Shown: positions 1 through 64,000 of the stretch, piece after piece
How the letters are laid out: each line of letters begins with the position of its first letter
Position numbering within the stretch: position 1 is the first letter of the stretch
Assembly (NCBI GenBank): GCA_045636425.1
Contig: JAZTXM010000002.1
Span: 93,951-157,950, forward strand
Length of the DNA stretch: 64,000 bases
Source: Clostridia bacterium
GTDB lineage: Bacteria; Bacillota; Clostridia; UMGS1883
Direction of reading: 5' to 3'
Made by a program: the position numbers and the translations under genes
The notes under the pieces: model-generated
What the model saw: the letters and a program-made list of their open reading frames with translations, nothing else
The model's database searches: none
Told to the model about the DNA's origin: nothing

Positions 1-121
1 TAGGCTTTCCGTCAGCAGCAATAACATATACACCCATAGACTGAGCAACACGTACAATATTTGAATCCGCCTCCGTAGAGCCAATGACAAGTATTTTTTT
101 TCCTTTTAGATTATCATACAT
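1..121 (-). CDS. Partial CDS (N-terminal 40 aa only). The start is immediately downstream of the DegT-like gene, and the N-terminus resembles the Rossmann-like N-termini of ATP-grasp ligases (MYDNLKGKKILVIGSTEADSNIVRVA...).
   Basis: Reverse-complement ATG at 119-121 is preceded by GGAGG 9 nt upstream. The ORF runs off the window start. The N-terminus resembles that of the ATP-grasp protein at 15805-17073 (MKTLKGKRLLVISSDGSD...). Not in the ORF track because it is under 60 aa in the window. Confidence 0.35.
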   Translation of the reverse strand, partial: MYDNLKGKKILVIGSTEADSNIVRVAQSMGVYVIAADGKP

Positions 122-138
122 AATTCTTTCCTCCAGAG

Positions 139-1092
139 TCAATCACAAAGGTGATTTTTTACCATCTCAATAATATAGTTCATATCTTCTGCGGTATATC
201 TTTGGTCACATGGGAGAGGTAAAATATTTTTTGCCATATTGTATTCAAGCTGATCCTTGCCGCAAACATCAAAAACATCTGACCAAAGTGTAGGAATATA
301 GATTTTTTTCTTCTGCAATACTGTTCGGATTTCGGAAGCGTTTTCCACATATAACGGGTACATGAACGCCCCCTCACATATAGTTAAACTAAGTCCATTG
401 ATATTTTTAAATTCCGTGTGCAAATCTATAAAATTCTCAGTTCTCCGGATTCTTACGAAATTGTAGTCAATACCTTTAAGCAGATTTTTTGTAAGCTTCG
501 ACATCTGTCTTAACGGTTCATTTGAAAAGCTTGTATTATTCTCAACATATTCACCATAAAACTCTGACGCCCCAGCTTCAAATCTGCCCAAAATATAATG
601 CATTCTATTATATGATAAATCTATCGGTATATCAAAATCAACAAATGCGTCTGTATACAAGTATCCTCCGTCACAAACTCCAAAAAATTTTCTGCACGTA
701 TATAATGTATCAATACCTGAAACAGGCAATCTGAAAAAATCTTGCGCATTGTCAAGAATAATATTTTTATATTTAGCTTTATACAACACAATCTTTTCGT
801 TACTTATCTGACCATAATAGTTTACTATGTAAACCCATGCCTCATTATCGACGTTTTCAATTATCGGTTCAAAACGTTCATTAATATGATAAAATTCATA
901 CTCACATTTACATTTGATGCAACAGTTTTTTATAGAAGAACATAGAAAATACGGAATGTATATACGTTTGATTTTCTTTGCTCTTATCAGGTATTCAAGG
1001 CAATGTCTTCCACTATTTAATGCAAGCGCATTTTTATGATATTCTTCGCCATTAAATCTATCTAATTCAATATAGCCACCGATTTCCCTCAT
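139..1092 (-). CDS. Short divergent DegT/DnrJ/EryC1/StrS-like PLP-dependent enzyme (sugar aminotransferase/dehydratase family)
   Basis: 317 aa. Blocks resemble DegT family motifs (ILDNAQDFF ~ IEDAAQA; C-terminal ...PLPCDQRYTAEDMNYI). Paralogous to the CDS at 13123-14096. Its start overlaps the next gene by 4 nt, indicating an operon. Confidence 0.45.
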   Translation of the reverse strand: MREIGGYIELDRFNGEEYHKNALALNSGRHCLEYLIRAKKIKRIYIPYFLCSSIKNCCIKCKCEYEFYHINERFEPIIENVDNEAWVYIVNYYGQISNEKIVLYKAKYKNIILDNAQDFFRLPVSGIDTLYTCRKFFGVCDGGYLYTDAFVDFDIPIDLSYNRMHYILGRFEAGASEFYGEYVENNTSFSNEPLRQMSKLTKNLLKGIDYNFVRIRRTENFIDLHTEFKNINGLSLTICEGAFMYPLYVENASEIRTVLQKKKIYIPTLWSDVFDVCGKDQLEYNMAKNILPLPCDQRYTAEDMNYIIEMVKNHLCD

Positions 1093-2285
1093 TTTCTTAT
1101 CACATCTATTTCCTTGTAAATATTCTTAAGCAATGCTGACATAGACTTTTTATCTTCAAACTGCATAAATATAATACCCAAAGCCTTATTTGCGCTGTCA
1201 AAGTATTCTATCTCACTGCCTTTTTTAACGTAAATATTTTTCTGTACAATATGGCTGTTTAAATAATTACTGAATTCAATTTTTTCCAGAATCCCTGAAC
1301 TGTCCACATGAATATTATGCGTAGCCAAAAACCTACTCTCTAAACTTTCATCCACAAGTATGTCAAAGTCACCCATTGCACACTTTAAAGTAGCTTCTAC
1401 CATATCAAAGCCTGTTGCCATTTCAAGCAAATCCGGAATCATATTTCCGCCATTACGAGGACCGTTTTCTATTAAGTAAAGTTTATTATCCTTACCAAAA
1501 ATCATCTCAACATTGAAAGCGCCAAACTTGATTTTTAGTGCATCCATTAAACGTTGTTCTGTTTCTTTTATTATAGTCAATTGTTGCTCGGTAATGCTTG
1601 CCGGCCAGCTTTTTCCTACCGGCACAAGCGGATTGACATTTGTATCACGATGACAATCGAGCAATCCCCAGAAAATTATTTTTCCGTCCAGAACAAAAAT
1701 ATCCCCACCAATTACAAACTCATTTGTCCGTTCTATGTACTCCTCAATAATTACTATATTATTTCTGGAAAATTTCATTGCATTATCATACGCTTGTTTA
1801 AGTTCGGAAATATCTTCCACCTTTGTTATACCTTTACTTCCCGAAGAGTCTGAGGGCTTCACCATCAAAGGCAAACTAAAACTATTAATAATTTGCCCAA
1901 CTTCTGAATAAGAAGTAAAGCTTGCCGAGTGCGGACAATTAAATCCATGCTCTTTTAAAAACTTACGAAACAAGTGCTTTTCTGCCAATATTTCCACCGA
2001 TTCATATGAATTAGTAGGAAGTCCCATTTTTTCAGCTACATAAGCTGCCGTTGGTGCTGCCGGATCAGACGCATATGCAACTATTCCGTCAATATGTTCC
2101 TTCAGTGCAACAGCAAGAACTTCCTCCTTGTCTGTTGTGCTGACTTGATAAAAGATATCCGAACAAAACTGTCCCGGATTGTCAGGTAAATAATCACACA
2201 AAACCGTATAATACCCTAATTTTTTTGCTTTTTCTATTGCAACAATCTGTTGTGGCGATCCTCCAAGAAGCATCAATTTTCTCAT
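1089..2285 (-). CDS. ATP-grasp domain carboxylate-amine ligase
   Basis: 398 aa. Pre-ATP-grasp N-terminus (LMLLGGSPQQIVAIEKAKKLGYYTVLCD) and an ATP-grasp core (LMVKPSDSSGSKGITKV...IIEEYIE). Confidence 0.7.
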   Translation of the reverse strand: MRKLMLLGGSPQQIVAIEKAKKLGYYTVLCDYLPDNPGQFCSDIFYQVSTTDKEEVLAVALKEHIDGIVAYASDPAAPTAAYVAEKMGLPTNSYESVEILAEKHLFRKFLKEHGFNCPHSASFTSYSEVGQIINSFSLPLMVKPSDSSGSKGITKVEDISELKQAYDNAMKFSRNNIVIIEEYIERTNEFVIGGDIFVLDGKIIFWGLLDCHRDTNVNPLVPVGKSWPASITEQQLTIIKETEQRLMDALKIKFGAFNVEMIFGKDNKLYLIENGPRNGGNMIPDLLEMATGFDMVEATLKCAMGDFDILVDESLESRFLATHNIHVDSSGILEKIEFSNYLNSHIVQKNIYVKKGSEIEYFDSANKALGIIFMQFEDKKSMSALLKNIYKEIDVIRK

Positions 2286-2290
2286 AGAAA

Positions 2291-3736
2291 CTAACCTCTT
2301 TTTTTCAATATACCTTTAGCCATTGATAAAATGTAGTAGAATGACTCGTTTTTTGATACAAATGACACTATAATATATACACTAGCTCCAACTAATGTCT
2401 GCATCACAATCTGTAATAAATCATTAACATGAATTAAATTCACAAGTAAAACTGATATTATCATAAAAACTAATGGAACTATGCAGTTGAATAAATCTTT
2501 AATTTGCTCGAGATAATTATAATTAATCAATGTTTTATTTGGTCGCGCATTAACAAATGAATTAAAAATCGTGGTAAACATCGCACTGATCGCTATCACA
2601 AGCACACTGTAACGCATTGCAGCAATCAACACCAAAATACCAATGATTTTCTTTATAATTTCGAGTTTAAGAAAAATATCGCTTCTACCCATTGCTTTAA
2701 TTGCCTGAAGGTTCGCCGTATGTATAGGTCTCATAGCCATAACAAAGCACGATATCTGAAGAAATTTGACACACGGAAGCCACTTTTCTGTAAGAAGAAG
2801 CCTTACAAACGGCTCTGACACCAAAGCAAGTCCAATCATAGCCGGCATCATTACATAGCTGCTTATTCTTATCGAACGGCGCACCATTAACTTCACCTGT
2901 CCTTTTTCGTCCTGGGCACTGGACAGGGCAGGAAAAAGCACGCTTTGTATGGAAGAATTGATATTTGTTACTATGAGATTGGGAAAGCTTTTTCCCTTAT
3001 TGTAATATGCAAGGTCAGCCGGTCTGTACATTTTTCCTATAACAAGGCTACGAAGCTCATTGTAGCCTGTTTCAAGAAGTGCCGAACAAAGGATTTTCCA
3101 ACCATAGGAAAAGAGCCCGCCAAGTCTTTTAATGGAAAACAACAGCTTAGGTCTCCACCTTACTGTAAACCAAAGCACAACGGTATCTGTTATCGTGTTT
3201 GTCATATACTGCCCTACAAGTGCCCATACACCAAATCCGTGATAAGCCATCGTTATTCCGACTACTGCTGAGGCAAGCGTACCGCCCAGTGTCGACCAGA
3301 AAAATCTGCGGAACATCATATGCCTTGAAACATATGCATGCTGCACACTGTTAACGCCCGCAACTATAAGTCTAAGCCCCATAACGCGCAAGGTGGGGGT
3401 AAGAATTGGCATTGAATAAAACTTTGCTATAATCGGAGCCGTAAAAAACACCAATATGTATATAACTACCGACATTACAATATTAAAATAAAACACAGAT
3501 GAAAAGTCCGTATCATCGGAATCCTTTTTCTGAATCAGTGAATTACCAAACCCGCTTACAACAAATACATTTGCAAGTGCAATAAAAATATTTATAATTG
3601 CAATAGCACCGTAATGCTGCGGATCAAGAAGCCTCGCAAGCACAATCGAAACAGCAAAAGTTACAATCTGCGCCAGTACTCGTTCTGAAAATTTCCAAAT
3701 GAGTCCGGAAAGAACTTTACCTCTTACATTTTGCAT
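2291..3736 (-). CDS. wzx: Polysaccharide biosynthesis protein / Wzx-type oligosaccharide flippase
   Basis: 481 aa, multi-pass membrane protein with a typical Wzx N-terminus (GKVLSGLIWKFSERVLAQIVTFAVSIVLARLL). Confidence 0.75.
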   Translation of the reverse strand: MQNVRGKVLSGLIWKFSERVLAQIVTFAVSIVLARLLDPQHYGAIAIINIFIALANVFVVSGFGNSLIQKKDSDDTDFSSVFYFNIVMSVVIYILVFFTAPIIAKFYSMPILTPTLRVMGLRLIVAGVNSVQHAYVSRHMMFRRFFWSTLGGTLASAVVGITMAYHGFGVWALVGQYMTNTITDTVVLWFTVRWRPKLLFSIKRLGGLFSYGWKILCSALLETGYNELRSLVIGKMYRPADLAYYNKGKSFPNLIVTNINSSIQSVLFPALSSAQDEKGQVKLMVRRSIRISSYVMMPAMIGLALVSEPFVRLLLTEKWLPCVKFLQISCFVMAMRPIHTANLQAIKAMGRSDIFLKLEIIKKIIGILVLIAAMRYSVLVIAISAMFTTIFNSFVNARPNKTLINYNYLEQIKDLFNCIVPLVFMIISVLLVNLIHVNDLLQIVMQTLVGASVYIIVSFVSKNESFYYILSMAKGILKKRG

Positions 3737-3753
3737 AAAAATCTACTTCCTAA

Positions 3754-4707
3754 TTATTTTAATAATTTTCTTTTCAAATTCAAAAGCCCCGGACTTATAT
3801 ATTTCAGTGTTATTTTCAACCTCTTTTTCAATGGAAGCTTTTTATAATATTCTCTGTACGGAGGTCTTTTCAATTCTTTCAACGTCATTATATCGTGACA
3901 CACTGTGATCGCATTTTTCATTCGTTTTTCATGGATGACTTCCGTATATTTGTAATCAGTGTCTCTGTCTATATCCAGCCACAAAGAATCTGTCTTTTTA
4001 AAGTTATTCACACGAAACTCTTTGTCCTTTTTGTTTCTGGTAGTCCATGAACCATTAACGTTGGTCCTGTAGATTGCCATACAATCTTTAAGATAGAGCA
4101 TGCCACCTCTTAAGGAACCGTGTGTCTGCAACAGGAAATCCATATTTGATTTCTGACGAAAAGCAGGTCTGTCTTTATCAATTTCACTCCTGTAGAACAA
4201 AGAGTTAGTAGCTACAAATCCGCCACCGCCTGAGATAACCTGCTCCACGCTAAAAACTGAATTTTCCTCACAAGCTGAAAAACGTTTTGTAACACTATTT
4301 GTTGAAGCGTCAATTATTTCCGCCTGATGGGCACAGATATCAATCTCCGGATGCTGCTGCATTGCATCATACTGTTTCTGAAGTTTGTAGGGATCTGTCC
4401 AATAATCGTCACCTTCACATACTGCCACGTATTTTCCTTTTACACGAGGAAACTGAAAACTCACACTTATCTTTACACCTTTAGAATATTGGTTTTCAGT
4501 CTGGTAAACAGGCTTTATCAGTTCGGGATACTTTTTTTCATATTCTCTTATAATGTCTGCTGTTTTATCTGTAGATGCATCATCATGTATCAGTACTTCA
4601 AACGGGAAATTCGTCTTTTGCATAATAAAGCCATCAAGTGCATCTTTTATGTATGGTTCGTGATTGTACGCATTGCATATAACGCTTACTGCAATTTCTT
4701 CGTTCAT
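3754..4707 (-). CDS. Family 2 glycosyltransferase
   Basis: VSVICNAYNHEPYIKDALDGFIMQ...VLIHDDASTD is a GT2 signature. Confidence 0.8.
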   Translation of the reverse strand: MNEEIAVSVICNAYNHEPYIKDALDGFIMQKTNFPFEVLIHDDASTDKTADIIREYEKKYPELIKPVYQTENQYSKGVKISVSFQFPRVKGKYVAVCEGDDYWTDPYKLQKQYDAMQQHPEIDICAHQAEIIDASTNSVTKRFSACEENSVFSVEQVISGGGGFVATNSLFYRSEIDKDRPAFRQKSNMDFLLQTHGSLRGGMLYLKDCMAIYRTNVNGSWTTRNKKDKEFRVNNFKKTDSLWLDIDRDTDYKYTEVIHEKRMKNAITVCHDIMTLKELKRPPYREYYKKLPLKKRLKITLKYISPGLLNLKRKLLK

Positions 4708-4754
4708 TTACTTACCTCTTTTCGATTATTAAACCGGAATTTCTATTAATACTA

Positions 4755-5300
4755 TCACTTTAAAGGTTTTAAAATCAATTCTCTGGATTGTGTGACTAAA
4801 GTATTATCGGGAATTTCTCCTTTTACAACACACCCTGCACCAATCACACAGTTTCTACCAATCCGAGTTCCCCGTAATATAATAGCATTTGCCCCAATCC
4901 AAGAATTCTCTCCAACAAACACTTCTGACTTATTAAATCCCTTTATACGACCGGTTTTATCAAATCTATGATCATGATCATAGATTGTTACTCCCGGACC
5001 TAAAGAACAAGAGTTTTCAATGCTTATTTTTTCATGGCAGACAATTGTTACGTTTCTGTTCATTGTTACATTTTTGCCAATATTAATGGTCCCTCCCACT
5101 GTTGCTACATATGAATACTGAGCTATAGAGCTACCTCTGCCTATTGATATTTTTCCGCCCTGCCTTGCAATTATATCTACTTTTTTTCCAAAAGCCACTC
5201 TTTCTTCGCATTTTAATTTTCCAAGCTTCTTTATGACTTTCAAATCTTTTCTCAAAATACCAAAGACTTTTTTTATATAATAACTAAAATCCATATTCAT
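4755..5300 (-). CDS. Hexapeptide-repeat (LbH) acetyltransferase
   Basis: 181 aa with repeated [LIV]G-x4 hexapeptide units (IGKNVTMNRNVTI...IGANAIILRGTRIGRNCVIGAGCVV). Confidence 0.75.
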   Translation of the reverse strand: MNMDFSYYIKKVFGILRKDLKVIKKLGKLKCEERVAFGKKVDIIARQGGKISIGRGSSIAQYSYVATVGGTINIGKNVTMNRNVTIVCHEKISIENSCSLGPGVTIYDHDHRFDKTGRIKGFNKSEVFVGENSWIGANAIILRGTRIGRNCVIGAGCVVKGEIPDNTLVTQSRELILKPLK

Positions 5301-5360
5301 TTTCTCCTCTTATAGCTCAATTGAGGCCCCACTACCAATCACTTTTCAAATGATATAATA

Positions 5361-6284
5361 TCACAACTTTATCATTTCACCTAATTTATAATCCCATTCT
5401 TCCGGCTCCAAGCACACCATTCCGCTGCCCGGAAAGAATGTTAATTCTCCAAAATATATTTTATCGTTAATCTCATAAAAATCAACTCGTAGGAAAGAAA
5501 TTCCCTCCGATAATGTTTTAGCCAGTTCAAGCATTTTTTCTAAGTTTTCAGGTTTTTTGGGTAGCTGTGAAAAAGGCTCATAATCCAATCTTTTAAACGG
5601 AGCCTGTTCCCAATCCAGAGTAACAAAACTTATTCTTGCCGTTGCATGATTTTCCAGGCCCGTTGAAACATAGGCAAATTGCGGTACTCCCCCAAAACAA
5701 TAAAATTTATAATCAGTCAAGCCTTCTTTTGAATTAACATCATCTGTATCTACCATGAATTTCTCTGCGATAATTCTGGGCTTTATATTCTTGTAGGGCC
5801 ACTCTCGGTTCTGCCAGAAATAGTTCCGCTTCATACATTTATCTATTTTTAACTTCGCTGCACTTGCATCAAACAGTTTCTTATCTCTGCATATTACAAG
5901 CCCTCCGCTGTCATGAGTGCATTTGAGGACAAATTGGTCGGGCAAGCTGTCAAAGTCAATTTCCTCAAAACTATCCCATACCCCAAGAAGCGGTATAAGA
6001 TATTCTTCGCCTATTTTTTTCTCTATGTGTTTTCTGACCTCATATTTGTCTGCCATTTTTGTATATTCAGGATTTCTGTCGTGAAGTTTTAACCACTGGA
6101 GCTTTTCGTTAAACGTCTGCGGATTTTTAAGATTCAGTTTTTTTTCCATTTCAAGTCTATATTTCGCAGCGAGGAACACTTTATCAGGAAGAATTCTGAA
6201 TATAGCACATTTGTTTAAAAAAACCTTCATAGCCAGCTTTGGATTAGAAAACGTAAGTTTCAATTTTCTAAACATATTATTCAT
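5361..6284 (-). CDS. TupA-like ATP-grasp protein (teichuronopeptide-type amide-forming enzyme family)
   Basis: 307 aa. Matches the family pattern (LNLKNPQTFNEKLQWLKLHDRNPEYTKMADKYEVRKHI...VLKCTHDSGG). Paralog of the CDS at 9725-10651. Confidence 0.65.
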   Translation of the reverse strand: MNNMFRKLKLTFSNPKLAMKVFLNKCAIFRILPDKVFLAAKYRLEMEKKLNLKNPQTFNEKLQWLKLHDRNPEYTKMADKYEVRKHIEKKIGEEYLIPLLGVWDSFEEIDFDSLPDQFVLKCTHDSGGLVICRDKKLFDASAAKLKIDKCMKRNYFWQNREWPYKNIKPRIIAEKFMVDTDDVNSKEGLTDYKFYCFGGVPQFAYVSTGLENHATARISFVTLDWEQAPFKRLDYEPFSQLPKKPENLEKMLELAKTLSEGISFLRVDFYEINDKIYFGELTFFPGSGMVCLEPEEWDYKLGEMIKL

Positions 6285-7515
6285 CCCCCTCGTTAGACGT
6301 TATCCCACTCTCTGATGGTTTTTTCAATCTGCCTACAGGCAAAAGCAAAAACGCAAGCATTATCCACAATTTTTTATCATAATAAGTAACCATCGCCATC
6401 TCAAGAACTGTTCTGACAACAAGTATAACCAAAAGAAGCCTGCCCTCGCTTGACTTTTCTTTGTTTATATTATTAAATGCAGACAGATACATAGAATAGT
6501 ACAAAAGGAATCCAATAAGTCCTATACCCACAAGAATTTCTATAAAATTATTGTGAGAATACATTCTATATCCACTTACGTACCTGAAGTTATTTACTCC
6601 ATGCCCTATGAGCATTTTTTCCTTAAAAAGCCGCCACCCCGTCCCTATGAATTTCAGTCTTGCCCTGGTAGAACCATCACCGCCGGATTGACCGAGAAGA
6701 GCATTTATACTCTCTTCAAATCTCCTGCGCACCATTTCAAACATTGGCATCTGTATCGCTATATAGAACAAAATCCCTGCAAATAACGTTACCCCAACAA
6801 TTTTATATAGCTGCCTTACTCCATACATTTTGTATACAAGATACAAAATTCCTATGATTGCAATAAGCAATGCTTTTTTTGAGCCACTTGACATAGCACA
6901 TATGAACGAGGAACACATTATAGCAAAATGAAACAGCTTGTGCCTTTTCCTGTACATCATATAATAAAATGCAATAAGCGTTGTCGTAGCGTGATTCATA
7001 CCATACACGTTTGCCTGGCTGATATCACCGCCAAGTCGTTGGGCCTTAGTGGATAACATTGTTTTAATCAAATCACTTACGCCATATGCATAGACCGTAT
7101 ATACTACAAAAGCTATCCCTCCGATATACATTGCACTGATATACTTTTTATACGCATCTTTATTTTCGTAAAAAAGATTGTATACCAAATAGAATAAAAG
7201 GAATATTTGCCACATAGTCTTTATATTTATAAGTGCTAAACGTTGATTCGTCGCCCAAAAGAATGACGCAAATATCCATGAACAGGTAAGATATGCCAGC
7301 ATAAATGACTTGCCGAAATACATTCTTTTTCTTTCCAATATATGAAGCATCGTAAACCCTGCAAAAAGTATAAAAGCTACATATGTGTATATAAGAGCAC
7401 TTTTATCGCTCATAAACAAATAATCTGTTACCATATACACCGCAAAGAAAAACTCCGCCATTCTTAAAACCAAGGTTTTCTTTTGTCTATTTCTCATTTC
7501 AATATTCATTGTCAA
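6277..7515 (-). CDS. wzy: Wzy-type polymerase / O-antigen-ligase-like integral membrane protein
   Basis: 412 aa with more than 10 predicted hydrophobic spans, embedded between glycosyltransferases in a glycan locus. Confidence 0.5.
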   Translation of the reverse strand: MTMNIEMRNRQKKTLVLRMAEFFFAVYMVTDYLFMSDKSALIYTYVAFILFAGFTMLHILERKRMYFGKSFMLAYLTCSWIFASFFWATNQRLALINIKTMWQIFLLFYLVYNLFYENKDAYKKYISAMYIGGIAFVVYTVYAYGVSDLIKTMLSTKAQRLGGDISQANVYGMNHATTTLIAFYYMMYRKRHKLFHFAIMCSSFICAMSSGSKKALLIAIIGILYLVYKMYGVRQLYKIVGVTLFAGILFYIAIQMPMFEMVRRRFEESINALLGQSGGDGSTRARLKFIGTGWRLFKEKMLIGHGVNNFRYVSGYRMYSHNNFIEILVGIGLIGFLLYYSMYLSAFNNINKEKSSEGRLLLVILVVRTVLEMAMVTYYDKKLWIMLAFLLLPVGRLKKPSESGITSNEGDE

Positions 7516-7549
7516 TGTTCCTTACTGTAAAAAGCAATAAATTTTACTA

Positions 7550-8629
7550 TTATATTTCTTCAATAAATCTAAGCAATCTTTTTGCACTATTTGACGCCTC
7601 ATACTGTTCAACAGCAAATTCCCGTGCATTTTTCCCCATTTCAATCGCAGCTTTGTAGTCACTTGCAATTTTCACAATTGCTGCCGCCATACTCTCCGCA
7701 TCACCTACCGGCACTAAAAGTCCGCTTTTCCCGTTTACAATCATTTCAGAGGGTCCCGTCGGGCAATCGGTTGATATACACGGAAGTCCTGTAGCCATTG
7801 CCTCCAAAAGAGCATTGGGCATACCCTCGTGATCAGACGAAAGGATAAATGCATCTGCCTCGGAAAGAGTTTCGGCTATATTATTAGTTCGCCCGCATAA
7901 AGCGATTTTTCCCTGCATTCCAATGCTATCAATATACTGCTCCATCTCCCTCTGCATAGAACCTGCTCCATATATTTTAAGTTCTATGTCCGGGCACCGA
8001 TTTACGGCAAGCTTAAATGCATCACATAAAAGCTTGTGATTTTTTTGTTTTTCAAGTCTTCCGGCGGTCATAAACACCAAAGGAAGAGTGGTTTTATATT
8101 CTTTTTCTATCTGGGTAACAGATGGATGTAAAGGATTTGAGAACACAGCAATCTTCTTTTGCACACGTTCACTAAAACACGCCTTTTGTTCTTCATTTTG
8201 GACAATACAACGTTTTGATAAAGCTATAGATATCTTTCTTGGCAATCTCAGACATATATTCTTAGAACGACTACCGGGATTATTGCGGACAGTTTCTATA
8301 ACATCAGTCTTCAGGAACATACTCGCCGCCGTTGCCAACATTCCGGTATGTGCGATAAATGGTATTACAACATCTATATTATTTTCCTTAAAAACAGAAC
8401 GCATTTTTTTAATTTTGCTGAATATGCTTACCTGCTTTGACTGTGCATAGCTTTCATACAAATAAATTTTTTTCACATCTGCGTAGGTTTCGTATTCCTG
8501 CTCGGTCCTATAAGTGATTATCAAGAATATCTGGTCACTAAGCTTTGAAAGCTCGCTTGACCATATTGATACAACACGTTCTGCCCCTCCGCTCGTTAAT
8601 GAAGGTGTCATCAGAGCAATCCTTTTCAT
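7550..8629 (-). CDS. Family 4 (GT-B, GT1/GT4-type) glycosyltransferase
   Basis: C-terminal E-x7-E region (SSDHEGMPNALLEAMATGLPCISTDCPTGPSEMIVNGKSGLLVP). Confidence 0.85.
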   Translation of the reverse strand: MKRIALMTPSLTSGGAERVVSIWSSELSKLSDQIFLIITYRTEQEYETYADVKKIYLYESYAQSKQVSIFSKIKKMRSVFKENNIDVVIPFIAHTGMLATAASMFLKTDVIETVRNNPGSRSKNICLRLPRKISIALSKRCIVQNEEQKACFSERVQKKIAVFSNPLHPSVTQIEKEYKTTLPLVFMTAGRLEKQKNHKLLCDAFKLAVNRCPDIELKIYGAGSMQREMEQYIDSIGMQGKIALCGRTNNIAETLSEADAFILSSDHEGMPNALLEAMATGLPCISTDCPTGPSEMIVNGKSGLLVPVGDAESMAAAIVKIASDYKAAIEMGKNAREFAVEQYEASNSAKRLLRFIEEI

Positions 8630-8659
8630 TCAATCTCTTCCTCTCTTTTTAAGTTTCAC

Positions 8660-9721
8660 TTATAACCCTATAACCTTAGCCCACAAATTTATTATGTTTT
8701 CGGTTTTGAATTTTTCCACACTTTTCTTGCCATTTGCCGAAATTTTATCACGCAAGCTTTCATTTTCTATCAAACTGACAATCGCTTTTTCCAGAGCATT
8801 CTCATCCCCTACCGGAACAAGAAGTCCGTTTTCGCCGTTTACTATAACTTCATCCGAGCCTGCACATTCGGTAGAAACACACGCAAGCTCCATCATCATC
8901 GCTTCCAGAAGAGCATTTGAAAGCCCCTCGTAATTTGAAGACAGAACAAAAATCTGTGCATCATTTATTTCCTGATGGAGACCGGCGACATTTCCTTTAA
9001 GAAAAACGTTGTTTTCAACATTCAGATGTTTTATATGTTCCTGCAATTCTGCACGCAACTTTCCTTCGCCATATATTTCCAGTACATAATTGGGATACTT
9101 CTTGCAGACTTTCGCAAAACTGCTGATCAGCATTTTATGATTCTTTTGTTTTTCCAATCTTCCTGCACTTACTATTTTATTCTTTTTTATTTCAGCAACA
9201 TCCTGGCTTACCTGCACGGGATTGCCTATCACAACAGACTTACGCTGTATTTTTTCGGAATAAAACTTCTTAGCTCTTTCAGTTTGAAAAACAACACAAT
9301 CGCAGCGCTTATAAAAGAAATTTATTGCCTTTTGAATAACCATATTTCTCTTTACCGCACCTGGGTCTATTCTCTCGCTTGTAATATGCCTTACCTTTGC
9401 AAGCTTGCAGGCAATATCTGCTACGGGGCAGTTTTCAGCAATGAATGAAACAACCACATCGGGTTTTATTTCCTTCAGCTGCTTTATCAACTTGAATAGC
9501 ACCGTACCCAATTGCTTTTTGAAACTTTTCTTATCATCGGACAAATTCAGGATTTTTATTTTTTCATCCAGGGCGTAACCTACTTTGTTGTGCCAAAGCA
9601 TTATTATGGTTACGTCCCATCCGATATTTGCATAATAATTACTTAAGATTGAAACGACGCGTTCTGCTCCTCCTCGTCCCATAGATGTAACTACGAAAGC
9701 TAATTTTTTATTTTCTGTCAT
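8660..9721 (-). CDS. Family 4 glycosyltransferase
   Basis: SSNYEGLSNALLEAMMMELACVSTECAGSDEVIVNGENGLLVP. Confidence 0.85.
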   Translation of the reverse strand: MTENKKLAFVVTSMGRGGAERVVSILSNYYANIGWDVTIIMLWHNKVGYALDEKIKILNLSDDKKSFKKQLGTVLFKLIKQLKEIKPDVVVSFIAENCPVADIACKLAKVRHITSERIDPGAVKRNMVIQKAINFFYKRCDCVVFQTERAKKFYSEKIQRKSVVIGNPVQVSQDVAEIKKNKIVSAGRLEKQKNHKMLISSFAKVCKKYPNYVLEIYGEGKLRAELQEHIKHLNVENNVFLKGNVAGLHQEINDAQIFVLSSNYEGLSNALLEAMMMELACVSTECAGSDEVIVNGENGLLVPVGDENALEKAIVSLIENESLRDKISANGKKSVEKFKTENIINLWAKVIGL

Positions 9722-9724
9722 TTC

Positions 9725-10651
9725 CTATTTTCCTCTTTTTCTGCGTTTTTCAGGCAAAACAAAGTTTTTTCCCATTTCAAAATCGAATTCGTCAGGTACA
9801 AACCGAACATATCCGCTGGCATTAAAAAACGTAAGCTCTCCAAAAACAACTTTTCTGTCTATATTGTAGAAATCAACTCTTGCGTGAGGAAAGGGTGCAG
9901 AAAGAATTTCTGCATACTCCACCATTTTTTCATAGTTTTCGGGTTTTTGGGGTTGATTTTCCATAGGTGCAAAATCGGCACGTCTTACAGGAAGAAGATT
10001 AAAATCTCTGTCAAAAAAGCCCATTACGCCCGCAGCATGATTTTTGGTGTAATTCTCCATCTTGTAAGAGTAATGCACCTTTCCATTAAAACAGAAGAAC
10101 TTATAGTCGTGTAAGTCGCCGCTTTCATCGTTTTTCAAAAGGCGCTCAATTATTACACGATGTTTTCTGTTTTCGTAAACCCACTCACGCCCCGAAGATT
10201 TTTTATTCGTCGGTTTTTCAAGCCATGAAAGCATAGTGTTTCTTAACTTACCTAAATCCTCGTTGTCTTTGTTTTCGACCAGCACAACAGAATTCCCTCC
10301 GCCGCCAAGGGTATCTTTTACAACAAACGCCCCGGGAAGTTTTTCAAAATCAATGTCATCTGTTGAAGTGAATACGCCATAACATTCGTTAAGTATTTCT
10401 TCCAGGCCACACTCTTTGACATAATTTCTCACATCGGCTTTGTCACTACACACAGCCATCAGTTCTTCTTTATAATTTAATTTATACCACTGAATCTTTT
10501 CACTGTATCGCTGAGGATTTTTTAAATTCAGTTTTCTGCCTAGCTTTATAAAGTATTGAAATCTGACCATTGCGGAGTCGGGAACAAAACTGAACATTTT
10601 CAGAATTTTTATTCTTAAGTTTCTGCTTTTCAATATGTTTTTATAGTTCAT
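9725..10651 (-). CDS. TupA-like ATP-grasp protein (second paralog)
   Basis: 308 aa. LNLKNPQRYSEKIQWYKLNYKEELMAVCSDKADVRNYV...VVKDTLGGGGNS. Same architecture as 5361-6284. Confidence 0.65.
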   Translation of the reverse strand: MNYKNILKSRNLRIKILKMFSFVPDSAMVRFQYFIKLGRKLNLKNPQRYSEKIQWYKLNYKEELMAVCSDKADVRNYVKECGLEEILNECYGVFTSTDDIDFEKLPGAFVVKDTLGGGGNSVVLVENKDNEDLGKLRNTMLSWLEKPTNKKSSGREWVYENRKHRVIIERLLKNDESGDLHDYKFFCFNGKVHYSYKMENYTKNHAAGVMGFFDRDFNLLPVRRADFAPMENQPQKPENYEKMVEYAEILSAPFPHARVDFYNIDRKVVFGELTFFNASGYVRFVPDEFDFEMGKNFVLPEKRRKRGK

Positions 10652-11745
10652 TTTGCTAATCTCCCTAACTCTGTCATATATTTGTCAATAACTATATTTC
10701 TGTCAAATTCTTTTTCAACCTTTTTTCGTCCACGAAGTCCCATTTCTTTTCGTTCTTCAAAGGACAACGCAAGGAATTTCTCAATTTTTTCAATCACGTC
10801 CTGTGTATTTTTCTGCTTTACAATATAGCCGTTTACACCGTCATCTACAATTTCACGGCAACCGCTGCGGTCTGTGGTAATTATCGCCCTGCCGCTGGCA
10901 CAGGACTCGAGAAGCACATTGCTCATTCCCTCGGGATAATACGTGGGATGAATTGTACAATGAATTTCCTTATGTATTTCACGTATATCGCGAAGTCTGC
11001 CATGGTAATTTATAATTCCTTTTTCGTGAAGCTGCCTCAGTTTTTCCTGATATGCCTCCTCACAAGAACCGCAAACATGGAAAACTGTATTCGGGTACTT
11101 CTCCTTTATATACTCCGCCGCTTCAAAGTACTGGTCGGCACCCTTTTCTTTCATAATGCGGGAGATGAATGCAAATTCCACTGTATCCTTTTCAGGATAA
11201 GGCATAAGCCCAAACCTCTCAAGATTTACCCCCGAACCGGGAAGAAGCTCATGTTTTCCTCTCGCAATTTTCTTTTTAACAAAGAAATCCATATTCTCTT
11301 TATTCTGAAAGAACACCTTTTTAACCCGTATAAAACCGAGCTTGTACAAAAAGACTGTAAGAAGCTGCATCTTTCCACCGTTTTCAACAGCACTGCCAAG
11401 CCCCGTTATATTCGGTACGCAGGGAATTCCCAAAACGGCACATGCCATAGCTCCGTAAATATTGGGCTTTATAGTATATGTAAAAACCATATCGGGTCTT
11501 TCCCTCAGAAGTATCTTTAAATATTCGAAAAACAGCTTCACATCAGTAAATACGCTTGTTCCGCGCCTTTGAATATTTTTTACAAAGGAAACTTTGCAAC
11601 CTATTTCGGTAAATTCCTCTGTTTCCTCATGCTCGGGGCAATAGATTGCGACATCGTGCCCCTCATCGCGGAATTTCTTCATAACCTCAATTCTGAATGA
11701 GCGAAGTCCCGTTATTGAATTTGTCAGTATAAGTATTTTTGACAT
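10648..11745 (-). CDS. Family 4 glycosyltransferase
   Basis: MSKILILTNSITGLRSFRIEVMKKFRDEGHDV... Start chosen at the internal ATG (M7), which has GAGGGG 5 nt upstream and a 3-nt gap from the DegT stop. The track ORF extends to 11763. Confidence 0.75.
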   Translation of the reverse strand: MSKILILTNSITGLRSFRIEVMKKFRDEGHDVAIYCPEHEETEEFTEIGCKVSFVKNIQRRGTSVFTDVKLFFEYLKILLRERPDMVFTYTIKPNIYGAMACAVLGIPCVPNITGLGSAVENGGKMQLLTVFLYKLGFIRVKKVFFQNKENMDFFVKKKIARGKHELLPGSGVNLERFGLMPYPEKDTVEFAFISRIMKEKGADQYFEAAEYIKEKYPNTVFHVCGSCEEAYQEKLRQLHEKGIINYHGRLRDIREIHKEIHCTIHPTYYPEGMSNVLLESCASGRAIITTDRSGCREIVDDGVNGYIVKQKNTQDVIEKIEKFLALSFEERKEMGLRGRKKVEKEFDRNIVIDKYMTELGRLAK

Positions 11746-11747
11746 AA

Positions 11748-12923
11748 TTACCCCTCGAAGCATTCTTTAATAATTTTAATAACCTTTTCCTGCTGTGTTT
11801 TGGTCATCTTAATATCACTGGGGAGGCACAATCCTCTGCGGAATATATCCTCGCCTACGTTATCCCCGTTTGTGATGAAATCATAGCCTTGATATACCGG
11901 CTGCATATGCATGGGCTTCCATATAGGACGAGCCTCTATATTTTCTTTTTCAAGAGCCAAGCGGATTTTTTCGGGATTTGCTTTTTTCATTGCGTCTTCG
12001 TCAATCAGCATACAGCTGAGCCAGAAATTAGGCACGCTATGTCCCTCGTAGGGATTCATGGAAACTGGGAGTCCCTTAAGACCTTCTTTATACCTGAAAT
12101 AAATGTCCTCTTTCAGCTTTCTGTGTTCTTCCAGATGAAGCATCTGTCCCCTTCCGATACCTGCCACAACATTACTCATACGGTAGTTATATCCGATGTG
12201 TTCATGCTGGTACCATGGAGCTTGTTCCCTTGCCTGAGTTGAGAAAAAGCGAACTCTCTGCACGGCTTCTTCATCGTCAGAAAGAAACATTCCGCCGCCC
12301 GAAGTAGTAATGATTTTGTTTCCGTTGAAGCTTACAGCACCATACTTTCCGAAAGAGCCTGTTTGCTTTCCTTTATATGTAGCGGAAAGCGATTCTGCCG
12401 CATCTTCTATAAGAATCACTCCGTACTCATCGCAAAGTGCCTTGATTTCATCAATTTTGGAGGGAGTGCCGTAAAGATGCACAAGCATTACAGCCTTGAC
12501 TTTTCCCTTATACTTTTCAAGTGCAATTTTAAGTGCGGCAGGATCCATATTCCATGTATCACGCTCACTGTCTACAAAGACCTGTGTCCCGTTTTCATAG
12601 CTGACAGGATTTACAGTTGCGGCAAAGGTTAAATCGGAACATATAACAATATCTCCGTCTTTCACCCCTGCCAGTTTAACTGCAAGGTGCAATGCGTGAG
12701 TTCCTGCCGTCATCGCCGCTGCTGCCTTTACTCCTACAAAGGAAGCCATCTCATTTTCAAATTCTGTTACATTTTTACCTAAGGGGGCTACCCAATTTGT
12801 ATCAAATGCCTCTTTCACAAAAATCTGTTCTTCTCCATGCATGGTTGGTGAAGAAAGCCATATTTTTTCGCCGCTACTCATTCCTCGCACCCTCTTTTCT
12901 GACAGTTTTTGAGCATAATGCAC
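11748..12923 (-). CDS. DegT/DnrJ/EryC1/StrS family PLP-dependent sugar aminotransferase
   Basis: 391 aa with the canonical motifs (SFNGNKIITTSGGGMFLSDDEEA...YNYRMSNVVAGIGRGQM). Confidence 0.85.
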   Translation of the reverse strand: MHYAQKLSEKRVRGMSSGEKIWLSSPTMHGEEQIFVKEAFDTNWVAPLGKNVTEFENEMASFVGVKAAAAMTAGTHALHLAVKLAGVKDGDIVICSDLTFAATVNPVSYENGTQVFVDSERDTWNMDPAALKIALEKYKGKVKAVMLVHLYGTPSKIDEIKALCDEYGVILIEDAAESLSATYKGKQTGSFGKYGAVSFNGNKIITTSGGGMFLSDDEEAVQRVRFFSTQAREQAPWYQHEHIGYNYRMSNVVAGIGRGQMLHLEEHRKLKEDIYFRYKEGLKGLPVSMNPYEGHSVPNFWLSCMLIDEDAMKKANPEKIRLALEKENIEARPIWKPMHMQPVYQGYDFITNGDNVGEDIFRRGLCLPSDIKMTKTQQEKVIKIIKECFEG

Positions 12924-13122
12924 ACAATTCTAACATTATAATTATAGTACACTTGTTCAAAATAGTCAATGATTTTCTCATCCAAAGTGTTTTTTCATTG
13001 CAAGAAGAACAAATCCCCTGCCTTTTCTCAAAGAAAAAATCTATCTTTCCATAAAACATTTGACATAACAAAGAAAAAAGTATATGATATATTTGTGATA
13101 TTATGTATAGGAAGTATTTTTA

Positions 13123-14096
13123 TGAGAATCGAGATTGGAAGCGAATTTTGGGATATACCCACATCCGAAAAAAATCAATTATTCCCGAAAGATACAAATT
13201 GGTTTATTTCAGGTCGCAGTGCTCTTAAAGCAATAATAAAGGACAATAATTTCAAAACAGCCGCATTACCCGACTGGTGCTGTGAAAGTATGGTAACTCC
13301 CTTCATTAACGCAGGTATTGAGGTTTCATTTTATCCCGCTTTAGAAAGAAAAATCCGTACAAATGCAGATGCCTTGCTCATTCTTGACTATTTCGGTTAT
13401 ATTCAGGATATAAAACTGTGTGATTTTGATGGAGTTGTTATACGCGATGTCACACATTCTCTTTTTTCTGCCAACTATACTGATGCCGATTATTGTTTCG
13501 GAAGTCTTAGGAAATGGGCAGGATTCTCTACCGCGGGATTTGCGTGGGGATTTAAATCTCCTGTTTCCTATGAAGACCCTCTGCACGATTATGTTGATTT
13601 AAAAAGAACTGCTATGGCAGAGAAAAAGGCCTACATCAATGAGAAATCAGACGTCAAAAACTACCTTGACAAATTCAGCTCCGCTGAGAATATGCTTGAG
13701 CATATAGGTGTTTTGCCTGCCGATCCTGATGATGTGGTTTCAGCATCAAAACTTGATGTAGATTTCATAAGGAACCGTAGGAGAAAAAACGCACTGATAC
13801 TGCTTGATGCATTTCGTGATATTGCAATTTTTCCTGAACTTAAAAACACCCAATGCCCGTTAGCTGTTCCCATAAGAGTCAAAGACCGCGACGGGTTACG
13901 ATTTCATTTGATACAAAAAGAAATATACTGCCCTATTCATTGGCCGAAAGCTGCCTGTCATACCGATGTTTCCCCGGTTACAGAGGAAATTTACGACAGT
14001 GAACTGAGCCTTATATGCGACCAACGCTACGATGAAAATGATATGCGCCGCATTGTTTCTGCGGTTAAAGAATTTTTGAATAAGGAGAATTCATAA
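13123..14096 (+). CDS. Short divergent DegT-like PLP-dependent enzyme (paralog of 139-1092)
   Basis: Start at MRIEIGSEFW. ISGRSALKAII, VVIRDVTHSLF and the C-terminus ...CDQRYDENDMRRIV parallel the protein at 139-1092. Preceded by a TTGACA-17-TATGAT promoter. Confidence 0.45.
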
Positions 14097-15131
14097 ATGT
14101 TAACTGTATACACCACACAGCAAAGAGAACAATGGGACAATATAGTGCGTACCTTCAGAAGCCACGATGCTTACTGGCTCTGCGGATATGTAAAGGCATT
14201 TGAAATTCATGGTGACGGAACCGCCCTTCTTTTTCATTATGAAGATGATTCCGTAAAGGGCATAAATGTTGTAATGAAACGCGATATTTCTGATGATTCC
14301 AGATTTAGCTCTGTTATAGAAAAAGGCAAATATTTTGACCTTGCAACACCCTACGGATATGGCGGCTGGCTGATTGAAGGAGATAGTACAGACAGGCTTT
14401 TTTCCGAGTACGAAAAATGGTGTGCTGAAAACAACATTATTTCCGAATTCGTGCGATTTCATCCGGTTCTTGAAAACCATCTCCTTGCAACGGCATATGA
14501 TGTAATTGGGCTGGGATATACGGTTGCACTCGACTTATCCTCACCCGAAACCATATGGGCAAATATTACGAGCAAAAACCGTAACGTAATACGCAAGGCA
14601 CAAAAAAATTCCATTAAAATTTATAATGGTCGTTACCCTGGAATTTACGAGATTTTCCGTGAAATCTATAACTCTACAATGGACAAGGACAATGCAGATT
14701 CTTACTATTACTTTTCTCCCGAATTCTACGAAAGTGTCTGCAATGACCTTCCTCATAATGCTCAGGTTTTTTATGCTGAAATGGAAGGTAAAGTTATAGC
14801 CGCATCAATTATGCTCACAACAAACGGCAGAATGAATTATCATCTTTCCGGTTCCGTAAGAGAATATGCCAATCTCGCACCTTCAAATCTGTTGTTGTAC
14901 GAAGCTGCACTGTGGGGGTGTGCCAACGGTTACAAAACACTATACCTCGGTGGTGGCGTCGGAAGCGGCGAGGACAGTCTTTTTAAATTTAAGAAATCCT
15001 TCTATCGCAGTGATGATTTACCAAGATTTTATATAGGCAAAAAAATCTTCAATCACGAGTTATATGATTATCTTACCGGATTGAGAAAAGATTTGCCGGA
15101 TAGTGGATTTTTTCCTCGTTACAGAGCTTAA
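14097..15131 (+). CDS. FemAB-like / GNAT-fold (Acetyltransf_6-type) aminoacyl transferase
   Basis: 344 aa. VIRKAQKNSIKIY...VFYAEMEGKVIAASIML...NLLLYEAALWGCANGYKTLYLGGG resembles the FemX/BioF2-like family. Confidence 0.55.
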   Translation: MLTVYTTQQREQWDNIVRTFRSHDAYWLCGYVKAFEIHGDGTALLFHYEDDSVKGINVVMKRDISDDSRFSSVIEKGKYFDLATPYGYGGWLIEGDSTDRLFSEYEKWCAENNIISEFVRFHPVLENHLLATAYDVIGLGYTVALDLSSPETIWANITSKNRNVIRKAQKNSIKIYNGRYPGIYEIFREIYNSTMDKDNADSYYYFSPEFYESVCNDLPHNAQVFYAEMEGKVIAASIMLTTNGRMNYHLSGSVREYANLAPSNLLLYEAALWGCANGYKTLYLGGGVGSGEDSLFKFKKSFYRSDDLPRFYIGKKIFNHELYDYLTGLRKDLPDSGFFPRYRA

Positions 15132-15157
15132 CACATCAGTAAAAGGAGAGTTAGATA

Positions 15158-15808
15158 ATGTACGCTAAATTTTTTAAAAGATTTCTGGATGTTTTTCTTT
15201 CCGCTTTGGCACTACTGTTATTTTGGTGGGTGCTTGCAATTATTTCCATTATAGTAAAGATTAATATGGGCAGTCCTATACTCTACAAATCCGAACGCAT
15301 GGGCAAGGACGAGAAGCCTATAAAACTATATAAATTCCGTTCTATGACTAACGAAACAGACGAAAACGGAATACTTCTTCCGGCACCACAAAGGCTGACA
15401 AAATTCGGACGTCTTCTCCGCAGTACAAGTCTTGACGAATTACCATCTCTGCTTAACATACTAAAGGGTGATCTCAGCATTGTAGGACCAAGGCCCTTAC
15501 TTATGAAGTATAAACCCTTTTATTATGAGCACGAGAGAGTTCGCCATAATATCCGTCCGGGACTGACCGGCTGGGCACAAGTAAATGGAAGAAATCTCGT
15601 TTCCTGGGATGATAAATTCAAAATGGATATTGATTATGTCAACAAAATGTCTCTATGGCTTGACATAAAGATACTTTTTTTAACGGTGTATAAGGTATTC
15701 AAACGTTCAGACATAGTTCACGATGACCAAACCACCCAGAGTTTATACATAGTACGTTCATTTATGAACATCGAAGAAAATATTGAAGTTGAGGAGTATA
15801 GAAAATGA
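15158..15808 (+). CDS. Priming sugar-phosphate transferase (PglC/WbaP C-terminal-domain type, bacterial sugar transferase family)
   Basis: 216 aa with a single N-terminal TM. Conserved KLYKFRSM...RLTKFGRLLRSTSLDELPSLLNILKGDLSIVGPRP. Confidence 0.85.
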   Translation: MYAKFFKRFLDVFLSALALLLFWWVLAIISIIVKINMGSPILYKSERMGKDEKPIKLYKFRSMTNETDENGILLPAPQRLTKFGRLLRSTSLDELPSLLNILKGDLSIVGPRPLLMKYKPFYYEHERVRHNIRPGLTGWAQVNGRNLVSWDDKFKMDIDYVNKMSLWLDIKILFLTVYKVFKRSDIVHDDQTTQSLYIVRSFMNIEENIEVEEYRK

Positions 15809-17073
15809 AAACATTGAAAGGAAAGCGTCTTTTGGTTATAAGTAGCGACGGCAGCGATATCGAATTTGTAAAAGCAGCAAAAGAATTGGATATGGAAGTA
15901 GTTTGTTGCGACCGTTATGAGGATTGGAACATTAGCCCTGCCAAGCTTATCAGCGATGAGGCCTGGAATATGGATTATTCCGATACAGAGGCTGTTGCAA
16001 AAAAATGTAAAGAAGAAAAAATAGACGGTGTTATAGCCGGTTACGGCGAGGACCGCGTTCTGGCTGCTTGCAGAGTTTCCAAAGCTATCGGCACACCTTT
16101 CTATGCAACAGAAGAACAGATAAACATTACACGCGATAAAAGACTTTTCAAAAAAATATGTAATGAGTGCGGCGTAAACACTCCCCGCGAATACTGTTTC
16201 GGACTTCCAATGAAAAGAGAAGACCTTGACAAAGTAAAGTATCCGGTAATTGTAAAGCCATCTGACAACGGCGGACGAAAGGGTATTTCTGTGTGCTTAA
16301 ACGAAGCACAACTTATGGATGCCATCAACGATGCCGCGGATTATTCAAAAACCGGCGAGGTTGTTGTAGAAGAATACCTTACAGGAGTTGAGCTTTCTGC
16401 TATTTATACTATTTCCAATGGTGAGGCGAGCTTTTCCTGTTTGAATGACAAGTACATATCCCAGGAAAACGAAAATTCCAGCTTGTGCGATTTTGTTATT
16501 ACTCCGTCAAGATTTTATGACGAATATATCCATACAGTAGATGCCGGAATAAAAAAGTTGCTGAAGCATATCGGAGCAAAGAACGGTGTTGCTAATTTCC
16601 AGTTAATTGCGGGTCCCGACGGAATAAAAGCTTTTGAAATGGGTTACCGTGTGAACGGAAACAATGACTTTAAAGTTATACGCAAATATAACGATATAGA
16701 CTTTATGAAGATGCTTATATCCTATGTTACTACCGGTGACATGGGCGATTCTCTTTCTAAAGACAATCCGCTTTTCAAGGAGTACTACTGCACTCTCACG
16801 CTCCTTCTCAAGGCCGGAAAAATTGCAAAAACAGATTACAGCAAGCTTGAAGAACTTGACAACATCGACGATATTTCCGTTTGGAAAAAGCCCGGAGATA
16901 TAATTTATAACACCGGCACAAATGCACAGAAAGCAGGTATGATTAAGTTTTCTGCAAAAAACATGGATGAGGTTAAACGCACAGTACAATTTATCCACGA
17001 AAATCTGATTGTGGAAGACGAAAACGGAAACAGCATGAAAATGAAACTGTTTGATACAAAAAGACTTGATTGA
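15805..17073 (+). CDS. ATP-grasp domain carboxylate-amine ligase
   Basis: 422 aa. LLVISSDGSDIEFVKAAKELDMEVVCCD...YPVIVKPSDNGGRKGISVC...VVEEYLTG. Overlaps the upstream gene by 4 nt. Confidence 0.7.
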   Translation: MKTLKGKRLLVISSDGSDIEFVKAAKELDMEVVCCDRYEDWNISPAKLISDEAWNMDYSDTEAVAKKCKEEKIDGVIAGYGEDRVLAACRVSKAIGTPFYATEEQINITRDKRLFKKICNECGVNTPREYCFGLPMKREDLDKVKYPVIVKPSDNGGRKGISVCLNEAQLMDAINDAADYSKTGEVVVEEYLTGVELSAIYTISNGEASFSCLNDKYISQENENSSLCDFVITPSRFYDEYIHTVDAGIKKLLKHIGAKNGVANFQLIAGPDGIKAFEMGYRVNGNNDFKVIRKYNDIDFMKMLISYVTTGDMGDSLSKDNPLFKEYYCTLTLLLKAGKIAKTDYSKLEELDNIDDISVWKKPGDIIYNTGTNAQKAGMIKFSAKNMDEVKRTVQFIHENLIVEDENGNSMKMKLFDTKRLD

Positions 17074-17079
17074 ACTCAA

Positions 17080-17112
17080 AAGGGAGTGTGAAAATTCTTC
17101 ACACTCCCTTCC
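17080..17112. terminator. Bidirectional intrinsic terminator between convergent genes
   Basis: GGGAGTGTGAA-AATTCT-TCACACTCCC palindrome flanked by A/T runs. Confidence 0.7.
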
Positions 17113-17138
17113 TTAATTTTGAACTTCAAACTTTAAAA

Positions 17139-18032
17139 TTACATTTTCTTTAATTTTTCTATCGCATACTTTGCATACTCCGACACAAACTGACCGCGCC
17201 TTAGCACCACGGCACTCTGACGAGTATACGGTGTATTTTTTATCTCAAAAAGCTTTACTTTTGAATAATCTCCTTTTGCCAGTACAAATTGCTTTGGAAT
17301 AATGGTGGCGGCAACACCGCTTTTCACCATTTCCCATGCTGTAGCCACTCCAGTGACGGTAGCGTATATATCAGGCTCAAAATTTACCTCGGCACAAAGC
17401 ACATCAAAAAGCTTACGCATCTCCTGTTCCTTTCCTACCGTGACAAAGGGAAGGTTTTTTCCGTATGAAAGGTCATCAATTTCATCTTTTTCCCAATTTT
17501 CCATAGAAGTTTTCATTTTTTCGGGAACGGCAAGCACAAGCGTGTCAGGCATTAAAGGTATAGCCTCAAATTCAGGTTCATTCACGGGAAGGTTCATAAT
17601 CGCAAAGTCGTACTCTCCCTTTAAAAGTCCTTCCCTTAATACGGATAATCCGTATTCCTGTAATTCAACCTGTAGGTTGGGAAATTTTTCTTTGATATTT
17701 TTTATAAGTCCCGGCATCATATACGAGCTACGAAAAGGAACTGCCCCTATTACAAGCTTTCCCCTTTCCCCGCTTTTGTACTTTTCCAAAGTCTTTAACA
17801 AAACATCCTCCTCAAAAAGAAGTTTCCGTGACTTTTCTATGAAAAACTCACCTGCCGCCGTAAGAGCAAGCGGGTTTGTTCCCCTGTCAAAAAGCTTTAC
17901 TCCTATCTCATTTTCCAGTGCGATTATCTGCTTACTGAGTGCCGGTTGGGATATATTAAGTTTTTCTGCCGCTGTTGAAAAACTCTTTGTTTCCGAAAGA
18001 ACAACAGCATATTGTAACTGCCGCGAATTCAT
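17139..18032 (-). CDS. LysR-family transcriptional regulator
   Basis: N-terminal helix-turn-helix (LQYAVVLSETKSFSTAAEKLNISQPALSKQIIALENEIGVKLFDRG) plus a substrate-binding domain. Confidence 0.85.
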   Translation of the reverse strand: MNSRQLQYAVVLSETKSFSTAAEKLNISQPALSKQIIALENEIGVKLFDRGTNPLALTAAGEFFIEKSRKLLFEEDVLLKTLEKYKSGERGKLVIGAVPFRSSYMMPGLIKNIKEKFPNLQVELQEYGLSVLREGLLKGEYDFAIMNLPVNEPEFEAIPLMPDTLVLAVPEKMKTSMENWEKDEIDDLSYGKNLPFVTVGKEQEMRKLFDVLCAEVNFEPDIYATVTGVATAWEMVKSGVAATIIPKQFVLAKGDYSKVKLFEIKNTPYTRQSAVVLRRGQFVSEYAKYAIEKLKKM

Positions 18033-18058
18033 TTATGCCACCACACTTCTCAAATATA

Positions 18059-19498
18059 TCAGAACTGAAAATATATAAACGGATTGCTGTTTGTATACGC
18101 AAAAATCAAAATGATTCCCATAAACACAAAAAGAAGAACTAAAGAGCCGAATTTTTCAAGGTTAAATATTGGGTAAAACCCCGTAACAACCCGCTCCTCA
18201 TGTTTCTTTGCCTTTATAGCTGCAACAAGTGTACCCAGCAGCACCACAGCGATTGCTATAACAACCCAGAAATAGATGTGCACAATTCCGTTATGCCACA
18301 CAAACATTCTCTTTATAATTTCAAATGTTGTTGAAATATCTGTAGACCTAAAAGGAACCCAACATACACAAACAAAGATGTACGTAGCTAAAATGCTTAT
18401 AAGGCCACCTATACGAGAATATTTGCTGTTTTCGCGCATCGCCTTGAACAATTTATGAATACAAAGTGCGGTGCCATGTAACGCACCCCAAAGCACAAAG
18501 TTCCAGCTTGCACCATGCCACAATCCACCTATAACCATAGTTGCCAGCAGATTTATGTACGTTCTTGCTTTGCCTTTGCGGTTTCCTCCAAGTGGTATAT
18601 AAAGATATTCCTGAAGCCACGTTGAAAGGCTGATGTGCCATCTTTTCCAAAATTCGCTGACATTTTTTGAAATATACGGGATATTGAAATTTCTGTTAAA
18701 GTCATATCCGAGACATTTGGCACTGCCTATCGCCATATCTGAATACCCCGAAAAATCAAAGTATATCTGTATGGAATATGCAACAACAGCAAGGATAACA
18801 GTTATCGAATGAAATGCCACAGGCTTTTCAAAAACCTGATCAACAAACACAGAAAGCTGATCAGCAATTACAATTTTTTTGAACAGCCCCATAAGAAAAA
18901 TTTGCAATCCTACTTCTAAATTCTTTAGATTGATATTTCTATCTTCTTTAAGTTGGGGGATAAATTCTTGTGCTTTTACGATAGGTCCTGCTACAAGCTG
19001 GGGGAAAAACGCAATGTAAAGTGCTACCTCAATAAACCCCGCCCGCGGAATATGTTTTCGAATAACATCAATGGTATAGCTCATTGACTGAAATGTATAA
19101 AATGATATTCCTACAGGAAGAATTATATTCAATGTTGTATAACCCTCTATACCAAAAAGGTCACAAAAAGAATCAACAAAGAAATTAAAATACTTGAATA
19201 TTCCTAAGATTACCAAGGGAACGACTATTCCAATAAACTTAAAAAGCTTCACACATTTCTTTTCGTCTATCCTCTTTGCCGATATATATGCAACAACGGT
19301 TAGTGCAAACATTAAGAAACAGAAGCGCCAGTCCCACCATCCATAAAACACATAACTTGCTGCAAGCAAAAACAGATGCCTGAATTTTCTTAAAATATGG
19401 TCTTCAAATTTTCGCCTCAAAAATCCAAGTTTGGTAATCGCCATAACACATGCCACTATACAAAAAAACACTATAAACGTAATACTTGAAAATACCAT
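18059..19498 (-). CDS. MBOAT-family membrane-bound O-acyltransferase (DltB/AlgI-like)
   Basis: 479 aa, polytopic. Conserved ...FWKRWHISLSTWLQEYLYIPLGGNRKG...WHG. Confidence 0.85.
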   Translation of the reverse strand: MVFSSITFIVFFCIVACVMAITKLGFLRRKFEDHILRKFRHLFLLAASYVFYGWWDWRFCFLMFALTVVAYISAKRIDEKKCVKLFKFIGIVVPLVILGIFKYFNFFVDSFCDLFGIEGYTTLNIILPVGISFYTFQSMSYTIDVIRKHIPRAGFIEVALYIAFFPQLVAGPIVKAQEFIPQLKEDRNINLKNLEVGLQIFLMGLFKKIVIADQLSVFVDQVFEKPVAFHSITVILAVVAYSIQIYFDFSGYSDMAIGSAKCLGYDFNRNFNIPYISKNVSEFWKRWHISLSTWLQEYLYIPLGGNRKGKARTYINLLATMVIGGLWHGASWNFVLWGALHGTALCIHKLFKAMRENSKYSRIGGLISILATYIFVCVCWVPFRSTDISTTFEIIKRMFVWHNGIVHIYFWVVIAIAVVLLGTLVAAIKAKKHEERVVTGFYPIFNLEKFGSLVLLFVFMGIILIFAYTNSNPFIYFQF

Positions 19499-19524
19499 TT
19501 AAAATTCCAACTTTCTGTTTGTTT

Positions 19525-20517
19525 TTATTTGCACAATGCGTCAAACAGCGTATCCGCTATAAGACTGTGTCCCGTCTCATTCAAGTGACCTCTGCCTATT
19601 CGTGAATTCGAAAAACCATGGGGTAAATTAGTTGTTCTGTCATAATTTTCTTTAAAAGGTTCATACATATCGACAAAAGTCACGCCATATTTATCACATA
19701 CAGACTTAAAGTTCTCAATGTCCCTGATGTTATCCTGCGGCAATACCTCTCCGTCTTCATCAATATTTAAAGAAGTCTGATAAAGAATAACCAGTTTTAT
19801 TCCCCTCTCGTCACATTCACGGTCAACGCTACCGAGCAGCTCGTCAAAAAGAACATAACATTCCTCCGTTGGCTGTGCCTTTTCAGTTTCCTGACTGTCA
19901 CCATTATTCATCAAATTTTCAATTTGACTATATGCACGTCTGAGGAAAGGAAATCTCTGTAGCTTTCCCACTATTCCTCCGTTATATGAAGGAATAGGTT
20001 TTAAAGTTCCCGCCAGTGCCTTCTCCATAAGTTCTACATCCGGAAAAACAGAAGAAGTTTCAATTACAAGATATTTCTGGGGAGCAAATTCATTGATTGC
20101 ACTTTCCGCATTATTCAGGCATCTTACAAGTACATGTCCCGAAGTTCCTATGTTATAAACATTCATATCAATTTCGGCACTGCGGATTTTCTCATTAAGA
20201 ATCGCAACCGTATTTTTATCCTGCCTTACATTAAAAGCTTCCATATGGGAAGACCCCATCACAAGAACATCAATGTCCCCCTTGTTAAAGGTCTGAAGAT
20301 TGTTGAATCCATTGGCATCTGTAATGCCATAGGCAAAGCCTTCTGTGCCTCTGGAGTAAAATTTATTTTTCTCCCATACATAATCAGTCGAGCCTGTTTC
20401 AGAATGGCTATGAATTGCAAAGTTACAATACACCATACATATCAAATTTAGTATCACAAAAGCTGTCACCATCGCCAAAATTACTTTTATTGGAAATAAT
20501 AGGATTCGTTTCTTCAT
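19525..20517 (-). CDS. DltD/AlgJ-like SGNH-type partner protein of the MBOAT (membrane-anchored)
   Basis: Start at MKKRILLF, with AAAGGTGG upstream. N-terminal TM. SGNH-like blocks VLVMGSSHMEA, NIGTSGH and GHLNETGH. Confidence 0.55.
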   Translation of the reverse strand: MKKRILLFPIKVILAMVTAFVILNLICMVYCNFAIHSHSETGSTDYVWEKNKFYSRGTEGFAYGITDANGFNNLQTFNKGDIDVLVMGSSHMEAFNVRQDKNTVAILNEKIRSAEIDMNVYNIGTSGHVLVRCLNNAESAINEFAPQKYLVIETSSVFPDVELMEKALAGTLKPIPSYNGGIVGKLQRFPFLRRAYSQIENLMNNGDSQETEKAQPTEECYVLFDELLGSVDRECDERGIKLVILYQTSLNIDEDGEVLPQDNIRDIENFKSVCDKYGVTFVDMYEPFKENYDRTTNLPHGFSNSRIGRGHLNETGHSLIADTLFDALCK

Positions 20518-20715
20518 AAAAACCACCTTTGTGTAAATTTGCCTTATTATATCAAATTTCTCCCCGTAAGTCAATACTCAGCTATTTAAGTTCCATTCCC
20601 AAAAGCACCTGAATAAATTTCAAATTTTCTATTGACAATTTCTTTAAAGCATGTTACCATATAACCGTATCGGAATACATATTATAACCATTTCAGAATG
20701 TATGGAGGTTTTTTT

Positions 20716-22074
20716 ATGCCACAAGCTTTTGTTTACTTAGGCATTCTTCTTCTGGTCGTGATTGTGTGGTTCGCACTTTTTAAACGACCTGTTTATGAAG
20801 CAATCTTACTTAGTTTTATAGTTCTTCTTACTGTAAGCGGGACATGGAAAAACGTAGGAAGTTACATAGAAGCAGGGCTTTCTACAAATCTTATTTATTC
20901 AATGACGTCATTCGTTGCAATGTCCATAGTCCTTTCAAAAACGAAGATTATTGATGGTTGCGTTGCAATTATCCTCTCTCTTCTCGGACGGATAAGAGGC
21001 GGTGCAGGATATGTATCGGTTATTGCATCAAGCTTTATGGGTGCTCTTTCGGGAAGCGGTCCCGGAAATATAATGGCTACCGGAACTCTTACGGTCCCCG
21101 CTATGATTAAATCAGGCTTTCCCCGCGAACTGGCAGGCAATATTGTAAGCAATGCAAGCTATATGGGGAATATGATTCCGCCTTCTTCAAACATTGTTGC
21201 CGCAATGGGTGCCTTTGTTGCACTCTATCCCGATTACAGTCTTTCACAGGGGCAATTCTGGATTATTTTGTGGGGGATTTCTTTGTGGTTTATTTTGCAG
21301 AGAATGATTATGGTATGGACTTTCTGCAAATATTATAAGGTTGAACCCCTGAGCAAAGATCAGCTTCCTAACCTGAAAGAAGTATTAAAAGAAAGCTGGC
21401 AGGGGCTTTTGCTTCCCATCATAATTCTTCTCCCCTTTGTTCTTGACTATATGTTCAAAGACACCTTCTTTACCGAAAGGTTAGGCAAAGACGGTGCCAA
21501 AGCACTTTCAAACTCGCTTCTTCTGTTTATTGCAGGCATCGCTGTAATTTACACCTGCCTGATTGTTAAAGATAAAAGAACTGTTACTCCTGCAAAAATT
21601 GCCGATATGTTTGCAAATGGAGTAAAGTCCATTTCCCCTGCAATCGGTGTTTGTATACTCGGTTATATGGTAGGGGCACTCTTTAAAGATGTAAATGTCG
21701 CAACGCAGATGGAAGAATTCATAGTTTCAATGAATTTCAGTAAGTTCGGTATGATAATCTTTATTTGCCTTCTTACCTGCTTTTTAGGAATGGTTATTCC
21801 CGGTTCTTCATTAGTTGTAATATTTGGTCCCACATTTATTTCCACATTGGCAACCGTCGGTGTAAATCCGCTTCTGGCTGCCGCAATGCTTCCCTGTATT
21901 TGCGGCGTAATGTGCGGAATCACTCCTCCCCTGGGGCTGGGCTTGTATGCAGGCATGACTCTTTCAGAGGCAGAATTCGGTAAAACCTTCAGGAATAACC
22001 TCTGGTGGGTTGCGACTCAGTTTATTATGCAAGTAATATGTCTTATGGGCTGGCTTCCGATTATGGGACTTTAA
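20716..22074 (+). CDS. DctM-like TRAP-transporter large permease family membrane protein
   Basis: Start at MPQAF, with GGAGG 8 nt upstream. GSGPGNIMATGTLTVPAMIKSGFPRELAGNIV...GNMIPPSSNIV matches the DctM signature region. Confidence 0.5.
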   Translation: MPQAFVYLGILLLVVIVWFALFKRPVYEAILLSFIVLLTVSGTWKNVGSYIEAGLSTNLIYSMTSFVAMSIVLSKTKIIDGCVAIILSLLGRIRGGAGYVSVIASSFMGALSGSGPGNIMATGTLTVPAMIKSGFPRELAGNIVSNASYMGNMIPPSSNIVAAMGAFVALYPDYSLSQGQFWIILWGISLWFILQRMIMVWTFCKYYKVEPLSKDQLPNLKEVLKESWQGLLLPIIILLPFVLDYMFKDTFFTERLGKDGAKALSNSLLLFIAGIAVIYTCLIVKDKRTVTPAKIADMFANGVKSISPAIGVCILGYMVGALFKDVNVATQMEEFIVSMNFSKFGMIIFICLLTCFLGMVIPGSSLVVIFGPTFISTLATVGVNPLLAAAMLPCICGVMCGITPPLGLGLYAGMTLSEAEFGKTFRNNLWWVATQFIMQVICLMGWLPIMGL

Positions 22075-22091
22075 AATAAGGAGGGAATTAT

Positions 22092-22358
22092 ATGAAGAAA
22101 ACCATTGAAAAAATTTCATCTGTTCTCAAAACTATTTTTGGCTATGGTATAATGCTTACGCTTTTTGCAGGCGGATTTACTTTCTTCGGATATATTGCCG
22201 CTCTTATAATCGGCGGTGAAACTGCCGTCACTATATGTGATTTTATTTACAACACTTTCGTCCCGAAATTTGTTTACCTGACGTCAGTTTTGGTGCTTTT
22301 AGGTCTCCTTACTATGTATCTTGACGGTAAGCATGAATTGACATCCAAGAAAAAATAA
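22092..22358 (+). CDS. Small (88 aa) two-TM membrane protein co-transcribed with the DctM-like permease
   Basis: AAGGAGGG RBS 7 nt upstream, two hydrophobic helices, and an intrinsic terminator immediately downstream. Confidence 0.5.
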   Translation: MKKTIEKISSVLKTIFGYGIMLTLFAGGFTFFGYIAALIIGGETAVTICDFIYNTFVPKFVYLTSVLVLLGLLTMYLDGKHELTSKKK

Positions 22359-22367
22359 TATCAGAAA

Positions 22368-22392
22368 GTGCGGTGTTAAGCCGCACTTTTTT
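22368..22392 (+). terminator. Rho-independent terminator
   Basis: GTGCGGTGTTAAGCCGCAC followed by TTTTTT. Confidence 0.8.
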
Positions 22393-22419
22393 ATGTTCCT
22401 TTTAATTTCTAAAAAAAAC

Positions 22420-22448
22420 TTTACTAATTAAGCCATTTGTGGTAGAAT
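22420..22448 (+). promoter_or_regulatory. Sigma-A-type promoter for trpS (TTTACT-17-TGgTAGAAT, extended -10)
   Basis: Hexamers with 17-nt spacing and a TGn extension about 40 nt upstream of the trpS ATG. The leader is too short for a T-box. Confidence 0.5.
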
Positions 22449-22487
22449 ATAGAAAGATATGTAAAATGGCAAAAGAGGTATCTATTT

Positions 22488-23492
22488 ATGATTAATGATA
22501 AAAAAGTAATTTTTTCGGGCATTCAGCCCTCCAGTGATTCCGTTACTCTCGGAAATTACCTGGGAGCACTTAAAAACTGGGTTACACTTCAGGACGAATA
22601 CAGCTGTATTTTCAGCGTGGTAGACATGCACGCAATCACTGTTAGGCAGGAGCCCTCTCAGCTTCGGAAGAACACTCTTTCCCTGCTTGCCCAGTACATT
22701 GCCTGCGGACTTGATGCAGAAAAGAACATTATGTTCATTCAGAGCCATGTTCCCCAGCACGCAGAGCTTAGTTGGATACTTAACTGTTTCACACAGATGG
22801 GTGAGCTTAATCGTATGACGCAGTTTAAGGACAAAAGCCAAAAGCACCCCGAAAATATAAATGCAGGTCTTTACACATATCCTGTTCTGATGGCGGCGGA
22901 TATTCTTCTTTATCAGACCGACCTTGTACCCGTAGGCGTTGACCAGAAGCAGCATTTGGAGCTTGCAAGAGATATTGCACACCGTTTTAACACTCTTTAC
23001 AGCGACACATTCGTAATCCCCGATGCATACATTCCCGAAAAGAGTGCAGGGGCAAAGATTATGAGCCTGCAAACTCCCACGGCTAAAATGAGTAAGAGCG
23101 ACCCCAATCCCAACGGATGTATTTTCCTGCTTGATAAGCCCGAAGATATTATCCGCAAGGTAAAAAGAGCCGTTACCGACTCCGAGACGGAAATTGCTTA
23201 CCGCGAAGGCAAGGACGGCGTGAATAACCTTCTTACCATTTACTCAACTGTTACAGGAAAGACAATAGATGAAGCCGTTAATGAATTTTCCGGCAAGGGG
23301 TACGGTGATTTCAAGCTTGCAGTAGGCGAAGCTGTGGCAGAGCATCTTCGTCCCATTCAGCAAAAATATGATGAGCTTATGAAAAACCGCGATTACCTTG
23401 AGAGTATATACAAAAACGGAGCGGAAGCGGCTTACGGCATAGCCCGCCGCACGCTGACCAAAGTAAAGAAAAAAGTCGGATTTATCATCTGA
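22488..23492 (+). CDS. trpS: Tryptophanyl-tRNA synthetase
   Basis: 334 aa, class I aminoacyl-tRNA synthetase with KMSKS (AKMSKSDPN) and an N-terminal PSS/GNYLG region. Confidence 0.95.
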
Positions 23493-23536
23493 GAAGCGTG
23501 CCGCTTCACCCACACATGGAAAAAGAGGTAACTGTT

Positions 23537-24598
23537 ATGATAAGCAACAACAACATACTGATTACTTTTATTGTAGCGTTTATAATCACATTTATCACCA
23601 CGCCCTTTGTAAAAAAGCTTGCTTTCAGGGTGGGTGCGGTTGACGTTCCGAAGGATAGCCGCCGTATGCACAAGAAGCCCACGGCAAGGCTTGGCGGACT
23701 TGCGATTTTCTTAGGATTTATTATAAGCACCGTAGCCTTTGCAAACATTACAAAGGAGCTTGCAGGAATCCTGATTGGCTGTGCAATTATTGTAACGCTC
23801 GGTATTTTTGACGATATATATGCCCTGAGCGCAAAGCTTAAGCTTGTGATTCAGCTTGTTGCCGCATTGTGTCCCGTTCTCATGGGGCTTCAGATTGACT
23901 TCATCCGTGTCCCCTCTTTTATATCTGATTACGGATATATCGGTCTGGGCTGGGCGGCAATCCCCGTTACCGTTATATGGATTGTGGGTATCACAAATGC
24001 CATCAATCTTCTTGACGGACTTGACGGGCTTGCTTGCGGAGTATCTTCCATTTCGGCACTCACTCTTTTATGTATCGCAATCATAGTTGGTGAGCCTGTT
24101 GTAGCGTTTGTGACAAGTGCTCTTGCAGGGGCGTGTATAGGCTTTCTTCCCTACAACTTTAACCCTGCCAAGCTCTTTATGGGAGATACCGGTTCGCTTT
24201 TCCTTGGATTTGTCCTTTCAACAATATCCGTACAGGGACTTTTTAAGGGCTATGCCGTTATAAGTATTGCGGCTCCCCTTCTTATTCTCGGGCTTCCCAT
24301 ATTCGATACTGCATCGGCAATACTCAGAAGGCTTAAAAACCATCAGCCGATTATGTCCCCCGACCGCGGGCATCTGCATCACAGATTGATAGATGCAGGT
24401 TTTTCGCAGAAGCAGGCAGTTTCCACAATATATATGTTGTGCATTGTTCTTTGCTCTGCGGCAATTGCTCTCATCGCAACAGGGGCAATATCCTGGTGGG
24501 TTTTCCTGGCAGTTATCGTAGGTTTCATTCTGTTTCTTTGGGCAACGCCTCATCTTATTGAACTGCACTCGGAAAAAGAAGATAATAATAACAAGTAA
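23537..24598 (+). CDS. tagO: UDP-GlcNAc:undecaprenyl-phosphate GlcNAc-1-phosphate transferase (MraY/WecA/TagO family)
   Basis: Start at MISNNN, with AGAGGT upstream. Polytopic. ...[13 protein letters not shown]... is the MraY-family motif. Confidence 0.85.
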
Positions 24599-24613
24599 TA
24601 TCAGGAGGAAGTT

Positions 24614-25753
24614 ATGATTAAAGTATTTACCGTTTTCGGCACAAGACCCGAAGCAATTAAAATGGCTCCGCTTATTTATGAGCTTAAATCCCGCCCTTCA
24701 ATTGACTGTAAGGTCTGCGTTACCGCACAGCACCGCGAAATGCTTGATATGGTAATGAATCTTTTTGAATTGAAGCCGGATTTTGACCTTAATATTATGA
24801 CTGAAAGACAGACTCTTGCAGGTATTACCACCAAGGCTCTTACAGGACTTGAAGAAGTTTTCCGTCAGGAAAAGCCTGACCTTGTACTTGTCCATGGGGA
24901 CACCTCTACTACATTTGCAGGAAGTCTGGCGGCTTACTATAATCAGATAAAAGTAGGTCACGTGGAGGCAGGTCTTCGTACTTATGATAAGTATTTCCCC
25001 TTCCCCGAAGAAATGAACCGCCGTCTTACCGGAGCAATTGCAGACCTTCATTTCTCTCCCACAAAAAATAATCGTGCGAATCTTATAAATGAAGGCATAA
25101 ATCCCGATAGTATTTTTGTAACGGGAAATACTGTAATTGATGCATTCAAGACAACTATCAAGCGTGATTTCTCCTTTGTAGGAACACCGCTTGAAGGAAT
25201 AGATATGGATAAGCGTTTTATATTAATGACTGCTCACCGCAGAGAAAATTTAGGTCAGCCTCTTGAAAACATATGCAAAGCGGTGGCAAGACTTGTCCGC
25301 GATTTCCCCGATATTGAGGTTATTTACCCTGTTCATCTTAACCCTGCCGTAAGGGAAACTGCAAACGCAATCCTCGGAAATATCCCCAGAGTTCATTTGG
25401 TTGAGCCTCTTGACGTTGACGTACTTCATAACGCAATGGCAAAGGCACATCTTATTCTTACTGATTCCGGCGGACTTCAGGAGGAGGCTCCCGCACTGGG
25501 TAAGCCCGTACTTGTTCTCCGCGGAGAAACGGAAAGACCGGAAGCGGCAGAAGCAGGTACTGTTAAAATTGCCGGTACTGAGGAAGATATTATTTATTCA
25601 TTGGCTTCTCAGCTCCTTACGGACGAGGAAGAGTACCACAAAATGAGCGTGGCGGTTAATCCCTATGGCGACGGCAATGCATCAAGAAGAATCACCGATG
25701 CAATTTTGTACCACTTCGGAATAACAAGCGTGAGACCTGTAGAGTGGCTATAA
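24614..25753 (+). CDS. mnaA: UDP-N-acetylglucosamine 2-epimerase (non-hydrolysing)
   Basis: 379 aa. MIKVFTVFGTRPEAIKMAPL...HVEAGLRT... Confidence 0.9.
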   Translation: MIKVFTVFGTRPEAIKMAPLIYELKSRPSIDCKVCVTAQHREMLDMVMNLFELKPDFDLNIMTERQTLAGITTKALTGLEEVFRQEKPDLVLVHGDTSTTFAGSLAAYYNQIKVGHVEAGLRTYDKYFPFPEEMNRRLTGAIADLHFSPTKNNRANLINEGINPDSIFVTGNTVIDAFKTTIKRDFSFVGTPLEGIDMDKRFILMTAHRRENLGQPLENICKAVARLVRDFPDIEVIYPVHLNPAVRETANAILGNIPRVHLVEPLDVDVLHNAMAKAHLILTDSGGLQEEAPALGKPVLVLRGETERPEAAEAGTVKIAGTEEDIIYSLASQLLTDEEEYHKMSVAVNPYGDGNASRRITDAILYHFGITSVRPVEWL

Positions 25754-25845
25754 TTTATGGAATCTTTGGCATATTTTAATAAAAAAAGAATTTTTTGTTA
25801 AAATATTGCTGTTTCCTTTGAATTTTTGAACAGATGAGGTATACT

Positions 25846-26082
25846 ATGAAAAATCCCGATAGAAAAACACTTTTAGCACTGGGGGCTATTACAGAGCTTG
25901 GGCTTAACATTGTAATTTCCTTTTTGCTGTGGATTTTAATAGCCTCATGGGTTAAAAGCACTTTTTCTTTGGGAAACTATGTGATGATAATCGGAATTCT
26001 TCTCGGTTTGGGAAGTGCCTCGTTATCGTGCTTTAAATTCTACAAATCTGCTGTTGGGGAGGACAATAATGAAAAAAATTGA
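25846..26082 (+). CDS. atpZ: AtpZ-type small membrane protein of the ATP synthase operon
   Basis: About 78 aa with two TM, GAGGT RBS, directly upstream of and overlapping atpI. Confidence 0.6.
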   Translation: MKNPDRKTLLALGAITELGLNIVISFLLWILIASWVKSTFSLGNYVMIIGILLGLGSASLSCFKFYKSAVGEDNNEKN

Positions 26083-26458
26083 TTCCGTATACCGGGAAGC
26101 CTTTAAAATAATCTTGATTGTATTCCTTATGGGCATAATTGAATTCGCTTTATTTACAGTGTTTTTGTCCCTGAGAATTGACATATTGTTAGGAACATTA
26201 TACGGATGCAGCTTCGTGGGTTTTAACTTGCTGTTCCTCGCTCACAGCGTAAAAAAAGCTGCGGAGAAAAGTGAAAATGGTGCAAAAGCATATATGGCAT
26301 CAACCTACACTGTCCGTATGCTGTTCACTGCCGCAGCGGTAATTATTGCAGCAAACATTTCATATATACACTTCTGGGCGGCAATCATCCCTCTGTTTTT
26401 CCAGCGTATTGCCGTAACAATCGTACCCTTTATAAATAAAAGGAGTGAAAAATCTTGA
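26069..26458 (+). CDS. atpI: ATP synthase protein I
   Basis: Start at MKKIDSV (GGGGAGGA upstream), hydrophobic, about 129 aa, overlaps the atpB start. Confidence 0.65.
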   Translation: MKKIDSVYREAFKIILIVFLMGIIEFALFTVFLSLRIDILLGTLYGCSFVGFNLLFLAHSVKKAAEKSENGAKAYMASTYTVRMLFTAAAVIIAANISYIHFWAAIIPLFFQRIAVTIVPFINKRSEKS

Positions 26459-27195
26459 ACGTAACGGTTGAAGGACCTCAAATATTGTTTGAAATTCCCC
26501 TGTTTGGAGGAATACCGATAACAGAAACCATCCTCGGCGGCTGGATTATTGTCGCCGTCGTTTCGCTGATAGCATTTATTCTGGGAAGAAATTTAAGGGT
26601 CCGCAACCCCTCAAAAAGACAGCTCGCTGCAGAAAAGCTTGTATCCATGCTATATGGTCTGGTTGGCGATACAATGGGAAAGCATAATCTTCGGTTTGCG
26701 CCCCTTATAGGAACGCTTTTTTGCTACTCTATATTCAGCAGCTTGTCAGGACTTACGGGAATGCGTGCACCTACAGGCGACCTTAATACAACGCTTGCCT
26801 TCGCACTTATGATATTCTTCCTTATTCAGTTCGGAAATATAAAAAACAAAGGCATTGGCGGTTGGCTTAAGGGCTTTACTGAGCCTGTGGCAGTCATAAC
26901 GCCCCTTAATCTCATAAGTGAAATAGCAAATCCCATTTCAATGGCTTTCCGTCATTTCGGAAACATTGCCTCGGGAATCGTTATAACAACGCTTATCTAT
27001 GCTGCACTGGCTGCACTCAGCAATACACTTCTCGGCTGGATTCCGATTTTGGGAGATATTCCACTTCTTCAAGTCGGGCTCCCCGCTCTTCTTTCAATAT
27101 ACTTTGATGTATTTACAAGCTTTCTGCAGGCCTACATTATTTCCATGCTTGCCATGGTATACGTGGGCGGTGCAAATGAAATAAGTGAAGCCTGA
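26455..27195 (+). CDS. atpB: F0F1 ATP synthase subunit a
   Basis: 246 aa. Conserved Arg region ISMAFRHFGNIASG. Confidence 0.9.
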   Translation: MNVTVEGPQILFEIPLFGGIPITETILGGWIIVAVVSLIAFILGRNLRVRNPSKRQLAAEKLVSMLYGLVGDTMGKHNLRFAPLIGTLFCYSIFSSLSGLTGMRAPTGDLNTTLAFALMIFFLIQFGNIKNKGIGGWLKGFTEPVAVITPLNLISEIANPISMAFRHFGNIASGIVITTLIYAALAALSNTLLGWIPILGDIPLLQVGLPALLSIYFDVFTSFLQAYIISMLAMVYVGGANEISEA

Positions 27196-27223
27196 CAGGG
27201 CTTAAAACACGAATATTAATTGA

Positions 27224-27499
<276 letters not shown>

Positions 27500-27509
27500 T
27501 TAAAAACGG

Positions 27510-27529
27510 CGGGGTAGCTTTTGTTACCC
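27510..27529 (+). promoter_or_regulatory. Intra-operon stem-loop between atpE and atpF (GGGGTA-gcttttgt-TACCCC), with no U-tract. Likely a processing/stability or stoichiometry element rather than a terminator.
   Basis: Perfect 6-bp GC-rich stem seen directly in the sequence. Confidence 0.35.
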
Positions 27530-27555
27530 CACAAGAACAATGAGGAGGTTAAAAA

Positions 27556-28062
27556 ATGCAAAAATTTCAGGAATTTGTGTCAATTGCCCCGTGGACTATA
27601 ATATTCACTTGGGCAAATCTGCTTCTCCTGCTTTTTATATTAAAAAAACTCCTATTCAAGCCAATTACAAACGTACTTGCCCAGCGTGAAAACGAAGTGG
27701 GCGAAATGTATAAAAAGGCTGAGGAGGCACAGAAAAACGCTGAGGAAATGGAAAGTGAGTATACAGAGAAGCTTTCCTTTGCAAAGGAAGAAGCTTCCAA
27801 AATCATGAAAGAAGCTACCCGTGAGGCGAGCCTTAAGGGTGAGGCAATAATTTCCGAGGCACAGAAAAAAGCTCAGGCTGCTATGGAAAAGGCAGAAAAG
27901 CAAATTGAGCAGGAGAAAAAAGCCGCAGTAAGCGAAATCAAAAGCGATATTGCTTCCATTGCGATTTCTGTTGCCCAAAAGGTTATTGAAAAAGATATTA
28001 ATGAAAGCGACTACAAAAGACTTGTAGAAGATTTTATAGACGGCAGAGGTGAAGATAAATGA
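27556..28062 (+). CDS. atpF: F0F1 ATP synthase subunit b
   Basis: 168 aa, N-terminal TM followed by a long charged coiled-coil. Confidence 0.9.
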   Translation: MQKFQEFVSIAPWTIIFTWANLLLLLFILKKLLFKPITNVLAQRENEVGEMYKKAEEAQKNAEEMESEYTEKLSFAKEEASKIMKEATREASLKGEAIISEAQKKAQAAMEKAEKQIEQEKKAAVSEIKSDIASIAISVAQKVIEKDINESDYKRLVEDFIDGRGEDK

Positions 28063-28598
28063 GTTCCTTTGCCCTCGTCTATGCCGCTTCATTATTTTCG
28101 CTCTCTGAAGATGAAAATCTTTGTGATGTCTTTATGGAGCAGCTCTCCGAAATTGATACTATCATAAGGGGAAACAGCGAATATACTGTCCTTCTTAACT
28201 CCCCCACACTTTCTTTGGAGCAGAGGACTTCGCTTATTGATGAGGCATTTTCCTCTGCCCATGAGTATGTGATAAATTTCCTTAAGCTTTTGTGCGAAAA
28301 AAAGTGTATACACGTTTTTTCAGATTGCGTAAAGGAATACAGGAAGCTTTATAACAAAAAGAATAACATTGAAAATGTTACCGCCATAACGGCTGTGCCG
28401 CTTGAGGGTGAACTTAAGGAAAAGCTTATTTCAAAGCTTGAAAAAGAGTACGGCAAAAAAATCCGGCTTGAAACAAAGGTTGACAAATCAATTTTAGGCG
28501 GTATCATTTTGAGAACAGAAAATTCGCAGACGGATGCAAGCGTACGTGCACGGCTTGAGGCTTTAAAGGCACAGCTTTCTTCCGAACAAATAGATTGA
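28059..28598 (+). CDS. atpH: F0F1 ATP synthase subunit delta
   Basis: 179 aa, ATGA overlap with atpF, OSCP-like. Confidence 0.85.
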
Positions 28599-28608
28599 AG
28601 GTGAAATA

Positions 28609-30123
28609 ATGCAGCTTAAATCCGATGAAATCAGTAAGATTATAAAAGACCAGATAAAAAATTATTCCAATAAAACCGAGCAAAAGGAAACCGGCTACGT
28701 GGTTGAAGTCGGCGATGGTATTGCAAAGGTAAAAGGACTTGACAACTGCATGAGTAATGAGCTTGTAGAGTTCTCAAACGGCGAGGCGGCAATGGCACTT
28801 AACCTTGAGGAAAACCTTGTCAGCCTTGTTATTTTAGGCGATGATTCTGCTATCCGTGAGGGTGATATTGTTAAGCGTACAGGTGCGGTAGTAAGCGTTC
28901 CTGTGGGCGAGGCAATGATTGGCAGAGTTGTTAATGCCCTCGGTCAGCCTATCGACGGCAAAGGTCCCGTCCTGACCAATGAGATTCGTCCCATTGAATC
29001 TCCCGCACCCGGAATTATTGAAAGAAAGTCCGTAAGCGTTCCGCTTCAGACAGGTATTAAGGCTATAGATTCCATGATTCCCATCGGCCGCGGTCAGCGT
29101 GAGCTTATTATCGGCGACCGTCAGACGGGTAAATCTACAATCGGTCTTGACACAATTATCAATCAAAAAGGTAAGGACGTTATCTGTATCTATGTAGCAA
29201 TAGGTCAGAAGAAGTCTACCGTTGCACAGCTTGTTGATACGCTTGAGAAAAGCGGTGCAATGGATTATACAACCGTTGTTGCCGCTACGGCAAGCGAGCT
29301 TGCTCCCCTTCAGTATATCGCACCCTATTCGGGCTGTGCTATGGGTGAGTACTTCATGCATCAGGGCAAGGACGTTCTCGTTGTATATGATGACCTTTCA
29401 AAGCATGCGGTGGCATACCGTGCACTTTCGCTTCTTATCCGCCGTCCTCCGGGACGTGAAGCATACCCCGGTGACGTTTTCTACCTTCATTCAAGACTTT
29501 TGGAAAGAGCTGCCAGACTCGCTCCCGAATACGGTGGCGGTTCACTTACAGCACTCCCCATCATTGAAACACAGGCAGGCGACGTTTCGGCATATATCCC
29601 CACAAACGTAATTTCTATTACAGATGGTCAGATATTCCTGGAAACCGAGCTTTTCCATTCAGGCGTTATGCCTGCGGTTAACCCCGGTATTTCCGTAAGC
29701 CGTGTTGGCGGTAACGCTCAGATTAAAGCGATGAAAAAGGTTTCGGGTACGCTTAAGCTTGCGTATTCACAGTATCGTGAATTGCAGTCCTTTGCTCAGT
29801 TCGGAAGCGACCTTGACCCGGACACAAAAATGCGTCTTGAACAGGGTGAGAGAATCGTTGAGGTTCTTAAGCAGGACAGAAACGCTCCCGTATCCGTTGA
29901 GCATCAGGTAGTTATTATCTACGCTGTTATCAATGATTATCTTAAGGAAATTGCCACAGAGGACGTAAGGGATTTTGAAAAATCACTTTTCGACTATGTG
30001 GATAACACCTATCCGAAGATTATTTCAAATATAGCCCAAACGGGTGAGCTTTCTTCCGAAACGGAGGAAATGATTAAAAATGCGGTTGCCGAGTGCGTAC
30101 AAAAATTTCTCGCCCGCAAGTGA
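28609..30123 (+). CDS. atpA: F0F1 ATP synthase subunit alpha
   Basis: 504 aa with Walker A GDRQTGKS. Confidence 0.97.
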
Positions 30124-30134
30124 GGTGACGCAAT

Positions 30135-30968
30135 ATGCCTTCAATGAAAGCAATTAAAAACAGAATAAAAAGCGTCGAAAACACCCGTCAGATTACGAAG
30201 GCGATGCAGCTTGTTGCCACCAGTAAAATGAAAAAGGCAAAAGAACGCATCGAAGAAAGCCGTCCGTTTTTTGAAACGCTTTCCGAAGCCTTGGAGAATA
30301 TCAGCAAAAACAATAAGGACTTTTCCTCACCTTTCACTAAAGAAGCAAAAGAGGGAAAGGCATGCCATATTGTTATTGCAGGTGACAGAGGGCTTGCAGG
30401 CGGATACAATAACAACTTATTCAAGTCCCTGGATTATAAGGACGGGGATATTATCTTCCCTATCGGGAAAAAAGTTTTGGAATACTTTTCTAAAAAGAAT
30501 GTATCCTTTTTCACTACCGCATATTCCGTTGCGGCAGATGTGAAAATTTCCGACTGTAACAGCATCGGTCAGGTGCTTTCCGAGGCTTTTCTTAAAGGCG
30601 ATTTTACTTCTCTTGATATTTATTACACAGGATTTGTAAATGTATTATCTCAGGTTCCTGCATCAAAGAAAATATTGCCCATTTCTTCTTCGGAAAGGGA
30701 GCCTGACAAGGTGCAGAGCCTCATCATTTACGACCCTTCTCCCGAAGCTGTATATGAAAAAATTATTCCGCATTATATAGGCGGTATAGTATACGGCGGT
30801 GTGTGTGAATCCATTGCCTCCGAGCTTAGTGCACGCAGAACGGCAATGGAAAACGCAACCGACAATGCAGGCGAAATAATTGACAGTTTGAGCCTGAAAT
30901 ATAACAGAGCCAGACAGGCGGCAATTACACAGGAGCTAACCGAGATAGTCGCGGGTTCCAACCAATAA
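30135..30968 (+). CDS. atpG: F0F1 ATP synthase subunit gamma
   Basis: 277 aa. IKNRIKSVENTRQITKAMQLVATSK. Confidence 0.93.
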   Translation: MPSMKAIKNRIKSVENTRQITKAMQLVATSKMKKAKERIEESRPFFETLSEALENISKNNKDFSSPFTKEAKEGKACHIVIAGDRGLAGGYNNNLFKSLDYKDGDIIFPIGKKVLEYFSKKNVSFFTTAYSVAADVKISDCNSIGQVLSEAFLKGDFTSLDIYYTGFVNVLSQVPASKKILPISSSEREPDKVQSLIIYDPSPEAVYEKIIPHYIGGIVYGGVCESIASELSARRTAMENATDNAGEIIDSLSLKYNRARQAAITQELTEIVAGSNQ

Positions 30969-30983
30969 TGAAAGGATTGATAA

Positions 30984-32381
<1,398 letters not shown>

Positions 32382-32393
32382 AGGGTTGAGATT

Positions 32394-32798
32394 ATGAACG
32401 GATTTGAATTGCAAATAGTGACTCCCGACGGATCTTTATACAGCGGAAATGCAAACAAAATAATTCTTCGCACAAGTGAGGGTGACGTGGGAATTTTTCC
32501 CAGGCACTCTGACTATATTGCACCGCTTTCAATCGGTCTTGCCAGGGTATTTACAGACGACGGCGAACGCACCGCTGCCTGTTCAGGCGGTATGGTGACT
32601 GTGTCGGGCGGTGTTGTCCGCGTGGTTGCCTCCACCTTTGAATGGTCGGAGGATATTGACGTAGAGAGAGCAAAAAGAGCCAAGGAAAGAGCACAGTTAA
32701 GGCTTGCTGATACTAAGAGCAGCGACTTTGAGCATCGCCTTGCAGAAATTAAACTAAAGAAATCCCTTGCACGATTGGGTGCAGCCGAAAGGAAATAA
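32394..32798 (+). CDS. atpC: F0F1 ATP synthase subunit epsilon
   Basis: 134 aa. MNGFELQIVTPDGSLYSG... Confidence 0.9.
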   Translation: MNGFELQIVTPDGSLYSGNANKIILRTSEGDVGIFPRHSDYIAPLSIGLARVFTDDGERTAACSGGMVTVSGGVVRVVASTFEWSEDIDVERAKRAKERAQLRLADTKSSDFEHRLAEIKLKKSLARLGAAERK

Positions 32799-32801
32799 AC
32801 C

Positions 32802-33473
32802 ATGGCTGAAAGATACGGCGAAATTCCGAAAAAATTCACAAGTAAATGGTGGTCTTATTTCTGGACCTATTACAAATGGTGGGTAATTGTTCCTGCTGTG
32901 CTTATAGTAGCGGTAGTGTGTCTTTTAACTTCCATTTGGAAAATGGAGCGTTATGACGTGACGCTGACTTATGCAGGACCGCATTTTTTTCCGAATAATC
33001 ACGTGAAGCAAATTTCAGGGGAGCTTGGAGGGCTTTGCGAGGATGTAAATAAAGACGGAGAAAAGCTTCTGACTCTTGCAAACATGACTATTTCAGACAA
33101 GGAAATTGACCTTGAATACAAATCTTCCCTTTTGATATCCCTGCAATTCGCCTTGGAGGAAGAAGAAAAATACATCTTTATCATTCATAAGGATTTTGCC
33201 TCACGATATTTAGCACAGAATGAAAAAGGTTGCCGTTATGCACCTGCTAAAGAGTGGCTTACTGCCGATATAGGTTATAGCAAGGCACTGTCTGCACACG
33301 GCAATGACTACGGAATTTTACTTGATGAAAGCGATATTTTTAAGAAATGGAACTGCGACCTAAAGGACCATTATCTTCTTATAAGAAAAAAGCCCGCCGA
33401 TAAAGCGGAGCTTCCTGCATATAATGCGGCAATAGAGCTTGCAAACAAGCTGTTAGAACATAAGGGGATGTAA
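32802..33473 (+). CDS. Membrane-anchored hypothetical protein (single N-terminal TM), translationally coupled to atpC
   Basis: ATG 3 nt after the atpC stop. Hydrophobic WWSYFWTYYKWWVIVPAVLIVAVVCLL, then a soluble domain with no recognisable motif. Confidence 0.5.
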   Translation: MAERYGEIPKKFTSKWWSYFWTYYKWWVIVPAVLIVAVVCLLTSIWKMERYDVTLTYAGPHFFPNNHVKQISGELGGLCEDVNKDGEKLLTLANMTISDKEIDLEYKSSLLISLQFALEEEEKYIFIIHKDFASRYLAQNEKGCRYAPAKEWLTADIGYSKALSAHGNDYGILLDESDIFKKWNCDLKDHYLLIRKKPADKAELPAYNAAIELANKLLEHKGM

Positions 33474-33582
33474 AAAAGTCCAGATCGCAAAAAGGCAATT
33501 AGCATACAAAATAAAATGCTCGAAAAAACGACTGAACTTTATATTTTGGTTGAAAAATCTCATATTCTTCGATTTTTCTATG

Positions 33583-33686
33583 TTTCTAAGCCTTTTTGCT
33601 ACGAACAAACTTCGCCTCTCGACGTACCCACGTACGCCTTCGGGTAACCCACGGCAAGCCGTGGCTCAGTTTGTCCGTTCTGAATC
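33583..33686 (+). ncRNA. Candidate structured cis-regulatory RNA (unclassified). A closing helix (CGAACAAACT / AGTTTGTCCG) encloses two hairpins (CGTAC-CCAC-GTACG and CCACGGC-AA-GCCGTGG).
   Basis: Nested complementarity read directly from the sequence. Located in the 290-nt leader of the CDS at 33764-34486. No known riboswitch class recognised. Confidence 0.3.
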
Positions 33687-33703
33687 ATTTTTCCTATCCC
33701 CTA

Positions 33704-33750
33704 ATAAAAAGGAGGTGTAAAAAACCGAGTTTTTACACCTCCTTTAATAG
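33704..33750 (+). promoter_or_regulatory. Terminator/attenuator-like hairpin that sequesters an SD-like sequence (GGAGGTGTAAAAA-ACCGAG-TTTTTACACCTCC, then TTTAAT)
   Basis: 13-bp perfect stem 14 nt upstream of the downstream gene's own SD (AGGTGA). The weak U-tract suggests a regulatory rather than constitutive terminator. Confidence 0.4.
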
Positions 33751-33763
33751 TCAGGTGATTATT

Positions 33764-34486
33764 TTGAAATATCCTTATCTGCCCCACGAAAAAGCAACGG
33801 TGTTTATAGCCGATGTTCATATAGACGATGCCACTGTTATCACTCCTCCCGAAATTCCCGTTTTGCCCGAGGGGCTTATTCGTCATGCGGATTTGGGAAT
33901 ATGCATTGTTTCCCCCAAAAAGGCGGTATGTCCGCCCGAAAGTTGTGCATACTATAGGGAAAAGCTCTCCCCCTACGGATTTGAGGTCATTTCAGGAAAA
34001 TCACATATCGGCAGTAACTACCCAAGCGACAGTGCATATAATGTTGGTATAGTCGGAAAAAAATGTTTTTTAAACAAAAGTGTATGCGATGAGCATTTAT
34101 ATGAAATACTTATCAGCGAGGGTTACGAAATAATAAATGTGAAGCAGGGATATACAAAATGCTCCATATGCCCCGTAGATGAAAATAGCTTTATAACAGG
34201 CGATAAAGGGATTGCCTCCGCAGGAGATAATGCAGGGATGGATGTTCTTTTAATATCCAATGACAATATTTCTTTGCCCGGCTATTCAAACGGATTTTTC
34301 GGAGGCTCCACAGGCATGGGAGCAAAGGATGAGCTTCTTGTAAACGGCGACATTTCCACGCTCCCCGACCACGACAGGATAAAGGAATTTTTAGAAGAAA
34401 GAAAAATCCGCATAAAAAGCATCAAGGAAGGAGAAGTAAGGGATATAGGCTCCATTATACCTTTGATAGCATCAAACGAAAGCTAA
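33764..34486 (+). CDS. Hypothetical protein (about 240 aa), family not recognised
   Basis: Probable TTG start (LKYPYLPHEK...) with AGGTGA upstream; no in-frame ATG upstream. Coding-like composition. C-terminal motifs GYSNGFFGGSTGMGAKDELLVNGD. Confidence 0.45.
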   Translation: MKYPYLPHEKATVFIADVHIDDATVITPPEIPVLPEGLIRHADLGICIVSPKKAVCPPESCAYYREKLSPYGFEVISGKSHIGSNYPSDSAYNVGIVGKKCFLNKSVCDEHLYEILISEGYEIINVKQGYTKCSICPVDENSFITGDKGIASAGDNAGMDVLLISNDNISLPGYSNGFFGGSTGMGAKDELLVNGDISTLPDHDRIKEFLEERKIRIKSIKEGEVRDIGSIIPLIASNES

Positions 34487-34516
34487 CTACATAATCAATA
34501 AATGAGGTGATAGCTT

Positions 34517-35206
34517 TTGGATTATAATGCCGCTTTATCTCTGCCGAAGAACTGTGACATCAGGGAGTTTGCAGGGCAGATAACAAGCGAAATTCTTGAC
34601 AAATGCGAACGGAATTTACTATATAAGATTACTAAGAATGAATTCCCCTATACCCCCGAGGGTGACAGGAACCAAATATACAATATAGCATTAAAACATG
34701 CATCGGGGCAGAGCGATGATGTGATGGACACCATTCATTATAACAGGCGAAAAGCACTGATTGAGGAGCGTGCCATTGACTATCTTCGCGAAAACAACTG
34801 CATAATATTAAACGGATTTATAAACTTCAGGTTAGAGGAGTACAAAAACGAATTACGCTCTCTTTGCCATGATGCGGCGGACGAAATGTATGCCCTACGG
34901 GAATATGACGAGTTTTTGAATATGCTACGCTTTTTCGTTTCTGTGCAATCACCAAAGGAAAACACCGTCCATGTATTAAAAAAGAACGGTGTTTTGAGAA
35001 TTGAAAACAAGTGGCATAGGGATATCACAAAATTTTACGCGGAGGAATTTGCTTTTAGCGGTGAAGATTTCACCTCGGAAGATATTGCCTTAAGTGCATT
35101 GATATCAATTTCACCCAGGAAAATTGTTGTTCACGACAATAAGGAAAATGATAAAATATATGAAACACTTTTAAGCGTATTTCCAAATGTAGAGTTTACA
35201 GAATAG
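34517..35206 (+). CDS. Hypothetical protein, possibly YtxC-like sporulation-associated
   Basis: 229 aa with an RBS, no motif confidently recognised. Followed by a bidirectional terminator. Confidence 0.3.
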   Translation: MDYNAALSLPKNCDIREFAGQITSEILDKCERNLLYKITKNEFPYTPEGDRNQIYNIALKHASGQSDDVMDTIHYNRRKALIEERAIDYLRENNCIILNGFINFRLEEYKNELRSLCHDAADEMYALREYDEFLNMLRFFVSVQSPKENTVHVLKKNGVLRIENKWHRDITKFYAEEFAFSGEDFTSEDIALSALISISPRKIVVHDNKENDKIYETLLSVFPNVEFTE

Positions 35207-35208
35207 GA

Positions 35209-35250
35209 AAAGAGACACATTGGGGACAGTCCCCATTGTGTCTCTCTTTT
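35209..35250. terminator. Bidirectional intrinsic terminator (AAGAGACACATTGGGGAC-AG-TCCCCATTGTGTCTCT + T6)
   Basis: Long perfect palindrome between convergent genes. Confidence 0.8.
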
Positions 35251-35778
35251 TTACTTCTTTGGCACTTGAATTTCTCCGGCAAGATTCTTCCATGTGAAGC
35301 ATCCATTCTCCAGCACCATATATCCATGCCAGGAATCCTCTTTTGGAATTGATACCGAACCGGGATTAATGTAGCGAACGCCCTCTTTCACATAATCTAT
35401 CGGAATATGAGTGTGTCCGGACAGGACCATCTCTCCCGGTTGCAGGGCAGGGAAATCATGATGACCATGCGCAGCATAGATTGTCATCCCTTCCCAACAA
35501 AGCAGGGCAGAATCTGACAAAACCGGGAAGTCCAGCATCATCTGGTCTACCTCGGTGTCGCAGTTGCCCCGTACACAAAGGAGCTTTTCTTTGATACCGT
35601 TAAGCATTGCCGCTACCTCTTTGGGTGCATATCCCGCAGGAAGGTTGTTCCGCGGACCATGATAGAGCAAATCCCCCAAGAGCAATACCTTGGCGGGATT
35701 TTCCCTCTCCACTGCTTCCATCAAATGCCGACAATACTCCGCCGATCCATGAATATCCGATGCAATCAATAATTTCAT
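35251..35778 (-). CDS. YfcE-like metallophosphoesterase (phosphodiesterase)
   Basis: Start at MKLLIASDIHG (GGAGG upstream). GDLLYHG, GNCD and GHTH motifs. Confidence 0.8.
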   Translation of the reverse strand: MKLLIASDIHGSAEYCRHLMEAVERENPAKVLLLGDLLYHGPRNNLPAGYAPKEVAAMLNGIKEKLLCVRGNCDTEVDQMMLDFPVLSDSALLCWEGMTIYAAHGHHDFPALQPGEMVLSGHTHIPIDYVKEGVRYINPGSVSIPKEDSWHGYMVLENGCFTWKNLAGEIQVPKK

Positions 35779-35847
35779 AAATTTTTCCTCCGTATTAAAA
35801 TTTGTTTGTACCAAGTTATAATAAAAAAATCAATAATGAATTGCCTT

Positions 35848-37488
35848 TTAATGCACAATTGTGCTTCCGCCGATAAACTCCCTTATAATTGAGGTGGGCG
35901 GAATAGGCTCGGGGTCAAATTCTTCAAAGTAGGAAAGAAGCTTGATAAGCCTTCTTGCACGGCTTAAATAGGGGCTATCCTCCCCTATTTCGGAAAGAAG
36001 CTTAATTGCAGGCTCTTTAAGCACGGAAAGCTCATACACCAAAGAGGAATTAAACACCTCGTCCGCTTCGCTTTCAAAGGGAAAAATGTACTTTTGCTCC
36101 CCTCTCCTCACGCTTTGCCATAGCTTAAATGTTCCCTCTGCAGGAGTGTTTCTGTGGGAGGCATCACGGACAATTCTGCGAAGAAGTCTGTTATCCGTAG
36201 GGGAAAATGCGTTATACTCATCAAGGCACAGACTGGTAAGACAGCTAAGATATATTTTATACTTGTTTTCACGCTTAACACGGCTTGTGAGAAGCTCATT
36301 AAGTGCGTGAATACCCTCTGCAATGATTATCTGATTTTCACCTAAAGTGAGCGTTTTTCCTTTAACACGCTTTCGTATTTTGAAATCGTATTTGGGAAGT
36401 TCTACGCTTTCACCTTTGGCAAGAAGCGAAAGATGCTCATTGAAAAGCTCATAGTCAATAGCCTCCACACACTCAAAATCCATTTCTCCGTTTTCGTCGC
36501 GAGGCATACGCTCATCATCTACATAATAATCATCAAGGGATATTACCACGGGATTTATGTGGTTGATTTTAAGGTGCAGGCAAAGGCGGTTTGCAAAAGA
36601 AGTTTTGCCCGAAGATGACGGCCCTGCAATCAAAATGACTTTTATATTCGGGTTTTCCTTGATTTTATCCGCAATACGGCTTATCCGCTTTTCGTGAAGC
36701 CCCTCTGCCATATTCACAAGCTCGGCTATATTACCTTCCCGTATAGTTTCATTAAGGGCAAATATGTCGCCTACTCCTACCGTGCTTATCCAGTCACGGT
36801 AGTCCTCTATTGCATTATGAACCTTTATCCCCGTTTTAATTTCGGGAATTGCGTCAACCATGTAATCCGTGGGATATTTCAGTAAAAATCCGTCGTCGAA
36901 AGGAACGATATCAAAAACACTCAACGCCTGTAAGGAATATACAATGGGCTGATAGGTAAGGTGGTATCTTTTTGCCGTTTTACATGCGGTGATAACCTTG
37001 GCAGGGAGCTTTTCTATAAGCTCTGCCTTATCCGTCTCCCCGTTCTGCCTGAAAAGCTCTGCCAGAACTTCTTTTTTAAGCTTGATGGAATGGAACTTTT
37101 CATTCTGATGGATAGTTTCATTCATTTTTGCTTTAATTGCCTCTGCTATGCGTGCTTTATCCGAGGTTGTATTTATCTCAAAATAGGTTGACTTATTTAC
37201 GGACTGGCGTACAAAAACCGTGTCCGCTCCCGTAATCTGCTCCGCCGCATGAAGTAGCAATAAAATAAGGGATTCTTTGTAGATGAGGTATCCCTCATCG
37301 CTTTTTATGCTAAGGGGGAAAACCGTGTCCTTATGTTGCAAAATATAGTCAGACGGCACAATTTTGCCGTTGACTTTACAGGCAAGAACGCTCTTTCCCA
37401 ATTCTTGTTCTATTATAAAATCGCCTATTTGGGTTTCTTTATCTATGCTTATAGTTTCGGAATTATAGGTAAATTTAATCATTTTCAA
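35848..37488 (-). CDS. Uridine kinase/phosphoribulokinase-family P-loop kinase fused to N-terminal ThrRS-like (TGS-type) domains
   Basis: 546 aa. Walker A AGPSSSGKTSF. The N-terminal beta-grasp-like MIKFTYNSETISIDKETQIGDFII resembles ThrRS N-terminal domains. Confidence 0.6.
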   Translation of the reverse strand: MKMIKFTYNSETISIDKETQIGDFIIEQELGKSVLACKVNGKIVPSDYILQHKDTVFPLSIKSDEGYLIYKESLILLLLHAAEQITGADTVFVRQSVNKSTYFEINTTSDKARIAEAIKAKMNETIHQNEKFHSIKLKKEVLAELFRQNGETDKAELIEKLPAKVITACKTAKRYHLTYQPIVYSLQALSVFDIVPFDDGFLLKYPTDYMVDAIPEIKTGIKVHNAIEDYRDWISTVGVGDIFALNETIREGNIAELVNMAEGLHEKRISRIADKIKENPNIKVILIAGPSSSGKTSFANRLCLHLKINHINPVVISLDDYYVDDERMPRDENGEMDFECVEAIDYELFNEHLSLLAKGESVELPKYDFKIRKRVKGKTLTLGENQIIIAEGIHALNELLTSRVKRENKYKIYLSCLTSLCLDEYNAFSPTDNRLLRRIVRDASHRNTPAEGTFKLWQSVRRGEQKYIFPFESEADEVFNSSLVYELSVLKEPAIKLLSEIGEDSPYLSRARRLIKLLSYFEEFDPEPIPPTSIIREFIGGSTIVH

Positions 37489-37489
37489 A

Positions 37490-38908
37490 TCACCTCAAAA
37501 ATTCAAGTGCCTTTCTCTTCTTCTCTATTATCTCATCGATTCTATTTATATAATCGGCAGCTTCCTTGGGATTAAACACCCTTTCAATCCTGTCGCCCTT
37601 TACCATTTTTGTAGATGCACCGCCGCCCATGGCAAGAATCGTCTGTATTTCCTCCATGATGTAGATATTATAAAGGCTTTCGTGTCCCTCAAAGGAAAAC
37701 CCTACGTTTTCAAGATTTCCCAGGGTATTCTTTTGTTTATACATATAATAGGGGTTATATCCCTTTTCTGTCAGAAAATCGTATGAATACTGCACCATTT
37801 TATCCATATTATCGGCAAAACGCAGTTTTTCAAAATCATCAATAAGCCGTGCGGCTCTTTTTAAATACATTGTATGCACTGTCACGGCATGGGGAGAAAG
37901 GGCGCACACTTCACTCACTGTTTTTTGAAAATCTTCTATGCTTTCGCCGGGAAGCCCTGCAATAAGGTCTGCATTAATGCTGAAACAGCCGTATTTTTTT
38001 GTCATTTCAAAGGCTCGTATGGTTTCCTCCACGCTGTGCCGTCTTCCGATTCTTTCCAGCGTTTCCTGATTCATGGTCTGCGGGTTTATGCTGATTCGAT
38101 TGATGCCATTTTCGGAAAGGACATCAAGCATTTCGTCGGAAAAAGTATCGGGTCTTCCTGCTTCTATCGTAAATTCCTTAAGTGAAGATACATCAAAGGA
38201 GTTTTTAACCTTCTTTATAAGTATATTCAGATTTTCGGGCGATAATGTGGTCGGAGTGCCGCCACCGAAATAAATTGTTTCAGCTTTAAAGCCTAAATCC
38301 TCTGCCATACGTGCCGTCGCTTCAATTTCCTTTACAAGCGCCTCCACATAGGGTTGTACAAACTTTTGGTTGTGTGCCATTGCCTGAGAAATAAAGGAGC
38401 AATAGGAGCATCGGGTGGGACAAAAGGGTATTCCGATATAAAGACCTACGCCGTTTTTTACGCGGTTTTTGAGAAGCCCGAATTCCTTTTTTGCCACCTG
38501 AAGACTGAGGCGTGCTTTTTTGGGGGTAATGAAAAACTCCTCCTGCATGTAGCTTAATATTTCACTGTCACTCTTATTCTCGTCGAGCATCATTCGGGCA
38601 GTTTTGGCAGGTCTTATCCCTGTGGAAATTCCCCAGGGTGCGGGCATATCAGAAAGCTTTCTGCATGCAAAAAACACCGATTTCTTTATTAAATCGCTGA
38701 TTTGCCTTTTTTCGGGAGAAAAAAGCTGCATTTCAATTTCACCCTCGGCTTGTCTTTCGCCGAGGGTGATTTTTGCTTTTGCTTTATATATATTTTCTTC
38801 AATATGTAGCTTAGATATTACATCAAATTCCGAATTTATATCGAAAAAAAGCTGTAATATCTGCCTTACGGCATCTTCAAAGGAATGTCCTTTTAATTCA
38901 ATCTTCAT
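37490..38908 (-). CDS. HemZ/HemN-like radical SAM protein (coproporphyrinogen-dehydrogenase-like)
   Basis: 472 aa. CPTRCSYC radical-SAM cysteine triad after a long N-terminal extension; GGGTPT motif. Confidence 0.7.
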   Translation of the reverse strand: MKIELKGHSFEDAVRQILQLFFDINSEFDVISKLHIEENIYKAKAKITLGERQAEGEIEMQLFSPEKRQISDLIKKSVFFACRKLSDMPAPWGISTGIRPAKTARMMLDENKSDSEILSYMQEEFFITPKKARLSLQVAKKEFGLLKNRVKNGVGLYIGIPFCPTRCSYCSFISQAMAHNQKFVQPYVEALVKEIEATARMAEDLGFKAETIYFGGGTPTTLSPENLNILIKKVKNSFDVSSLKEFTIEAGRPDTFSDEMLDVLSENGINRISINPQTMNQETLERIGRRHSVEETIRAFEMTKKYGCFSINADLIAGLPGESIEDFQKTVSEVCALSPHAVTVHTMYLKRAARLIDDFEKLRFADNMDKMVQYSYDFLTEKGYNPYYMYKQKNTLGNLENVGFSFEGHESLYNIYIMEEIQTILAMGGGASTKMVKGDRIERVFNPKEAADYINRIDEIIEKKRKALEFLR

Positions 38909-38913
38909 ATAAA

Positions 38914-39537
38914 TCAGTCCAATACATGATTAACTATATAGGGGTTTCCTCTCTTTTCGTCACCGATTGTCGTTCTGACGCCGTGACCGGGAAGCACGGT
39001 TGTTTCTTCGGGAAAGCTTGTGATAAGGAATTTAATAGATTCAAGCTCCATCTTTAAATCCCCGAAATCAAATCTTCCTATGGAATTTTGGAAAAGCAAA
39101 TCTCCGCAGAACAAATTGTCTCCCCACTGATATGTTACGCTACCCGTGCTGTGACCGGGAGTGTGGTATACTTTTATGGTTGTGCTTCCAAGGGGGATTT
39201 CACGCACGTCGTCCAGCAATATATCAGGGGTATACGGCTCTATCTTTTCCCCTGTAAGGAAGCTGAGATTACAGTTGTTATCGAGTAGCATCATCTTATC
39301 TCCGCTGTGGATATAAACCTTTGCCCCTGTTTTTTCGGCAAGGGCAGAGACAGCTCCTATATGGTCAAAATGCCCATGGGTAAGAAGTATTTTTGTAAGT
39401 GCGGCTCCGCTTTCTTCTATTTTCTTTAAAATTAAGTCGGCCTGTGCACCGGGGTCAATCACTGCCGCTTCCCCGTTATCCGTCAGAAGATAGCAATTCA
39501 CACATAGCTGCCCTACCATAATACGCTGTATTTCCAT
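38914..39537 (-). CDS. MBL-fold metallo-hydrolase
   Basis: 207 aa with THGHFDHIG. Confidence 0.8.
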   Translation of the reverse strand: MEIQRIMVGQLCVNCYLLTDNGEAAVIDPGAQADLILKKIEESGAALTKILLTHGHFDHIGAVSALAEKTGAKVYIHSGDKMMLLDNNCNLSFLTGEKIEPYTPDILLDDVREIPLGSTTIKVYHTPGHSTGSVTYQWGDNLFCGDLLFQNSIGRFDFGDLKMELESIKFLITSFPEETTVLPGHGVRTTIGDEKRGNPYIVNHVLD

Positions 39538-39553
39538 TTATATTCATTCCTTT

Positions 39554-39715
39554 AGGCCGAGAGGAGCGAAACCCCATAAGCCTTTAACTTGATTAATTTG
39601 AGCACTTTTCAATTTGTCGTCCTTGAAAGGCGACAGCCTGTCTGCGTCCTCCGCATTGAAATTGCTCTAAATTTCTCTGCGTTTAAGGCTTATGGAGTTC
39701 CACTCCTCTCGGCCT
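39554..39715. repeat. 177-bp intergenic element bounded by about 35-bp imperfect inverted repeats (AGGCCGAGAGGAG...CCATAAGCCTTTAAC / GTTTAAGGCTTATGG...CTCCTCTCGGCCT). MITE-like or a large structured RNA hairpin.
   Basis: The arms are about 85% identical as reverse complements. The element fills the relA-MBL intergenic gap and contains no ORF. Confidence 0.5.
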
Positions 39716-41907
39716 TACTGAACGGTTCTTCTGATATCATGTACGCCGGGAACACGATGCAGTTTCTTTATAATAGCGTCAAGCTGCTGCTTGCTGTCTA
39801 CCTCAATAGTAATGTCAATAAGAGCTGTCCTATCCTTAAGTGCACGTGCATTAGCGGCTATAAGGTTAAGCTTCTGCTCGGAAACAACACCAATAACATC
39901 AGCTAAAATTCCGCTTCTGTTTGTACATTCAATGCTGAGCTCTGTATTAAATGAGGAGGCCACATCATCAAGCCAGTTACATTCTATCATACGCTCACGC
40001 ATATCCTCACTGAGCTTGCTCTCCATGACATTAATGCAGTCGCTTCTGTGTATGCTGACACCTCTGCCGCGGGTAATAAATCCGATAATATCATCACCCG
40101 GGACGGGATTACAGCAACGGGAAAGTCTGACAAGACAGTTATCTACGCCTCGGATTTCTATTCCCACATCACTCTTGGCGTTCTTTTTAGATGCAGTTTT
40201 GGGTGCAAGCTCAGGAACGATTTCTTCCTTATGGTCATTCTGATAGCTGTCACGCAGTCTTGTTACAACCTTTGCCGCAGTAATTCCACCGAAGCCTATT
40301 GCCGCATACATTTCCTCAACGGAAGCAAAGCCGTAGCGCTTAAGCATAGGCTCAAGATATTTATTTTTGAACAAATCACCCTGATTCATTCCCACACGCT
40401 TAAGCTCAGCCTCCACGGCATCTTTTCCGCGTTGAATGTTTACTTCCCTGTTTTCTTTCTTAAAGTAGGAATTGATTTTACTGCGTGCTGTAGAGGTTTT
40501 AACAATTTTCAGCCAGTCACGGCTGGGGCCTTTATTGGAGCTTGAAGTGATTACCTCCACAATATCTCCGTTCTGAAGCTTATAATCAAGGGTTACCATT
40601 TTTGAATTTACCTTGGCACCCGTCATTTTATATCCTACTGCAGAGTGAATATAGAATGCAAAATCTATGGGGCATGAACCTGCCGGAAGTCCTATTACGT
40701 CCCCTCGGGGAGTGAATACAAATACCTCATCGGCAAACATGTCTATTTTAAGAGTTCTCATGAAATCTTCGGGGTCAACCGCTTCGCTCTGGATTTCAAG
40801 AAGCTTGTTTACCCAGTCAAGATTCTTACTGTCGCCCGCTCTTCCCTCTTTGTATTTCCAATGCGCAGCAATACCGCGTTCCGCAACACGGTGCATATCC
40901 CAAGTGCGAATCTGAATTTCAAAGGGCTGACCGTCCGGACCTATAACGGTGGTATGAAGCGACTGGTACATATTAGGCTTGGGCATGGCGATATAATCCT
41001 TGAATCTTCCCGGGATAGGCTTATATTCCTCATGGACAATACCAAGCACCGCATAACATTCAGCCACCGTGTCAACAATTATACGAACTGCAAAAAGGTC
41101 ATATATTTCGTCGAGAGTTTTGTTCTGATTATACATCTTTCTGAAAATCGAATAGATGTGCTTTGCACGGGCGGCAATGTGGCATTTAATACCCATTTCC
41201 TCCATTTTGTCGGCAATAACACCTCTTACGTTCTGCACATACGCATCACGCTCGGACTGCTTTTGTGAAAGTCCGTCAACAATTTCGTAGTACGCTACAC
41301 TGTCAAGATATTTAAGAGCCAAATCCTCAAGCTCAATCTTGATTTTAGATATACCCAGCCTGTAAGCAAGGGGAGCATACACATCTAATGCCTCTTTTGC
41401 CTTTTGGAGCTGTTTTTCGGGCTTCATATGCTTAAGAGTACGCATATTATGAAGCCTGTCTGCAAGCTTTATAAGAACGACACGTATGTCCTCTGCCATT
41501 GCAAAAAACATTTTTCTAAGGTTTTCAATGTGAGCTTCTTCCTTGGAAATACACTTGATTTTATCAAGCTTTGTCACACCTTCAACAAGGAGTGCCACCT
41601 GCTCACCGAATTCCTCTTTCATCACATCGTAGCCATAGTCCGTATCTTCTATAATATCATGCAAAAGACCCGCTACAATTGCCTGAGCATCAAGCTCCAT
41701 TTCCGCCAGGATGCAGGCAACCTCATATGGATGCACAAAATACGGCTCTCCGCTGTGGCGGAGCTGGTCACCGTGCTTTTCTTTGCACAGTGTATAGGCT
41801 TTAAGAATCAGGCCTCTGTCCTCGTCTGCATTTTTATTATATTGTTTTATTTTTTCCATCAAGACTTCAAATGCCTGATCCATAAAATCACTCCCGATTT
41901 CAGCCAT
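39715..41907 (-). CDS. relA: Bifunctional (p)ppGpp synthetase/hydrolase RelA/SpoT
   Basis: 730 aa with HD domain (HGDQLRHSGEPYFVHPYEVA), synthetase, TGS and ACT regions. Confidence 0.95.
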   Translation of the reverse strand: MAEIGSDFMDQAFEVLMEKIKQYNKNADEDRGLILKAYTLCKEKHGDQLRHSGEPYFVHPYEVACILAEMELDAQAIVAGLLHDIIEDTDYGYDVMKEEFGEQVALLVEGVTKLDKIKCISKEEAHIENLRKMFFAMAEDIRVVLIKLADRLHNMRTLKHMKPEKQLQKAKEALDVYAPLAYRLGISKIKIELEDLALKYLDSVAYYEIVDGLSQKQSERDAYVQNVRGVIADKMEEMGIKCHIAARAKHIYSIFRKMYNQNKTLDEIYDLFAVRIIVDTVAECYAVLGIVHEEYKPIPGRFKDYIAMPKPNMYQSLHTTVIGPDGQPFEIQIRTWDMHRVAERGIAAHWKYKEGRAGDSKNLDWVNKLLEIQSEAVDPEDFMRTLKIDMFADEVFVFTPRGDVIGLPAGSCPIDFAFYIHSAVGYKMTGAKVNSKMVTLDYKLQNGDIVEVITSSSNKGPSRDWLKIVKTSTARSKINSYFKKENREVNIQRGKDAVEAELKRVGMNQGDLFKNKYLEPMLKRYGFASVEEMYAAIGFGGITAAKVVTRLRDSYQNDHKEEIVPELAPKTASKKNAKSDVGIEIRGVDNCLVRLSRCCNPVPGDDIIGFITRGRGVSIHRSDCINVMESKLSEDMRERMIECNWLDDVASSFNTELSIECTNRSGILADVIGVVSEQKLNLIAANARALKDRTALIDITIEVDSKQQLDAIIKKLHRVPGVHDIRRTVQ

Positions 41908-43915
41908 ATAATTCTTCTGCTTCTTTCTTTATACGCTGATATTCAATGCTCTTATCGATTGAAACCTTTTTTCCTTTTTCGGTTTCGAGCAGTGTAATCT
42001 GAACAATATCGCCCAGCTTGTTATAATTCAAAATGGCTAAATCTTTAAACACTCTAAGCACATTTAATATTTTATCACGCATAATACGTCTTCCGAGCTT
42101 TTCTGAAAGAATTCCTGAAAGGTTTGCCATGTCTTCACATATATTGCCCTTTTGGCGTAAAAACTTGTAAATATCCACAAAATCCTGCCTGTCGGGAAGA
42201 ACGTCACCAAGCCCCTTATGAGAGAAACGTATGCCGCTTAATATAAGCTGCAGCCTTGTCTGTCCGTTATACAAATTAATATTAAGCTCCCCTGCAAGGT
42301 CTACGATATCCCCTGGGCAATACTCTGATGCAAGAGAGCCTGCACCAAAAGCAATTGTTTCCACGAGACGCTTTTCGCTTTCAACCAAAAATCTGCAATG
42401 CTTTCCGTCGGAAAGAGTTTTTACATCTACAATTCTGGCATTCATAAGAGCAAACACCGGAACTTTATTTCCTGCACCGTAGGGAGCAAGAATTTCCGTT
42501 TTTCTGATTGTTGCGGCATTAATGTCCTCAACGGTTATTTTAGAATCAATAAGAAGTCTGGGAAGCTTTTCCTCTATGTCGCAGTTTTTGGCAAATTCGT
42601 TAAGACGATGGTCAAGCTCGCCAATGTATTCCTCCTTGATTGAGAAGCCTGCCGCGTATGCATGACCGCCGAACTTTTCCAGAATATCGGCACAGTTGCC
42701 CAAAGCATCAAACAAATTAAGGCCCTCCACACTTCTGCCTGAGCTTTTGCACCAATCGTCCTCAATGGATATAAGAATACATGTTTTATTATACTTCTCA
42801 CATATTCTTGAAGCCACAACTCCGATAATTCCGTGATGCCAGTTACGCTTTGCAAGTACAAGCACCTTTTTGTCGGCAATGTCTATGCTGTTAATCATTT
42901 CCACCGCCTGGTCAAAAATTATTTTTTCCTCGTTCTGGCGGTTTTTATTATCCTCGTCAAGCTTTATTGCAAGGTCCTGTGCCGTAGCTTCATCGTTCGT
43001 AAGCAAAAGGTCTACTGCAATCATAGCGTTTGACATTCTGCCTGCAGCGTTAAGCCTTGGTGCAATGGAATAGCTTACCACTGCACAATTGTTCCACTTC
43101 TGGCGAAGCCCTAAGGTAGAAATTACTGCAGCTAACCCTATGTTGGGATTTTTAGACAATTTCTCAATACCCCGTGCTGCTATTATTCTGTTTTCGTCAC
43201 GCAGGGATACCACGTCGGCAATTGTTCCCAATGCCACCAAATCAGCATACTGACTGAGCAGTTCATTTTCGCTCTTTTCACTTGCCGCACATACAAGCTT
43301 AAAGGCAACGCCTACACCTGCAAGATCCTTAAAAGGGTACTCGCAATCCATTCTTTTGGGATTTACCACTGCAACAGCACGAGGAAGCTCCGCTTTACAT
43401 TCATGATGGTCGGTTATAATAACATCGCATCCTAAGTGTGCGGCATACTCCGTTTCCTCAAAAGCGGTAATACCCGTATCAACGCTTATAATAAGCGTTG
43501 CCCCGCTTTCGTGAATTTTCTCTATTGCATTTTTGTTTATTCCGTAGCCCTCGTTCTGTCTGTCGGGTATGTACGCCTGAGCAGAAACACCCTGCTCCCG
43601 AAGATAACTCACCACAAGTGCCGTAGATGTAATGCCGTCAACATCATAGTCGCCGTATACAACAACATGCTCCTTGTTTTCGATGGCTTTTTTTATGCGG
43701 GCAACGGCTTTATCCATGTCCTTGAGCAGACTCGGCGAATAAAAGCTTCCCAAGTCCTTTTCAAGAAACCTCTTTGCATCAGCGGCATCGGTAAAGCCTC
43801 GGTTTAAAAGAACCTTGGCTACAATTGTTGGAATGTCAAAAATTTCCGAATACGCCTGTGCCTGTGCCTGACTGATATTTTCATCCAAAAATACCCATTC
43901 TTTTTCAAGCATCAT
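41900..43915 (-). CDS. recJ: Single-stranded-DNA-specific exonuclease RecJ
   Basis: 671 aa. DHH motifs (VVYGDYDVDGITS; DHH...) and a DHHA1 region. Confidence 0.9.
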   Translation of the reverse strand: MMLEKEWVFLDENISQAQAQAYSEIFDIPTIVAKVLLNRGFTDAADAKRFLEKDLGSFYSPSLLKDMDKAVARIKKAIENKEHVVVYGDYDVDGITSTALVVSYLREQGVSAQAYIPDRQNEGYGINKNAIEKIHESGATLIISVDTGITAFEETEYAAHLGCDVIITDHHECKAELPRAVAVVNPKRMDCEYPFKDLAGVGVAFKLVCAASEKSENELLSQYADLVALGTIADVVSLRDENRIIAARGIEKLSKNPNIGLAAVISTLGLRQKWNNCAVVSYSIAPRLNAAGRMSNAMIAVDLLLTNDEATAQDLAIKLDEDNKNRQNEEKIIFDQAVEMINSIDIADKKVLVLAKRNWHHGIIGVVASRICEKYNKTCILISIEDDWCKSSGRSVEGLNLFDALGNCADILEKFGGHAYAAGFSIKEEYIGELDHRLNEFAKNCDIEEKLPRLLIDSKITVEDINAATIRKTEILAPYGAGNKVPVFALMNARIVDVKTLSDGKHCRFLVESEKRLVETIAFGAGSLASEYCPGDIVDLAGELNINLYNGQTRLQLILSGIRFSHKGLGDVLPDRQDFVDIYKFLRQKGNICEDMANLSGILSEKLGRRIMRDKILNVLRVFKDLAILNYNKLGDIVQITLLETEKGKKVSIDKSIEYQRIKKEAEELYG

Positions 43916-44011
43916 TTTCCCTTCTTTCGTATATAACTAACTATAATAGATTAATTATATCATAAGTAATTACAGGTTTCAATATTTTTTGAAAGGAAAA
44001 GGTTATAAAAT

Positions 44012-44959
44012 ATGTGTACGGCAATTTCATTGTGCGGTCAGAAGCACTTTTTCGGAAGAAACTTAGATTTCGAGCACCCCTTTGGAGAGAAAATTGTGAT
44101 TACCCCGCGTAATTTCCCCCTTGATTTCCGCCACACGGATTCAATCCATTCTCATTATGCCATGATAGGAATGGGGATTGTGTCCGATGGCTATCCGCTG
44201 TATTTTGATGCAACAAATGAAAAAGGGCTTAGCATGGCAGGGCTTCTTTTTTCAGGATATGCACATTACCACAATATTAACCCGAAATGCACAAACCTTG
44301 CCCCTTTCGAGGTAATTCCCTGGATTTTGTCGCAATGCCCGGGCACGGAGGAAGCAAAAGAATTGCTTGGAAAAATCAGCATCGCGGACACCCATTTCAG
44401 CAGTGAATATCCAAACACTCCCCTGCACTGGATTATCAGCGACAGAAAATGCAGTATTGTATTGGAATCGGTGAAGGAGGGCATAAAAATTTACGATAAT
44501 CCTACACACGTCCTTACTAATAGTCCTCCTTTTGAAATGCAGATTTTTAATCTTAACAACTATATGTCCCTTTCCCCTTTTCCTCCCGAAAACAAATTTG
44601 GAGGTAGCCTGAATCTTAAGACGTACAGCCGCGGCATGGGGGCAATGGGACTTCCTGGGGATTTTTCTTCTGCATCAAGGTTTGTCAGGGCGGCTTTTTT
44701 CAGAGCTAATTGCAGGAATGAAAAAAATGAGGCGGCACTTCTTTTTCATATGCTTAAAAACCTTTCACCGCTTCCCGGATGCGTAATTACTGAAGATGGC
44801 AAGGTTGAGGTTACCCTTTATTCCTCCTGCGTTGATACGGAAAAAGGAATATATTATTACACAACCTGTGACGGGAATAAGGTTTCCTCCGTAAGCATTG
44901 AGGAGCATGAGCTTGATTGCAATTCTTTGGCGACGTTTTCTTACAATCTCTTACATTGA
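44012..44959 (+). CDS. Choloylglycine hydrolase family (bile salt hydrolase / penicillin V acylase-like Ntn hydrolase)
   Basis: 315 aa. N-terminal MCTAISL, with Cys2 nucleophile exposed after Met removal; ...FGRNLDFE. Confidence 0.8.
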   Translation: MCTAISLCGQKHFFGRNLDFEHPFGEKIVITPRNFPLDFRHTDSIHSHYAMIGMGIVSDGYPLYFDATNEKGLSMAGLLFSGYAHYHNINPKCTNLAPFEVIPWILSQCPGTEEAKELLGKISIADTHFSSEYPNTPLHWIISDRKCSIVLESVKEGIKIYDNPTHVLTNSPPFEMQIFNLNNYMSLSPFPPENKFGGSLNLKTYSRGMGAMGLPGDFSSASRFVRAAFFRANCRNEKNEAALLFHMLKNLSPLPGCVITEDGKVEVTLYSSCVDTEKGIYYYTTCDGNKVSSVSIEEHELDCNSLATFSYNLLH

Positions 44960-45015
44960 CTCTATCTTCCCGACAGACTATAATTAAAGTATAATTGATT
45001 CGGGAGGTTATATAA

Positions 45016-45408
45016 ATGTCCGCTTCGCAGACAGATGAATTTCAGAAAAAAGTTTCGTCACTTATAGTTCGCAACAGTAATATTTTAGATATTCTTACAA
45101 AATGCCAGATTAGCTGCGGAAAGCTGTGCCGCAGCGTGGTAAAATCCGCTACAGGTTGCGGTTGTGTGGATATATCGGGGGAAAAGTCGCTTTCTGCCTT
45201 TTCTCTTTCCAAGGATTTTGATGCAAAGGAAGCCTCGGGAATGAACGGAAATTTGTGCGGTGCGTGCAAGAGCCGTGTAGAGGATGAAATCGGGGAACTT
45301 CTATTTTACATTGCAGGTATGTGCAATGCACTGGAATTAAATATGAGCGATATAATGAAAAAGGAGATTAAAAATGTGGAGGTATTAGGGAAATATAGTT
45401 TGAAGTGA
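45016..45408 (+). CDS. Cys-rich small protein with a MazG-like C-terminal motif (putative nucleotide pyrophosphohydrolase-like)
   Basis: 130 aa with eight Cys (CQISCGKLC, GCGC, CGAC). C-terminal EIGELLFYIAGMCNALELNMSDIMKKEIKN resembles the MazG helix pair. Confidence 0.35.
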   Translation: MSASQTDEFQKKVSSLIVRNSNILDILTKCQISCGKLCRSVVKSATGCGCVDISGEKSLSAFSLSKDFDAKEASGMNGNLCGACKSRVEDEIGELLFYIAGMCNALELNMSDIMKKEIKNVEVLGKYSLK

Positions 45409-45410
45409 GA

Positions 45411-45446
45411 ATGAAAAGCAGCGTGGCATTTATTTGCCCGCTGCTT
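45411..45446 (+). terminator. Intrinsic terminator (AAAGCAGCG...CGCTGCTTTTT)
   Basis: Stem-loop followed by a T-tract, directly after the CDS stop. Confidence 0.6.
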
Positions 45447-45548
45447 TTTATTCTCATTTTGATTTTCTGTATTGTCCTTTATCAACAAGACAGCAGAACC
45501 GTCCCCTTGTCCTATCTTTAGACTGTGTCAAAACTGTGCCATTGTTTT

Positions 45549-48128
45549 TTATTTGTTGAATTTTTTCAACAATACCATCATTTCTTCGTATGATATTCCG
45601 TCCTTAATGTATTTGTTAGCAGTTAAATAGCCAACCACTTTTCCGTTCTTATCTAAAATCTTAGGTGGATTTGTAGCATATTCATTAAATACACTATATT
45701 GACTATACTTGCTACCATAATTGCCATATTGGTTGAAAATACTCTTTGTTTGATATATATTACCATAAATTCCATATTCATTAGCAATACTATCTTTATC
45801 ATATTTATTTGAACTTATTTTACCCAAAAATGTTCCTGTTCCATCATCGGCATATAAATATAACGGAAATGATGAAAGCGTTATCTTTGTATTGATTGAA
45901 TAATTTCCGCCACCTTGATAGTTATTTCCGGATTGATAGTTGTTGCCAGATTGGTAATTATTTGTATTATCCTTTATTGGATGCCCGAAATTAACAGAGG
46001 TATATCCAGAAACTGGAACTGTAAAACCGAAATCAGATAGTGATACATTTTTTCCACCCAAGTACGTTTTAATAATATAATCAGTAAAATCTAAACCTTC
46101 CAAACTGCTCATCAATGCCATTACTTTATAAGTTTCAGAATTAGATGTGTCTCCTTCATTTTCAATAAAAGAAATTTTAGAATTTAGATCATAATTGTTT
46201 GGATTTATATAAAACGTTCCCATAAAGTCTGAATTGTTTGTCTGATTTGAACTACTGTAATACGATATCATTGAAAAATAAGATGGTTCATCTGGTGTTA
46301 AGCCAACGTAAGTATAAGAAGTATAGTTACCTCTGTAAATAACTGTTATAGTAATCAAATCTGTTTCTGCATTATAGTCCAACGAATAGTCTTTAAGAGC
46401 ATTACCACTTTCATATCTTTCTCTATACACTTGTTTCCCATTTATTGAGTCGTTGGCGTTACTAATAATAAAACTTTTCAGTTGATTGAAAGCATTTTTT
46501 TGTGATACAGATGAACTATTAAACACAAATGTTAATATATTGCTATCGTCTGATTCAACACCATTTTTAACCGAAGTTACAATAACATTATATCTTTTTC
46601 CATTTTCTAACCCATTATATGAAACTGTATAATCATCACAGTATTCAAACTTTAATTTTTCTCCGTTATCATCTTTATCAAACCAAAAAGTATCTTCGCC
46701 AGCTTCTTGATAATAAAAATGATAATATTCTGCTCCTTCTACTTTATCCCACTGGATATGTGCTGAACCATTTTGCTGTCTTACCACCCGAATGTTTTTA
46801 GGCGGTTCTATTTGAATATTATATCCATTTATAGTAGCAAATTCTTCCATAGTAAACATATTGTATTTACTCTCCATGGTGGAAATTTCATTTTTATTTA
46901 CTACTTCATTGATAGGCACAGCAAAATTAAGATTTTGTCCAGAGGTAAGTGTAGCGGTTGTTATACCTATAACTTCACCGTGAGAATTCAACAATGCACC
47001 CCCACTACTTCCAGGAGAAATTGGTGCAGTAATTTGTATCATTCCATTAAGTTCTTCACGATGTGAGTTTGCAACAATTCCATCTGATATTGAGTTTGCT
47101 AACCCTTGAGGATTTCCAATTGTGTAAATCTTTTCCCCTTCGCTTATCAAATCTGAATCACCAATTTTTATGTATGGAACATTTGTAGCATTCGTTTTAA
47201 TTATTGCATAATCAACCTCTTTATCATAATGCAAAACTCCCATCACTGAATAACTATGAAGTCCTGGGGGGCTAATCATAGCAAAATCAGTTCCTTCAAT
47301 AACATGATAATTGGTAATTGCCAAACCATCACTATTAATAAAAAAGCCACTTCCTACAGTTTGAAGGCCACTTCCATCCCATATAGTAACAGAAAAAACA
47401 GCTGGAGAACAAGCCGCAAATATATCCTCTGGTGTTAAGTTCTCATATGAATTTAATAATTCAGATTGCTTTCGTCCAAATGCATTATGATCATAATTTT
47501 CAATATAATCAGCAGTTGAAAAAACATTTTCTTCCTCTAATTTAAGGTACAGTGGAACTTCCGAATTGTTAATTTTAGCAACTAACGCAGCATAAGAAAT
47601 GGTAACAACATCTGCTCTTAAAAATTTTTCTGTATCAACAAATTGTGGTAACAGTCCAACCTTCTTTGCTAATCCATATGGATTATCCCAGTTAAAATCG
47701 CCATTAGCACCATCGGAATATCCTAATGCTCGCAATACAAAAGTTATATACATTTTAGAATTTGCATTTTCTGTTCCAAATGTTGTAGCAGAAGTTCCTT
47801 TAGTCAACCCGTTTTCATATGCATAACCAACATATTTATCAGCCCAAGTAGGAACATCTGTGAAAGGATGACTGCAGTTACTATTCAAGGCTTCCGCCTC
47901 TTTACCTAATACTCTAATAAGCATAACAAGAGCCTCAACTCTTGTAGGTTCACGATTAAGGTCAAAGTTTGTATCTGACACCCCTTTGAATAATCCAAGA
48001 GCTTTTAAATCTGTAGCTAATTCTTCCTCAAATGAAGTATCTCTTGATGATTGAGCATAAGTACTTTGAGGAATTATGCAGACTATCAAAGTAAAACATA
48101 GAAGTACCGATAAAATTGTTTTTTTCAT
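45549..48128 (-). CDS. Secreted S-layer-homology (SLH)-anchored trypsin-like serine protease with Fn3 domain and a low-complexity C-terminal region
   Basis: Start at MKKTILSVLL (signal peptide). SLH-like repeats (PFTDVPTWADKYVGYAYENGL...ITFVLRALGY; TRVEALVMLIRVLG). S1 protease block GSGFFINSDGLAITNYHV...GNPQGL...PISPGSSGGALLNSHGEVIGITTA. Fn3-like VRQQNGSAHIQWDKVEGAEYYHFYY. Confidence 0.75.
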   Translation of the reverse strand: MKKTILSVLLCFTLIVCIIPQSTYAQSSRDTSFEEELATDLKALGLFKGVSDTNFDLNREPTRVEALVMLIRVLGKEAEALNSNCSHPFTDVPTWADKYVGYAYENGLTKGTSATTFGTENANSKMYITFVLRALGYSDGANGDFNWDNPYGLAKKVGLLPQFVDTEKFLRADVVTISYAALVAKINNSEVPLYLKLEEENVFSTADYIENYDHNAFGRKQSELLNSYENLTPEDIFAACSPAVFSVTIWDGSGLQTVGSGFFINSDGLAITNYHVIEGTDFAMISPPGLHSYSVMGVLHYDKEVDYAIIKTNATNVPYIKIGDSDLISEGEKIYTIGNPQGLANSISDGIVANSHREELNGMIQITAPISPGSSGGALLNSHGEVIGITTATLTSGQNLNFAVPINEVVNKNEISTMESKYNMFTMEEFATINGYNIQIEPPKNIRVVRQQNGSAHIQWDKVEGAEYYHFYYQEAGEDTFWFDKDDNGEKLKFEYCDDYTVSYNGLENGKRYNVIVTSVKNGVESDDSNILTFVFNSSSVSQKNAFNQLKSFIISNANDSINGKQVYRERYESGNALKDYSLDYNAETDLITITVIYRGNYTSYTYVGLTPDEPSYFSMISYYSSSNQTNNSDFMGTFYINPNNYDLNSKISFIENEGDTSNSETYKVMALMSSLEGLDFTDYIIKTYLGGKNVSLSDFGFTVPVSGYTSVNFGHPIKDNTNNYQSGNNYQSGNNYQGGGNYSINTKITLSSFPLYLYADDGTGTFLGKISSNKYDKDSIANEYGIYGNIYQTKSIFNQYGNYGSKYSQYSVFNEYATNPPKILDKNGKVVGYLTANKYIKDGISYEEMMVLLKKFNK
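45911..45964 (-). repeat. Three tandem imperfect 18-nt repeats encoding (N-N-Y-Q-S/G-G)x3 within the protease C-terminal region
   Basis: Direct repeats visible in both nucleotide and protein (NNYQSGNNYQSGNNYQGGGNY). Confidence 0.7.
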
Positions 48129-48224
48129 GAGAATAACCATTCCTTTCACAATGTTAATAAATATAAAAAAGTGCATAGTCCCTATATCAGAACTATGCAC
48201 CGAAAAACACACAAATCTGGTATA

Positions 48225-48375
48225 AGGTTGCTAGACTCTTATATTACTCGCATCTTATACAGAGAAGTTTTACCAGATAGTATGCTTTTGCCATTAGCAT
48301 ACTTCTTCTGTATAAAAATAATGCGAGACCTACAAGAAATTACAATAACTCCATTATATTTTAGAGTCTAGCATA
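48225..48375 (-). repeat. Long imperfect nested inverted repeat in the protease 5' leader/promoter region (GCTAGACTCT...AGAGTCTAGC; CTCGCAT...ATGCGAG; AGTATGC...GCATACT)
   Basis: Three nested complementary segment pairs read from the sequence. AT-rich region with no ORF. Confidence 0.4.
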
Positions 48376-48441
48376 TATATTATAACACAGCTTTACCTAT
48401 ATGTAAATATCTTTGAACAAATTTACAAAAATTCAACGACC

Positions 48442-48484
48442 AAAAAAACGACAAGTATTGAATCATCAATCCTTGTCGTTTTTA
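48442..48484 (-). terminator. Intrinsic terminator of the S1-domain gene (minus strand: ACGACAAGG...CTTGTCGT + U7)
   Basis: Stem-loop followed by a U-tract, in minus-strand orientation. Confidence 0.75.
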
Positions 48485-48493
48485 CATTTTCCC

Positions 48494-48916
48494 TTACTTT
48501 CTTCTGCTTCCGCGTTTGGATTCTACATTGCGTTTGATATCAAGCATTCTGGCGTCACTTGACTGCTTGAAGCTTGCCATCATATCCTCAAAAGACATAT
48601 CCTTCTGGGTATTCTCACTGTTCCAGTCAATTTCCGCAGGCTTACCTGAAAAAGGAGCCGCACCCCTGCGCGTAAAATTATTTTCCTGCGCCTTTTTTAT
48701 TGAAAGGCTGATTTTTCCCTTTTCATCAAGAGAAAGAACCTTTACCTTAACCTGCTGTCCTACGGAAAGATGCTCATTAATATCCTTAACGTAATTACGA
48801 GCCACCTCCGAAATATGTACGAGACCGGTCTCCCCGTCGGGCAAATCTACAAATGCTCCGAATCCCGTAATCCCTGAAACTTTACCTTCAACAATTTGTC
48901 CTACTTCAAGTGCCAT
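48494..48916 (-). CDS. S1 RNA-binding domain protein (YabR / general stress protein 13-like)
   Basis: 140 aa. VGQIVEGKVSGITGFGAFVDL...GLVHISE is an S1 domain. Confidence 0.8.
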   Translation of the reverse strand: MALEVGQIVEGKVSGITGFGAFVDLPDGETGLVHISEVARNYVKDINEHLSVGQQVKVKVLSLDEKGKISLSIKKAQENNFTRRGAAPFSGKPAEIDWNSENTQKDMSFEDMMASFKQSSDARMLDIKRNVESKRGSRRK

Positions 48917-48956
48917 AAAGGTGATATACCCCTTTCAGTATGTAAAAATAATAAAC

Positions 48957-49280
48957 TTAGTTACCAATGACGAAAACAACTTCGTTTTCAAGAACATAGC
49001 CCTCGTCACGAGCCTTTTTCTCGTAATAATCGGAAGAGGCGTTAGCATCGCTCTGCTGCTTTGCCAATTCGTATTCCTCTTTCTTTGCTTTGTATTCATT
49101 TTCGCACTTTATCCTATCCTCGCGAATACCCCAAAGGCGCTGCTGAAGTGACATAAATGTGTATAAAAAGCTGCCAAGCACTAAAAGCACTATTGCAAGA
49201 CGTATGTAATCACTGCTTTTTCTTCTACGTTTTTTCGCTGTAGGACTTTTTACAACTTTATGCACACAACTCACCTCCAC
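48957..49280 (-). CDS. divIC: Septum formation initiator family protein (DivIC/FtsB-like)
   Basis: 107 aa. Basic N-terminus, single TM, then a coiled-coil; position conserved after yabQ. Confidence 0.6.
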   Translation of the reverse strand: MEVSCVHKVVKSPTAKKRRRKSSDYIRLAIVLLVLGSFLYTFMSLQQRLWGIREDRIKCENEYKAKKEEYELAKQQSDANASSDYYEKKARDEGYVLENEVVFVIGN

Positions 49281-49323
49281 AACCTATAGTATAACGTAAA
49301 GTAATCTGTTTGTAAAGATTTTT

Positions 49324-49812
49324 TTACAACATTTTAATTCTTTTTTTGAGCTTTTTTGTACGCCTTTGAAGCTTGGATAATATATTTTTTATTATCTTTT
49401 TCCTTTTTGCCGAAAACATCTTCCGCAAAAACAAAATTTTCTTTATGGGGTATAGTGCTGATTTAAATATTTTTTTTATGGGAGTAATAATCAATTTCAC
49501 GGTTAAATCCAATATTTTTCCACAGATTTTCATAAAAAGCGGGCTTAAAAATGCGGCATAAAACAATGCACCGCTTATGCTCCCAAGAATAAGATAGTAT
49601 CTTATGGCTCCCTCATCAAAGAGGTATCCCACAGACAGGGTAATCCCGACACAAAAAAGAGTGAAAATAACATCTTCAAGTGCAGTTCTCCACTCCCCTG
49701 CATGAAGTTTTTTGCGGAGCGAACGCTGAATGTCAAAAAACATTCCGCACAGCATCCCTGAGCACAGACTGATTGCAAACACATAAAGCTGACTGAGGGA
49801 AGAAACTTCCAT
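49324..49812 (-). CDS. yabQ: Spore cortex biosynthesis protein YabQ
   Basis: 162 aa, polytopic, follows yabP with a 1-nt overlap. Confidence 0.6.
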   Translation of the reverse strand: MEVSSLSQLYVFAISLCSGMLCGMFFDIQRSLRKKLHAGEWRTALEDVIFTLFCVGITLSVGYLFDEGAIRYYLILGSISGALFYAAFLSPLFMKICGKILDLTVKLIITPIKKIFKSALYPIKKILFLRKMFSAKRKKIIKNILSKLQRRTKKLKKRIKML

Positions 49813-50087
49813 TATTTAAGAACCCTCCTGAGAAAGCCTTCTCTTTCGCTCCTTCCGGGAGTGTATACACATCCGTTGATTTCGCCCTCTATAAAAATTT
49901 CCCCCGTTTCCGTGGAAAGCTTTTTCACTTTCATGTTGCTTCCCGTGACAGTGAGCAGATGATTCTCCGTAACAAGTACAATTTTATCCGTTGAAAAGCT
50001 CTCAACGTCCTTAACCCCTCCTGCGGTAAGCTTTTGTCTGTTTTCGATAATTATGTTCCCCAATTTTTTATTCGTTGTTTCAGTCAT
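49812..50087 (-). CDS. yabP: Sporulation protein YabP
   Basis: 91 aa. ...VESFSTDKIVLVTENHLLTVTGSNMKVKKLSTETGEIFIEGEI matches the YabP pattern. Confidence 0.7.
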   Translation of the reverse strand: MTETTNKKLGNIIIENRQKLTAGGVKDVESFSTDKIVLVTENHLLTVTGSNMKVKKLSTETGEIFIEGEINGCVYTPGRSEREGFLRRVLK

Positions 50088-50094
50088 ATAAAAA

Positions 50095-50131
50095 CCCCCT
50101 TGTCTTACATTATATTAAGACAAGGGGGGAT
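50095..50131 (-). terminator. Intrinsic terminator of uvrA whose 3' arm contains the yabP SD
   Basis: Minus strand: CCCCCCTTGTCTTA-atataatg-TAAGACAAGGGGG + UUUUUAU, then the ATG of yabP 7 nt later. Confidence 0.7.
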
Positions 50132-50132
50132 T

Positions 50133-52958
50133 TTATGAAAGCATTTTTTTAAGAAACATTCCTGTATAAGATTTCGGGTTTTGGGCGACTTCCTCGGGAG
50201 TTCCCTCTGCTACCACGGTTCCGCCGTTTTCTCCGCCTTCGGGACCAAGGTCGATTATATGGTCGGCTGTTTTAATAACATCAAGGTTATGCTCTATAAC
50301 GAGTACCGTGTTCCCTTCTTCCACGAAACGCAAAAGAACCTCTATAAGCCTGTGCACGTCGGCACTGTGAAGTCCGGTGGTAGGCTCGTCCAGAATGTAA
50401 ATCGTCTTTCCCGTGGAACGCTTGGAAAGCTCCGTGGCAAGCTTTACACGCTGTGCCTCACCGCCCGAAAGAGTGGTGGAGGATTGCCCCAGCTTGATAT
50501 ATCCCAGACCTACATCCTTTATGGTCTGAAGCTTGTTTTTGATTTTGGGAATAGACTCAAAGAACTCGGTTGCTTCGTCGATAGTCATATCCAAAACTTC
50601 AAATATATTCTTACCCTTGTAATGCACATCAAGAGTTTCTCTGTTATATCGTTTTCCTTTACATATTTCGCAGGGTACAAACACATCGGGAAGAAAGTGC
50701 ATCTCAATTTTAATAATACCGTCACCACTGCAAGCTTCACATCTTCCTCCGCGGACGTTAAAGCTGAATCTGCCTGCATTATATCCCCGTGCTTTCGCTT
50801 CGGGAGTCATGGCAAAAAGCTCACGGATGTCATTAAATACACCTGTGTATGTGGCAGGATTGGAACGTGGAGTTCTTCCTATGGGTGACTGGTCGATATC
50901 AATAACCTTATCCAGATTTTCTATTCCGTCAATGGCTTTGTGCTTACCCGGCACTTGCTTTGAACGGTTAAGCTTGTATGCAAGGTGCTTGTAAACAACT
51001 TCATTCACAAGAGAGCTTTTTCCGCTGCCTGAAACGCCTGTTACACAGACAAATTTGCCCAAGGGAATATCCACATTGATATCCTTCAGGTTGTTTTCCG
51101 ATGCCTTTACCACACTAAGCTTATTTCCGTTTCCTTTTCGCCTTTCGGTGGGTACAGGAATTTTCTTTCTGCCGCTTAAGTAGTCCCCTGTCAAAGACCC
51201 TTGTGTATTCATAATATCCTGAACGCTTCCCTGGGCGATTATTTCACCGCCGTGAACACCTGCTCCCGGACCTACATCGACAATATGGTCGGCGGCAAAC
51301 ATTGTGTCCTCATCATGCTCTACAACTATAAGCGTATTTCCCATATCCCTAAGGGATTTAAGTGCGGAAATAAGCTTATTGTTATCACGCTGATGAAGTC
51401 CGATGCTTGGCTCGTCAAGTATATAAAGAACGCCCACAAGTCCCGAGCCTATCTGCGTAGCAAGGCGGATTCTCTGTGCTTCACCGCCTGAAAGAGTACC
51501 TGCACTTCTGGACATGGTAAGATATTCAAGCCCCACGTTATTAAGAAAGCCTATTCGGGCATTAATCTCTTTTAGAATTTCTTCTGCAATCATAGTTTGC
51601 TGATTGTCAAGCTTCAGTCCGTTAAAAAAGTCCTTGGCACGGTTTACGGGGAGGTCGCATACCTCGTCAATATTTTTTCCGCCCACCGTTACGCTGAGGC
51701 TTTCTCTGCGGAGTCTCTTTCCCTTACACTCATTACAGGGAATTTCACGCATAAGCCCCTCTATATCCCACTTTGACCATTCGCTGTCCGTTTCATCATA
51801 ACGGCGTTGAAGATTCGTAACTATCCCCTCAAAGGGCGTCATATACTTAGACAGCCCGCGTTTTCCCATATGCTCAATTTCAATTTCTTCTCCCTTTGTG
51901 CCGTAGAGGATAATATCAATAATTTCTTGCGGCAGGTTCTTTACGGGAACATTAAGGCTGAAATTATACTTTTTGGCAAGTCCCCGGAAAACGGCGTTTG
52001 CCATGCTTCCGTCCTTATCGGGGGCACGCCAACCGCTGACCGAAAATGCTCCCTCCATAACAGAAAGCTCGTCACTGATAAGAACAAGGGACGGGTCCAC
52101 ACGCTTTAAAAGTCCGATACCGCTGCATTTAGGGCAGGCTCCCAAAGGATTATTAAAGGAAAACATTCTGGGAGAAAGCTCCTCCATGCTGATTCCGCAA
52201 TCCTCACAGGCATAGTTTCTGCTAAAGGTCATTTCCTCCTCGCCGTTTAATATCATTACTATTCCCTCTGCCTGGTGCAGAGCTATTTCCACGCTGTCGG
52301 CAAGCCTTGTGCGGATGTCGGAACGGACAACAAGTCGGTCAACCACAATTTCTATATTATGCTTTTTTTGCTTTTCAAGCTCTATTTCTTCGGAAAGGTC
52401 GTAAATAATTCCGTCCACACGCACACGGACATATCCGCTTTTGCGTGCATTTTCAAAAATTTTCTGATGCTCGCCCTTTTTTCTGCGGACTACGGGGGCA
52501 AGAATCTGCACTCTGCTACCCTCAGGAAGAGAAAGCACCTTGTCCACAATCTGGTCAAGGGATTGCTGGGAAATAACCTTGCCGCACTGCGGACAATGGG
52601 GAATTCCCACACGGGCATAGAGAAGCCTTAAATAATCATATATTTCCGTTACCGTTCCGACGGTTGAACGGGGGTTTTTATTGGTAGTTTTCTGGTCTAT
52701 GCTGATTGCAGGGCTAAGTCCCTCTATATAGTCAACCTCAGGCTTTTCCATCTGCCCCAAAAACATTCGTGCATACGAAGAAAGGGACTCCACGTATCTT
52801 CGTTGTCCTTCCGCATAAATGGTATCAAAGGCAAGCGATGTCTTACCGCTTCCCGACACCCCCGTAAATACAATAAGCTTGTCACGGGGAATTGTTAAAT
52901 CTATGTTTTTAAGATTGTTTTCACGGGCGCCTTGTATCACAATTTCTTCTTTTTTCAT
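50133..52958 (-). CDS. uvrA: Excinuclease ABC subunit A
   Basis: 941 aa with two ABC ATPase modules ([34 protein letters not shown]...). Confidence 0.97.
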
Positions 52959-52959
52959 T

Positions 52960-54903
52960 TTAAAGCACCTCTTTCCTCAGTCTCTTTATTCTGTCGCGGA
53001 TTTTTGCCGCATCCTCAAAGCGAAGCTCCTCTGCCGCGATACGCATTTCATTTTCAAGTTTGGAAAGCACCATCGCCACATTATTTTCGGAGGTTTCCTC
53101 CTCCAACGCGGTAGTAGCTGCAATAACACCGCTTACCGCCTTTACAATGGTTTTGGGTACGATGCCGTGTTCTTCATTATACTTTTGCTGAATTTCACGG
53201 CGTCGGTTGGTTTCATCGATGGCACGCTTCATGGAATCGGTTATTCTGTCAGCATACATAATTACCTTTCCCTCGGCATTTCTGGCAGTTCTTCCTATGG
53301 TCTGAATCAGAGAGGTTTCACTTCTTAAAAAGCCTTCCTTATCAGCGTCAAGAATTGCGACCAGGGACACTTCGGGAATATCAAGACCTTCACGCAGAAG
53401 ATTAATTCCCACAAGTACATCAAATACTCCTAATCTCAAGTCACGGACAATTTCAAGACGCTCCAGTGTTTCCACATCCGAGTGCATATATTTAACTTTA
53501 ATTCCCATACTTCTGAGATAGTCGGTCAAATCCTCTGCCATTTTCTTTGTAAGGGTGGTAACAAGCACTCTTTCCTTTTTGTCCGCTCTGGCATAAATCT
53601 CCGTCAGAAGGTCATCAATCTGCCCTTCTATGGGACGGACGAAGATTTCAGGGTCGAGAAGCCCCGTAGGTCTTATAAGCTGCTCGGCAACCGCGCGTGA
53701 ATTTTCATATTCATATTGTGCAGGCGTGGCACTCACATAGATAACCTGATTTACACGCTGCTCAAATTCTTCAAAATTAAGGGGGCGGTTATCAAACGCC
53801 GAGGGCAGACGGAAACCATATTTTACAAGGCTTTCCTTACGGCTCCGGTCTCCTCTGTACATGGCACGCACCTGCGGAACGGTAACGTGGCTCTCATCAA
53901 TAACAAGCAGAAAATCATCGGGAAAGTAATCCATAAGTGTATAGGGAGCACTGCCCGGCTCTCTTCCGCTTATATGACGGGAATAGTTCTCAATTCCGCT
54001 GCAAAAGCCAATCTCACGCATCATTTCAATATCGTAGTTGGTCCGTTCCTCAAGCCTCTGTGCTTCCAAAAGGCGGTCATTATCTCTCAGTTCCTTAAGC
54101 CTCTCCTCAAGCTCTTTTCTGATTGAGGCTATGGCAATTTCACGCTTTTCAGGGGTGGTTACGTAGTGAGAGGCAGGATATATTCCCACATGCTGTCTTG
54201 CTCCCAAAACCTCGCCCGTCAAAACGTCAATTTCCGTTATGCGGTCTATTTCATCACCGAAAAATTCCACCCTTACTGCATTTTCATTACTGCTTATGGG
54301 GAATATTTCAAGAACATCTCCGCGGACACGGAATTTACCGCGGATAAAATTAATATCGTTACGCTCGTACTGCATTTCAATGAGCTTTCTGATAACTTCG
54401 TCGCGGTCCTTACGCATACCGGGGCGAAGTGAAATAACCATAGTGCTGTAATCCTCCGGGTCACCAAGTCCGTAAATACAGCTAACCGAGGCAACCACAA
54501 TTACGTCACGCCGCTCAAAAAGTGCCATGGTAGCACTGTGACGAAGCTTGTCTATTTCATCGTTTACCTGAGCGTCCTTTTCTATATAGGTATCACTGTG
54601 GGCAATGTATGCCTCAGGCTGATAATAATCATAGTAGGACACAAAGTATTCAACTGCGTTTTCGGGGAAAAATTCCTTAAATTCACTGCAAAGCTGTGCC
54701 GCAAGTGTTTTATTGTGAGCAAGCACCAAGGTGGGCTTATTAATGCGTGCAATGGCGTTTGCTACGGTAAAGGTTTTACCGCTTCCCGTAACGCCTAAAA
54801 GCACCTGTCCGCGGTTTCCGCTTTGTATGCTTTCCACGAGTCTTTCTATTGCCTGAGGTTGGTCGCCCGTAGGCTTGAAATCCGATACAAGCTTAAAATT
54901 CAT
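52960..54903 (-). CDS. uvrB: Excinuclease ABC subunit B
   Basis: 647 aa with [17 protein letters not shown] helicase motifs. Confidence 0.97.
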
Positions 54904-55000
54904 AAATATTTCCCCTCCTTTGATTTGTAATTTAAAACTAGCTATTATATTATTTTACACCATATAGAAAAATATTTCAACCGGTAAAAGAAGGTTTTTT

Positions 55001-55039
55001 AATAAACAAAGGATGCAAAAAATGCATCCTTTGTTTATT
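55001..55039. terminator. Perfect 17-bp palindrome terminator (AATAAACAAAGGATGCA-AAAAA-TGCATCCTTTGTTTATT)
   Basis: Palindrome overlapping the EamA stop codon. Confidence 0.6.
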
Positions 55040-55910
55040 ATTCACTTTGTCGGCTCAATATAAATACCGCACTCAAAATTAGTGTTATGCCCACGGCAGG
55101 AAGCTTCAATAGTTTCTCTCCGAGAAATGCCACGCTTAATAAAGTAGCCGACATAGGCTCTAAAATCGCAAGCGAGGATGCTGTTCCCGCAGGAATTGTC
55201 TTAAGTGCGGAAGAATAGCACAAATAGGGCATCACGCTTGTACACAGCCCCAAAAGCAGTGTAAGAGGTATTGTATAGCCCATATTTTTGGCTATGTATA
55301 GAGGAATCTGTCCTATATCTGCTGTCAATGCCCCTACGGCTACAGCAAATAAAAATCCATATAAATTTGCCGTTACGGGGTTAATTCCCTTTTTCATCTG
55401 TATTTTTGTAAGAATGTTATATGCACTGTAGCAAAGTCCTGACAATAGCCCGAAGACGATTCCCACAACATCGAATCTGAAGCCGCCTATTATACCCGAA
55501 ACCAGAGAGCATCCTAAAAGCATAAATCCCACACAGAAAGCTTTCACCTTTGTAAGCTTTTCTCCCAAGAACAAAACCGAGTACATCATAACAAAAATCG
55601 GTGCCGTGTACATAAGCACAACGGCTGTGGATACAGAGCTTTTTACCATTGAATAAAAATAGCAGCTTGCCGTACCGAAAAATGCAAGACCGCTTCCCAT
55701 TGTTAAAAGCAAATGGAAAAATGAAATTTTAAAAAGTCTTCTATCGCAGAGCAGAACATATAAAAGCATGGAAGCAAGCATTGCCAGCGAGCGGATAAAT
55801 GTCAGATGCAGGGAGGTAAATCCCAAAGGGGTCAGACAATCCACAAAAATGCCCGAGGTTCCCCAACCTATACTTGCGGCAACAATACATGTAAGTGCCG
55901 TTTTTTTCAT
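55038..55910 (-). CDS. EamA/DMT-family transporter
   Basis: 290 aa with about ten hydrophobic helices in two repeated halves. Confidence 0.7.
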   Translation of the reverse strand: MKKTALTCIVAASIGWGTSGIFVDCLTPLGFTSLHLTFIRSLAMLASMLLYVLLCDRRLFKISFFHLLLTMGSGLAFFGTASCYFYSMVKSSVSTAVVLMYTAPIFVMMYSVLFLGEKLTKVKAFCVGFMLLGCSLVSGIIGGFRFDVVGIVFGLLSGLCYSAYNILTKIQMKKGINPVTANLYGFLFAVAVGALTADIGQIPLYIAKNMGYTIPLTLLLGLCTSVMPYLCYSSALKTIPAGTASSLAILEPMSATLLSVAFLGEKLLKLPAVGITLILSAVFILSRQSE

Positions 55911-55926
55911 ATGTAATCACTTCCGA

Positions 55927-56850
55927 CTATATAAAATAAAGCCATACCAAAGCAGGCATTGCCAAAATGCATACAATCGTTGTCAGAATATTGATTGCTA
56001 CCGAATACTCAACCTCCGTATCGTGCACCTGTGCAAGCTGCATTATCATAGCCGCAGAAGGCGTCATTGTGGCAAGAGAAACTATCAGCAGTATGTTTTC
56101 GGCATTTGTCATATGTATATATGGCAGTATGATTTTAAAAACAATCACTATGATAATCGGACAAATTATATTTCGCATCAGTATCACAAAGTACAGCCTT
56201 TTTCTTACAAGCATTTCCCTGAAATTAATTCTCGCCGCTGTCATTCCTGCAATAATCATTCCGATATTTCCTATCATAGAACCTAAGGTGGAGGATAAAT
56301 CACTTGCAAAACCGGGTAGTCTTACACCCGAAATCATAAATATTGCTCCGACTGCAATAGCAACTATATTTACGTTGAAAATTATTTTCTTTATATTGAA
56401 TTTTTCCTGTTTTGAAAAAAGCTGTGTTCCGTGAGTGAAAATCAGCACAAGCTGTACGGATAAATAAGCACAGGTATATATTATCCACTCATCACCTAAA
56501 ATAAACGAAACGATAGGTATAATAAGGTTTGCTGCATTGGAATACATAATGGAGGCACGTTCAACTCCTGTGCAACAAAATGCTTTCTTACAGATAAAAT
56601 CGACTATTAAAAGCAGTGTATGTACTCCCACTGCCGCACCAAAGGAAAGTAATATCCCCTTTAGAATATCAGGGGTAATTTCCACATTAAATGCCGCAAT
56701 AATATTTGCAGGCATCAGAAGATACAGCGATATTTTTGAAAGCACTAATGAATCCGTGCTCTTTACAACCTTCGCTTTAACGATAATAAAGCCTAAAAGC
56801 ATGACAGCAAAAAGCTGCATAATTTTATAAAGTAACAACTGGGGTATCAT
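55927..56850 (-). CDS. Auxin efflux carrier (AEC) family permease
   Basis: 307 aa, polytopic. N-terminus MIPQLLLYKIMQLFAVMLLGFIIVKAKVV is typical of AEC/malate-permease-like proteins. Confidence 0.65.
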   Translation of the reverse strand: MIPQLLLYKIMQLFAVMLLGFIIVKAKVVKSTDSLVLSKISLYLLMPANIIAAFNVEITPDILKGILLSFGAAVGVHTLLLIVDFICKKAFCCTGVERASIMYSNAANLIIPIVSFILGDEWIIYTCAYLSVQLVLIFTHGTQLFSKQEKFNIKKIIFNVNIVAIAVGAIFMISGVRLPGFASDLSSTLGSMIGNIGMIIAGMTAARINFREMLVRKRLYFVILMRNIICPIIIVIVFKIILPYIHMTNAENILLIVSLATMTPSAAMIMQLAQVHDTEVEYSVAINILTTIVCILAMPALVWLYFI

Positions 56851-56865
56851 CGTTTTGCTCCTTTT

Positions 56866-57153
56866 TTACCTAAGTTCAAATTCACCAAGCGTGGTAGAAA
56901 GCACATAATCGGGTTTAAGTTCGCGCAAGCGCGCCATATGAGGCTGCTCAATATGAATTTCCTGATGCTTTTTGCTCTCCCATGCTTCTATAAGAAGAAT
57001 TTCATCAGAGTCTTTTTCCGAGAAATAGTAATCATAACGGATACATCCGTCCTCTTTTCTTACGGCATCAACAATGCCCTCTTTTTTCAAGGTTTCAATA
57101 TATTCCTCTCTTTTTCCGGGAACACATTTAAAAACAACATAGATTGTATACAT
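56866..57153 (-). CDS. Antibiotic-biosynthesis-monooxygenase (ABM) domain protein
   Basis: About 95 aa from MYTIYVVFKCVPGKREEYIE..., matching a ferredoxin-like ABM fold pattern. The track ORF extends to 57186, overlapping the upstream gene. Confidence 0.5.
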   Translation of the reverse strand: MYTIYVVFKCVPGKREEYIETLKKEGIVDAVRKEDGCIRYDYYFSEKDSDEILLIEAWESKKHQEIHIEQPHMARLRELKPDYVLSTTLGEFELR

Positions 57154-57172
57154 ATTTATCTTCTCCCTTTCT

Positions 57173-57814
57173 TTATACATTTTCACCTAAAGCCGTCCGA
57201 AGCTCTTTCAAATGGCTATCCTCGCTGTAAAGTGCCACATTCCACTTTTTGTTCTCATATTCAAGCACGGTTACCGAGGCATTTGTTGCCCAAGGAAGGT
57301 CTCTCATTTTCGCAAGCGAGCCGTGAAGAATAAGGCTCACCGCCACACTTATGGGGGTGGCATGGGTTGTGATTGCAACGGTTTTACCGTCGTTTCCCTC
57401 AGCAATTTCAGTAAGAATCCCCATAATTCTTTCCCCAACTTCCTTCATTGACTCCCCCTCAACTCCGGGAAATTCGCCAATATTCTTAACCCATATATCA
57501 TATTCTTTGGGATTAGCACTCTGTAAGCTGTCGAATTTTATGCCCTCCCATTTTCCTCCGTCAATTTCACGAAGCCTTTTTTCGGGAATGATTTCCATAT
57601 CAAGAAGCTTTGCAAGGCTTTCCCCTGTTCTGTACGCTCTTTTAAGATCACTGGAATAAATTTTATCCACGCTGTAGTTTTCAGAAACATATTTGGCAGT
57701 AAGCTCTGCCTGCATTACGCCTCTTTCCTCCAAATCCGGGTTAATTTGCCCTGCAAACACATTCATTCTGTTTGCCTCGCTTTCCCCGTGCCTTATTAAA
57801 ATTAATGTAGTCAT
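57173..57814 (-). CDS. Histidine phosphatase family protein (phosphoglycerate mutase-like)
   Basis: LILIRHGESEANRMNVFAGQ has the RHG catalytic motif. Confidence 0.85.
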   Translation of the reverse strand: MTTLILIRHGESEANRMNVFAGQINPDLEERGVMQAELTAKYVSENYSVDKIYSSDLKRAYRTGESLAKLLDMEIIPEKRLREIDGGKWEGIKFDSLQSANPKEYDIWVKNIGEFPGVEGESMKEVGERIMGILTEIAEGNDGKTVAITTHATPISVAVSLILHGSLAKMRDLPWATNASVTVLEYENKKWNVALYSEDSHLKELRTALGENV

Positions 57815-57864
57815 ATCAGTTCACCTCGTTAATTCGATATTAATTATACATCTTATTCAAAAAA

Positions 57865-57902
57865 ATGACAACCTCTGCAACGCAGAAATTGTCATTTTTT
57901 TA
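57865..57902. terminator. Bidirectional terminator (ATGACAA-CCTCTGCAACGCAGAAA-TTGTCAT + T7)
   Basis: Palindrome flanked by an A-tract and a T-tract. Confidence 0.7.
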
Positions 57903-58031
57903 TTATTTGGAATTTTCTCCGCCGGGTCCGTCTCTGCGGTCCTTTTCATCAGTGGGTCTTGCTATGCCCGTTGAAACCCAACGATTATCGGTTGCTGTTT
58001 TATCTTTTTCCTTTTTTTCATTATCAGTCAT
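57903..58031 (-). CDS. Unannotated small ORF (42 aa, hydrophilic: MTDNEKKEKDKTATDNRWVSTGIARPTDEKDRRDGPGGENSK)
   Basis: AGAGGTGA RBS 6 nt upstream of the ATG, and the terminator abuts the stop. Below the 60-aa track cutoff. Confidence 0.45.
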   Translation of the reverse strand: MTDNEKKEKDKTATDNRWVSTGIARPTDEKDRRDGPGGENSK

Positions 58032-58087
58032 ATCGTTCACCTCTGTGATAGTATGACACATTCAGGAAAAATTATTATCCCTTTATA

Positions 58088-58969
58088 TTAAATATCCACG
58101 CCAAGGAATTTTTTTGCAAGGATTCCCACAAAGAATGAAAGTACGGCAACGCCTATGCTGATAAGTGCCATTTCAAGAAACCCTCTGCGGAATTTTTCGT
58201 CCTTTGCCACGCTTATGTAATAGGTGAATCCCGCTATAATCAGAATCACCACTGCAAGCATACAAATGAGTGCAGGTAAAAATTGATTTGTGGGGAAAAG
58301 CAAATAGGGAAGCACCAAAAAGGCAACCGTAAGCAGGTATGCTATACCCGTATATGTACAGGATTTAAAAGCATCTGTTCTGCCCTCACTTCGTGCCGAC
58401 AAAAATTCACTTGCAGCCATGGAAAACGTGGCAGATATACCAACTATAAGCCCCGAAAGTGCAATGAGGCTTGTATTCTGCATGGCAAACGTAAATCCTG
58501 CAAGAGAGCCTGTAAGCTCAACCAAGGCGTCATTCATACCCAGCACCATGCTTCCCACATACTGTAGCCTTTCCTCGTCAAGCATGGAAAGAAGTGCTTT
58601 TTCGTGCTCCTCCTCCTGGCTTTTTATTCTTACGCTTTCCTCAACCTCGTCCCGGAGAACTTCATACTCCGCCTGAGCGTTTTCCTCTCCACGCTCCATA
58701 AGCTTCACCGCAAAGGTGAAACCTAAAAGCCGTGCTATGAGGCTGTATTTAAATACTTTGAATTTTTGAGGCTTCATTTCGATCCCCGTATAGCTTTTCC
58801 ATATTTCGTAATGTGCTTTTTCCTCTGCTGCCAGTCGGTTAAGAGTTTTCTTATTTTCTTCACCCTTGGCAAAGCGTGCAATTTTTGCATAAATCACGCT
58901 TTCGGTAAGCTCGCTTTGCTGCATTTTTTTAATAATTTCAATAGCCTTTTTAGAAATCTGTTTTATCAT
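58088..58969 (-). CDS. Ferritin-like (rubrerythrin/erythrin-like) domain fused to VIT1/CCC1-family iron transporter
   Basis: 293 aa. N-terminal four-helix-bundle-like region with paired E...EXXH (AAEEKAHYEIW; EENAQAEYEV). C-terminal VIT membrane domain (GMNDALVELTGSLAGF). Confidence 0.7.
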   Translation of the reverse strand: MIKQISKKAIEIIKKMQQSELTESVIYAKIARFAKGEENKKTLNRLAAEEKAHYEIWKSYTGIEMKPQKFKVFKYSLIARLLGFTFAVKLMERGEENAQAEYEVLRDEVEESVRIKSQEEEHEKALLSMLDEERLQYVGSMVLGMNDALVELTGSLAGFTFAMQNTSLIALSGLIVGISATFSMAASEFLSARSEGRTDAFKSCTYTGIAYLLTVAFLVLPYLLFPTNQFLPALICMLAVVILIIAGFTYYISVAKDEKFRRGFLEMALISIGVAVLSFFVGILAKKFLGVDI

Positions 58970-59010
58970 TTGTATTTCACATCCTTTGGTTTTATTATAA
59001 CCATAAAAAG

Positions 59011-59056
59011 GAAAAAAGACAATACAGTTTTTACAAAAACTGTATTGTCTTTTTTA
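59011..59056. terminator. Bidirectional terminator (AAGACAATACAGTTTTT-ACAA-AAACTGTATTGTCTT + T6)
   Basis: 17-bp perfect stem. Confidence 0.8.
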
Positions 59057-59065
59057 TATTCTCTG

Positions 59066-60196
59066 TTACATGTCATATGAGCTTTGACGAAGGGTCAGCT
59101 TTTCTGCTTCCTCGCCAAGATACTCTTTAACATCCATATTAAGATAATTACACAAATCAACCATTTCGGCAACGGTATTAATATTGACATCTATGCCGTT
59201 TTCAAGTCTGTCCTCATATGCAATAACTTCTTTTTCTCCATGGGTGTAGATTCTTTCCGCCCCCTCTGCCTTAGGAGCCTCACGAAGCTCACGAAGAAGG
59301 GTTGAAAGATGCTCACGAATTGCATCTGCATCACCGAACACCGCAGGGTTAATTGCAATAAAGCCGTGACAGGTGCCGCCTTTACCTCCGATATGGGTGT
59401 GGTTTGAGGTAAGTCCCATTGATAAAATGGAGGTGAAAATCTCACAAAACATTCCGTAGCCATAACCCTTATGACCGCCACTCTGCTCGATTTCGCCGCC
59501 AAGGGGCATAATTCCGCCGCCTGCTTTTGCAACGATGTTTTTAAGAACATCGCTTGCATCGGAGGAACCCTTACCGTTTTTATCAAGTGCCCAGCCCTCA
59601 GGGAGTGGCTTTTGAAGCTTGTTATATATTTCAAGCTTTCCGCGTGTAACAACCGTTGTTGACGCATCAAAGAAGAAATCATACGGCTCTGCCGGCATTG
59701 CAATGGCAATGGGGTTACTTCCCAGCATTGCTTTTCTGCTGAATGTAGGAACCATAATAGCTTCGGAATTTGTCATAGACATACCGATAAGCCCTTCCTT
59801 GCACGCCATTTTTGCATAGTAGCCCGCAATTCCGTAATGATTTGAATTACGCACGGTAACTACCGCCATACCTGTTGTCTTTGCTTTTTCGATAGCAATT
59901 TCCATCGCCTTATGTCCCAAAAGCTGTCCCATGCCGTCGTTACCTTCAATAACTGCCGATACAGGGGTTTCAAAAACGATTTCAGGCTTTGCATCCACCT
60001 TGATAAGTCCTTTTTCAATGCCTTTGTGGTAACGGACAAGCCTCTGCATACCATGCGACTCTATTCCGTAAAGATCGCTTGTCAAAAGCACATCAACGAT
60101 GATTTCGCTCTCCTTTTCATTAAATCCGAACTTTAAAAACGCATCCGTACAGAATTTTTTGAGTTGCTGATAAGAATAATTAATACTGTTTCCCAT
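59066..60196 (-). CDS. Ldh_2 family (malate/L-lactate/sulfolactate dehydrogenase-like) oxidoreductase
   Basis: 376 aa. ...LTSDLYGIESHGMQRLVRY...MAVVTVRNSNHYGIAGYYA. Confidence 0.75.
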   Translation of the reverse strand: MGNSINYSYQQLKKFCTDAFLKFGFNEKESEIIVDVLLTSDLYGIESHGMQRLVRYHKGIEKGLIKVDAKPEIVFETPVSAVIEGNDGMGQLLGHKAMEIAIEKAKTTGMAVVTVRNSNHYGIAGYYAKMACKEGLIGMSMTNSEAIMVPTFSRKAMLGSNPIAIAMPAEPYDFFFDASTTVVTRGKLEIYNKLQKPLPEGWALDKNGKGSSDASDVLKNIVAKAGGGIMPLGGEIEQSGGHKGYGYGMFCEIFTSILSMGLTSNHTHIGGKGGTCHGFIAINPAVFGDADAIREHLSTLLRELREAPKAEGAERIYTHGEKEVIAYEDRLENGIDVNINTVAEMVDLCNYLNMDVKEYLGEEAEKLTLRQSSYDM

Positions 60197-60353
60197 TTCT
60201 TTTTCCTCCGATTGCTATGTTATATTGAGTTTCCTGTTAATTCCATTATAACATTATCAGCAAAAAAAGCAATCCTTTCAAAAAAAAAGAATTGCCCGAT
60301 TTATTAAAAAAGTTTATTTTTTACAAAATGTGCGTTTTCACCAACTGAATATG

Positions 60354-60382
60354 TTGACTTTTCCCTGAAATTAGAGTATAGT
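60354..60382 (+). promoter_or_regulatory. Sigma-A-type promoter (TTGACT-17-TATAGT) upstream of the uracil permease gene
   Basis: Near-consensus hexamers with 17-nt spacing, about 80 nt upstream of the ATG. Confidence 0.5.
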
Positions 60383-60460
60383 TAAATTTGGGTGGAAATG
60401 TCGCTTTTTGCAATTTTTCCATTACGAAAAAATATAATAACTTAAGGGGGAAATTCACAA

Positions 60461-61858
60461 ATGAAATTAGTTTACAATGTAAACGACAAACCCAAATTTA
60501 CACAACTCATTATCTTTGCCATTCAACAGCTTCTGGCAATTATGACCGCAACACTTGTTGTGCCAGTTATCATCAGCACGGACAAAGGGCTGATTGAACT
60601 CGGCAAAAATCCTTCCATGAGCTCAGCAGCAGCTCTTTTCGGTGCAGGTGTAGGTACTTTGGTATATCTTCTCTTCACCAAAAAGAAAAGCCCTGTTTTC
60701 CTCGGCTCATCCTTTGCATTTATAGGTTCAATGCTTGCCGCATTTGCCGGTGCTGTATCTATGCAAGCAGGTTTTCTCGGTCTTGTTATCGGTGCGTTTT
60801 TTGCAGGTCTTGTATATGTGGTTATTGCCATAATTGTTAAATTTGCAGGTGTTAACTGGATTTCAAAGCTTATGCCTGCTGTTGTAATCGGTCCCACTGT
60901 TGCAATTATTGGTCTCTCTCTTGCAGGAAACGCAGTAGGAGATATTTCAAAAGGTAGCATTGCTGATGCCGCGGGTATTCCGGTTGCATCACCCATTGCG
61001 ACAGTTTTCTGTGGACTGGTTACACTTATTATCACGATTATTTGTTCCACCTATGGCAAGAAATTTATTAAGCTGATTCCTTTTATTTTTGGTATTTTAG
61101 GTGGCTATTCCGTGGCACTCGTTCTTACTCTTATCGGAAATGCTGCAAATATCAATGCAATAAGAATCCTCAATCTTCAGCCTTTCTGTGACCTTGTGTC
61201 AAACGGCGTTAGTCTCAGCACATTTTTCTCGGTTCCCGACTTTACATTCCTTAATGCATACAAGGGCTTCGGAGACATCACTGCTTCCTATATAGGTACT
61301 GTTGCAGTAGCATATATCCCCGTTGCATTTGTTGTTTTTGCAGAGCATCTTGCAGACCACAAAAATATCTCTTCAATCATAGAAACAGATCTTCTTGAAG
61401 TTCCCGGCCTTCACAGAACACTTCTCGGCGACGGTATCGGCTCTATGGTGGGTGCACTTTTCGGTGGCTGCCCCAACACTACTTATGGCGAATCTGTAGG
61501 CTGTGTGGCTATAACAAAGAACGCTTCTGTTGTGACAATTATGTCAGCTGCAATCCTTGCAATCCTAATATCTTTCGTCTCTCCCTTCATCGCTTTTGTT
61601 AATTCAATTCCTTCTTGTGTAATGGGAGGTGTGTGTATGGCACTTTACGGTTTCATCGCTGTATCAGGTCTTAAAATGATTCAAACTGTAAACCTTAATG
61701 CGAACAAGAATCTTTTCGTTGTTTCTACAATCCTCATCGCAGGTATCGGTGGTCTTACACTCACATTTGGCAAAGTAACTCTCACTTCCGTTGCATGTGC
61801 ACTTATCCTTGGAATTATCGTAAATCTCCTTGTATCAAAAGCTAAGGATGAGGAATAA
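60461..61858 (+). CDS. pyrP: NCS2-family uracil/xanthine permease
   Basis: 465 aa, polytopic, NCS2 pattern. Immediately followed by upp. Confidence 0.8.
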   Translation: MKLVYNVNDKPKFTQLIIFAIQQLLAIMTATLVVPVIISTDKGLIELGKNPSMSSAAALFGAGVGTLVYLLFTKKKSPVFLGSSFAFIGSMLAAFAGAVSMQAGFLGLVIGAFFAGLVYVVIAIIVKFAGVNWISKLMPAVVIGPTVAIIGLSLAGNAVGDISKGSIADAAGIPVASPIATVFCGLVTLIITIICSTYGKKFIKLIPFIFGILGGYSVALVLTLIGNAANINAIRILNLQPFCDLVSNGVSLSTFFSVPDFTFLNAYKGFGDITASYIGTVAVAYIPVAFVVFAEHLADHKNISSIIETDLLEVPGLHRTLLGDGIGSMVGALFGGCPNTTYGESVGCVAITKNASVVTIMSAAILAILISFVSPFIAFVNSIPSCVMGGVCMALYGFIAVSGLKMIQTVNLNANKNLFVVSTILIAGIGGLTLTFGKVTLTSVACALILGIIVNLLVSKAKDEE

Positions 61859-61876
61859 TAACATCGGAGGACAGCT

Positions 61877-62506
61877 ATGAAAAACGTCACAATTTTTGAT
61901 CATCCGCTGATTCAGCACAAAACCACATTACTTAGAAAAACCTCTACTACCAACAAGGAATTCCGTGAGCTTGTGGAAGAAATCACTATGCTGATGTGCT
62001 ATGAATCGCTCCGTGATTTACCGCTTGAAGATGTGGAAATTGAAACTCCCATTACAAAAACCACTCAAAAAATGATTAAAGGCAAGAAGCTGGCTGTAGT
62101 ACCCATTCTCCGTGCGGGGCTGGGTATGGTGAACGGACTTCTGAAGCTTGTTCCTTCCGCAAAGGTTGGACATATCGGAATGTACCGTGATGAGGAAACT
62201 ATGATTCCCCATCCCTATTACTGCAAGCTTCCCAAGGATATTGAAAACAGACTTATAGTAGTGGTGGATCCCATGCTGGCAACAGGCGGAAGTGCCATTG
62301 ATGCAATCAGCCAGATAAAGTCAGTAGGCGGATCAAATATTAAGTTCCTGTGCCTTATTGCCGCTCCCGAAGGAATTGAAGCACTGACTGCAGCACATCC
62401 CGACGTACAGATTTACTGTGCAAATGTGGATGAAAAGCTTAACGAAAAGTGCTATATCGTTCCCGGTCTGGGCGATGCAGGAGACAGAATCTTCGGAACT
62501 AAATAA
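61877..62506 (+). CDS. upp: Uracil phosphoribosyltransferase
   Basis: 209 aa. [32 protein letters not shown]...[12 protein letters not shown]. Confidence 0.95.
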
Positions 62507-62516
62507 AAACTATATT

Positions 62517-62560
62517 AAAAAAGCAAAACAGGTGTGACGGTCACACCTGTTTTGCTTTTT
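62517..62560 (+). terminator. Intrinsic terminator after upp
   Basis: AAAAGCAAAACAGGTGTGAC-G-GTCACACCTGTTTTGCTTTTTT. Confidence 0.85.
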
Positions 62561-62587
62561 TAATATAATAAATAGTGGAGGTGTTAT

Positions 62588-63391
62588 ATGGATAACTATG
62601 TCTTTATGGCACTGCTTGCAACCCTCGGCACATGGTTTGTAACTGCACTGGGGGCGGCGACGGTTGCCTTTTTCAAATCTCCTAATCCTAAAATTTTAAA
62701 TCTGATGCTGGGATTTGCATCAGGGGTTATGATAGCGGCAAGCTTCTGGTCACTTCTTCAGCCTGCCATAGAACGGGCGGAGGCTATTTCTGCCTTGCCT
62801 TCCTATTTTGTTGCAACAACAGGCTTTTTGCTGGGAGCCATTTTCATGTGGCTTTCCGACAAAGCCGTTTCTTTCGCAAGAAAAAAAGCCGATAATGCTC
62901 AGGGAGAAACAAGTGAGAAGCTTAATCGCATTATCATGCTTATTCTTTCAATTACATTACACAATATCCCCGAAGGGCTGGCAGTGGGGGTTGCCTTTGG
63001 TGCATTGGGAAGCGGAAACTTCAGTACAGAGGCACTTATGGGCGCAATCACAATTGCAGTCGGTATAGGACTGCAAAATTTTCCCGAAGGGGCGGCGGTT
63101 TCTCTGCCACTTCGGAGAGAGGGCTATTCAAGAAAGAAGTGCTTTCTATGCGGTCAGGCATCGGGAATGGTGGAGCCATTTGCAGGGGTTTTGGGTGCCT
63201 GCCTGGTGGTATACATGGAAAAAATTTTACCCTATGCTCTTTCATTTGCCGCAGGCGCCATGATTTTAGTTGCTGTGCATGAGCTTATCCCTGAATGTCA
63301 GCGAGAAAGAAAATGCCACCCCTATTTTTCCACAATGGGAATTATATCGGGCTTTGCGGTGATGATGCTCCTTGATGTGATGCTGGGTTAA
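62588..63391 (+). CDS. ZIP-family metal (zinc) transporter
   Basis: 267 aa. HNIPEGLAVG and HELIPE metal-binding TM motifs. Confidence 0.85.
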   Translation: MDNYVFMALLATLGTWFVTALGAATVAFFKSPNPKILNLMLGFASGVMIAASFWSLLQPAIERAEAISALPSYFVATTGFLLGAIFMWLSDKAVSFARKKADNAQGETSEKLNRIIMLILSITLHNIPEGLAVGVAFGALGSGNFSTEALMGAITIAVGIGLQNFPEGAAVSLPLRREGYSRKKCFLCGQASGMVEPFAGVLGACLVVYMEKILPYALSFAAGAMILVAVHELIPECQRERKCHPYFSTMGIISGFAVMMLLDVMLG

Positions 63392-63419
63392 AATTAAGGC
63401 GTAAAAAAGCTGAGCTTTT

Positions 63420-64000
63420 TTACGCCTTAATTTTAACCCATGTATTGGGAACAGGAGCTTCGATAATTATATCTTCACCCGTAAGCGGATGGGGAAAGCT
63501 TATTTTTCTGCAATGAAGGCACATAAATTCTTCGTTTGAATTTCCGTACAGGCTATCACCATATATGGGACAGCCCATATGGTTCATATGCACTCTTAGC
63601 TGATGTGTTCTGCCTGTAATGGGAATAAGTCTTACCAAAGAATATTTTCCGTCCGTATTTAAAACCTCGTATTTTGTATTGGCTTCTTTTCCGGAAGATG
63701 AAACAATTCGCCGCATGGAGTTTTCTTCTTTCTTTATGGGCACATTTATCTCGCCCACGGACGCACTGAGAGACCCCTTTACAACCGCAATATATTCCTT
63801 TTGAATTTCCTTTCGCTTCATCAAATCCGTCAGAAGTGCCGCTGCATGCGAGTTTTTTGCCGCAAGCAGCACACCTGTGGTATCTTTGTCAAGACGGGTT
63901 ATTATGTGCCCCGCATAGCCCATGTAATATTTCAGTGCATTTGCCAAAGTATCATTCTGATGCAGGCGTGAGGGATGCGACGGCATGGCGAAGGGCTTAT
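63420..64000 (-). CDS. RluA-family pseudouridine synthase (partial; N-terminus lies beyond the window end)
   Basis: RLDKDTTGVLL catalytic Asp motif and HQLRVH. The ORF is open to the window edge. Confidence 0.7.
   Translation of the reverse strand, partial: KPFAMPSHPSRLHQNDTLANALKYYMGYAGHIITRLDKDTTGVLLAAKNSHAAALLTDLMKRKEIQKEYIAVVKGSLSASVGEINVPIKKEENSMRRIVSSSGKEANTKYEVLNTDGKYSLVRLIPITGRTHQLRVHMNHMGCPIYGDSLYGNSNEEFMCLHCRKISFPHPLTGEDIIIEAPVPNTWVKIKA

Follow-up and report, generated by a model that had tools for sequence, protein, structure and literature searches.

A strain-variable Wzx/Wzy-dependent surface-polysaccharide locus in a Clostridia bacterium, with candidate enzymes for amide decoration of amino sugars and uronic acids

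In the Campylobacter jejuni HS:2 capsule locus, the DegT-like proteins Cj1436 and Cj1437 make the ethanolamine phosphate and serinol phosphate used by the amidoligase Cj1438. Amino sugars are classically made and acylated by aminotransferase and N-acyltransferase pairs such as PglE/PglD, WecE/WecD and VioA/VioB, and FemX is a cytoplasmic enzyme that takes an aminoacyl group from tRNA and places it on an amine of a nucleotide-linked precursor. To our knowledge, the enzymes that add the amino acids found in several E. coli O antigens are uncharacterised. The C-terminal TupA-like domain of Cj1438, the sole TupA-like domain with demonstrated activity, is a proven uronate C6 amidoligase that joins small amines to the C6 carboxylate of GlcA in an ATP-dependent reaction during chain assembly (PMC11800379). 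Amide-linked groups of the E. coli O antigens include Gly, N-acetyl-Gly (the N-acetylglycyl of O121), Ala, N-acetyl-Ser (N-acetyl-L-seryl in O114), D-allo-Thr and the N-(3-hydroxybutanoyl)-D-alanyl-Qui4N of O123 (PMC7685785).

The window analysed here is a 64-kb stretch (64,000 nucleotides) of a contig from a Clostridia bacterium, a spore-forming gut-type Firmicute. A surface-glycan locus spans positions 1-17073 of the window, and all of the genes listed in the original prediction were found at their given places. The visible part is a Wzx/Wzy-dependent, strain-variable surface-heteropolysaccharide cluster; since the locus continues past the left window edge, its content is incomplete. The features are given below by position and strand, with E-values in brackets.

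121-2, minus: AG3, 40-aa N-terminus of a third ATP-grasp protein (AG2 type) whose gene leaves the window; translation MYDNLKGKKILVIGSTEADSNIVRVAQSMGVYVIAADGKP
139-1092, minus: X1, 317 aa, DegT fold, probably PLP-dependent, unnamed family
1089-2285, minus: AG1, L-amino-acid-ligase-like ATP-grasp (Pfam ATP-grasp families 1e-11 to 4e-13; PDB 4dim 1e-29; L-amino-acid ligase 3vot 8e-17)
2291-3736, minus: Wzx flippase (Polysacc_synt_3 3e-99)
3754-4707, minus: GT2 glycosyltransferase (Glycos_transf_2 1e-19), usually adjoining the Wzx of the cassette
4755-5300, minus: WbbJ-like hexapeptide-repeat acetyltransferase (Hexapep 8e-15; NCBIfam WbbJ 2e-20)
5361-6284, minus: TupA-like ATP-grasp amidoligase 1 (PF14305 1.8e-68, full length)
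6277-7515, minus: Wzy-type polymerase (Wzy_C 2e-14)
7550-8629, minus: GT4 glycosyltransferase (Glycos_transf_1 6e-35)
8660-9721, minus: GT4, PglJ/PglH-like (Glycos_transf_1 4e-38; NCBIfam PglJ 2e-43, under the model's cut-off)
9725-10651, minus: TupA-like ATP-grasp amidoligase 2 (PF14305 4.7e-43)
10648-11763, minus: GT4 belonging to the conserved anchor (Glycos_transf_1 7e-30; 88% identity in L089)
11748-12881, minus: canonical DegT sugar aminotransferase, LegC/PseC/PglE-like (DegT_DnrJ_EryC1 1e-92; NCBIfam LegC family 1.5e-107, under cut-off)
12882-13121, no strand: divergent promoter region between both operons (sigma-70-like matches)
13122-14096, plus: X2, 324 aa, paralogue of X1 (BLASTP 3e-15)
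14097-15131, plus: FemAB-like (aminoacyl) transferase (Acetyltransf_6 4e-13; FemAB 1.4e-12; FemX of Weissella in the PDB 1.3e-6)
15158-15808, plus: PglC-like small phosphoglycosyltransferase, primer (Bac_transf 1.4e-61)
15805-17073, plus: AG2', ATP-grasp ligase (ATP-grasp Pfam families; PDB 4dim 2e-18)
17080-17110, plus: terminator-like hairpin ending the plus-strand operon (13-bp stem with 6 G-C pairs, then a T-rich tail)
18059-20574, minus: MBOAT (DltB/AlgI-like) protein (MBOAT 3e-39) and a weak SGNH/GDSL-like protein (GDSL only 1e-3)

Pfam, NCBIfam and PDB sequence matches bore out both the assembly set (PglC-like primer, three GT4, one GT2, Wzx, Wzy and hexapeptide acetyltransferase) and the amide-type set, which comprises two TupA-like ATP-grasps, two full ATP-grasp ligases, the 40-aa fragment of a third, a FemAB-like protein and one canonical DegT. 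Profile searches placed the TupA-like, FemAB-like and ATP-grasp ORFs in the families named for them (PF14305; Acetyltransf_6/FemAB; ATP-grasp Pfam families). The locus had also been described as visibly AT-rich; the difference exists, though it is modest (38.0% GC in 1-17073 versus 42.8% in 20.6-45 kb); it is most marked in the variable part, with X1 at 32.6%, and the DegT gene (43.5%) does not show it. Sigma-70-like matches of 11/12 lie at 12969-12941 (minus) and 13060-13088 (plus), where their positions fit, although such matches are no more numerous across the region than chance would give. The MBOAT and SGNH/GDSL-like proteins form a possible accessory O-acylation pair whose membership of the locus is uncertain; the pair is strain-dependent, being shared with the related locus L089 and missing from L087 and L091. 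The locus shows no gene for a chain-length regulator, an LCP ligase or an export component, and the predicted polymer could serve as capsule, as EPS or as wall polysaccharide. As no UDP-glucose dehydrogenase relative, no RmlA and no member of the locus-associated SDR cluster (which includes RmlB-like genes) was found in the 64-kb window, precursor supply for both types of decoration is unseen; the corresponding genes may sit to the left of the window.

Comparison with related strains showed that a DegT gene, with X2, the FemAB-like gene and the PglC gene on its other side, forms an anchor that stays at the same chromosomal site next to differing variable regions. The flank (LysR, DctM, a TrpS/TyrS-family synthetase, TagO and MnaA) and the anchor, 70-95% identical, recur in L087, L089 and L091 with different variable regions. 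Together with the lower GC of the variable part, this supports the earlier view of a horizontally exchanged, serotype-type locus. The DegT protein is 95% identical in L087 and 86% in L089, and its start was placed at 12881 from the product length of 377 aa there. The FemAB-like gene lies directly downstream of X2 in every context examined, and its product is 71-84% identical in L087, L089 and L090; its family match is modest (E ~1e-12), and it may be tRNA-dependent.

The most interesting part of the locus, a point overlooked in the original prediction, is the X1/X2 pair, with its fixed place between two acylating enzymes. The two proteins had been called short, divergent and DegT-like; Pfam, NCBIfam and PDB sequence searches did not recognise them, and their kinship with DegT emerged from structure prediction and profile comparison, in which the closest folds were all NDP-sugar aminotransferases. 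X1 and X2 are 25% identical; the PLP lysine and aspartate are retained, X2 keeping the R-K and D motifs, and approximately the first 45 residues of DegT enzymes are missing. The start of X2 is at 13122 by exact look-up, not at 12969. X has a DegT fold and is probably PLP-dependent, and an aminotransferase activity may be proposed for it. The family is widespread, very large (2149 relatives of X2 at E<=1e-10) and unnamed, and appears to be without any characterised member.

X stands within a conserved module, present twice in the window, in which its neighbours are an amino-acid ligase, of ATP-grasp, WbqC-like or FemAB-like type, and a partner for N-acylation, which is another ATP-grasp, a GNAT or a hexapeptide transferase. 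X1 neighbourhoods were counted over 80 loci, and 77 X1 homologues were scored for flanking genes. An AG1-type ATP-grasp lies directly upstream in 52/77, the two genes overlapping by 4 bp in the window, and the downstream gene encodes an ATP-grasp (32), a GNAT (16) or a hexapeptide transferase (3). A WbqC-like gene takes the upstream position in four Clostridia loci and is one GNAT gene away in L048, which alone of these also has an adjacent AG1-type ATP-grasp; an O-antigen cluster of Proteus mirabilis has the same WbqC-like/X pairing. Natural fusions join X to a GNAT (n=3) or to an ATP-grasp (n=1). Wzx accompanies the AG1-X1 cassette in 51/80 loci, and GT2 is found within the locus in 48/80; in L081, where Wzx is 74% identical, a WecF-like GT56 replaces GT2. 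The AG3 fragment MYDNLKGKKILVIGSTEADSNIVRVAQSMGVYVIAADGKP shares 90% identity with residues 1-39 of a 425-aa ATP-grasp encoded after the L081 homologue of X1, and 39% with the N-terminus of AG2'. AG2' is in turn 46% identical to that L081 ATP-grasp and 28-33% identical to the ATP-grasps beside X2 in L090, L092 and L093; by these similarities it is assigned to an ATP-grasp type that partners both X subfamilies. The AG1/AG2-type ATP-grasps and such FemAB-like proteins have no characterised member, and their substrates are guessed from neighbours. Past the second ATP-grasp, the accessory genes represent amino-acid and organic-acid supply: ornithine cyclodeaminase plus permease, opine dehydrogenase plus MR/MLE enzyme, transporters of the glutamate and citrate types, PrpD and 2-hydroxyacid dehydrogenase. 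Cassette companions indicating the sugar type are RmlA with SDR genes, WecF-like GT56 and a DesI-like DegT.

From gene content, folds, conserved residues, synteny and fusions we infer the substrates, the order of steps and the place of X as follows. The best reading is that the polysaccharide contains amidated uronic acids together with amino sugars of the N-(acyl/aminoacyl)-aminoacyl type. A Wzx/Wzy heteropolysaccharide with uronate amidation by the TupA-like proteins and a twice-present DegT/ligase/X/acylase module acting on amino sugars has, as a whole, a probability of about 0.68. The PglC-like transferase would start the unit on undecaprenyl phosphate, the three GT4 and one GT2 would lengthen it, Wzx would flip it and Wzy polymerise it; two kinds of cytoplasmic ATP-dependent amide chemistry would decorate it. 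The TupA-like pair (37% identical to each other), coded among the glycosyltransferase genes, would couple an amine or amino acid, by an amide bond, to the C6 carboxylates of uronic acids while the unit grows on its lipid carrier, like Cj1438C; across the 80 X1 loci, UDP-glucose dehydrogenase is found in 5/7 with TupA-like genes versus 6/73 others (Fisher p = 3.5e-4). The four-part module (canonical DegT, amino-acid ligase, X and second N-acylating enzyme) would convert a 4-amino sugar nucleotide to a sugar with a two-residue acyl/aminoacyl chain on the amine. Its anchor copy, with DegT facing X2, the FemAB-like protein, PglC and the ATP-grasp, would dress the initiating sugar. The mobile copy (ATP-grasp, X1, ATP-grasp and then probably a DegT beyond the window edge), moving with its own Wzx and GT2, would dress another amino sugar, which is probably a dTDP-4-amino-4,6-dideoxyhexose. 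X most likely works between both acylations, either providing the amine for the second acylation or altering the first residue at that amine. The original proposal that amino and/or uronate groups of the glycan bear amide-linked amino acids or a short chain finds good support in family assignments, precedent and conserved neighbourhoods, the ATP-grasp, X and FemAB genes forming conserved modules with sugar aminotransferases.

X1 and X2 could instead be divergent sugar aminotransferases that make the ring amine acylated by their ATP-grasp, FemAB, GNAT or hexapeptide neighbours, with the canonical DegT serving another sugar or a second amino group. The closest folds, the retained PLP residues and the X-GNAT and X-ATP-grasp fusions, which resemble aminotransferase/N-acyltransferase pairs, all agree with this. 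X also occurs without a nearby canonical DegT in L090, L092 and five full-length X1 loci, which fits X being the sugar aminotransferase itself; L090, L092, L044 and L063 are such cases, and two adjoin RmlA. However, a canonical DegT lies within 10 kb of X1 in 67/80 loci and near X in most X2 contexts, so that X is normally an extra enzyme and not the only aminotransferase. Two X proteins, one visible DegT and a probable second would give up to four aminations per five-sugar unit, the module has no conserved extra sugar oxidoreductase to make a second keto group, and the N-terminal shortening also argues against this role, which we regard as tentative and somewhat unlikely. That shortening would suit a non-nucleotide-sugar substrate, as expected if X turned a central metabolite into a free amine or amino acid of non-standard type, for ligation by an ATP-grasp. 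The HS:2 precedent of DegT-family enzymes acting on small phosphorylated metabolites beside a TupA-like ligase (for the ligase, PMC11800379) and the nearby keto-acid/organic-acid metabolism and transporter genes point the same way. Yet X partners AG1/AG2-type ATP-grasps, TupA-like genes being present in only 7/80 X1 loci; the FemAB-like partner of X2, if tRNA-dependent, would use ordinary amino acids without a supply enzyme; and X-GNAT fusions are hard to explain if the product of X is ligated elsewhere. Supply of a free amine by X is therefore improbable.

The locus had further been labelled teichuronopeptide-like; taken literally, this would mean a polyuronate covalently bound to a peptide or to poly-gamma-glutamate, the polymer type of alkaliphilic Bacillus halodurans. 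Two TupA-like proteins are indeed present, and Wzx, GT2 and GT4 show weak NCBIfam similarity to TuaB, TuaG and TuaC, all far under cut-offs. Against this, Pfam searches covering every large ORF between 1 and 22 kb plus a sample from elsewhere in the window found no poly-gamma-glutamate synthesis gene, no ugd relative was found in the 64 kb, the pathway, of repeat-unit Wzx/Wzy type, uses a PglC-like primer along with five transferases, unlike that of a homopolymer, and the only demonstrated TupA-like domain puts small amines on GlcA (PMC11800379). The label is too specific and a polymer of this kind scarcely credible here; membership, defined by poly-gamma-L-glutamate and polyglucuronate (PMC8153356), is largely refuted, the machinery not having been found.

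The preferred reading, a heteropolysaccharide with amidated uronic acids and with amino sugars bearing a two-residue acyl/aminoacyl chain, can be set beside the described systems. The teichuronopeptide of B. halodurans (TupA) differs in joining poly-gamma-L-glutamate to polyglucuronate (PMC8153356), as opposed to the repeat-unit heteropolysaccharide predicted here. The HS:2 glucuronamide pathway (Cj1435-Cj1438) is similar in having a PF14305 ATP-grasp among surface-polysaccharide glycosyltransferases and DegT-family PLP enzymes in the same locus. Unlike HS:2, which is ABC-transporter/Kdo-linked, the present pathway is Wzx/Wzy-dependent, its TupA-like proteins are stand-alone and in two copies, X1 and X2 associate with other ligases and not with the TupA-like genes, and neither a HAD phosphatase nor ugd is visible. 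Gram-negative O antigens share the predicted 4-amino-6-deoxyhexose with an N-acylated amino acid on its amine (PMC7685785), and, as for WbqC-containing clusters, WbqC-like/X pairs are seen in four or five related Clostridia loci and in P. mirabilis, whereas the ligase in the window is ATP-grasp or FemAB-like and the host is a Gram-positive-type anaerobe. As in the bacillosamine pathway (PglF/PglE/PglD/PglC) and B. subtilis EpsL/M/N, a PglC-like primer lies near a PglE/LegC-like DegT, which makes a 4-amino sugar probable as the first residue; in place of the acetyl-CoA-dependent PglD step there would be X2, the FemAB-like protein and an ATP-grasp, and the ORFs examined did not include a PglF-type dehydratase. 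Among proteins of solved structure, the FemAB-like protein is closest to FemX of Weissella viridescens, a UDP-MurNAc-pentapeptide:L-alanine transferase; the match is a low one (E 1e-6, confined to the C-terminal half) and the context is a polysaccharide locus rather than peptidoglycan, but a FemX-type reaction is the kind that we propose for the 14097-15131 protein.

The open reading frames of the glycan locus (1-17073) were listed and searched against profiles, and the gene inventory of the original prediction was borne out nearly gene for gene.

Genes of the locus, by window position
121-2, minus strand: first 40 codons of another ATP-grasp protein (AG3), an edge fragment
139-1092, minus strand: X1, 317 aa
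1089-2285, minus strand: ATP-grasp ligase (AG1)
2291-3736, minus strand: Wzx flippase (Polysacc_synt_3, 3e-99)
3754-4707, minus strand: GT2 glycosyltransferase
4755-5300, minus strand: hexapeptide acetyltransferase
5361-6284, minus strand: TupA-like ATP-grasp protein (PF14305, 1.8e-68)
6277-7515, minus strand: Wzy polymerase (Wzy_C, 2e-14)
7550-8629, minus strand: GT4 glycosyltransferase
8660-9721, minus strand: GT4 glycosyltransferase
9725-10651, minus strand: TupA-like ATP-grasp protein (PF14305, 4.7e-43)
10648-11763, minus strand: GT4 glycosyltransferase
11748-12881, minus strand: canonical DegT, LegC/PseC-like (PF01041, 1e-92)
13122-14096, plus strand: X2, start confirmed by exact look-up
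14097-15131, plus strand: FemAB-like protein, Fem (Acetyltransf_6, 4.3e-13; FemAB, 1.4e-12; FemX in the PDB, 1.3e-6)
15158-15808, plus strand: PglC-like primer, 216 aa (Bac_transf, 1.4e-61)
15805-17073, plus strand: ATP-grasp protein (AG2')

The AG3 fragment is 90% identical to the N-terminus of a 425-aa ATP-grasp protein in the same position in L081, the closest related locus. A PglC-type primer phosphoglycosyltransferase, Wzx and Wzy are all present, as in a Wzx/Wzy-dependent locus; no chain-length regulator, tyrosine kinase or LCP attachment enzyme was found among the ORFs of 1-22 kb; such genes may lie to the left of the window, where the locus continues. Gene overlaps of 4-16 bp are frequent, which suggests translational coupling. 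Two well placed 11/12 promoter-like sites point outward from 12882-13121, the regional match count not being above chance, and a 13-bp hairpin lies 3' of AG2'. The locus had been described as AT-rich, and its GC content is indeed 38.0% against 42.8% in the flanks, being lowest in the left, variable genes (X1, 32.6%), but the canonical DegT gene is at the genome level, at 43.5%.

X1 and X2, paralogues that are 25% identical (E 3e-15), had been called short DegT-like proteins. The fold-type-I DegT fold was recovered for both, and profile-profile alignment to DegT proteins gave 95.8% probability (X1 residues 21-316 on DegT 67-390), but neither protein matched a Pfam or NCBIfam family at E<=0.01 or a sequence in the PDB, and a precomputed PF01041 hit was present in only one (P0372) of the 240 X1/X2 relatives listed. 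D114, in the motif DNAQ, aligned with the Asp of the DegT motif EDAAx (EDAAE), and the invariant R134-K135 (CRKFFGxxDGG) fell on the Schiff-base Lys motif, K135 lying within one residue of the Lys of SFNGNK; D114 and K135 were invariant in 29 X sequences, X2 included. Based on this alignment and these conserved residues, X is almost certainly a PLP-binding protein of the DegT fold. The idea that X is a dead pseudo-enzyme was rejected, being opposed by the invariant Lys and Asp and by strong family-wide conservation. The architecture is not that of a full-length DegT protein: X1 lacks about 45 N-terminal residues and has a short conserved, low-confidence segment instead (residues 1-20, window 1092-1033, minus strand), in which E3, G5 and E9 are invariant, G6-Y7-I8 are near-invariant, and residues 1-9 are modelled at very low confidence (pLDDT <50). 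This segment may be a partner-binding or lid element. One relative, P0175, carries an unassigned extension of 120 aa at its N-terminus. Among 1.84 billion 50%-identity cluster representatives, the X family gave 7950 matches at E<=1e-3 and 5110 at E<=1e-10, and the X2 subfamily numbered 2149 relatives. Where sources give these proteins any name it is 'hypothetical protein', and an exact look-up of the X1 protein returned no record.

The neighbourhoods of X1 were compared across 80 genomes with X1 relatives, mainly Ruminococcus, Oscillospiraceae and Lachnospiraceae, with further hosts among Treponema, Victivallales, Thermoguttaceae, Sphaerochaeta, Granulicatella and Selenomonadaceae. The recurrent gene order was [GT2 or GT56]-Wzx-AG1-X1-[second enzyme]. 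Adjacent genes were scored for 77 X1 homologues: an AG1-type ATP-grasp gene lay directly upstream in 52/77, and the gene directly downstream encoded an ATP-grasp protein in 32, a GNAT protein in 16 and a hexapeptide transferase in 3. At four loci, all without AG1, the directly upstream gene encoded a WbqC-like protein (PF08889, 1e-65 to 1e-70); at L048, where AG1 is present upstream, a WbqC-like gene is one GNAT gene away from X1, and at L076 a FemAB-like gene fills the upstream position. In L081, X1 is 84% identical to that of the window and is followed by an ATP-grasp gene and then DegT, and the glycosyltransferase adjoining Wzx is WecF-like, a GT56 enzyme of the TDP-Fuc4NAc transferase family. 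A canonical DegT gene was found within 10 kb of X1 in 67/80 loci and was absent in only five full-length loci; it is often followed by RmlA and SDR genes.

Inserts after the second ATP-grasp gene were varied, and all concerned amino-acid or organic-acid supply: an MR/MLE enzyme with an opine dehydrogenase, an ornithine cyclodeaminase with an amino-acid permease, glutamate and citrate-type symporters, PrpD with a D-2-hydroxyacid dehydrogenase, or HpcH-type lyases with a MaoC hydratase. Such variable inserts beside the second acylating enzyme (L003 12229-14512, L009 12243-14831, L022 1217-6577 and L093 10328-15002) suggest that many kinds of unusual acyl group are in use among the strains. One insert comprised a hexapeptide transferase, a MaoC hydratase, two HpcH/citrate-lyase-like proteins, an NDP-hexose 2,3-dehydratase and a Gfo/Idh/MocA oxidoreductase, and another an 80-aa ORF, an AMP-binding ligase and PrpD.

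The X2 contexts examined (L087/L088, L089, L090, L091, L092 and L093) follow the same logic, since in every one a FemAB-like gene was directly downstream of X2, an ATP-grasp gene of the class that partners both X subfamilies (AG2-type) was adjacent, and a PglC-like primer gene was no more than three genes away. The module is therefore present twice in the window. The anchor copy, beside the primer, is DegT / X2-Fem-PglC-AG2', and the mobile copy, with its own Wzx and GT2, is AG1-X1-AG3, probably with a DegT past the edge.

X and the second enzyme also occur as natural fusions, either with a C-terminal GNAT domain (P0154, P0166 and P0211) or with an ATP-grasp protein (P0178, 757 aa). These fusions, together with the constant position of X between two acylating enzymes, suggest that X creates or modifies the amine that the second enzyme acylates. 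A bolder reading, to which we assign a probability of roughly 0.3, is that a three-step pathway, so far undescribed and widespread, would build two-residue side chains on amino sugars. It would combine an amino-acid ligase of the ATP-grasp, WbqC-like or FemAB-like type with X and with another enzyme for N-acylation, which may be an ATP-grasp protein, a GNAT protein or a hexapeptide transferase; X would be a new functional class of DegT-fold PLP enzyme acting on the sugar-linked acyl residue and not on the ring. X could turn a sugar-linked 2-oxoacyl group into an aminoacyl group by transamination, setting its D or L configuration, or alternatively could epimerise or convert an aminoacyl residue before capping. 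X might instead be a ring aminotransferase, as a few X loci without a canonical DegT would allow, but the near-universal canonical DegT beside X argues that it is not simply that. A role for X in supplying free unusual amino acids is argued against by the FemAB-like partner, if that partner is tRNA-dependent. Fem scored 50 bits against Acetyltransf_6 (cut-off 22) and 48 against FemAB (cut-off 24), its best solved relative is FemX, and from its family it would be expected to take aminoacyl-tRNA as donor. Action of X on the sugar-linked acyl residue would, if true, account for the entry of D- and non-proteinogenic amino acids into the glycans of bacteria.

Both TupA-like proteins matched PF14305 over its full length (profile positions 1-241 of 241). 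Activity has been demonstrated for just one TupA-like domain, the C-terminal domain of Cj1438 of C. jejuni, which amidates GlcA at its C6 carboxylate as the capsule grows (PMC11800379); for homologues that stand alone in polysaccharide loci, the predicted role is addition of amino acids (PMC13419641). Among the related loci, TupA-like genes co-occurred with UDP-glucose dehydrogenase in 5/7 loci versus 6/73 (Fisher p = 3.5e-4). The two window copies sit among glycosyltransferase genes, a position consistent with the lipid-linked unit being their substrate. Nothing related to the Ugd cluster (UDP-sugar 6-dehydrogenase) turned up anywhere in the 64-kb window, and this is the weak point of the uronate-amidation reading. 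The label 'teichuronopeptide-like' was dropped for the same reason, and because no poly-gamma-glutamate synthesis family was found in the Pfam-scanned ORFs (every large ORF of 1-22 kb and, elsewhere in the window, a sample). Teichuronopeptide is composed of poly-gamma-glutamate and polyglucuronate (PMC8153356), and membership in the B. halodurans system was rejected on the genes for these two polymers.

Comparison with relatives upheld the proposal of a horizontally exchanged, serotype-type locus, which has a mosaic structure. The window, L087, L089 and L091 have in common the right flank (LysR, a DctM-like permease, a class-I W/Y tRNA synthetase, a TagO-like glycosyltransferase and MnaA) and the anchor module (DegT 86-95%, X2 70-88% and Fem 81-84% identical), but the left parts of these three loci differ in glycosyltransferases, in the number of TupA-like genes, and in pyruvyl transferase or other modules, and L087 is entirely without AG1-X1-AG3. 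Proteus mirabilis also has an X cassette, in an O-antigen cluster a short way downstream of cpxA (after cpxR-cpxA), in the order DesI-like DegT, GT2, WbqC-like, X and SDR, followed by FnlABC and Ugd. The Proteus X is 45% identical to X1, and the Proteus SDR shares 67% identity with its counterpart in Clostridia, the SDR after X1 in the metagenome-assembled genome L042. This occurrence supports horizontal exchange of the cassette, including transfer between phyla. The Proteus locus (L094 11124-15966) is in strain H63, on NZ_OL790811.1, a 4.07 Mb record listed as 'plasmid' in PLSDB that is evidently a chromosome, with the WbqC-like and X genes at about 60.1-61.8 kb of the record; the strain offers a tractable model organism for the X cassette. 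A megablast search of window 1-8000 against plasmids gave no match. E. coli genomes, searched at the nucleotide level by blastn with the WbqC-X genes of Proteus for an X homologue in O121-type clusters, gave none either. Metagenome contigs scanned by 30-mers for the left flank of the locus yielded nothing, and a scan for close relatives of that flank gave only two short human-gut contigs of 47-48% identity.

Between the LysR and DctM-like genes, an MBOAT protein (DltB/AlgI-like, 3e-39) and a weak SGNH/GDSL-like protein are encoded at 18059-20574 (minus strand); the pair is present in the window and L089, is lacking from the corresponding site of L087 and L091, and is possibly a strain-variable O-acylation system for glycan or wall. 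The stand-alone DctM-like (TRAP large-subunit-like) permease (20698-22074, plus strand) is a conserved neighbour in the window, L087, L089 and L091, and in L092 it is part of the cluster itself, as the gene directly upstream of PglC; an ORF of about 88 aa follows its homologue in L087, L091 and L092. It might import an acid used for decoration. It has no similarity to the CitMHS/glutamate transporters inside related X clusters, and identity with these was rejected. An 887-aa protein with SLH, trypsin-like peptidase and fn3 domains is encoded at 45549-48212 (minus strand), in an AT-rich island (35% GC at 45-50 kb). Pyruvylated wall polysaccharides are the ligands of SLH proteins, and in L089 the variant locus includes a pyruvyl transferase gene, so that the polymer could be a wall polysaccharide instead of a capsule. 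A choloylglycine (bile-salt) hydrolase (44012-44959, plus strand, 2e-94) and the spore protein YabQ (49324-49812, minus strand) point to a spore-forming gut anaerobe as host, and the relatives of the host are from gut and rumen metagenomes.

Gene content, folds, invariant residues, gene order, fusions and the mosaic are direct observations, whereas the following scheme and all its substrates are what we infer; no genes for the sugar precursors are visible in the window. PglC would start the unit with a 4-amino sugar that the LegC/PglE-like DegT provides, and the ATP-grasp and FemAB-like enzymes would put two residues on the amine of this starter sugar, X2 acting between these two additions. 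AG1, X1 and AG3 would dress a second amino sugar, probably a dTDP-4-amino-4,6-dideoxyhexose, which GT2 would add. Uronic acids would be placed by the GT4 enzymes and amidated by the two TupA-like ligases, O-acyl groups would come from the acetyltransferase and possibly also from the MBOAT/SGNH pair, and Wzx and Wzy would complete the polymer. The surface polymer of this organism is thus predicted to vary by strain, to be zwitterionic or highly charged, and to bear on interaction with its host.

When surface glycans bear amide-linked amino acids, their charge, antigenicity, and phage or immune recognition are altered; such amino acids are chemically well documented in Gram-negative O antigens, and, to our knowledge, the enzymes that install amino acids on amino sugars are largely unknown. 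Gut and rumen Clostridia possess a modular, apparently mobile decoration toolkit, also found in Treponema, Victivallales and Proteus. The X family at its core is very large, with about 8,000 clusters at 50% identity, and is unnamed in profile databases. Assigning a reaction to X would annotate thousands of glycan loci, and could show where the D- or unusual amino acids of polysaccharides come from.

Literature searches returned nothing relevant on characterised ATP-grasp enzymes acting on amino sugars, and no description of this combination of three ligase families and a PLP family was found there. E. coli O antigens contain N-acetylglycyl, N-acetylseryl and N-(3-hydroxybutanoyl)-D-alanyl amino sugars, as well as amino-acid amides of GalA (PMC7685785). 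The locus would work much like such known amide-decorated glycan systems, but here three ligase families are combined with an unnamed PLP family in a modular arrangement.

Follow-up and report, generated by a model that had tools for sequence, protein, structure and literature searches.

Two diverged TupA-like ATP-grasp ligases in a surface-polysaccharide locus of an uncultured gut Clostridia bacterium

Gene content of the locus

The 64 kb stretch of DNA analyzed here (the window), from an uncultured gut Clostridia bacterium, contains a surface-polysaccharide gene cluster that carries two TupA-like ATP-grasp ligases, A and B. Both lie in a minus-strand operon of 12 genes that also encodes a Wzx flippase, a Wzy polymerase, four glycosyltransferases (three GT4 and one GT2), an acetyltransferase and an aminotransferase, among others, and a Bac_transf gene lies on the adjacent plus strand; this content places both ligases within a surface-polysaccharide locus. 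The features are given below, with orthologues from a diverged sister locus (L161) for three of them.

12941..12969, minus strand: near-consensus sigma-70-type promoter, TTGACT-17-TATAAT (11 of 12 consensus matches)
11748..12923, minus strand: DegT/LegC-like sugar aminotransferase, operon gene 1 (PF01041, 311 bits)
10648..11763, minus strand: GT4 glycosyltransferase GT4c, conserved upstream partner of ligase B (Glycos_transf_1 and Glyco_trans_4_2)
9725..10651, minus strand: TupA-like ATP-grasp ligase B, 308 residues (PF14305, full model)
8660..9721, minus strand: GT4 glycosyltransferase GT4b, PglJ/PglH-like, directly 3′ of ligase B (Pfam and NCBIfam)
7550..8629, minus strand: GT4 glycosyltransferase GT4a, PglH-like (66% identical orthologue in L161)
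6277..7515, minus strand: Wzy-type repeat-unit polymerase (Wzy_C)
5361..6284, minus strand: TupA-like ATP-grasp ligase A, 307 residues (PF14305, full model)
4755..5300, minus strand: hexapeptide (WbbJ/Mac-type) acetyltransferase (family matches)
3754..4707, minus strand: GT2 glycosyltransferase (family match; 62% identical orthologue in L161)
2291..3736, minus strand: Wzx flippase (Polysacc_synt_3, 332 bits; 72% identical orthologue in L161)
1089..2285, minus strand: classical ATP-grasp ligase, L-amino-acid-ligase-like (CPSase_L_D2, ATP-grasp, weak LAL_C2 match)
139..1092, minus strand: 317-residue protein without a family match, last visible operon gene
14097..15131, plus strand: FemAB-like (aminoacyl-transferase-type) protein (Acetyltransf_6 and FemAB)
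15158..15808, plus strand: short (PglC-type) Bac_transf initiating phosphoglycosyltransferase (PF02397, 208 bits)
15805..17073, plus strand: second classical ATP-grasp ligase (Dala_Dala_lig_C and ATP-grasp_4)

The promoter heads the operon and lies within 65 nt that match the head of L161 at 98% identity. The aminotransferase scores 360 bits against TIGR04181, under that model's cut-off, and its true start is likely the ATG near position 12880, where we observe a ribosome-binding site and an ATG. Ligase A shares its first 8 nt with the end of the Wzy gene; ligase B shares 4 nt with the end of GT4c, and 3 nt separate it from the start of GT4b. In the NCBI call, ligase A begins at an internal methionine, giving a protein of 304 residues. 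Toward the far end of the operon, the classical ATP-grasp ligase at 1089..2285 has a 42% identical homologue in L161 and could possibly make the amine donor or perform an additional amide-forming step. The 317-residue protein has no match in Pfam, NCBIfam or the PDB; a 51% identical homologue lies alongside ATP-grasp and Wzx genes in another locus (L073). The locus probably extends past this last gene and beyond the left edge of the window.

Two intact ligases of diverged subfamilies

The original prediction described two ORFs of common architecture with shared conserved blocks, assigned both to the TupA-like family, and placed one beside a Wzy-like polymerase and the other between two GT4 genes; the coordinates, blocks, family and neighbors are all borne out, with both ORFs on the minus strand. 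Both proteins match PF14305 over the whole model (positions 1–241 of 241), with scores of 231.1 bits for A and 147.9 bits for B at a gathering threshold of 25 bits. The conserved blocks read LNLKNPQTFNEKLQWLK and VLKCTHDSGG in ligase A and LNLKNPQRYSEKIQWYK and VVKDTLGGGG in ligase B. Each protein has an N-terminal helical module with the motif LNLKNPxTFNEKLQWxK (residues 50–66 of A and 41–57 of B), in which P55, K61 and K66 are invariant and conservation reaches at least 90% at L50, L52, E60, Q63 and W64. Each also carries a lysine in an FV(L/V)K strand, a glycine-rich loop, a glutamate in (I/V)I(A/I)E and an RVD...GELTF segment. The invariant columns include K121/112, E161/156, E174/169, D191/182, K193/184, R266/258, D268/260 and E280/272 (A/B numbering); K121/112, E174/169, R266/258, D268/260, E280/272 and T282/274 are invariant across 75 sequences from both subfamilies. 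By analogy, the invariant residues would bind the nucleotide and metal (ATP/Mg).

The central and C-terminal domains have an ATP-grasp fold. In the AF2 model of ligase A (pLDDT 94.6), the top Foldseek matches are LysX, ArgX, Ddl and RimK, and both A and B are predicted to share the fold of D-Ala-D-Ala ligase, LysX and RimK. The ligases differ from the classical ATP-grasp ligases (D-Ala-D-Ala ligase, LysX/ArgX, RimK and DcsG) in that identity to these is only 10–18%, and only about 200 of 308 residues align to the classical structures. The N-terminal helical region with its LNLKNPxTFNEKLQW motif appears to fall outside the aligned part.

The pairwise alignment proposed in the original prediction gives 37% identity over 281 residues (E = 2e-59), whereas each ligase is 60–68% identical to relatives from other organisms. 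A and B thus belong to two old subfamilies, and their origin as recent duplicates is rejected. The two proteins, which had been predicted to be clearly diverged, are neither near-identical nor, in either case, frameshifted or truncated. Fifty-seven positions are conserved in both subfamilies, and another 22 are fixed differently between them, nine of these in the family-specific N-terminal module. Both are intact genes under purifying selection, with a dN/dS of about 0.13 for A (relative to an 84%-identical orthologue) and a pN of 0.095 versus a pS of 0.708 for B. This divergence, the subfamily-fixed differences and the joint retention of the two genes in L161 argue, at the level of sequence, that A and B are probably non-redundant.

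Partner genes and substrate supply in related loci

A check for co-variation in sister loci, also proposed originally, shows that B tracks its upstream GT4 and that A goes, by adjacency and fusion, with Wzy or a GT4. The recurring cassette consists of an initiating transferase, GT4c and TupA-B, with B directly 3′ of the GT4c homologue. In L021, L082, L083, L090, L091, L094, L095 and L101 the B-type gene directly follows a GT4c homologue (44–56% identical), as it does in L167 and L164 (87–97%) and L161 (63%); at least eight unrelated loci share this arrangement. A Bac_transf gene precedes the GT4c/TupA-B pair in L021, L082, L090, L091, L094, L101 and L161. A-type genes tend to come after a Wzy polymerase or another GT4, the upstream neighbor being Wzy-like in 14–16 of 96 loci. 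The diverged locus L161 retains both ligases (63–67% identity) along with GT4c, GT4b, GT4a and Wzy; its GT4b orthologue is 66% identical and in the same position, and its Wzy orthologue is 74% identical (70% in L166).

Fusions join TupA-like domains to the same kinds of partner: GT4::TupA, TupA::GT4, GT8::TupA, Wzy::TupA and Wzx::TupA are all known, and the polymerase fusions take the forms Wzy_C::TupA and O-ag_pol_Wzy::TupA. The domains fused to Wzy are A-like, and A-like domains are also found fused to Wzx or glycosyltransferases. One protein (P0399) fuses a polysaccharide deacetylase (DUF2334) to TupA, and eight of 150 representatives contain two complete TupA domains in a single polypeptide. 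Loci with only one of the two types, A or B, are common. The presence of two diverged copies, which the original prediction had implied to be unusual, proves ordinary, since 15 of the 62 well-sampled loci (those whose sampled context spans 18 kb or more) have it. The A/B locus is an ordinary example of a known, poorly studied family and not a new kind of system. At 50% identity that family resolves into about 10,800 clusters, and its members occur widely in surface-polysaccharide loci, among others those of gut Firmicutes, Bacteroidota and Saccharibacteria. Amide-linked amino acids and amino alcohols on uronic acids alter capsules and O-antigens in both charge and antigenicity, and a clean subfamily pair with its own conserved partners (GT4c for B, Wzy or GT4 for A) offers testable rules for which sugar each ligase modifies.

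The 64 kb window, whose left edge cuts the operon, encodes neither a UDP-glucose nor a UDP-GlcNAc or UDP-ManNAc 6-dehydrogenase, and L161 shows no UDP-sugar 6-dehydrogenase within 10 kb either. The carboxylate substrate thus lacks a local source in the window, beyond which the operon runs. Among the 62 well-sampled related loci, 35 (56%) have a UDP-sugar 6-dehydrogenase within 10 kb, and both of the two calls checked were verified by Pfam; a partly syntenic Alistipes locus (L021) combines both ligase types with Ugd and two epimerases. On the amine side, the locus has no clear donor pathway: we find no homologues of the C. jejuni serinol-P/ethanolamine-P supply genes (the PLP enzymes Cj1436/Cj1437) or of the HAD phosphatase Cj1435, the sequence comparison covering Cj1435 (tblastn against the window, no match better than E = 1.8). 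The lone DegT-family gene resembles sugar aminotransferases, and no PglD-type N-acetyltransferase is present in the locus.

Known relatives and the proposed role of A and B

To our knowledge, the Campylobacter enzyme is the sole TupA-like family member with a characterized reaction, the reaction of TupA itself has never been defined biochemically, and uronic-acid amide-forming enzymes lack an assignment in almost all bacteria. The C-terminal domain of Cj1438 (residues 453–776; Cj1438C) from Campylobacter jejuni NCTC 11168 is 31% identical to A (E = 8e-43) and 29% identical to B over the whole domain. Cj1438C and its HS:19 homologue HS19.11 are ATP-dependent glucuronate amidoligases with a TupA-like ATP-grasp fold that belong, like A and B, to PF14305. 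The invariant ligase residues align with their Cj1438C equivalents, with Lys, Glu, Asp and Arg positions in common, and in both systems the ligases sit among surface-polysaccharide glycosyltransferases. Using ATP, Cj1438C forms an amide between C6 of GlcA and serinol-P or ethanolamine-P; its substrate is the already incorporated sugar, and UDP-GlcA is not accepted (PMC11800397). This action after sugar addition and ahead of the next transferase matches the order GT4c, TupA-B, GT4b here. The systems differ in that A and B are stand-alone proteins, whereas Cj1438C is fused to a GT2; in that a Wzx/Wzy-dependent pathway of a Gram-positive Clostridia organism stands here in place of an ABC-transporter/Kdo-linker pathway; and in that this locus has two paralogues and no Ugd visible in the window, in contrast to the single ligase of Campylobacter.

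Among other relatives, TupA of Bacillus halodurans C-125 (teichuronopeptide biosynthesis), the founder of PF14305, is likened to A and B through the Pfam model only and shares with them a cell-surface polymer context in a Firmicute. CfmP from Klebsiella pneumoniae and WemR from Proteus mirabilis combine, as A and B do, the TupA-specific N-terminal module with an ATP-grasp domain (PMC13419641). CfmP requires its conserved catalytic Glu; its function does not depend on surface polysaccharides and is linked to fimbrial histidine oxidation. For WemR, the addition of amino acids to O-antigen is no more than a prediction (PMC13419641). A and B lie within a glycan assembly operon.

The best reading, in line with the two amide linkages of the original prediction, is that A and B would each add a distinct amide group to the repeating sugar unit, and we put the probability that they amidate different residues of a Wzx/Wzy-dependent repeat unit at about 55%. 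Both would act at the cytoplasmic face of the membrane, on an undecaprenyl-diphosphate-linked repeat unit of the surface polysaccharide. By analogy with Cj1438C, each would phosphorylate the carboxyl group of a sugar already present in the growing unit, and the resulting acyl-phosphate would react with an amine to give the amide. We infer that ligase B would act early, on the residue added by GT4c as the second sugar and ahead of extension by GT4b, while ligase A would modify a different residue later in assembly, after which this Wzy would polymerize the finished unit. Gene adjacency is itself insufficient to fix the order of action or the modified site.

The polarity could instead be reversed, with one or both ligases activating a small carboxylic or amino acid to N-acylate an amino sugar, such as a DegT-derived 4-amino-4,6-dideoxy-hexose. 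The DegT/LegC-like aminotransferase and PglC-type initiating transferase, together with the missing PglD-type enzyme and uronic-acid dehydrogenase, are consistent with this idea, and the deacetylase fusion is a hint that a sugar amine could be the substrate of some members. We nevertheless consider it unlikely: the B cassette is conserved with GT4c and not DegT, a close DegT homologue is missing from most B-type loci, where the initiating transferases vary, Ugd is present in over half of the well-sampled family loci, and Cj1438C activates the sugar carboxylate. The independence of CfmP from surface polysaccharides raises the further prospect that A and B are not amide ligases, catalyzing instead another ATP-grasp reaction (such as sugar phosphorylation or ester formation) or acting on a protein or some other non-polysaccharide target. 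This seems very improbable for genes that are embedded and translationally coupled in a glycan assembly operon, whose closest structural matches are carboxylate-amine ligases, whose similarity to Cj1438C spans the whole domain and whose relatives are fused to glycosyltransferases, Wzy and Wzx. We give hardly any credence to functional redundancy, in which both ligases would make the identical modification and one would be a dispensable back-up from locus shuffling. Although polysaccharide loci are mosaic and a related locus (L013) holds a 93%-identical pair, the low identity of A to B, their 22 subfamily-fixed differences, the purifying selection on both, their retention in L161 and their different conserved partners all speak against it.

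A and B might also act in sequence at one site, the first adding an amino acid to the sugar carboxylate and the second extending the free carboxylate of that amino acid, possibly building, with the classical ATP-grasp ligases and the FemAB-like protein, a short peptide side chain and a teichuronopeptide-like glycopeptide polymer. The TupA family is named for a gene needed to make a polyglutamate-polyglucuronate copolymer. The five potential amide-forming enzymes (two TupA-like, two classical ATP-grasp and one FemAB-like), the two-domain polypeptides and a third TupA-like gene in L161, adjoining a PGA_cap (CapA-like) gene, favor such sequential action, but three genes separate A from B, their conserved partners are distinct and each type commonly occurs without the other, making it quite unlikely. 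The broader proposal that the locus builds a heavily aminoacylated glycopeptide-like polymer through all five enzymes, with A-type ligases as membrane-tethered partners of Wzy, to which they are joined in one polypeptide in other bacteria, is speculative and unlikely. Were it true, amide decoration would be a checkpoint licensing repeat-unit polymerization or flipping, beyond mere ornament, and peptide-decorated capsules would form a widespread class in gut Clostridia and Bacteroidota.

Two TupA-like ligases in a surface-polysaccharide operon

The two TupA-like ATP-grasp ligases, A and B, lie in a tightly packed run of minus-strand ORFs that extends from 12923 down to 139, up to the end of the window. 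The operon begins with a DegT/LegC-like aminotransferase, followed by the GT4 glycosyltransferase GT4c, ligase B, GT4b, GT4a and Wzy, and continues with ligase A, a hexapeptide acetyltransferase, GT2, Wzx, a classical ATP-grasp ligase and a 317-aa protein. It makes up a surface-polysaccharide locus of Wzx/Wzy type in an uncultured Clostridia bacterium that probably comes from the gut. The AtpD encoded in the window matches, identically or almost so, proteins assigned to uncultured 'Clostridia bacterium' or 'Ruminococcaceae bacterium' MAGs. As originally described, A sits beside the Wzy-like polymerase and B is flanked by two GT4 genes, an arrangement borne out by both coordinates and Pfam matches.

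Features of the locus and its surroundings
139-1092, minus strand: 317-aa protein without a family match, last operon gene visible
1089-2285, minus strand: classical ATP-grasp ligase, weak match to an L-amino-acid-ligase C-terminal domain
5361-6284, minus strand: ligase A, 307 aa, uninterrupted translation, PF14305
6277-7515, minus strand: Wzy_C gene; A starts 8 nt inside its end
7550-8629, minus strand: GT4a, a GT4 gene between GT4b and Wzy
8660-9721, minus strand: GT4b, 3 nt past the B stop
9725-10651, minus strand: ligase B, 308 aa, uninterrupted translation, PF14305
10648-11763, minus strand: GT4c; B starts 4 nt inside its end
12969-12941, minus strand: near-consensus promoter TTGACT-17-TATAAT at the operon head, with an RBS and ATG near 12880
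12969-14096, plus strand: 375-aa unknown protein without a Pfam or NCBIfam match
14097-15131, plus strand: FemAB-like protein
15805-17073, plus strand: second classical ATP-grasp ligase, weak match to an L-amino-acid-ligase C-terminal domain
18059-19498 and 19525-20574, minus strand: MBOAT/DltB-like membrane acyltransferase (TIGR04091 167 bits, below cut-off) and its 349-aa partner
23498-25753, plus strand: WecA/TagO-type Glycos_transf_4 gene and UDP-GlcNAc 2-epimerase
44012-44959, plus strand: choloylglycine (bile-salt) hydrolase
45549-48212, minus strand: SLH-domain trypsin-like protease with an Fn3 domain

Both ORFs cover the whole PF14305 (ATPgrasp_TupA) model, scoring 231 bits for A and 148 bits for B (cut-off 25), and both contain the motif blocks quoted in the original prediction. 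The two paralogs are clearly diverged, as it had claimed: they share 37% identity over 281 aligned residues (E = 2e-59), and each is nearer to foreign orthologues than to its partner copy, so a recent duplication is rejected. Pseudogene status is likewise rejected, since both are full length without a frameshift and dN/dS is well below 1. Judged by sequence, A and B are bona fide PF14305 members and homologues of the amidoligase Cj1438C, the C-terminal domain of Cj1438 from Campylobacter jejuni. NCBIfam contains no model covering either protein, and the TupA-like family comprises 10,813 clusters at 50% identity (E ≤ 1e-10). Two close B-type homologues (P0135 and P0244) carry the NCBI name 'carbonic anhydrase', which is unsupported by Pfam or fold matches and looks like a propagated misannotation.

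Other organisms have numerous relatives of A and of B that are 60-68% identical, and every homologue is clearly nearer to one ligase than to the other. Aligning the two groups together shows 57 positions that both conserve and a further 22 that each fixes differently; nine of these 22 fall in the N-terminal module, between residues 58 and 100 of A. For A, dN/dS is 0.13 against an 84%-identical orthologue; for B, pN is 0.095 and pS 0.708 against an 83%-identical one, while the dN/dS of 0.54 for B against the close relative L164 comes from too few substitutions to carry meaning. On these sequence comparisons, A and B are best described as two old subfamilies, both of them functional. Among the top 150 family representatives, 27 repeat the C-terminal ATP-grasp half (DYKF...RVD...GELTF) in tandem, and this repeat gives many relatives of both subfamilies a length of ~450 aa (for example P0007, P0011, P0155 and positions 9974-11288 of L021).

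Partner genes and fusions in related loci

We compared the neighborhoods of A and B across 160 related loci plus several exact-protein loci. Among the 62 loci for which 18 kb or more of context was available, 15 have at least two full-length TupA-like genes, and multiple copies within a locus are nearly always diverged (35-59% identity). Two diverged TupA-like genes per locus are therefore a common arrangement and not the unusual one that the original prediction implied; because such pairs are frequent, A and B are members of a known, little-studied kind.

Co-variation with glycosyltransferases, proposed earlier as a check, is seen for both ligases but is looser for A. A GT4c homologue (44-56% identical) lies directly upstream of the B-type gene in eight loci (L021, L082, L083, L090, L091, L094, L095 and L101), usually with a Bac_transf gene just upstream of the pair; among close relatives, the GT4c ahead of B is 97% (L164), 87% (L167) and 63% (L161) identical. 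An SDR epimerase stands between Bac_transf and GT4c in L021, where it is fused to GT4c, and in L091. As their upstream neighbor, A-type genes have a GT4 resembling GT4b/GT4a in 17 of 96 loci and a Wzy-like polymerase in 14-16; besides these two, no single conserved partner for A was found among the neighbors compared. The Alistipes locus L021 combines both arrangements in the order PglD-like, Bac_transf, epimerase::GT4c, TupA-B, GT4, GT4, EpsG-type polymerase and TupA-A, followed by an epimerase, an acetyltransferase and Ugd.

The same partners appear within single polypeptides. TupA-like domains are fused to GT4 (GT4::TupA in L013 and P0411, TupA::GT4 in L023), GT8 (P0393), Wzy_C (P0427, P0428, P0470, P0476, P0493 and P0501), O-ag_pol_Wzy (P0440), Wzx (P0452) and a polysaccharide deacetylase (P0399), and proteins with two complete TupA-like domains also exist. 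P0366 is a further entry among the polymerase-, flippase- or deacetylase-fused and two-TupA-domain polypeptides. The Wzy-fused domains are A-like, being 44-50% identical to A versus 31-41% to B. Finding a cytoplasmic ATP-dependent ligase joined to a membrane polymerase was unexpected, and our literature searches turned up no description of it.

Fold, comparison with Cj1438C and proposed roles

No solved structure is available for the TupA-like family, and phmmer searches against PDB sequences returned only noise. AlphaFold2 models built on 75-sequence alignments reached a pLDDT of 94.6 for A and 93.7 for B. Foldseek assigned a probability of 1.0 to matches with LysX, ArgX, Ddl and RimK, all carboxylate-amine ATP-grasp ligases, with ~200 of 308 residues alignable to structures of this type. 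Both models have a helical N-terminal region, which holds the family-specific motif LNLKNPxTFNEKLQWxK.

Cj1438C, called a TupA-like ATP-grasp fold by its authors, is the sole biochemically defined TupA-like member. In an ATP-dependent reaction it links glucuronate, through its C6 carboxylate, to either (S)-serinol-P or ethanolamine-P, and it acts only on the chain-incorporated sugar, since UDP-GlcA is not a substrate (PMC11800379, PMC11800397). Using its sequence as printed in the paper's supplement, we find that A is 31% (E 8e-43) and B 29% (E 2e-26) identical to it across the domain, and all three share the FVLK lysine, REW, (I/V)I(A/I)E, YKF, RVD and GELTF. In contrast to Cj1438C, A and B are stand-alone proteins, represent two subfamilies with distinct partner genes, and are embedded in the Wzx/Wzy pathway of a Gram-positive anaerobe. 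The amine-supply genes of Campylobacter are absent from the locus, and no homologue of the phosphatase Cj1435 was found in the window.

What is established for A and B is their family, fold, intactness, selection, divergence into subfamilies and partner genes; the amide chemistry, with its sites, order and substrates, we infer as follows. Both would be active ATP-dependent ligases at the membrane, acting on the lipid-linked repeat unit. B would modify the residue placed on the first sugar by GT4c, before GT4b acts; its gene order resembles that of Campylobacter, where a transferase is followed by the amidoligase and then the next transferase. A would modify another residue later, yielding a unit recognized by the co-inherited Wzy. 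The observation behind the original prediction thus stands, and its interpretation of two different amide linkages holds in part.

Of the 62 loci with 18 kb or more of context, 35 have a UDP-sugar 6-dehydrogenase within 10 kb (motif search; Pfam confirmed both matches checked). No such gene was found in the 64 kb window by motif or by Pfam searches of most large ORFs; as the window edge truncates the operon, this is a gap and not a contradiction of the uronic-acid link. The visible part of the diverged sister locus L161 also lacks one, and there a polysaccharide pyruvyl transferase (18480-19685) could supply an alternative carboxyl group. With the polarity reversed, A and B would instead N-acylate an amino sugar, a reading we consider unlikely. 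Sequential action of A and B to build a short peptide side chain is somewhat less probable still. A non-ligase or non-glycan role is improbable: the models resemble carboxylate-amine ligases, and the fusions tie the family to GT, Wzy and Wzx partners. Functional redundancy is the most doubtful alternative, A and B keeping different company in related loci. The locus offers a tidy test case, and the cassette of B with GT4c and the association of A with Wzy, fusions included, provide concrete, testable rules.

Sister locus L161 and surrounding genes

L161 adjoins the same tRNA-synthetase gene as the window locus, and the flanks of the two share 90-92% nucleotide identity. It retains GT4c, TupA-B, GT4b, GT4a, Wzy and TupA-A, whose proteins are 63-74% identical to those of the window. 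Where the window has the acetyltransferase, L161 carries a third TupA-like gene, with 58% identity to A, beside a PGA_cap gene (CapA-like, poly-gamma-glutamate capsule) at 11113-13231. Two stretches of the window, 12906-12970 (65 nt at 98%) and 22404-22459 (56 nt at 100%), match L161 2069-2253; they are ~65 nt apart in L161 and 9.4 kb apart in the window, which, compared with L161, therefore carries an additional block separating the operon promoter from the tRNA-synthetase gene. This block contains the 375-aa unknown, FemAB-like, Bac_transf, ATP-grasp, LysR, MBOAT, SGNH-like and DctM genes, and the near-consensus promoter falls within the 65-nt stretch.

On the plus strand, the FemAB-like and second ATP-grasp genes are accompanied by a short Bac_transf initiating transferase. 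The locus has five potential amide-bond-forming enzymes: two TupA-like, two classical ATP-grasp and one FemAB-like. Searches of PDB and Pfam gave no useful match for the 317-aa and 375-aa proteins; the C-terminal part of the latter weakly resembles sugar aminotransferases (PDB 5u21, E 0.004). The divergent promoter and the annotated start of this 375-aa ORF overlap, and a promoter-like site at 13060-13088 on the plus strand suggests a later true start. The MBOAT pair adjoins a LysR regulator and probably serves O-acylation or D-alanylation of a surface polymer; the 349-aa partner has weak GDSL/SGNH matches only.

The WecA/TagO-type gene and the epimerase lie near the locus, beside the adjacent tRNA-synthetase gene. 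The remaining window encodes housekeeping functions (ATP synthase, UvrAB, RelA, RecJ) and the sporulation gene YabQ, and the window contains no tRNA genes or Rfam matches. Further along are the bile-salt hydrolase and the SLH-domain protease, which are consistent with a gut Gram-positive.

What the first reader, a model, noticed from the sequence alone, without database searches (positions are those of the whole stretch)
33540..33763. Candidate novel cis-regulatory RNA followed by an SD-containing terminator hairpin
The leader of the unknown gene at 33764 contains a three-part structured element: a 10-bp closing helix with one A·C mismatch, enclosing two hairpins, one with a self-complementary GTAC core. 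A 13-bp perfect hairpin follows whose arms are GGAGGTG.../...CACCTCC, with a weak U-tract and a GTG-TAA start-stop immediately after the SD-like arm. The arrangement resembles an aptamer plus expression platform, but it matches no riboswitch class I can recognise (purine, guanidine-I/II/III, preQ1, ZTP and c-di-GMP were considered). An 8-bp hairpin (GAAAAATC...GATTTTTC) lies upstream.
Basis: seen in the sequence. Interest (0 to 1): 0.55.

Follow-up and report, generated by a model that had tools for sequence, protein, structure and literature searches.

The report
Dispersed structured RNA module with terminator
The flagged hairpins are real and belong to a larger, about 285-base folded RNA element with its own terminator; it recurs just after the ends of unrelated genes in gut Clostridia and matches no curated RNA family, so it is not a dedicated switch for the gene that follows it here.

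Summary
They are the 3' two-thirds of a larger element, window 33464-33745. A long closing helix (P0) starts inside the stop codon of the upstream ORF. A 16-bp terminator hairpin follows.

The single-sequence fold (z = -7.9) matches the comparative structure. Nineteen metagenomic homologues and two genomic ones show strong covariation: 92.8% of cells paired, 24 pairs changed on both sides, 0/500 shuffles as good. Rfam 15 has no match.

The cis-regulatory reading does not hold. Of 16 other loci that hold the region upstream of a DUF6873 gene, 14 lack the element, including the closest relatives. Elsewhere it begins -10 to 43 nt after the stop codon of unrelated co-oriented genes, and the next gene is convergent in 8 of 12 contexts. 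The expected antiterminator pairing is no better than shuffled sequence. Two contigs carry two copies each, and five contigs break inside the element.

Best reading: a new dispersed, terminator-linked 3'-end RNA module, comparable in kind to REP, BOX or ERIC repeats but with a complex covarying fold. Its function is inferred, not shown.

The parts
32802..33473 (+). Upstream ORF (223 aa, no Pfam match), last gene after atpA-G-D-C. Its last codons and stop (ATG TAA, 33468-33473) lie inside the element's 5' strand.
   Evidence: Relatives without the element end ...LLEQ*, the window ORF ends ...LLEHKGM*.
33464..33477 (+). P0 5' strand ('A', GGGGAUGUAAAAAA); left end of the conserved element.
   Evidence: Conservation among window, L014 and L017 starts exactly here. 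It pairs with 33687-33701. Covariation examples: GGAAAU/AUUUCC in L029, GAGGAC/GUCCUC in L040, GGUGAU/AUCACC in L026. The MFE fold contains the helix.
33481..33484 (+). P0b 5' strand (CAGA), pairs with UCUG 33679-33682.
   Evidence: The A-U pair is G-C in four sequences.
33487..33496 (+). Pb 5' strand (GCAAAAAGGC), pairs with 33590-33599.
   Evidence: I7, 10/10 complementary; all 10 pairs change on both sides, 100% of cells paired.
33497..33589 (+). Variable arm enclosed by Pb.
   Evidence: Length and sequence vary. The arm is reduced to a short loop in L032 and absent in the mini copy L035:8637-8763.
33590..33599 (+). Pb 3' strand (GCCUUUUUGC).
33601..33611 (+).
   Evidence: Five pairs change on both sides. 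The A.C is kept in 13 of 16 sequences.
33612..33648 (+). Conserved core. J1/2 is UUCGCCUCU. P2 is a hairpin with CGUAC 33623-27 and GUACG 33632-36. J2/3 ends in UAAC.
   Evidence: Nearly invariant, so there is no covariation information. 33609-33628 was the search pattern, so its invariance among L022-L040 is by construction.
33649..33664 (+). P3 hairpin (CCACGG CAAG CCGUGG). It is hypervariable and fully compensated.
   Evidence: stems of 4-14 bp in 19 sequences; 5 of 6 pairs change on both sides
33668..33678 (+). P1 3' strand.
33679..33682 (+). P0b 3' strand (UCUG).
33687..33701 (+). P0 3' strand ('A-prime', AUUUUUCCUAUCCCC), C-rich.
   Evidence: (I2). It resembles the RsaE C-rich motif only below threshold.
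33708..33745 (+). Terminator hairpin: 16-bp perfect stem (A2/A2-prime), 6-nt loop, A-run before it and a short U-run after it. Its 5' arm resembles P0's 5' strand.
   Evidence: (I1, D1). The CM scores it as a P0-only hairpin (19 bits).
33753..33766 (+). SD (AGGTGA) and TTG start of the DUF6873 gene. This is context, not part of the element.

Best explanation
Window 33464-33745 is one copy of a previously uncurated family of structured RNA modules, about 170-290 nt long, that are dispersed in Oscillospiraceae-type gut Clostridia.

Shown:
- The module is conserved as a unit.
- Its fold is a long rod (P0, P0b, P1) carrying a dispensable variable arm (Pb) and ending in a Y-shaped junction (P2, P3) with a near-invariant core.
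- A P0-like intrinsic terminator hairpin usually follows.
- It sits immediately after the stop codon of unrelated, co-oriented genes, where a plain terminator would otherwise be.
- It is present or absent between close relatives at the same locus.
- It can occur more than once per contig.

Inferred:
- It is transcribed as the 3' end of the upstream mRNA (here the atp operon plus the 223-aa ORF).
- It acts in cis as a 3'-end module. The terminator ends the transcript and the closed multi-helix domain protects or marks that 3' end.
- It spreads and is lost like REP/BIME, ERIC or BOX-type intergenic repeats.
- At this locus it simply replaces the ordinary terminator that all relatives have just before the DUF6873 gene.
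For: - Structure. The single-sequence MFE fold reproduces the comparative fold, z = -7.9.
- Covariation. On 16 full copies, 92.8% of cells are paired against 81.6% in shuffles. 24 pairs changed on both sides against 12.7. 0/500 shuffles were as good. Slid controls gave at most 48% paired. Pb is 10/10 covarying. P3 is compensated with stems of 4-14 bp.
- Family. 19 true hits to a 20-mer in metagenomes plus L014 and L017. A divergent mini copy lies between dnaK and dnaJ (37 bits).
- Position. The upstream gene is co-oriented in 14 of 17 loci, with a stop-to-element gap of -10 to 43 nt (eight are 0-6 nt). The next gene is convergent in 8 of 12 contexts. Flanking genes are functionally unrelated.
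- Patchiness. The element is absent from L001-L004 (82-93% protein identity) and from L012/L013. It is present in L014 and L017 (64-68% identity) at 82% DNA identity. In the filled sites the element plus its own hairpin replaces the native terminator hairpin.
- Multi-copy. Two copies lie in contig OLSB01001113.1 (L030, L036) and two in L035. Five contigs end inside the element. L024 and L034 are 96% identical at different loci.
- No known family. Not found in phage, plasmid or viral collections.
Against: - No expression data exist. Transcription on the + strand rests on gene orientation and terminator polarity only.
- Wobble counts do not settle the strand: 19 G.U against 26 A.C cells, 13 of the A.C at one conserved position.
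- Only one copy lies in the 64-kb window. Copy number per complete genome was not measured.
- A near-invariant core and a hypervariable compensated hairpin are more typical of an RNA with a specific molecular partner than of a passive 3'-end stabiliser.
- Three loci have a divergent upstream gene, and one of them (L028) has a strong promoter-like site 66 nt upstream.
- Two full copies (L033, L037) lack an obvious terminator, and the hairpin after L032 is very weak (-3.5 kcal/mol).
- All homologues except L014, L017 and the mini copy were retrieved with one exact 20-mer. The sample is therefore biased towards one subfamily.
Confidence: 0.5

Rival explanations
1. Conditional terminator. The P0-closed domain senses a ligand, protein or upstream translation and decides whether the adjacent terminator forms. 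This would control read-through into the next gene (DUF6873/ytxC here, dnaJ in L035) or into antisense of a convergent gene.
For: - The covarying multi-helix domain is directly followed by a terminator.
- In 4 of 12 contexts, plus the dnaK-dnaJ mini copy, the terminator ends within about 20 nt of the next gene's SD.
- The P0 5' strand resembles the terminator 5' arm and pairs well with the terminator 3' arm: -11.7 against -5.3 +/- 0.5 kcal/mol for shuffles.
- The upstream stop codon lies 0-8 nt from P0 in most loci, so a terminating ribosome could open P0.
Against: - The classical antiterminator pairing (P0 3' strand with terminator 5' arm) is no better than shuffles: -5.8 against -5.5.
- The alternative A:A2' pairing spans about 260 nt and must compete with a perfect local hairpin.
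- 8 of 12 downstream genes are convergent, and there is no shared gene function.
- Relatives regulate the same DUF6873 locus without the element.
- L033 and L037 have no obvious terminator.
Confidence: 0.15
2. Multicopy trans-acting small RNA, processed from the 3' UTR or made from its own promoter. The invariant C/U-rich single strands (J1/2 CGCCUCUCG, or the C-rich UCCUAUCCCC when P0 opens) would pair with G-rich ribosome-binding sites of target mRNAs, as C-rich sRNAs of Firmicutes do.
For: - The element has its own terminator, an invariant unpaired core and several paralogous copies.
- Weak matches to RsaE/RoxS cover the C-rich strand plus terminator in three members: 17.5, 25.2 and 23.3 bits.
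- A promoter-like site (11/12 match) lies 66 nt upstream of the L028 copy.
Against: - No conserved promoter exists. Flanks are unrelated right up to the first G of the element.
- The C-rich strand is paired in P0 with covariation.
- RsaE scores are far below the gathering score of 79.
- The tight link to stop codons of co-oriented genes is not expected for independent sRNA genes.
Confidence: 0.15
3. Purely selfish DNA repeat (MITE-like). The conserved hairpins would matter only as DNA for a transposase or recombinase acting in trans, and the RNA would have no role.
For: - Patchy presence at orthologous sites, many unrelated insertion contexts, contigs breaking inside it and two copies per contig.
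- The ends are inverted repeats: A against A2', -11.7 kcal/mol against -5.3 for shuffles.
- Wobble counts do not favour one strand.
Against: - No target-site duplication.
- No transposase next to any copy. Not in phage, plasmid or viral collections.
- Conservation is highest in the interior core, not at the termini.
- Internal helices far from the ends covary, and P3 is replaced with full compensation between copies that are 96% identical.
- Orientation relative to the upstream gene is strongly biased (14 of 17), which argues for selection at the transcript level.
Confidence: 0.15

Closest known systems
Riboswitches and attenuators with an intrinsic-terminator expression platform (e.g. purine, SAM-I OFF switches; my own knowledge of the class)
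   Same: A conserved multi-helix domain closed by a long helix, directly followed by a stem-loop with a U-run. Covariation is of riboswitch quality.
   Different: It sits at the 3' end of genes rather than in leaders. The downstream gene is often convergent and functions are unrelated. No antiterminator pairing exceeds chance. No Rfam class matches.
Dispersed intergenic repeats that are transcribed and fold: REP/BIME and ERIC of enterobacteria, BOX and RUP of pneumococci, Correia elements of Neisseria (my own knowledge)
   Same: Multi-locus, intergenic, usually at 3' ends or between genes of operons. Hairpin-forming, variable between close relatives, with inverted-repeat ends.
   Different: It is much more elaborate: two junctions, an invariant non-palindromic core and a hypervariable compensated hairpin. 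It carries its own terminator. There is no target-site duplication. Copy number looks modest, with one copy in this 64-kb window.
RsaE/RoxS sRNA of Firmicutes (Rfam RF01820)
   Same: A C-rich motif (UCCUAUCCCCU) shortly before a terminator. Weak cmscan matches in three members.
   Different: Scores are 17-25 bits against a gathering score of 79. The C-rich strand is base-paired in P0. The element is 2-3 times longer, has no dedicated promoter, and sits in a different clade (Clostridia, not Bacilli).
Ordinary Rho-independent terminators of the same genomes with a GTAAAA...TTTTAC apex
   Same: The element's terminator and its P0 helix share this design. Solo hairpins of the type occur at window 63384-63440 and before DUF6873 in L005, L006 and L008.
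   Different: In the element one such hairpin (P0) has about 210 nt of conserved structured RNA in place of its loop and no U-run after it.

Membership tests
Riboswitch with terminator expression platform | Conserved aptamer-like fold supported by covariation | tested here: met
   92.8% paired, 24 pairs changed on both sides, 0/500 shuffles as good. Searches agree.
Riboswitch with terminator expression platform | Lies in the 5' leader of the regulated gene, with a recurrent gene association | tested here: not met
   Absent from 14 of the 16 other loci that hold the region upstream of a DUF6873 gene. The downstream gene is convergent in 8 of 12 contexts and functions are unrelated.
Riboswitch with terminator expression platform | Mutually exclusive antiterminator: the 3' strand of the closing helix pairs with the terminator 5' arm | tested here: not met
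   mean -5.8 kcal/mol against -5.5 +/- 0.6 for shuffled partners.
Riboswitch with terminator expression platform | Specific ligand binding | not testable with these tools
   Needs in-line probing or ITC.
Any Rfam 15 family | Score at or above the family's gathering threshold | tested here: not met
   (whole window, 0 hits); only sub-threshold miRNA-type hairpin and RsaE matches overlap the element.
Intrinsic terminator (33708-33745) | G+C-containing stem-loop followed by a U-run | tested here: inconclusive
   The window has a 16-bp perfect stem but only UUU before AAU, and the consensus scan did not list it. Among the 12 homologous hairpins, 7 are followed by a run of four or more U and 5 are not: window, L023, L036, L038, L040.
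Intrinsic terminator (33708-33745) | Stem kept by compensatory change in homologues | tested here: met
   GGAGGUG/CACCUCC, GGGGUG/CACCCC, GGAGAUG/CAUCUCC and others. All stems are -16 to -29 kcal/mol.
Dispersed intergenic repeat / MITE | Several copies at unrelated loci, more than one per genome | tested here: met
   At least 15 different flanking contexts. Two copies in each of two contigs. Five contigs end inside it. Caveat: only one copy in this window and no complete genome was scanned.
Dispersed intergenic repeat / MITE | Filled and empty sites among close relatives | tested here: met
   window against L001-L004; L017 against L012.
Dispersed intergenic repeat / MITE | Terminal inverted repeats | tested here: met
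   A against A2' gives -11.7 kcal/mol, against -5.3 for shuffles. The same feature also follows from two similar hairpins.
Dispersed intergenic repeat / MITE | Target-site duplication | tested here: not met
   only 2-6 nt chance matches at inconsistent positions in AT-rich flanks.
Dispersed intergenic repeat / MITE | Cognate transposase in the genome | not testable with these tools
None lies next to any copy.
RsaE/RoxS | Rfam RF01820 gathering score (79 bits) and unpaired C-rich motifs | tested here: not met
   17.5, 25.2 and 23.3 bits. The C-rich strand is paired in P0.
tRNA / tmRNA-like | ARAGORN detection | tested here: not met
   0 genes.
Small protein gene or type I toxin | Conserved reading frame | tested here: not met
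   ORFs across the region are broken by indels between homologues. Examples are the 16-nt against 15-nt P3 and indels in the variable arm.

The most novel reading that the evidence does not exclude
The element is a new class of functional RNA with a specific molecular partner. Either (a) it is a genome-wide 'global attenuator' that sets 3'-end formation or read-through at many operon ends in response to one signal. Or (b) it is a non-autonomous mobile RNA/DNA cassette that specifically replaces intrinsic terminators. The invariant core, the conserved A.C and G.U pairs, and the rapidly changing but always compensated P3 hairpin fit an RNA with a specific partner better than a passive stabiliser.
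Probability: 0.15. Interest if true: 0.85.

Novelty: new variant of a known kind. Interest (0 to 1): 0.6.

Why it matters
Conserved structured RNAs of this size with this much covariation are rare finds, and this one is absent from Rfam 15. It lies at the 3' ends of genes, not in leaders. Bacterial 3'-end and 3'-UTR elements are far less explored than leaders. A multi-copy, terminator-coupled fold in abundant gut Clostridia would offer a way to study how transcripts are ended, stabilised or punctuated in these organisms, or how such cassettes move. It is also a caution for annotation: a 'structured domain plus terminator' arrangement is not enough to call a riboswitch.

Tried and rejected
- Rfam at gathering thresholds on the whole window found nothing. 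Permissive scans of the region and of eight homologous loci gave only sub-threshold hairpin and RsaE noise on the element, plus an unrelated glycine riboswitch in L037.
- ARAGORN found no tRNA or tmRNA.
- blastn against phage and plasmid collections found no match.
- Three pattern scans of viral contigs found no match.
- I looked for a second copy in the window by pattern, blastn and CM with filters off. Only P0-like terminator hairpins scored, at 19 bits or less.
- Classical antiterminator pairing is rejected: it is no better than shuffles.
- No consistent target-site duplication exists.
- A conserved small ORF is rejected because of frame-breaking indels.
- A conserved dedicated promoter is rejected. 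Flanks are unrelated, and only L028 has a good promoter-like site.
- Strand assignment from wobble pairs was inconclusive: 19 G.U against 26 A.C.
- Literature searches for a described equivalent found nothing specific. That included the first 200 of 408 supplementary files of a human-microbiome structured-RNA catalogue.
- L021 was discarded as a chance 20-mer hit in a high-GC contig.

Full report
**Observation.**
- The 8-bp hairpin is 33552-59 with 33571-78.
- The closing helix is 33601-11 with 33668-78 and has a single A.C at 33604/33675.
- One inner hairpin has a CGUAC/GUACG stem (33623-36). The second is CCACGG-CAAG-CCGUGG (33649-64).
- The perfect hairpin is 16 bp rather than 13 (33708-23 with 33730-45). 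Its arms contain GGAGGUG/CACCUCC.
- The U-run after it is weak, and the consensus terminator scan did not list the site.
- The reported interval folds much better than shuffles on the + strand (z = -5.2).

**True extent.** Two genomic homologues (L014, L017) align to the window from exactly 33464 (GGGGATGT...), not 33540. Conservation runs through the terminator hairpin, while the flanks on both sides are unrelated. The segment 33460-33750 folds with z = -7.9. Its minimum-energy structure has these parts:
- P0: an outer helix, 33464-77 with 33687-701, with a small internal loop.
- P0b: a 4-bp extension, 33481-84 with 33679-82.
- A three-way junction that carries Pb and P1.
- Pb: 33487-96 with 33590-99.
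- The terminator hairpin.

The stop codon of the upstream 223-aa ORF (ATG TAA, 33468-73) lies inside the P0 5' strand. Relatives without the element end that protein three residues earlier.

**Is it the leader of the DUF6873 gene?** The gene at 33764 is a DUF6873 protein, followed by a YtxC-like gene. Twenty loci encoding relatives were fetched. Three of these encode only distant homologues (34-35% identity). One of the remaining 17 (L015) has an unrelated upstream region, which leaves 16 comparable loci.
- Every one of the 16 has a terminator hairpin just before the ribosome-binding site.
- Only L014 and L017 (64-68% protein identity) have the element there.
- The four closest relatives (82-93% identity) and L012/L013 (sisters of L017/L014) have a short spacer with an unrelated plain terminator.
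- In the filled sites the element plus its own hairpin takes the place of the native hairpin.
- The element is 82% identical between genomes whose flanking proteins are about 66% identical.

It is therefore not a conserved leader of this gene.

**The family.** A scan of metagenome contigs with a 20-mer from the core gave 20 loci. One was a chance match in a high-GC contig. The other 19 contain the whole element. The 20-mer's invariance among these hits is by construction.

I removed the variable arm and aligned 16 full copies (A3). On this alignment the proposed structure performs as follows:
- 92.8% of cells are paired, against 81.6% in column shuffles.
- 24 of 48 pairs changed on both sides, against 12.7 in shuffles.
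- 0 of 500 shuffles were as good.
- Partners slid by 1-3 columns gave at most 48% paired.
- All ten Pb pairs covary with no broken cell.
- P1, P0 and P0b each show compensatory changes.
- P2 and the junction strands are nearly invariant, so they are untested.

P3 is a hairpin with a stem of 4-14 bp of almost any sequence. Two copies that are 96% identical elsewhere (L024, L034, at different loci) have completely different but fully paired P3 stems.

A covariance model built from A3 found a divergent mini copy between dnaK and dnaJ in L035 (37 bits). It lacks Pb but keeps P0, P0b, P1, P2, P3 and a terminator. The model found no second copy in the window, even with filters off.

**Context.**
- With the element oriented on the + strand, the upstream gene is co-oriented in 14 of 17 loci.
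- In those 14 loci the upstream gene ends -10 to 43 nt before the element. Eight of the gaps are 0-6 nt.
- The next gene is convergent in 8 of 12 distinct contexts.
- Flanking genes are unrelated in function. They include an EAL/GGDEF protein, lysyl-tRNA synthetase, a SpoU methylase, GNAT acetyltransferases, DnaJ, serine dehydratase, DprA and YpeB. None is a transposase.
- Two contigs hold two copies each, and five contigs end inside the element, as assemblies do at repeats.
- No conserved promoter precedes it. One locus (L028) has a good promoter-like site 66 nt upstream.
- It does not occur in the phage, plasmid or viral collections.

**Switch test.** The P0 5' strand (A) resembles the terminator 5' arm (A2). 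At first sight this looks like riboswitch logic. I measured duplex energies over 12 loci:

| Pairing | Mean (kcal/mol) | Shuffled partner |
|---|---|---|
| P0 3' strand with terminator 5' arm (classical antiterminator) | -5.8 | -5.5 +/- 0.6 |
| A with A' (P0) | -9.9 | -6.4 |
| A with terminator 3' arm | -11.7 | -5.3 |

The classical antiterminator pairing is no better than shuffled partners. The other two pairings are clearly better than shuffles. The terminator is thus a second, uninterrupted hairpin of the same type as P0, and the model scores it as such (19 bits). Solo hairpins of that type occur elsewhere. A long-range A:A2' antiterminator is not excluded, but it would have to outcompete a perfect local hairpin.

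**Comparison with known families.**
- Rfam 15 gives nothing at gathering thresholds.
- Permissive scans give only hairpin noise and weak RsaE/RoxS matches (17-25 bits against 79). These are caused by the C-rich strand plus terminator, and that strand is paired here.
- ARAGORN finds nothing.
- No reading frame is conserved.
- MITE features are mixed. Inverted ends and filled/empty sites are present, but there is no target-site duplication. Conservation peaks in the interior, not at the ends.
- Literature searches found no described equivalent.

**Interpretation.** Shown: this is a conserved, covarying, multi-locus structured element with its own terminator. It sits at the 3' end of unrelated genes and is patchy between relatives. 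Inferred: it is transcribed with the upstream gene and serves as a 3'-end module for termination plus protection or marking of the 3' end. It spreads like REP, ERIC or BOX-type repeats. I give this reading a confidence of 0.5.

I give each of the three rivals about 0.15:
- a conditional terminator;
- a multicopy sRNA with C/U-rich seeds;
- a purely selfish DNA repeat.

The invariant core and the conserved non-Watson-Crick pairs keep open the possibility of a specific molecular partner.

**Limits.**
- There are no expression data.
- All sequences come from MAGs or metagenomes.
- The homologue set is biased by the exact search pattern.
- The strand rests on context, because wobble counts are neutral.
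- Copy number per genome is unknown.

Noticed in passing
window 62511-62567, 63384-63440, 59012-59055, 55000-55040: Unusually long perfect palindromes (27, 27, 20 and 18-bp stems with 3-5 nt loops) that look like bidirectional terminators. 63384-63440 has the same GTAAAAAA...TTTTTTAC apex as the element's hairpins.
   Followed up: partly
window 7527-7547, 33717-33736, 63401-63423; L005:2961-2975, L006:4441-4461, L008:2831-2845: The palindromic apex GTAAAA-N(3-14)-TTTTAC occurs 3 times in the window against 0.16 expected. It also forms 'solo' terminators in three relatives; those in L005 and L008 lie just upstream of DUF6873. These could be an independent terminator type or footprints of the element.
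   Followed up: partly
L001-L014, L016 and L017, about 20-90 nt upstream of the DUF6873 start; window 33708-33763: In all 16 loci that hold the region upstream of a DUF6873 gene, a terminator hairpin ends within about 25 nt of the ribosome-binding site with no evident promoter between. The DUF6873-YtxC pair seems to depend on terminator read-through or an unrecognised promoter.
   Followed up: no
window 33462-33473: The upstream 223-aa ORF takes its last codons and stop (…HKGM*) from the element's 5' end. Relatives without the element end …LLEQ*.
   Followed up: yes
L035:8637-8811: A divergent mini copy of the element (no Pb arm) with its own terminator lies between dnaK and dnaJ. A full copy follows dnaJ 1.2 kb downstream.
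   Followed up: yes
L024:1688-1908 and L034:1-217: Two copies at different loci of one metagenome are 96% identical, except that the P3 hairpin is entirely different and fully compensated. This suggests recombination between copies or very fast turnover of that hairpin.
   Followed up: partly
L037:701-813 (-): A glycine riboswitch aptamer (50 bits, above the gathering score) lies on the same contig. It is unrelated to the element.
   Followed up: no
L028:4348-4377: A 13-bp perfect hairpin directly abuts the 5' end of that copy of the element, and a TTGACT-17-TATAAT promoter-like site lies 66 nt upstream. This is the only copy with a plausible promoter of its own.
   Followed up: partly

Follow-up and report, generated by a model that had tools for sequence, protein, structure and literature searches.

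The gap between a relA/spoT-family gene and a downstream MBL-fold hydrolase gene in a MAG contig from uncultured gut Clostridia raises the question of what kind of element occupies it and how it came to lie there. The analysis is based on a 64-kb stretch of DNA (the window), in which both genes are located on the minus strand. The upstream cistron (39715–41883) encodes a 722-aa (p)ppGpp synthetase-hydrolase, assigned by Pfam and 100% identical to the 722-aa protein P0121 (the version in the list of open reading frames reaches 41907), and the downstream cistron (38914–39537) encodes the MBL-fold hydrolase, assigned by Pfam and identical to P0261. The gap between them spans 39538–39714, i.e., 177 nt, and the operon neighbours on the same strand are separated by just 1–16 nt. 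The apparent operon order is recJ-relA-MBL-radical SAM-PRK, within which the element would be passively co-transcribed. The initial annotation noted that dtd is missing between relA and MBL; a link between its absence and the element is wrong for this clade, as MBL directly follows relA in the relatives as well.

The inverted-repeat element described in this gap is real, and both 35-nt arms are present exactly as first written. The best-defined boundaries are GGCC...GGCC at 39555–39714, which delimit an inserted, non-coding, imperfect palindrome of 160 nt on the minus strand, with terminal repeats of the GGCCGAGAGGAG... type. The terminal arms of 34–35 nt are identical at 31 of 35 positions (89%), slightly above the figure of about 85% given earlier, and a repeat finder placed the inverted-repeat arms at 39547–39588 and 39681–39722, 92 nt apart. 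Palindromy had been ascribed to the ends, where it is indeed found, but the whole 160-nt unit is imperfectly palindromic, the sequence and its reverse complement being 71% identical across 166 nt. In the sense RNA, the 5′ arm of the hairpin, GGCCGAGAGGAGUGGAACUCCAUAAGCCUUAAAC (39681–39714), directly follows the relA stop codon, with which the arm overlaps as initially stated, yet by one base only. It pairs with the 3′ arm, GUUAAAGGCUUAUGGGGUUUCGCUCCUCUCGGCC (39555–39588), in a stem of 31 uninterrupted pairs, 3 of which are G·U, and the 92-nt core between the arms (39589–39680) extends the imperfect palindrome and is capped by two small, unlike hairpins in the minimum-free-energy structures. 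The element is flanked by TAA direct repeats, which read TTA on the plus strand: the upstream copy is the relA stop codon itself (39715–39717), the downstream copy lies at 39552–39554, and the two constitute a putative target-site duplication of TA or TAA. Beyond the downstream copy lies the native 14-nt spacer, AGGAAUGAAUAUAA (39538–39551), containing the MBL Shine-Dalgarno sequence AGGA. Furthermore, an imperfect 9-nt direct repeat is formed by AGGAGUGGA within the 5′ arm (39699–39707) and AGGAAUGAA (39543–39551). The GC content of the element is 47.5%, that of the window 40.6%. Apart from a spurious antisense frame, its sole open reading frame has 15 codons and lacks a Shine-Dalgarno sequence. 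Neither an MBL protein extended in frame nor a small peptide was accepted as an explanation, because of the wrong frame or the lack of a Shine-Dalgarno sequence.

The inverted repeat is far beyond chance. It is the sole repeat of such size and range in the 64 kb, and the folding energies are −95.2 kcal/mol for the sense-strand RNA (z = −12; none of 200 shuffled sequences folded as well), −77.9 kcal/mol for the antisense RNA, and −51.8 kcal/mol for the element as DNA (z = −11.7). The MBL Shine-Dalgarno sequence stays outside the 31-pair stem. Promoter-like sites were absent from both strands of the element, as were terminator-like sites, which suggests that the element is probably co-transcribed with the operon as a hairpin of about −95 kcal/mol. 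An intrinsic terminator was rejected owing to the absence of a U tract, the stem being followed by UAAAGGAAUG on the sense strand and by UUACUGAACGG on the antisense strand. Known structured RNAs were likewise rejected: no Rfam match was obtained for 39300–39960 at E values up to 10 or for the whole window at the gathering score, a search for tRNA and tmRNA genes yielded none, and the element is absent from the orthologous position in 17 loci. The small RNA proposed in the initial annotation, whether carrying its own promoter or conserved as an RNA, is not borne out, given that neither strand has a promoter, no Rfam family matches, and the relatives show no conservation. Two further candidates were discarded, i.e., REP/BIME sequences, which are 20–40-nt GC-rich units in many copies, since a single 160-nt unit is present here and its parts are unrepeated elsewhere, and an integron attC site, since on inspection the termini are GGCCGAG/CTCGGCC and not RYYYAAC/GTTRRRY core sites; the only GTT/AAC-like motifs in the element, CTTAAAC and GTTAAAG, are internal and off the attC consensus.

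The origin of the gap is indicated by the orthologous loci. The comparison of relA-downstream regions that had been suggested at the outset points to an insertion: the element is absent from all 17 orthologous loci examined, in which the relA-MBL spacer is 5, 10, 14, 19, or 21 nt long, as against 177 nt here. When 39555–39714 and one TAA are excised, the sequence reads TAA|AGGAATGAATATAA|ATG, and the rebuilt spacer, AGGAATGAATATAA, corresponds in length and register to the type-B spacer, AGGATTGAGTAAAA, of four loci (L005, L006, L093, and L102), to whose complete spacers 39538–39551 is homologous. It is also identical at 14 of 14 positions to the 3′ part of the spacer in L007. A genome scan queried with MBL returned, among the matches listed, mainly distant relatives (at most 65% identity) and one usable outgroup (L013), the spacer of which is B-like. 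Removal of the element with one TAA thus restores the presumptive ancestral 14-nt spacer, and comparison of these sequences strongly supports an insertion relative to every sampled relative. The target would have been the relA stop codon, at its TA(A), in an allele with the original 14-nt relA-MBL spacer, and TA or TAA would have been duplicated.

Several relatives carry a 21-nt type-A spacer, which may preserve a trace of the same event. Of its first 16 nt, 13 coincide with the element terminus when the register is fixed (p = 2e-4 in a composition-preserving permutation). A deletion between the imperfect 9-nt direct repeats of the full allele would produce such a spacer, and the predicted product, GGCCGAGAGGAGTGGATATAA, agrees with the observed type-A sequence, GGCAGGGAGGAGCGGATATAA, in 18 of 21 bases and is of equal length. 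The first bases of the type-A spacer would then be the element terminus, now serving as the MBL ribosome-binding site (GGGAGGAG). Because the type-A spacer matches the predicted deletion product, the element is likely to have had a wider distribution in the past. The insertion itself is likely both old and unstable, and appears to have been lost by deletion in several related lineages; the evidence for this model consists of 21 nt, part of which is a Shine-Dalgarno-like motif that could have arisen by convergence. An insertion that struck a type-A spacer and duplicated 9 bp was rejected, as it needs a coincidental 19-nt insert end complementary to the host flank.

Further copies and a parent IS were sought at several scales. 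With 13-mers and 15-mers from the arms and up to 2 mismatches, the only matches in the 64-kb window were the two arms themselves, and blastn and nhmmer detected no second copy in approximately 1.6 Mb of fetched loci, including approximately 130 kb from close relatives. A 21-mer query from either arm, exact but degenerate at three wobble positions, had no match in 185,579 species-representative genomes or in viral contigs, and its 5 matches in JGI metagenomes were all chance occurrences in high-GC coding sequences, without extension. In viral contigs, an inner-arm 19-mer gave one chance match and a gapped two-arm pattern gave none; blastn in distant mode against plasmids and phages yielded nothing significant, and a full-text literature search with the terminal 12-mer retrieved unrelated mammalian primers alone. 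IS ends matching the arms were found neither in the window nor in the fetched loci or sequence collections, and no transposase was present among the scanned open reading frames, i.e., those adjoining the element and those specific to the window. Since neither a second copy nor a transposase or IS with matching ends was recovered, we infer mobility from one insertion site.

We regard the element as an orphan MITE-like insertion. It is probably a non-autonomous palindromic insertion of 160 bp with 34–35-bp terminal inverted repeats, placed at the relA stop codon, with TA or TAA duplicated there. The proposal of a MITE-like insertion accordingly stands as regards the insertion, based on the 17 empty loci and the exact rebuilding of the empty site; dispersed copies were looked for and none was found in the sequences searched. 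MITEs are defined as elements of 50–800 bp with terminal inverted repeats of at least 10–15 bp and target duplications of 2–10 bp (PMC11602168), and in described families a genome may contain anything between 1 copy and hundreds (PMC10969869). The present element has 160 nt and no transposase gene, its terminal inverted repeats agree at 31 of 35 positions, and a putative target duplication is accompanied by empty sites, with a boundary that is ambiguous between TA and TAA. Taken alone, a 3-nt TAA repeat in an A+T-rich spacer is weak evidence of a target duplication. A duplicated TA would point to an IS630-like transposase as the mobilising enzyme, a duplicated TAA to an IS5-like one. In the mRNA, the element would fold into a single long hairpin that returns the relA stop codon to the side of the MBL Shine-Dalgarno sequence; as the ends of the hairpin lie side by side, the stop codon would stand beside the Shine-Dalgarno sequence, which would explain why the insertion was tolerated. 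The perfect 31-bp stem is also a potential substrate for RNase III. Processing of the hairpin by this enzyme is structurally plausible, given also the tight operon and the absence of promoters and terminators from the element, and a cut could make the stability of one cistron independent of that of the other, as with Correia elements.

A different emphasis is placed on the same hairpin if it is an exapted RNA structure kept by selection, i.e., an RNase III site, a stabiliser that separates the relA and MBL cistrons, or a structure that maintains translational coupling. This reading is unlikely, albeit with several observations in its favour. The stem has 31 uninterrupted pairs and leaves the MBL Shine-Dalgarno sequence outside, and the sense fold is the stronger one (−95.2 versus −77.9 kcal/mol). 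All three transition differences between the arms form G·U pairs in the sense RNA, where the antisense RNA would have A-C mismatches, and two of these transitions, when polarised by the type-A sequence, are derived with pairing kept. Moreover, if type A is a scar, the element predates splits of dS 0.33–0.61, yet its arms differ at just 4 of 35 positions. However, three of three wobbles on the sense strand correspond to p of about 0.125, all three are C-to-U on the coding strand, as a transcription-associated deamination bias would likewise produce, and a single sequence permits no covariation test. Furthermore, the short spacers of the clade show much stronger conservation than synonymous sites do (for instance, L005 and L102 share one sequence, and a single position out of 21 distinguishes L001 from L002), which makes the dating unreliable. 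Alleles may also move by recombination, as the trees of the relA 3′ part and of MBL disagree. The loss of the element from most lineages speaks against an important function.

Selection may also be combined with the deletion model, in that an ancient insertion would have met two fates: retention here as a selected mRNA hairpin of approximately 160 nt, and reduction in the sister lineages to a 21-nt scar, the terminal-repeat sequence of which was recruited as the MBL Shine-Dalgarno sequence. The selected hairpin could in this case be a processing or stability element, or could keep the stop codon next to the ribosome-binding site. The combination is, on balance, improbable.

A locally made palindrome, generated when replication template switching or fold-back synthesis at a type-A spacer (GGCAGGGAGGAGCGG...) copied native sequence in inverted form, such that the outer 16 nt of the 5′ arm are native, is quite doubtful. 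The first 16 nt past the relA stop codon do resemble the type-A spacer (13/16), and the lack of family members elsewhere would fit a local origin, but neither the window nor the related loci contain a source for the inner approximately 125 nt, the arms have mismatches, and the core lacks palindromy. The model also leaves the TAA and the complete type-B 3′ flank unexplained, whereas a simple insertion into a type-B spacer accounts for both, and the outgroup and outer lineages carry the B spacer, not A. Lastly, an assembly artefact, namely a chimeric or fold-back join in a metagenome-assembled contig whose allele has been seen once, is very improbable, since artefactual fold-backs are perfect inverted copies of adjacent sequence whereas the arms here have 4 mismatches and the core is unique, the flanks run in the correct register into relA and MBL, and independent assemblies contain the type-A scar, which likewise speaks for a real element.

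The MITE-like insertion is a real and fairly ordinary feature, in view of its resemblance to a small non-coding transposon of which no second copy was found, and leaves the current picture of relA operons and MITEs unchanged. If it is a MITE, it is an undescribed element from an uncultured lineage of gut Clostridia in which such elements have hardly been catalogued, and it would flag an IS family to seek. The evolutionary point is more instructive, as one locus appears to offer three states, being empty, occupied by the full element, or reduced to a deletion scar. The full element represents a long hairpin within a tight operon, with the stop codon still adjoining the downstream ribosome-binding site, and where the scar is left, the terminus of a selfish element has apparently been turned into the ribosome-binding site of a housekeeping gene.

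Like bacterial MITEs in general, the element is small, non-coding, and intergenic, has terminal inverted repeats, a TA/TAA repeat, and the potential to form a full-length hairpin, and is matched by empty sites in relatives; unlike them, it was found as a single copy with no parent IS. Correia elements of Neisseria are co-transcribed MITEs of about 104–157 bp (PMC10969869, PMC3184786), and RNase III cuts them at the inverted repeats, while ERIC elements alter mRNA decay (PMC10969869). As in both systems, the present element lies inside a transcription unit, co-transcription being suggested by gene spacing and by the absence of promoters and terminators. It resembles Correia elements in size, in its long paired terminal repeats, in its TA-containing duplication, and in a stem long enough for RNase III, and the proposed mode of action is the same; it differs in having no apparent sequence relationship to them, a host from a different phylum, no family of copies, and cleavage that is conjectural. 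ERIC/IRU sequences of Enterobacteriaceae are imperfect palindromes of about 127 bp in transcribed intergenic regions (PMC10969869). They share with the present element a full-length imperfect palindrome, a position between co-transcribed genes, and presence or absence among close relatives, but they show no apparent sequence similarity to it, number tens to hundreds of copies per genome, and exert their effect through an RNase E site. Many Firmicutes rely on RNase J and RNase Y instead of RNase E. RUP of Streptococcus pneumoniae is a 107-bp MITE with a TA duplication, thought to be mobilised by an element of the IS630 family. The element described here has no apparent sequence similarity to RUP, and neither a copy family nor an IS630-like partner was seen. 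With RUP, which provides a comparison among small MITEs (PMC3184786), it nevertheless shares a Firmicutes host, small size, terminal inverted repeats, and a TA target.

The gap between relA and the MBL hydrolase gene is located in a tight same-strand block comprising recJ, relA, MBL, a radical-SAM protein and a PRK-like kinase, in which all intercistronic gaps are 1-16 nt with the sole exception of the relA–MBL gap (39538-39714, 177 nt), where the inverted repeat is found. The relA/SpoT-family bifunctional gene (ORF 39715-41907, minus strand) encodes HD_4, RelA_SpoT, TGS, and ACT domains, and, taken from the start at 41883 (722 aa), it shows 100% identity to the database protein P0121; the MBL-fold hydrolase downstream comprises 207 aa (38914-39537, minus strand). 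The lack of dtd, pointed out in the initial annotation as a peculiarity of this gap, is unrelated to the element and represents the normal state of the clade: relA is directly followed by MBL throughout, with dtd between them in none of the relatives.

The inverted repeat was confirmed by a repeat finder (arms at 39547-39588 and 39681-39722, 92 nt between them) and by folding, and the two 35-nt arms proposed earlier were found verbatim, agreeing at 31/35 positions. No second long-range inverted repeat of comparable size exists within the 64 kb. The sense (minus-strand) RNA of the element is folded into one long hairpin (-95.2 kcal/mol, z = -12; 0/200 shuffles equal), and the element as DNA yields a fold of -51.8 kcal/mol (z = -11.7). 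Self-complementarity spans the whole unit, which is 71% identical over 166 nt to the complementary strand read in reverse; the entire element, beyond its ends, is an imperfect palindrome. A chance palindrome, a REP/BIME, and an integron attC site were each ruled out by membership tests. A 105-codon TTG-initiated ORF (39589-39906, plus strand), beginning within the element and running antisense into relA, is without support and almost certainly spurious.

Contigs of related genomes were obtained via the closest MBL and RelA homologues in the protein database, and the relA–MBL spacer was readable at 17 loci, none of which carries the element (0/17); this comparison of relA-downstream regions, which the initial annotation had suggested, speaks against a conserved RNA. 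Briefly, a 14-nt spacer (AGGATTGAGTAAAA or AGGATTGAATAAAA; type B) is found in L005, L006, L093, and L102, a 19-nt form (ATAAAAGGAATGAATATAA; B') in L007, a 21-nt spacer (GGCAGGGAGGAGCGGATATAA and close variants; type A) in L001-L004, L094, and L097-L100, a 5-nt spacer (GCTAA) with an altered relA end in L095 and L096, and a 10-nt B-like spacer (GGAATTTATT) in the outgroup L013, the MBL of which is 65% identical. Type B is likely the ancestral state, since it occurs in the outgroup and in the outer lineage L102. The sense strand reads relA...CAG TAA, GGCCGAG...160 nt...CTCGGCC, TAA AGGAATGAATATAA, ATG...MBL, and when the 160 nt are taken out together with one TAA, what remains is TAA AGGAATGAATATAA ATG, a type-B spacer of correct length and register that matches the 3' part of the L007 spacer at 14/14 positions. 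This places the ends of the element at GGCC...GGCC (39555-39714), with TAA repeated directly on its two sides and the relA stop codon serving as one of the two copies; since the boundary can be shifted by one base, the duplication could be TA or TAA. Judged from these alignments, the element is an insertion and not a conserved element.

In this clade, small rearrangements cluster at the relA–MBL junction. In L007 (177-196), which of the alleles sampled is the nearest to the window at the relA 3' end, the type-B spacer has five extra bases exactly at the insertion point (TAA ATAAA AGGAATG..., with a doubled TAAA). They could be the footprint of an excision or deletion that left the target duplication in both its copies; alternatively, an indel of independent origin may have occurred in A-rich sequence. 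Furthermore, the relA 3' end is rewritten in L095 (4970-5000) and L096 (2834-2864) to ...AGAAGAACGGTAGGGTAAGCTAA ATG, with the stop codon displaced and only 5 nt from the MBL start.

Directly after the stop codon, the type-A spacer matches the element terminus over its first 16 nt at 13/16 positions in fixed register (composition-preserving permutation test, p = 2e-4). An imperfect 9-nt direct repeat is present as AGGAGTGGA at element positions 8-16 (39699-39707) and as AGGAATGAA at the start of the native spacer (39543-39551), and deletion between the two copies is predicted to yield GGCCGAGAGGAGTGGATATAA, which agrees with the observed type A at 18/21 bases, both being 21 nt long. Type A is thus somewhat more probably than otherwise a scar, left either by this element or by a sister insertion at that site, and the kept terminal-repeat sequence GGGAGGAG would now be the MBL Shine-Dalgarno in those lineages, the inference resting on 21 nt with that Shine-Dalgarno-like motif included. 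The element was probably once more widespread and would later have been reduced in relatives to a scar serving as a ribosome-binding site. The neighbour-joining tree of the relA 3' end conflicts with that of MBL, and type A is not monophyletic; therefore, alleles have been shuffled by recombination, and the order of events is unreadable from the tree.

Retention of the element by selection as an exapted functional hairpin is unlikely. Three of the four arm differences are transitions, and all three pair as G.U in the sense RNA but would be mismatched as A-C in the antisense RNA, which folds at only -77.9 kcal/mol; however, for a given strand, finding the wobbles on it in all three cases has p ~0.125, and the transitions are all C-to-U on the coding strand, as transcription-associated deamination would also give. 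Two of these transitions (element positions 13 and 15), with the type-A scar as outgroup, are derived and preserve pairing. Provided that the scar model is right, the element is older than lineage splits with dS 0.33-0.61, and four arm differences are fewer than expected from neutral decay, although this dating is soft because recombination occurs among alleles and the short spacers of the clade are far better conserved than synonymous positions. Moreover, the element has been lost from most lineages. Local formation of the palindrome by template switching at a type-A spacer is improbable: it would account for the 16 nt common to the element and type A, but leaves unexplained the complete TAA and type-B spacer on the other flank and the unique inner 125 nt, and does not fit an apparently ancestral type B. 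An assembly artefact is highly improbable in view of the imperfect arms, the unique core, the flanks continuing in register on either side, and the putative element-derived scar in independent assemblies.

Within the inserted element, neither a sigma-70-like promoter nor an intrinsic terminator was detected on either strand, the stem is followed by UAAAGGAAUG with no U tract, and no Rfam family matched. An intrinsic terminator and an sRNA gene were accordingly rejected, the latter having been an option of the initial annotation. With no promoter, terminator, or Rfam match, the element should therefore be transcribed within, and carried as part of, the operon mRNA. The predicted stem begins immediately downstream of the relA stop codon and stops three bases before the native Shine-Dalgarno AGGA; once closed, it would hold the stop codon as near the MBL ribosome-binding site as in the ancestral 14-nt spacer. 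Such proximity offers a simple reason why an operon so tightly packed, and possibly translationally coupled, may have tolerated the insertion. RNase III requires roughly two helical turns of double-stranded RNA, so the predicted lower stem of 31 uninterrupted pairs is long enough, and RNase III processing is plausible.

Other segments of variable presence and structured spacers were observed in the window or in relatives, and small structured insertions in operon spacers may be recurrent in this clade. The radical-SAM/PRK spacer of L102 (7061-7202, GCA_045545055.1) is 142 nt long, where other relatives have 7-8 nt and the window 1 nt, and comprises two direct copies of CGTAGGTGCAACAAAAATTGCCCYGTCCCC and an inverted partial copy, GGGGAAGGGGCAATTTTTGT. 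This small repeat differs from the element and looks REP/BIME-like; neither the window nor any other locus compared contains it. In the window, a ~3.1-kb segment (45409-48493) between the 130-aa gene adjoining the choloylglycine hydrolase gene and an S1-domain gene is replaced by 42 nt in L097; it encodes a protein of 887 aa (45549-48212, minus strand) in which SLH, trypsin-like peptidase, and fibronectin type III domains were recognized. The region 35200-35845, between the PRK-like kinase gene and ytxC, contains a gene (35251-35814, minus strand) for a calcineurin-like metallophosphoesterase of 187 aa; L097 lacks it and has 100 nt there. Within the intergenic region 33474-33750 (~280 nt versus 58 nt in L097), a self-complementary stretch rich in GC (~33590-33690) precedes a perfect bidirectional terminator-like hairpin of 16 bp (33708-33745); the region has no Rfam match and could be an unannotated small RNA or a further insertion. 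A ZIP-family transporter gene (62588-63391) has a perfect 57-nt palindrome on each side (62511-62567 and 63384-63440; 28-nt arms with 100% complementarity). The two differ from each other and look like unusually long bidirectional terminators, with A/T runs within the symmetry.

The MITE-like insertion envisaged in the initial annotation is borne out as to insertion and anatomy (17 element-free loci, TAA flanks); the dispersed copies were not found in the collections searched. No second copy occurs within the 64-kb window or in ~1.6 Mb of related loci, including ~130 kb from close relatives. No exact match to a 21-mer of either arm occurs in 185,579 representative genomes or in viral contigs, and the only matches in JGI metagenomes are five chance ones, all inside high-GC genes; plasmid and phage collections gave no significant match to the element. 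More than one copy is the hallmark of MITEs, and only the relA–MBL copy turned up across the window, the related loci, and the collections searched. However, MITE families may have a single copy in some strains, MITEAba12 ranging from 1 to 22 per genome (PMC10969869), so that a single visible copy is compatible with a MITE and does not prove one. The element is a genuine palindromic insertion of MITE-like type, specific to this lineage and located at the relA stop codon in the MAG of an uncultured gut Clostridia bacterium. Its stem may be likened to the Correia elements of Neisseria, which RNase III cleaves in exactly this manner, and ERIC elements change mRNA decay (PMC10969869). Prokaryotic MITEs are 50-800 bp long, with inverted repeats of at least 10-15 bp and duplications of 2-10 bp (PMC11602168); the element, being 160 bp long and non-coding, with 34-35-bp terminal inverted repeats, a 2-3-bp duplication, and empty sites in relatives, agrees with this anatomy and is a new example, single-copy so far, of a known element kind.
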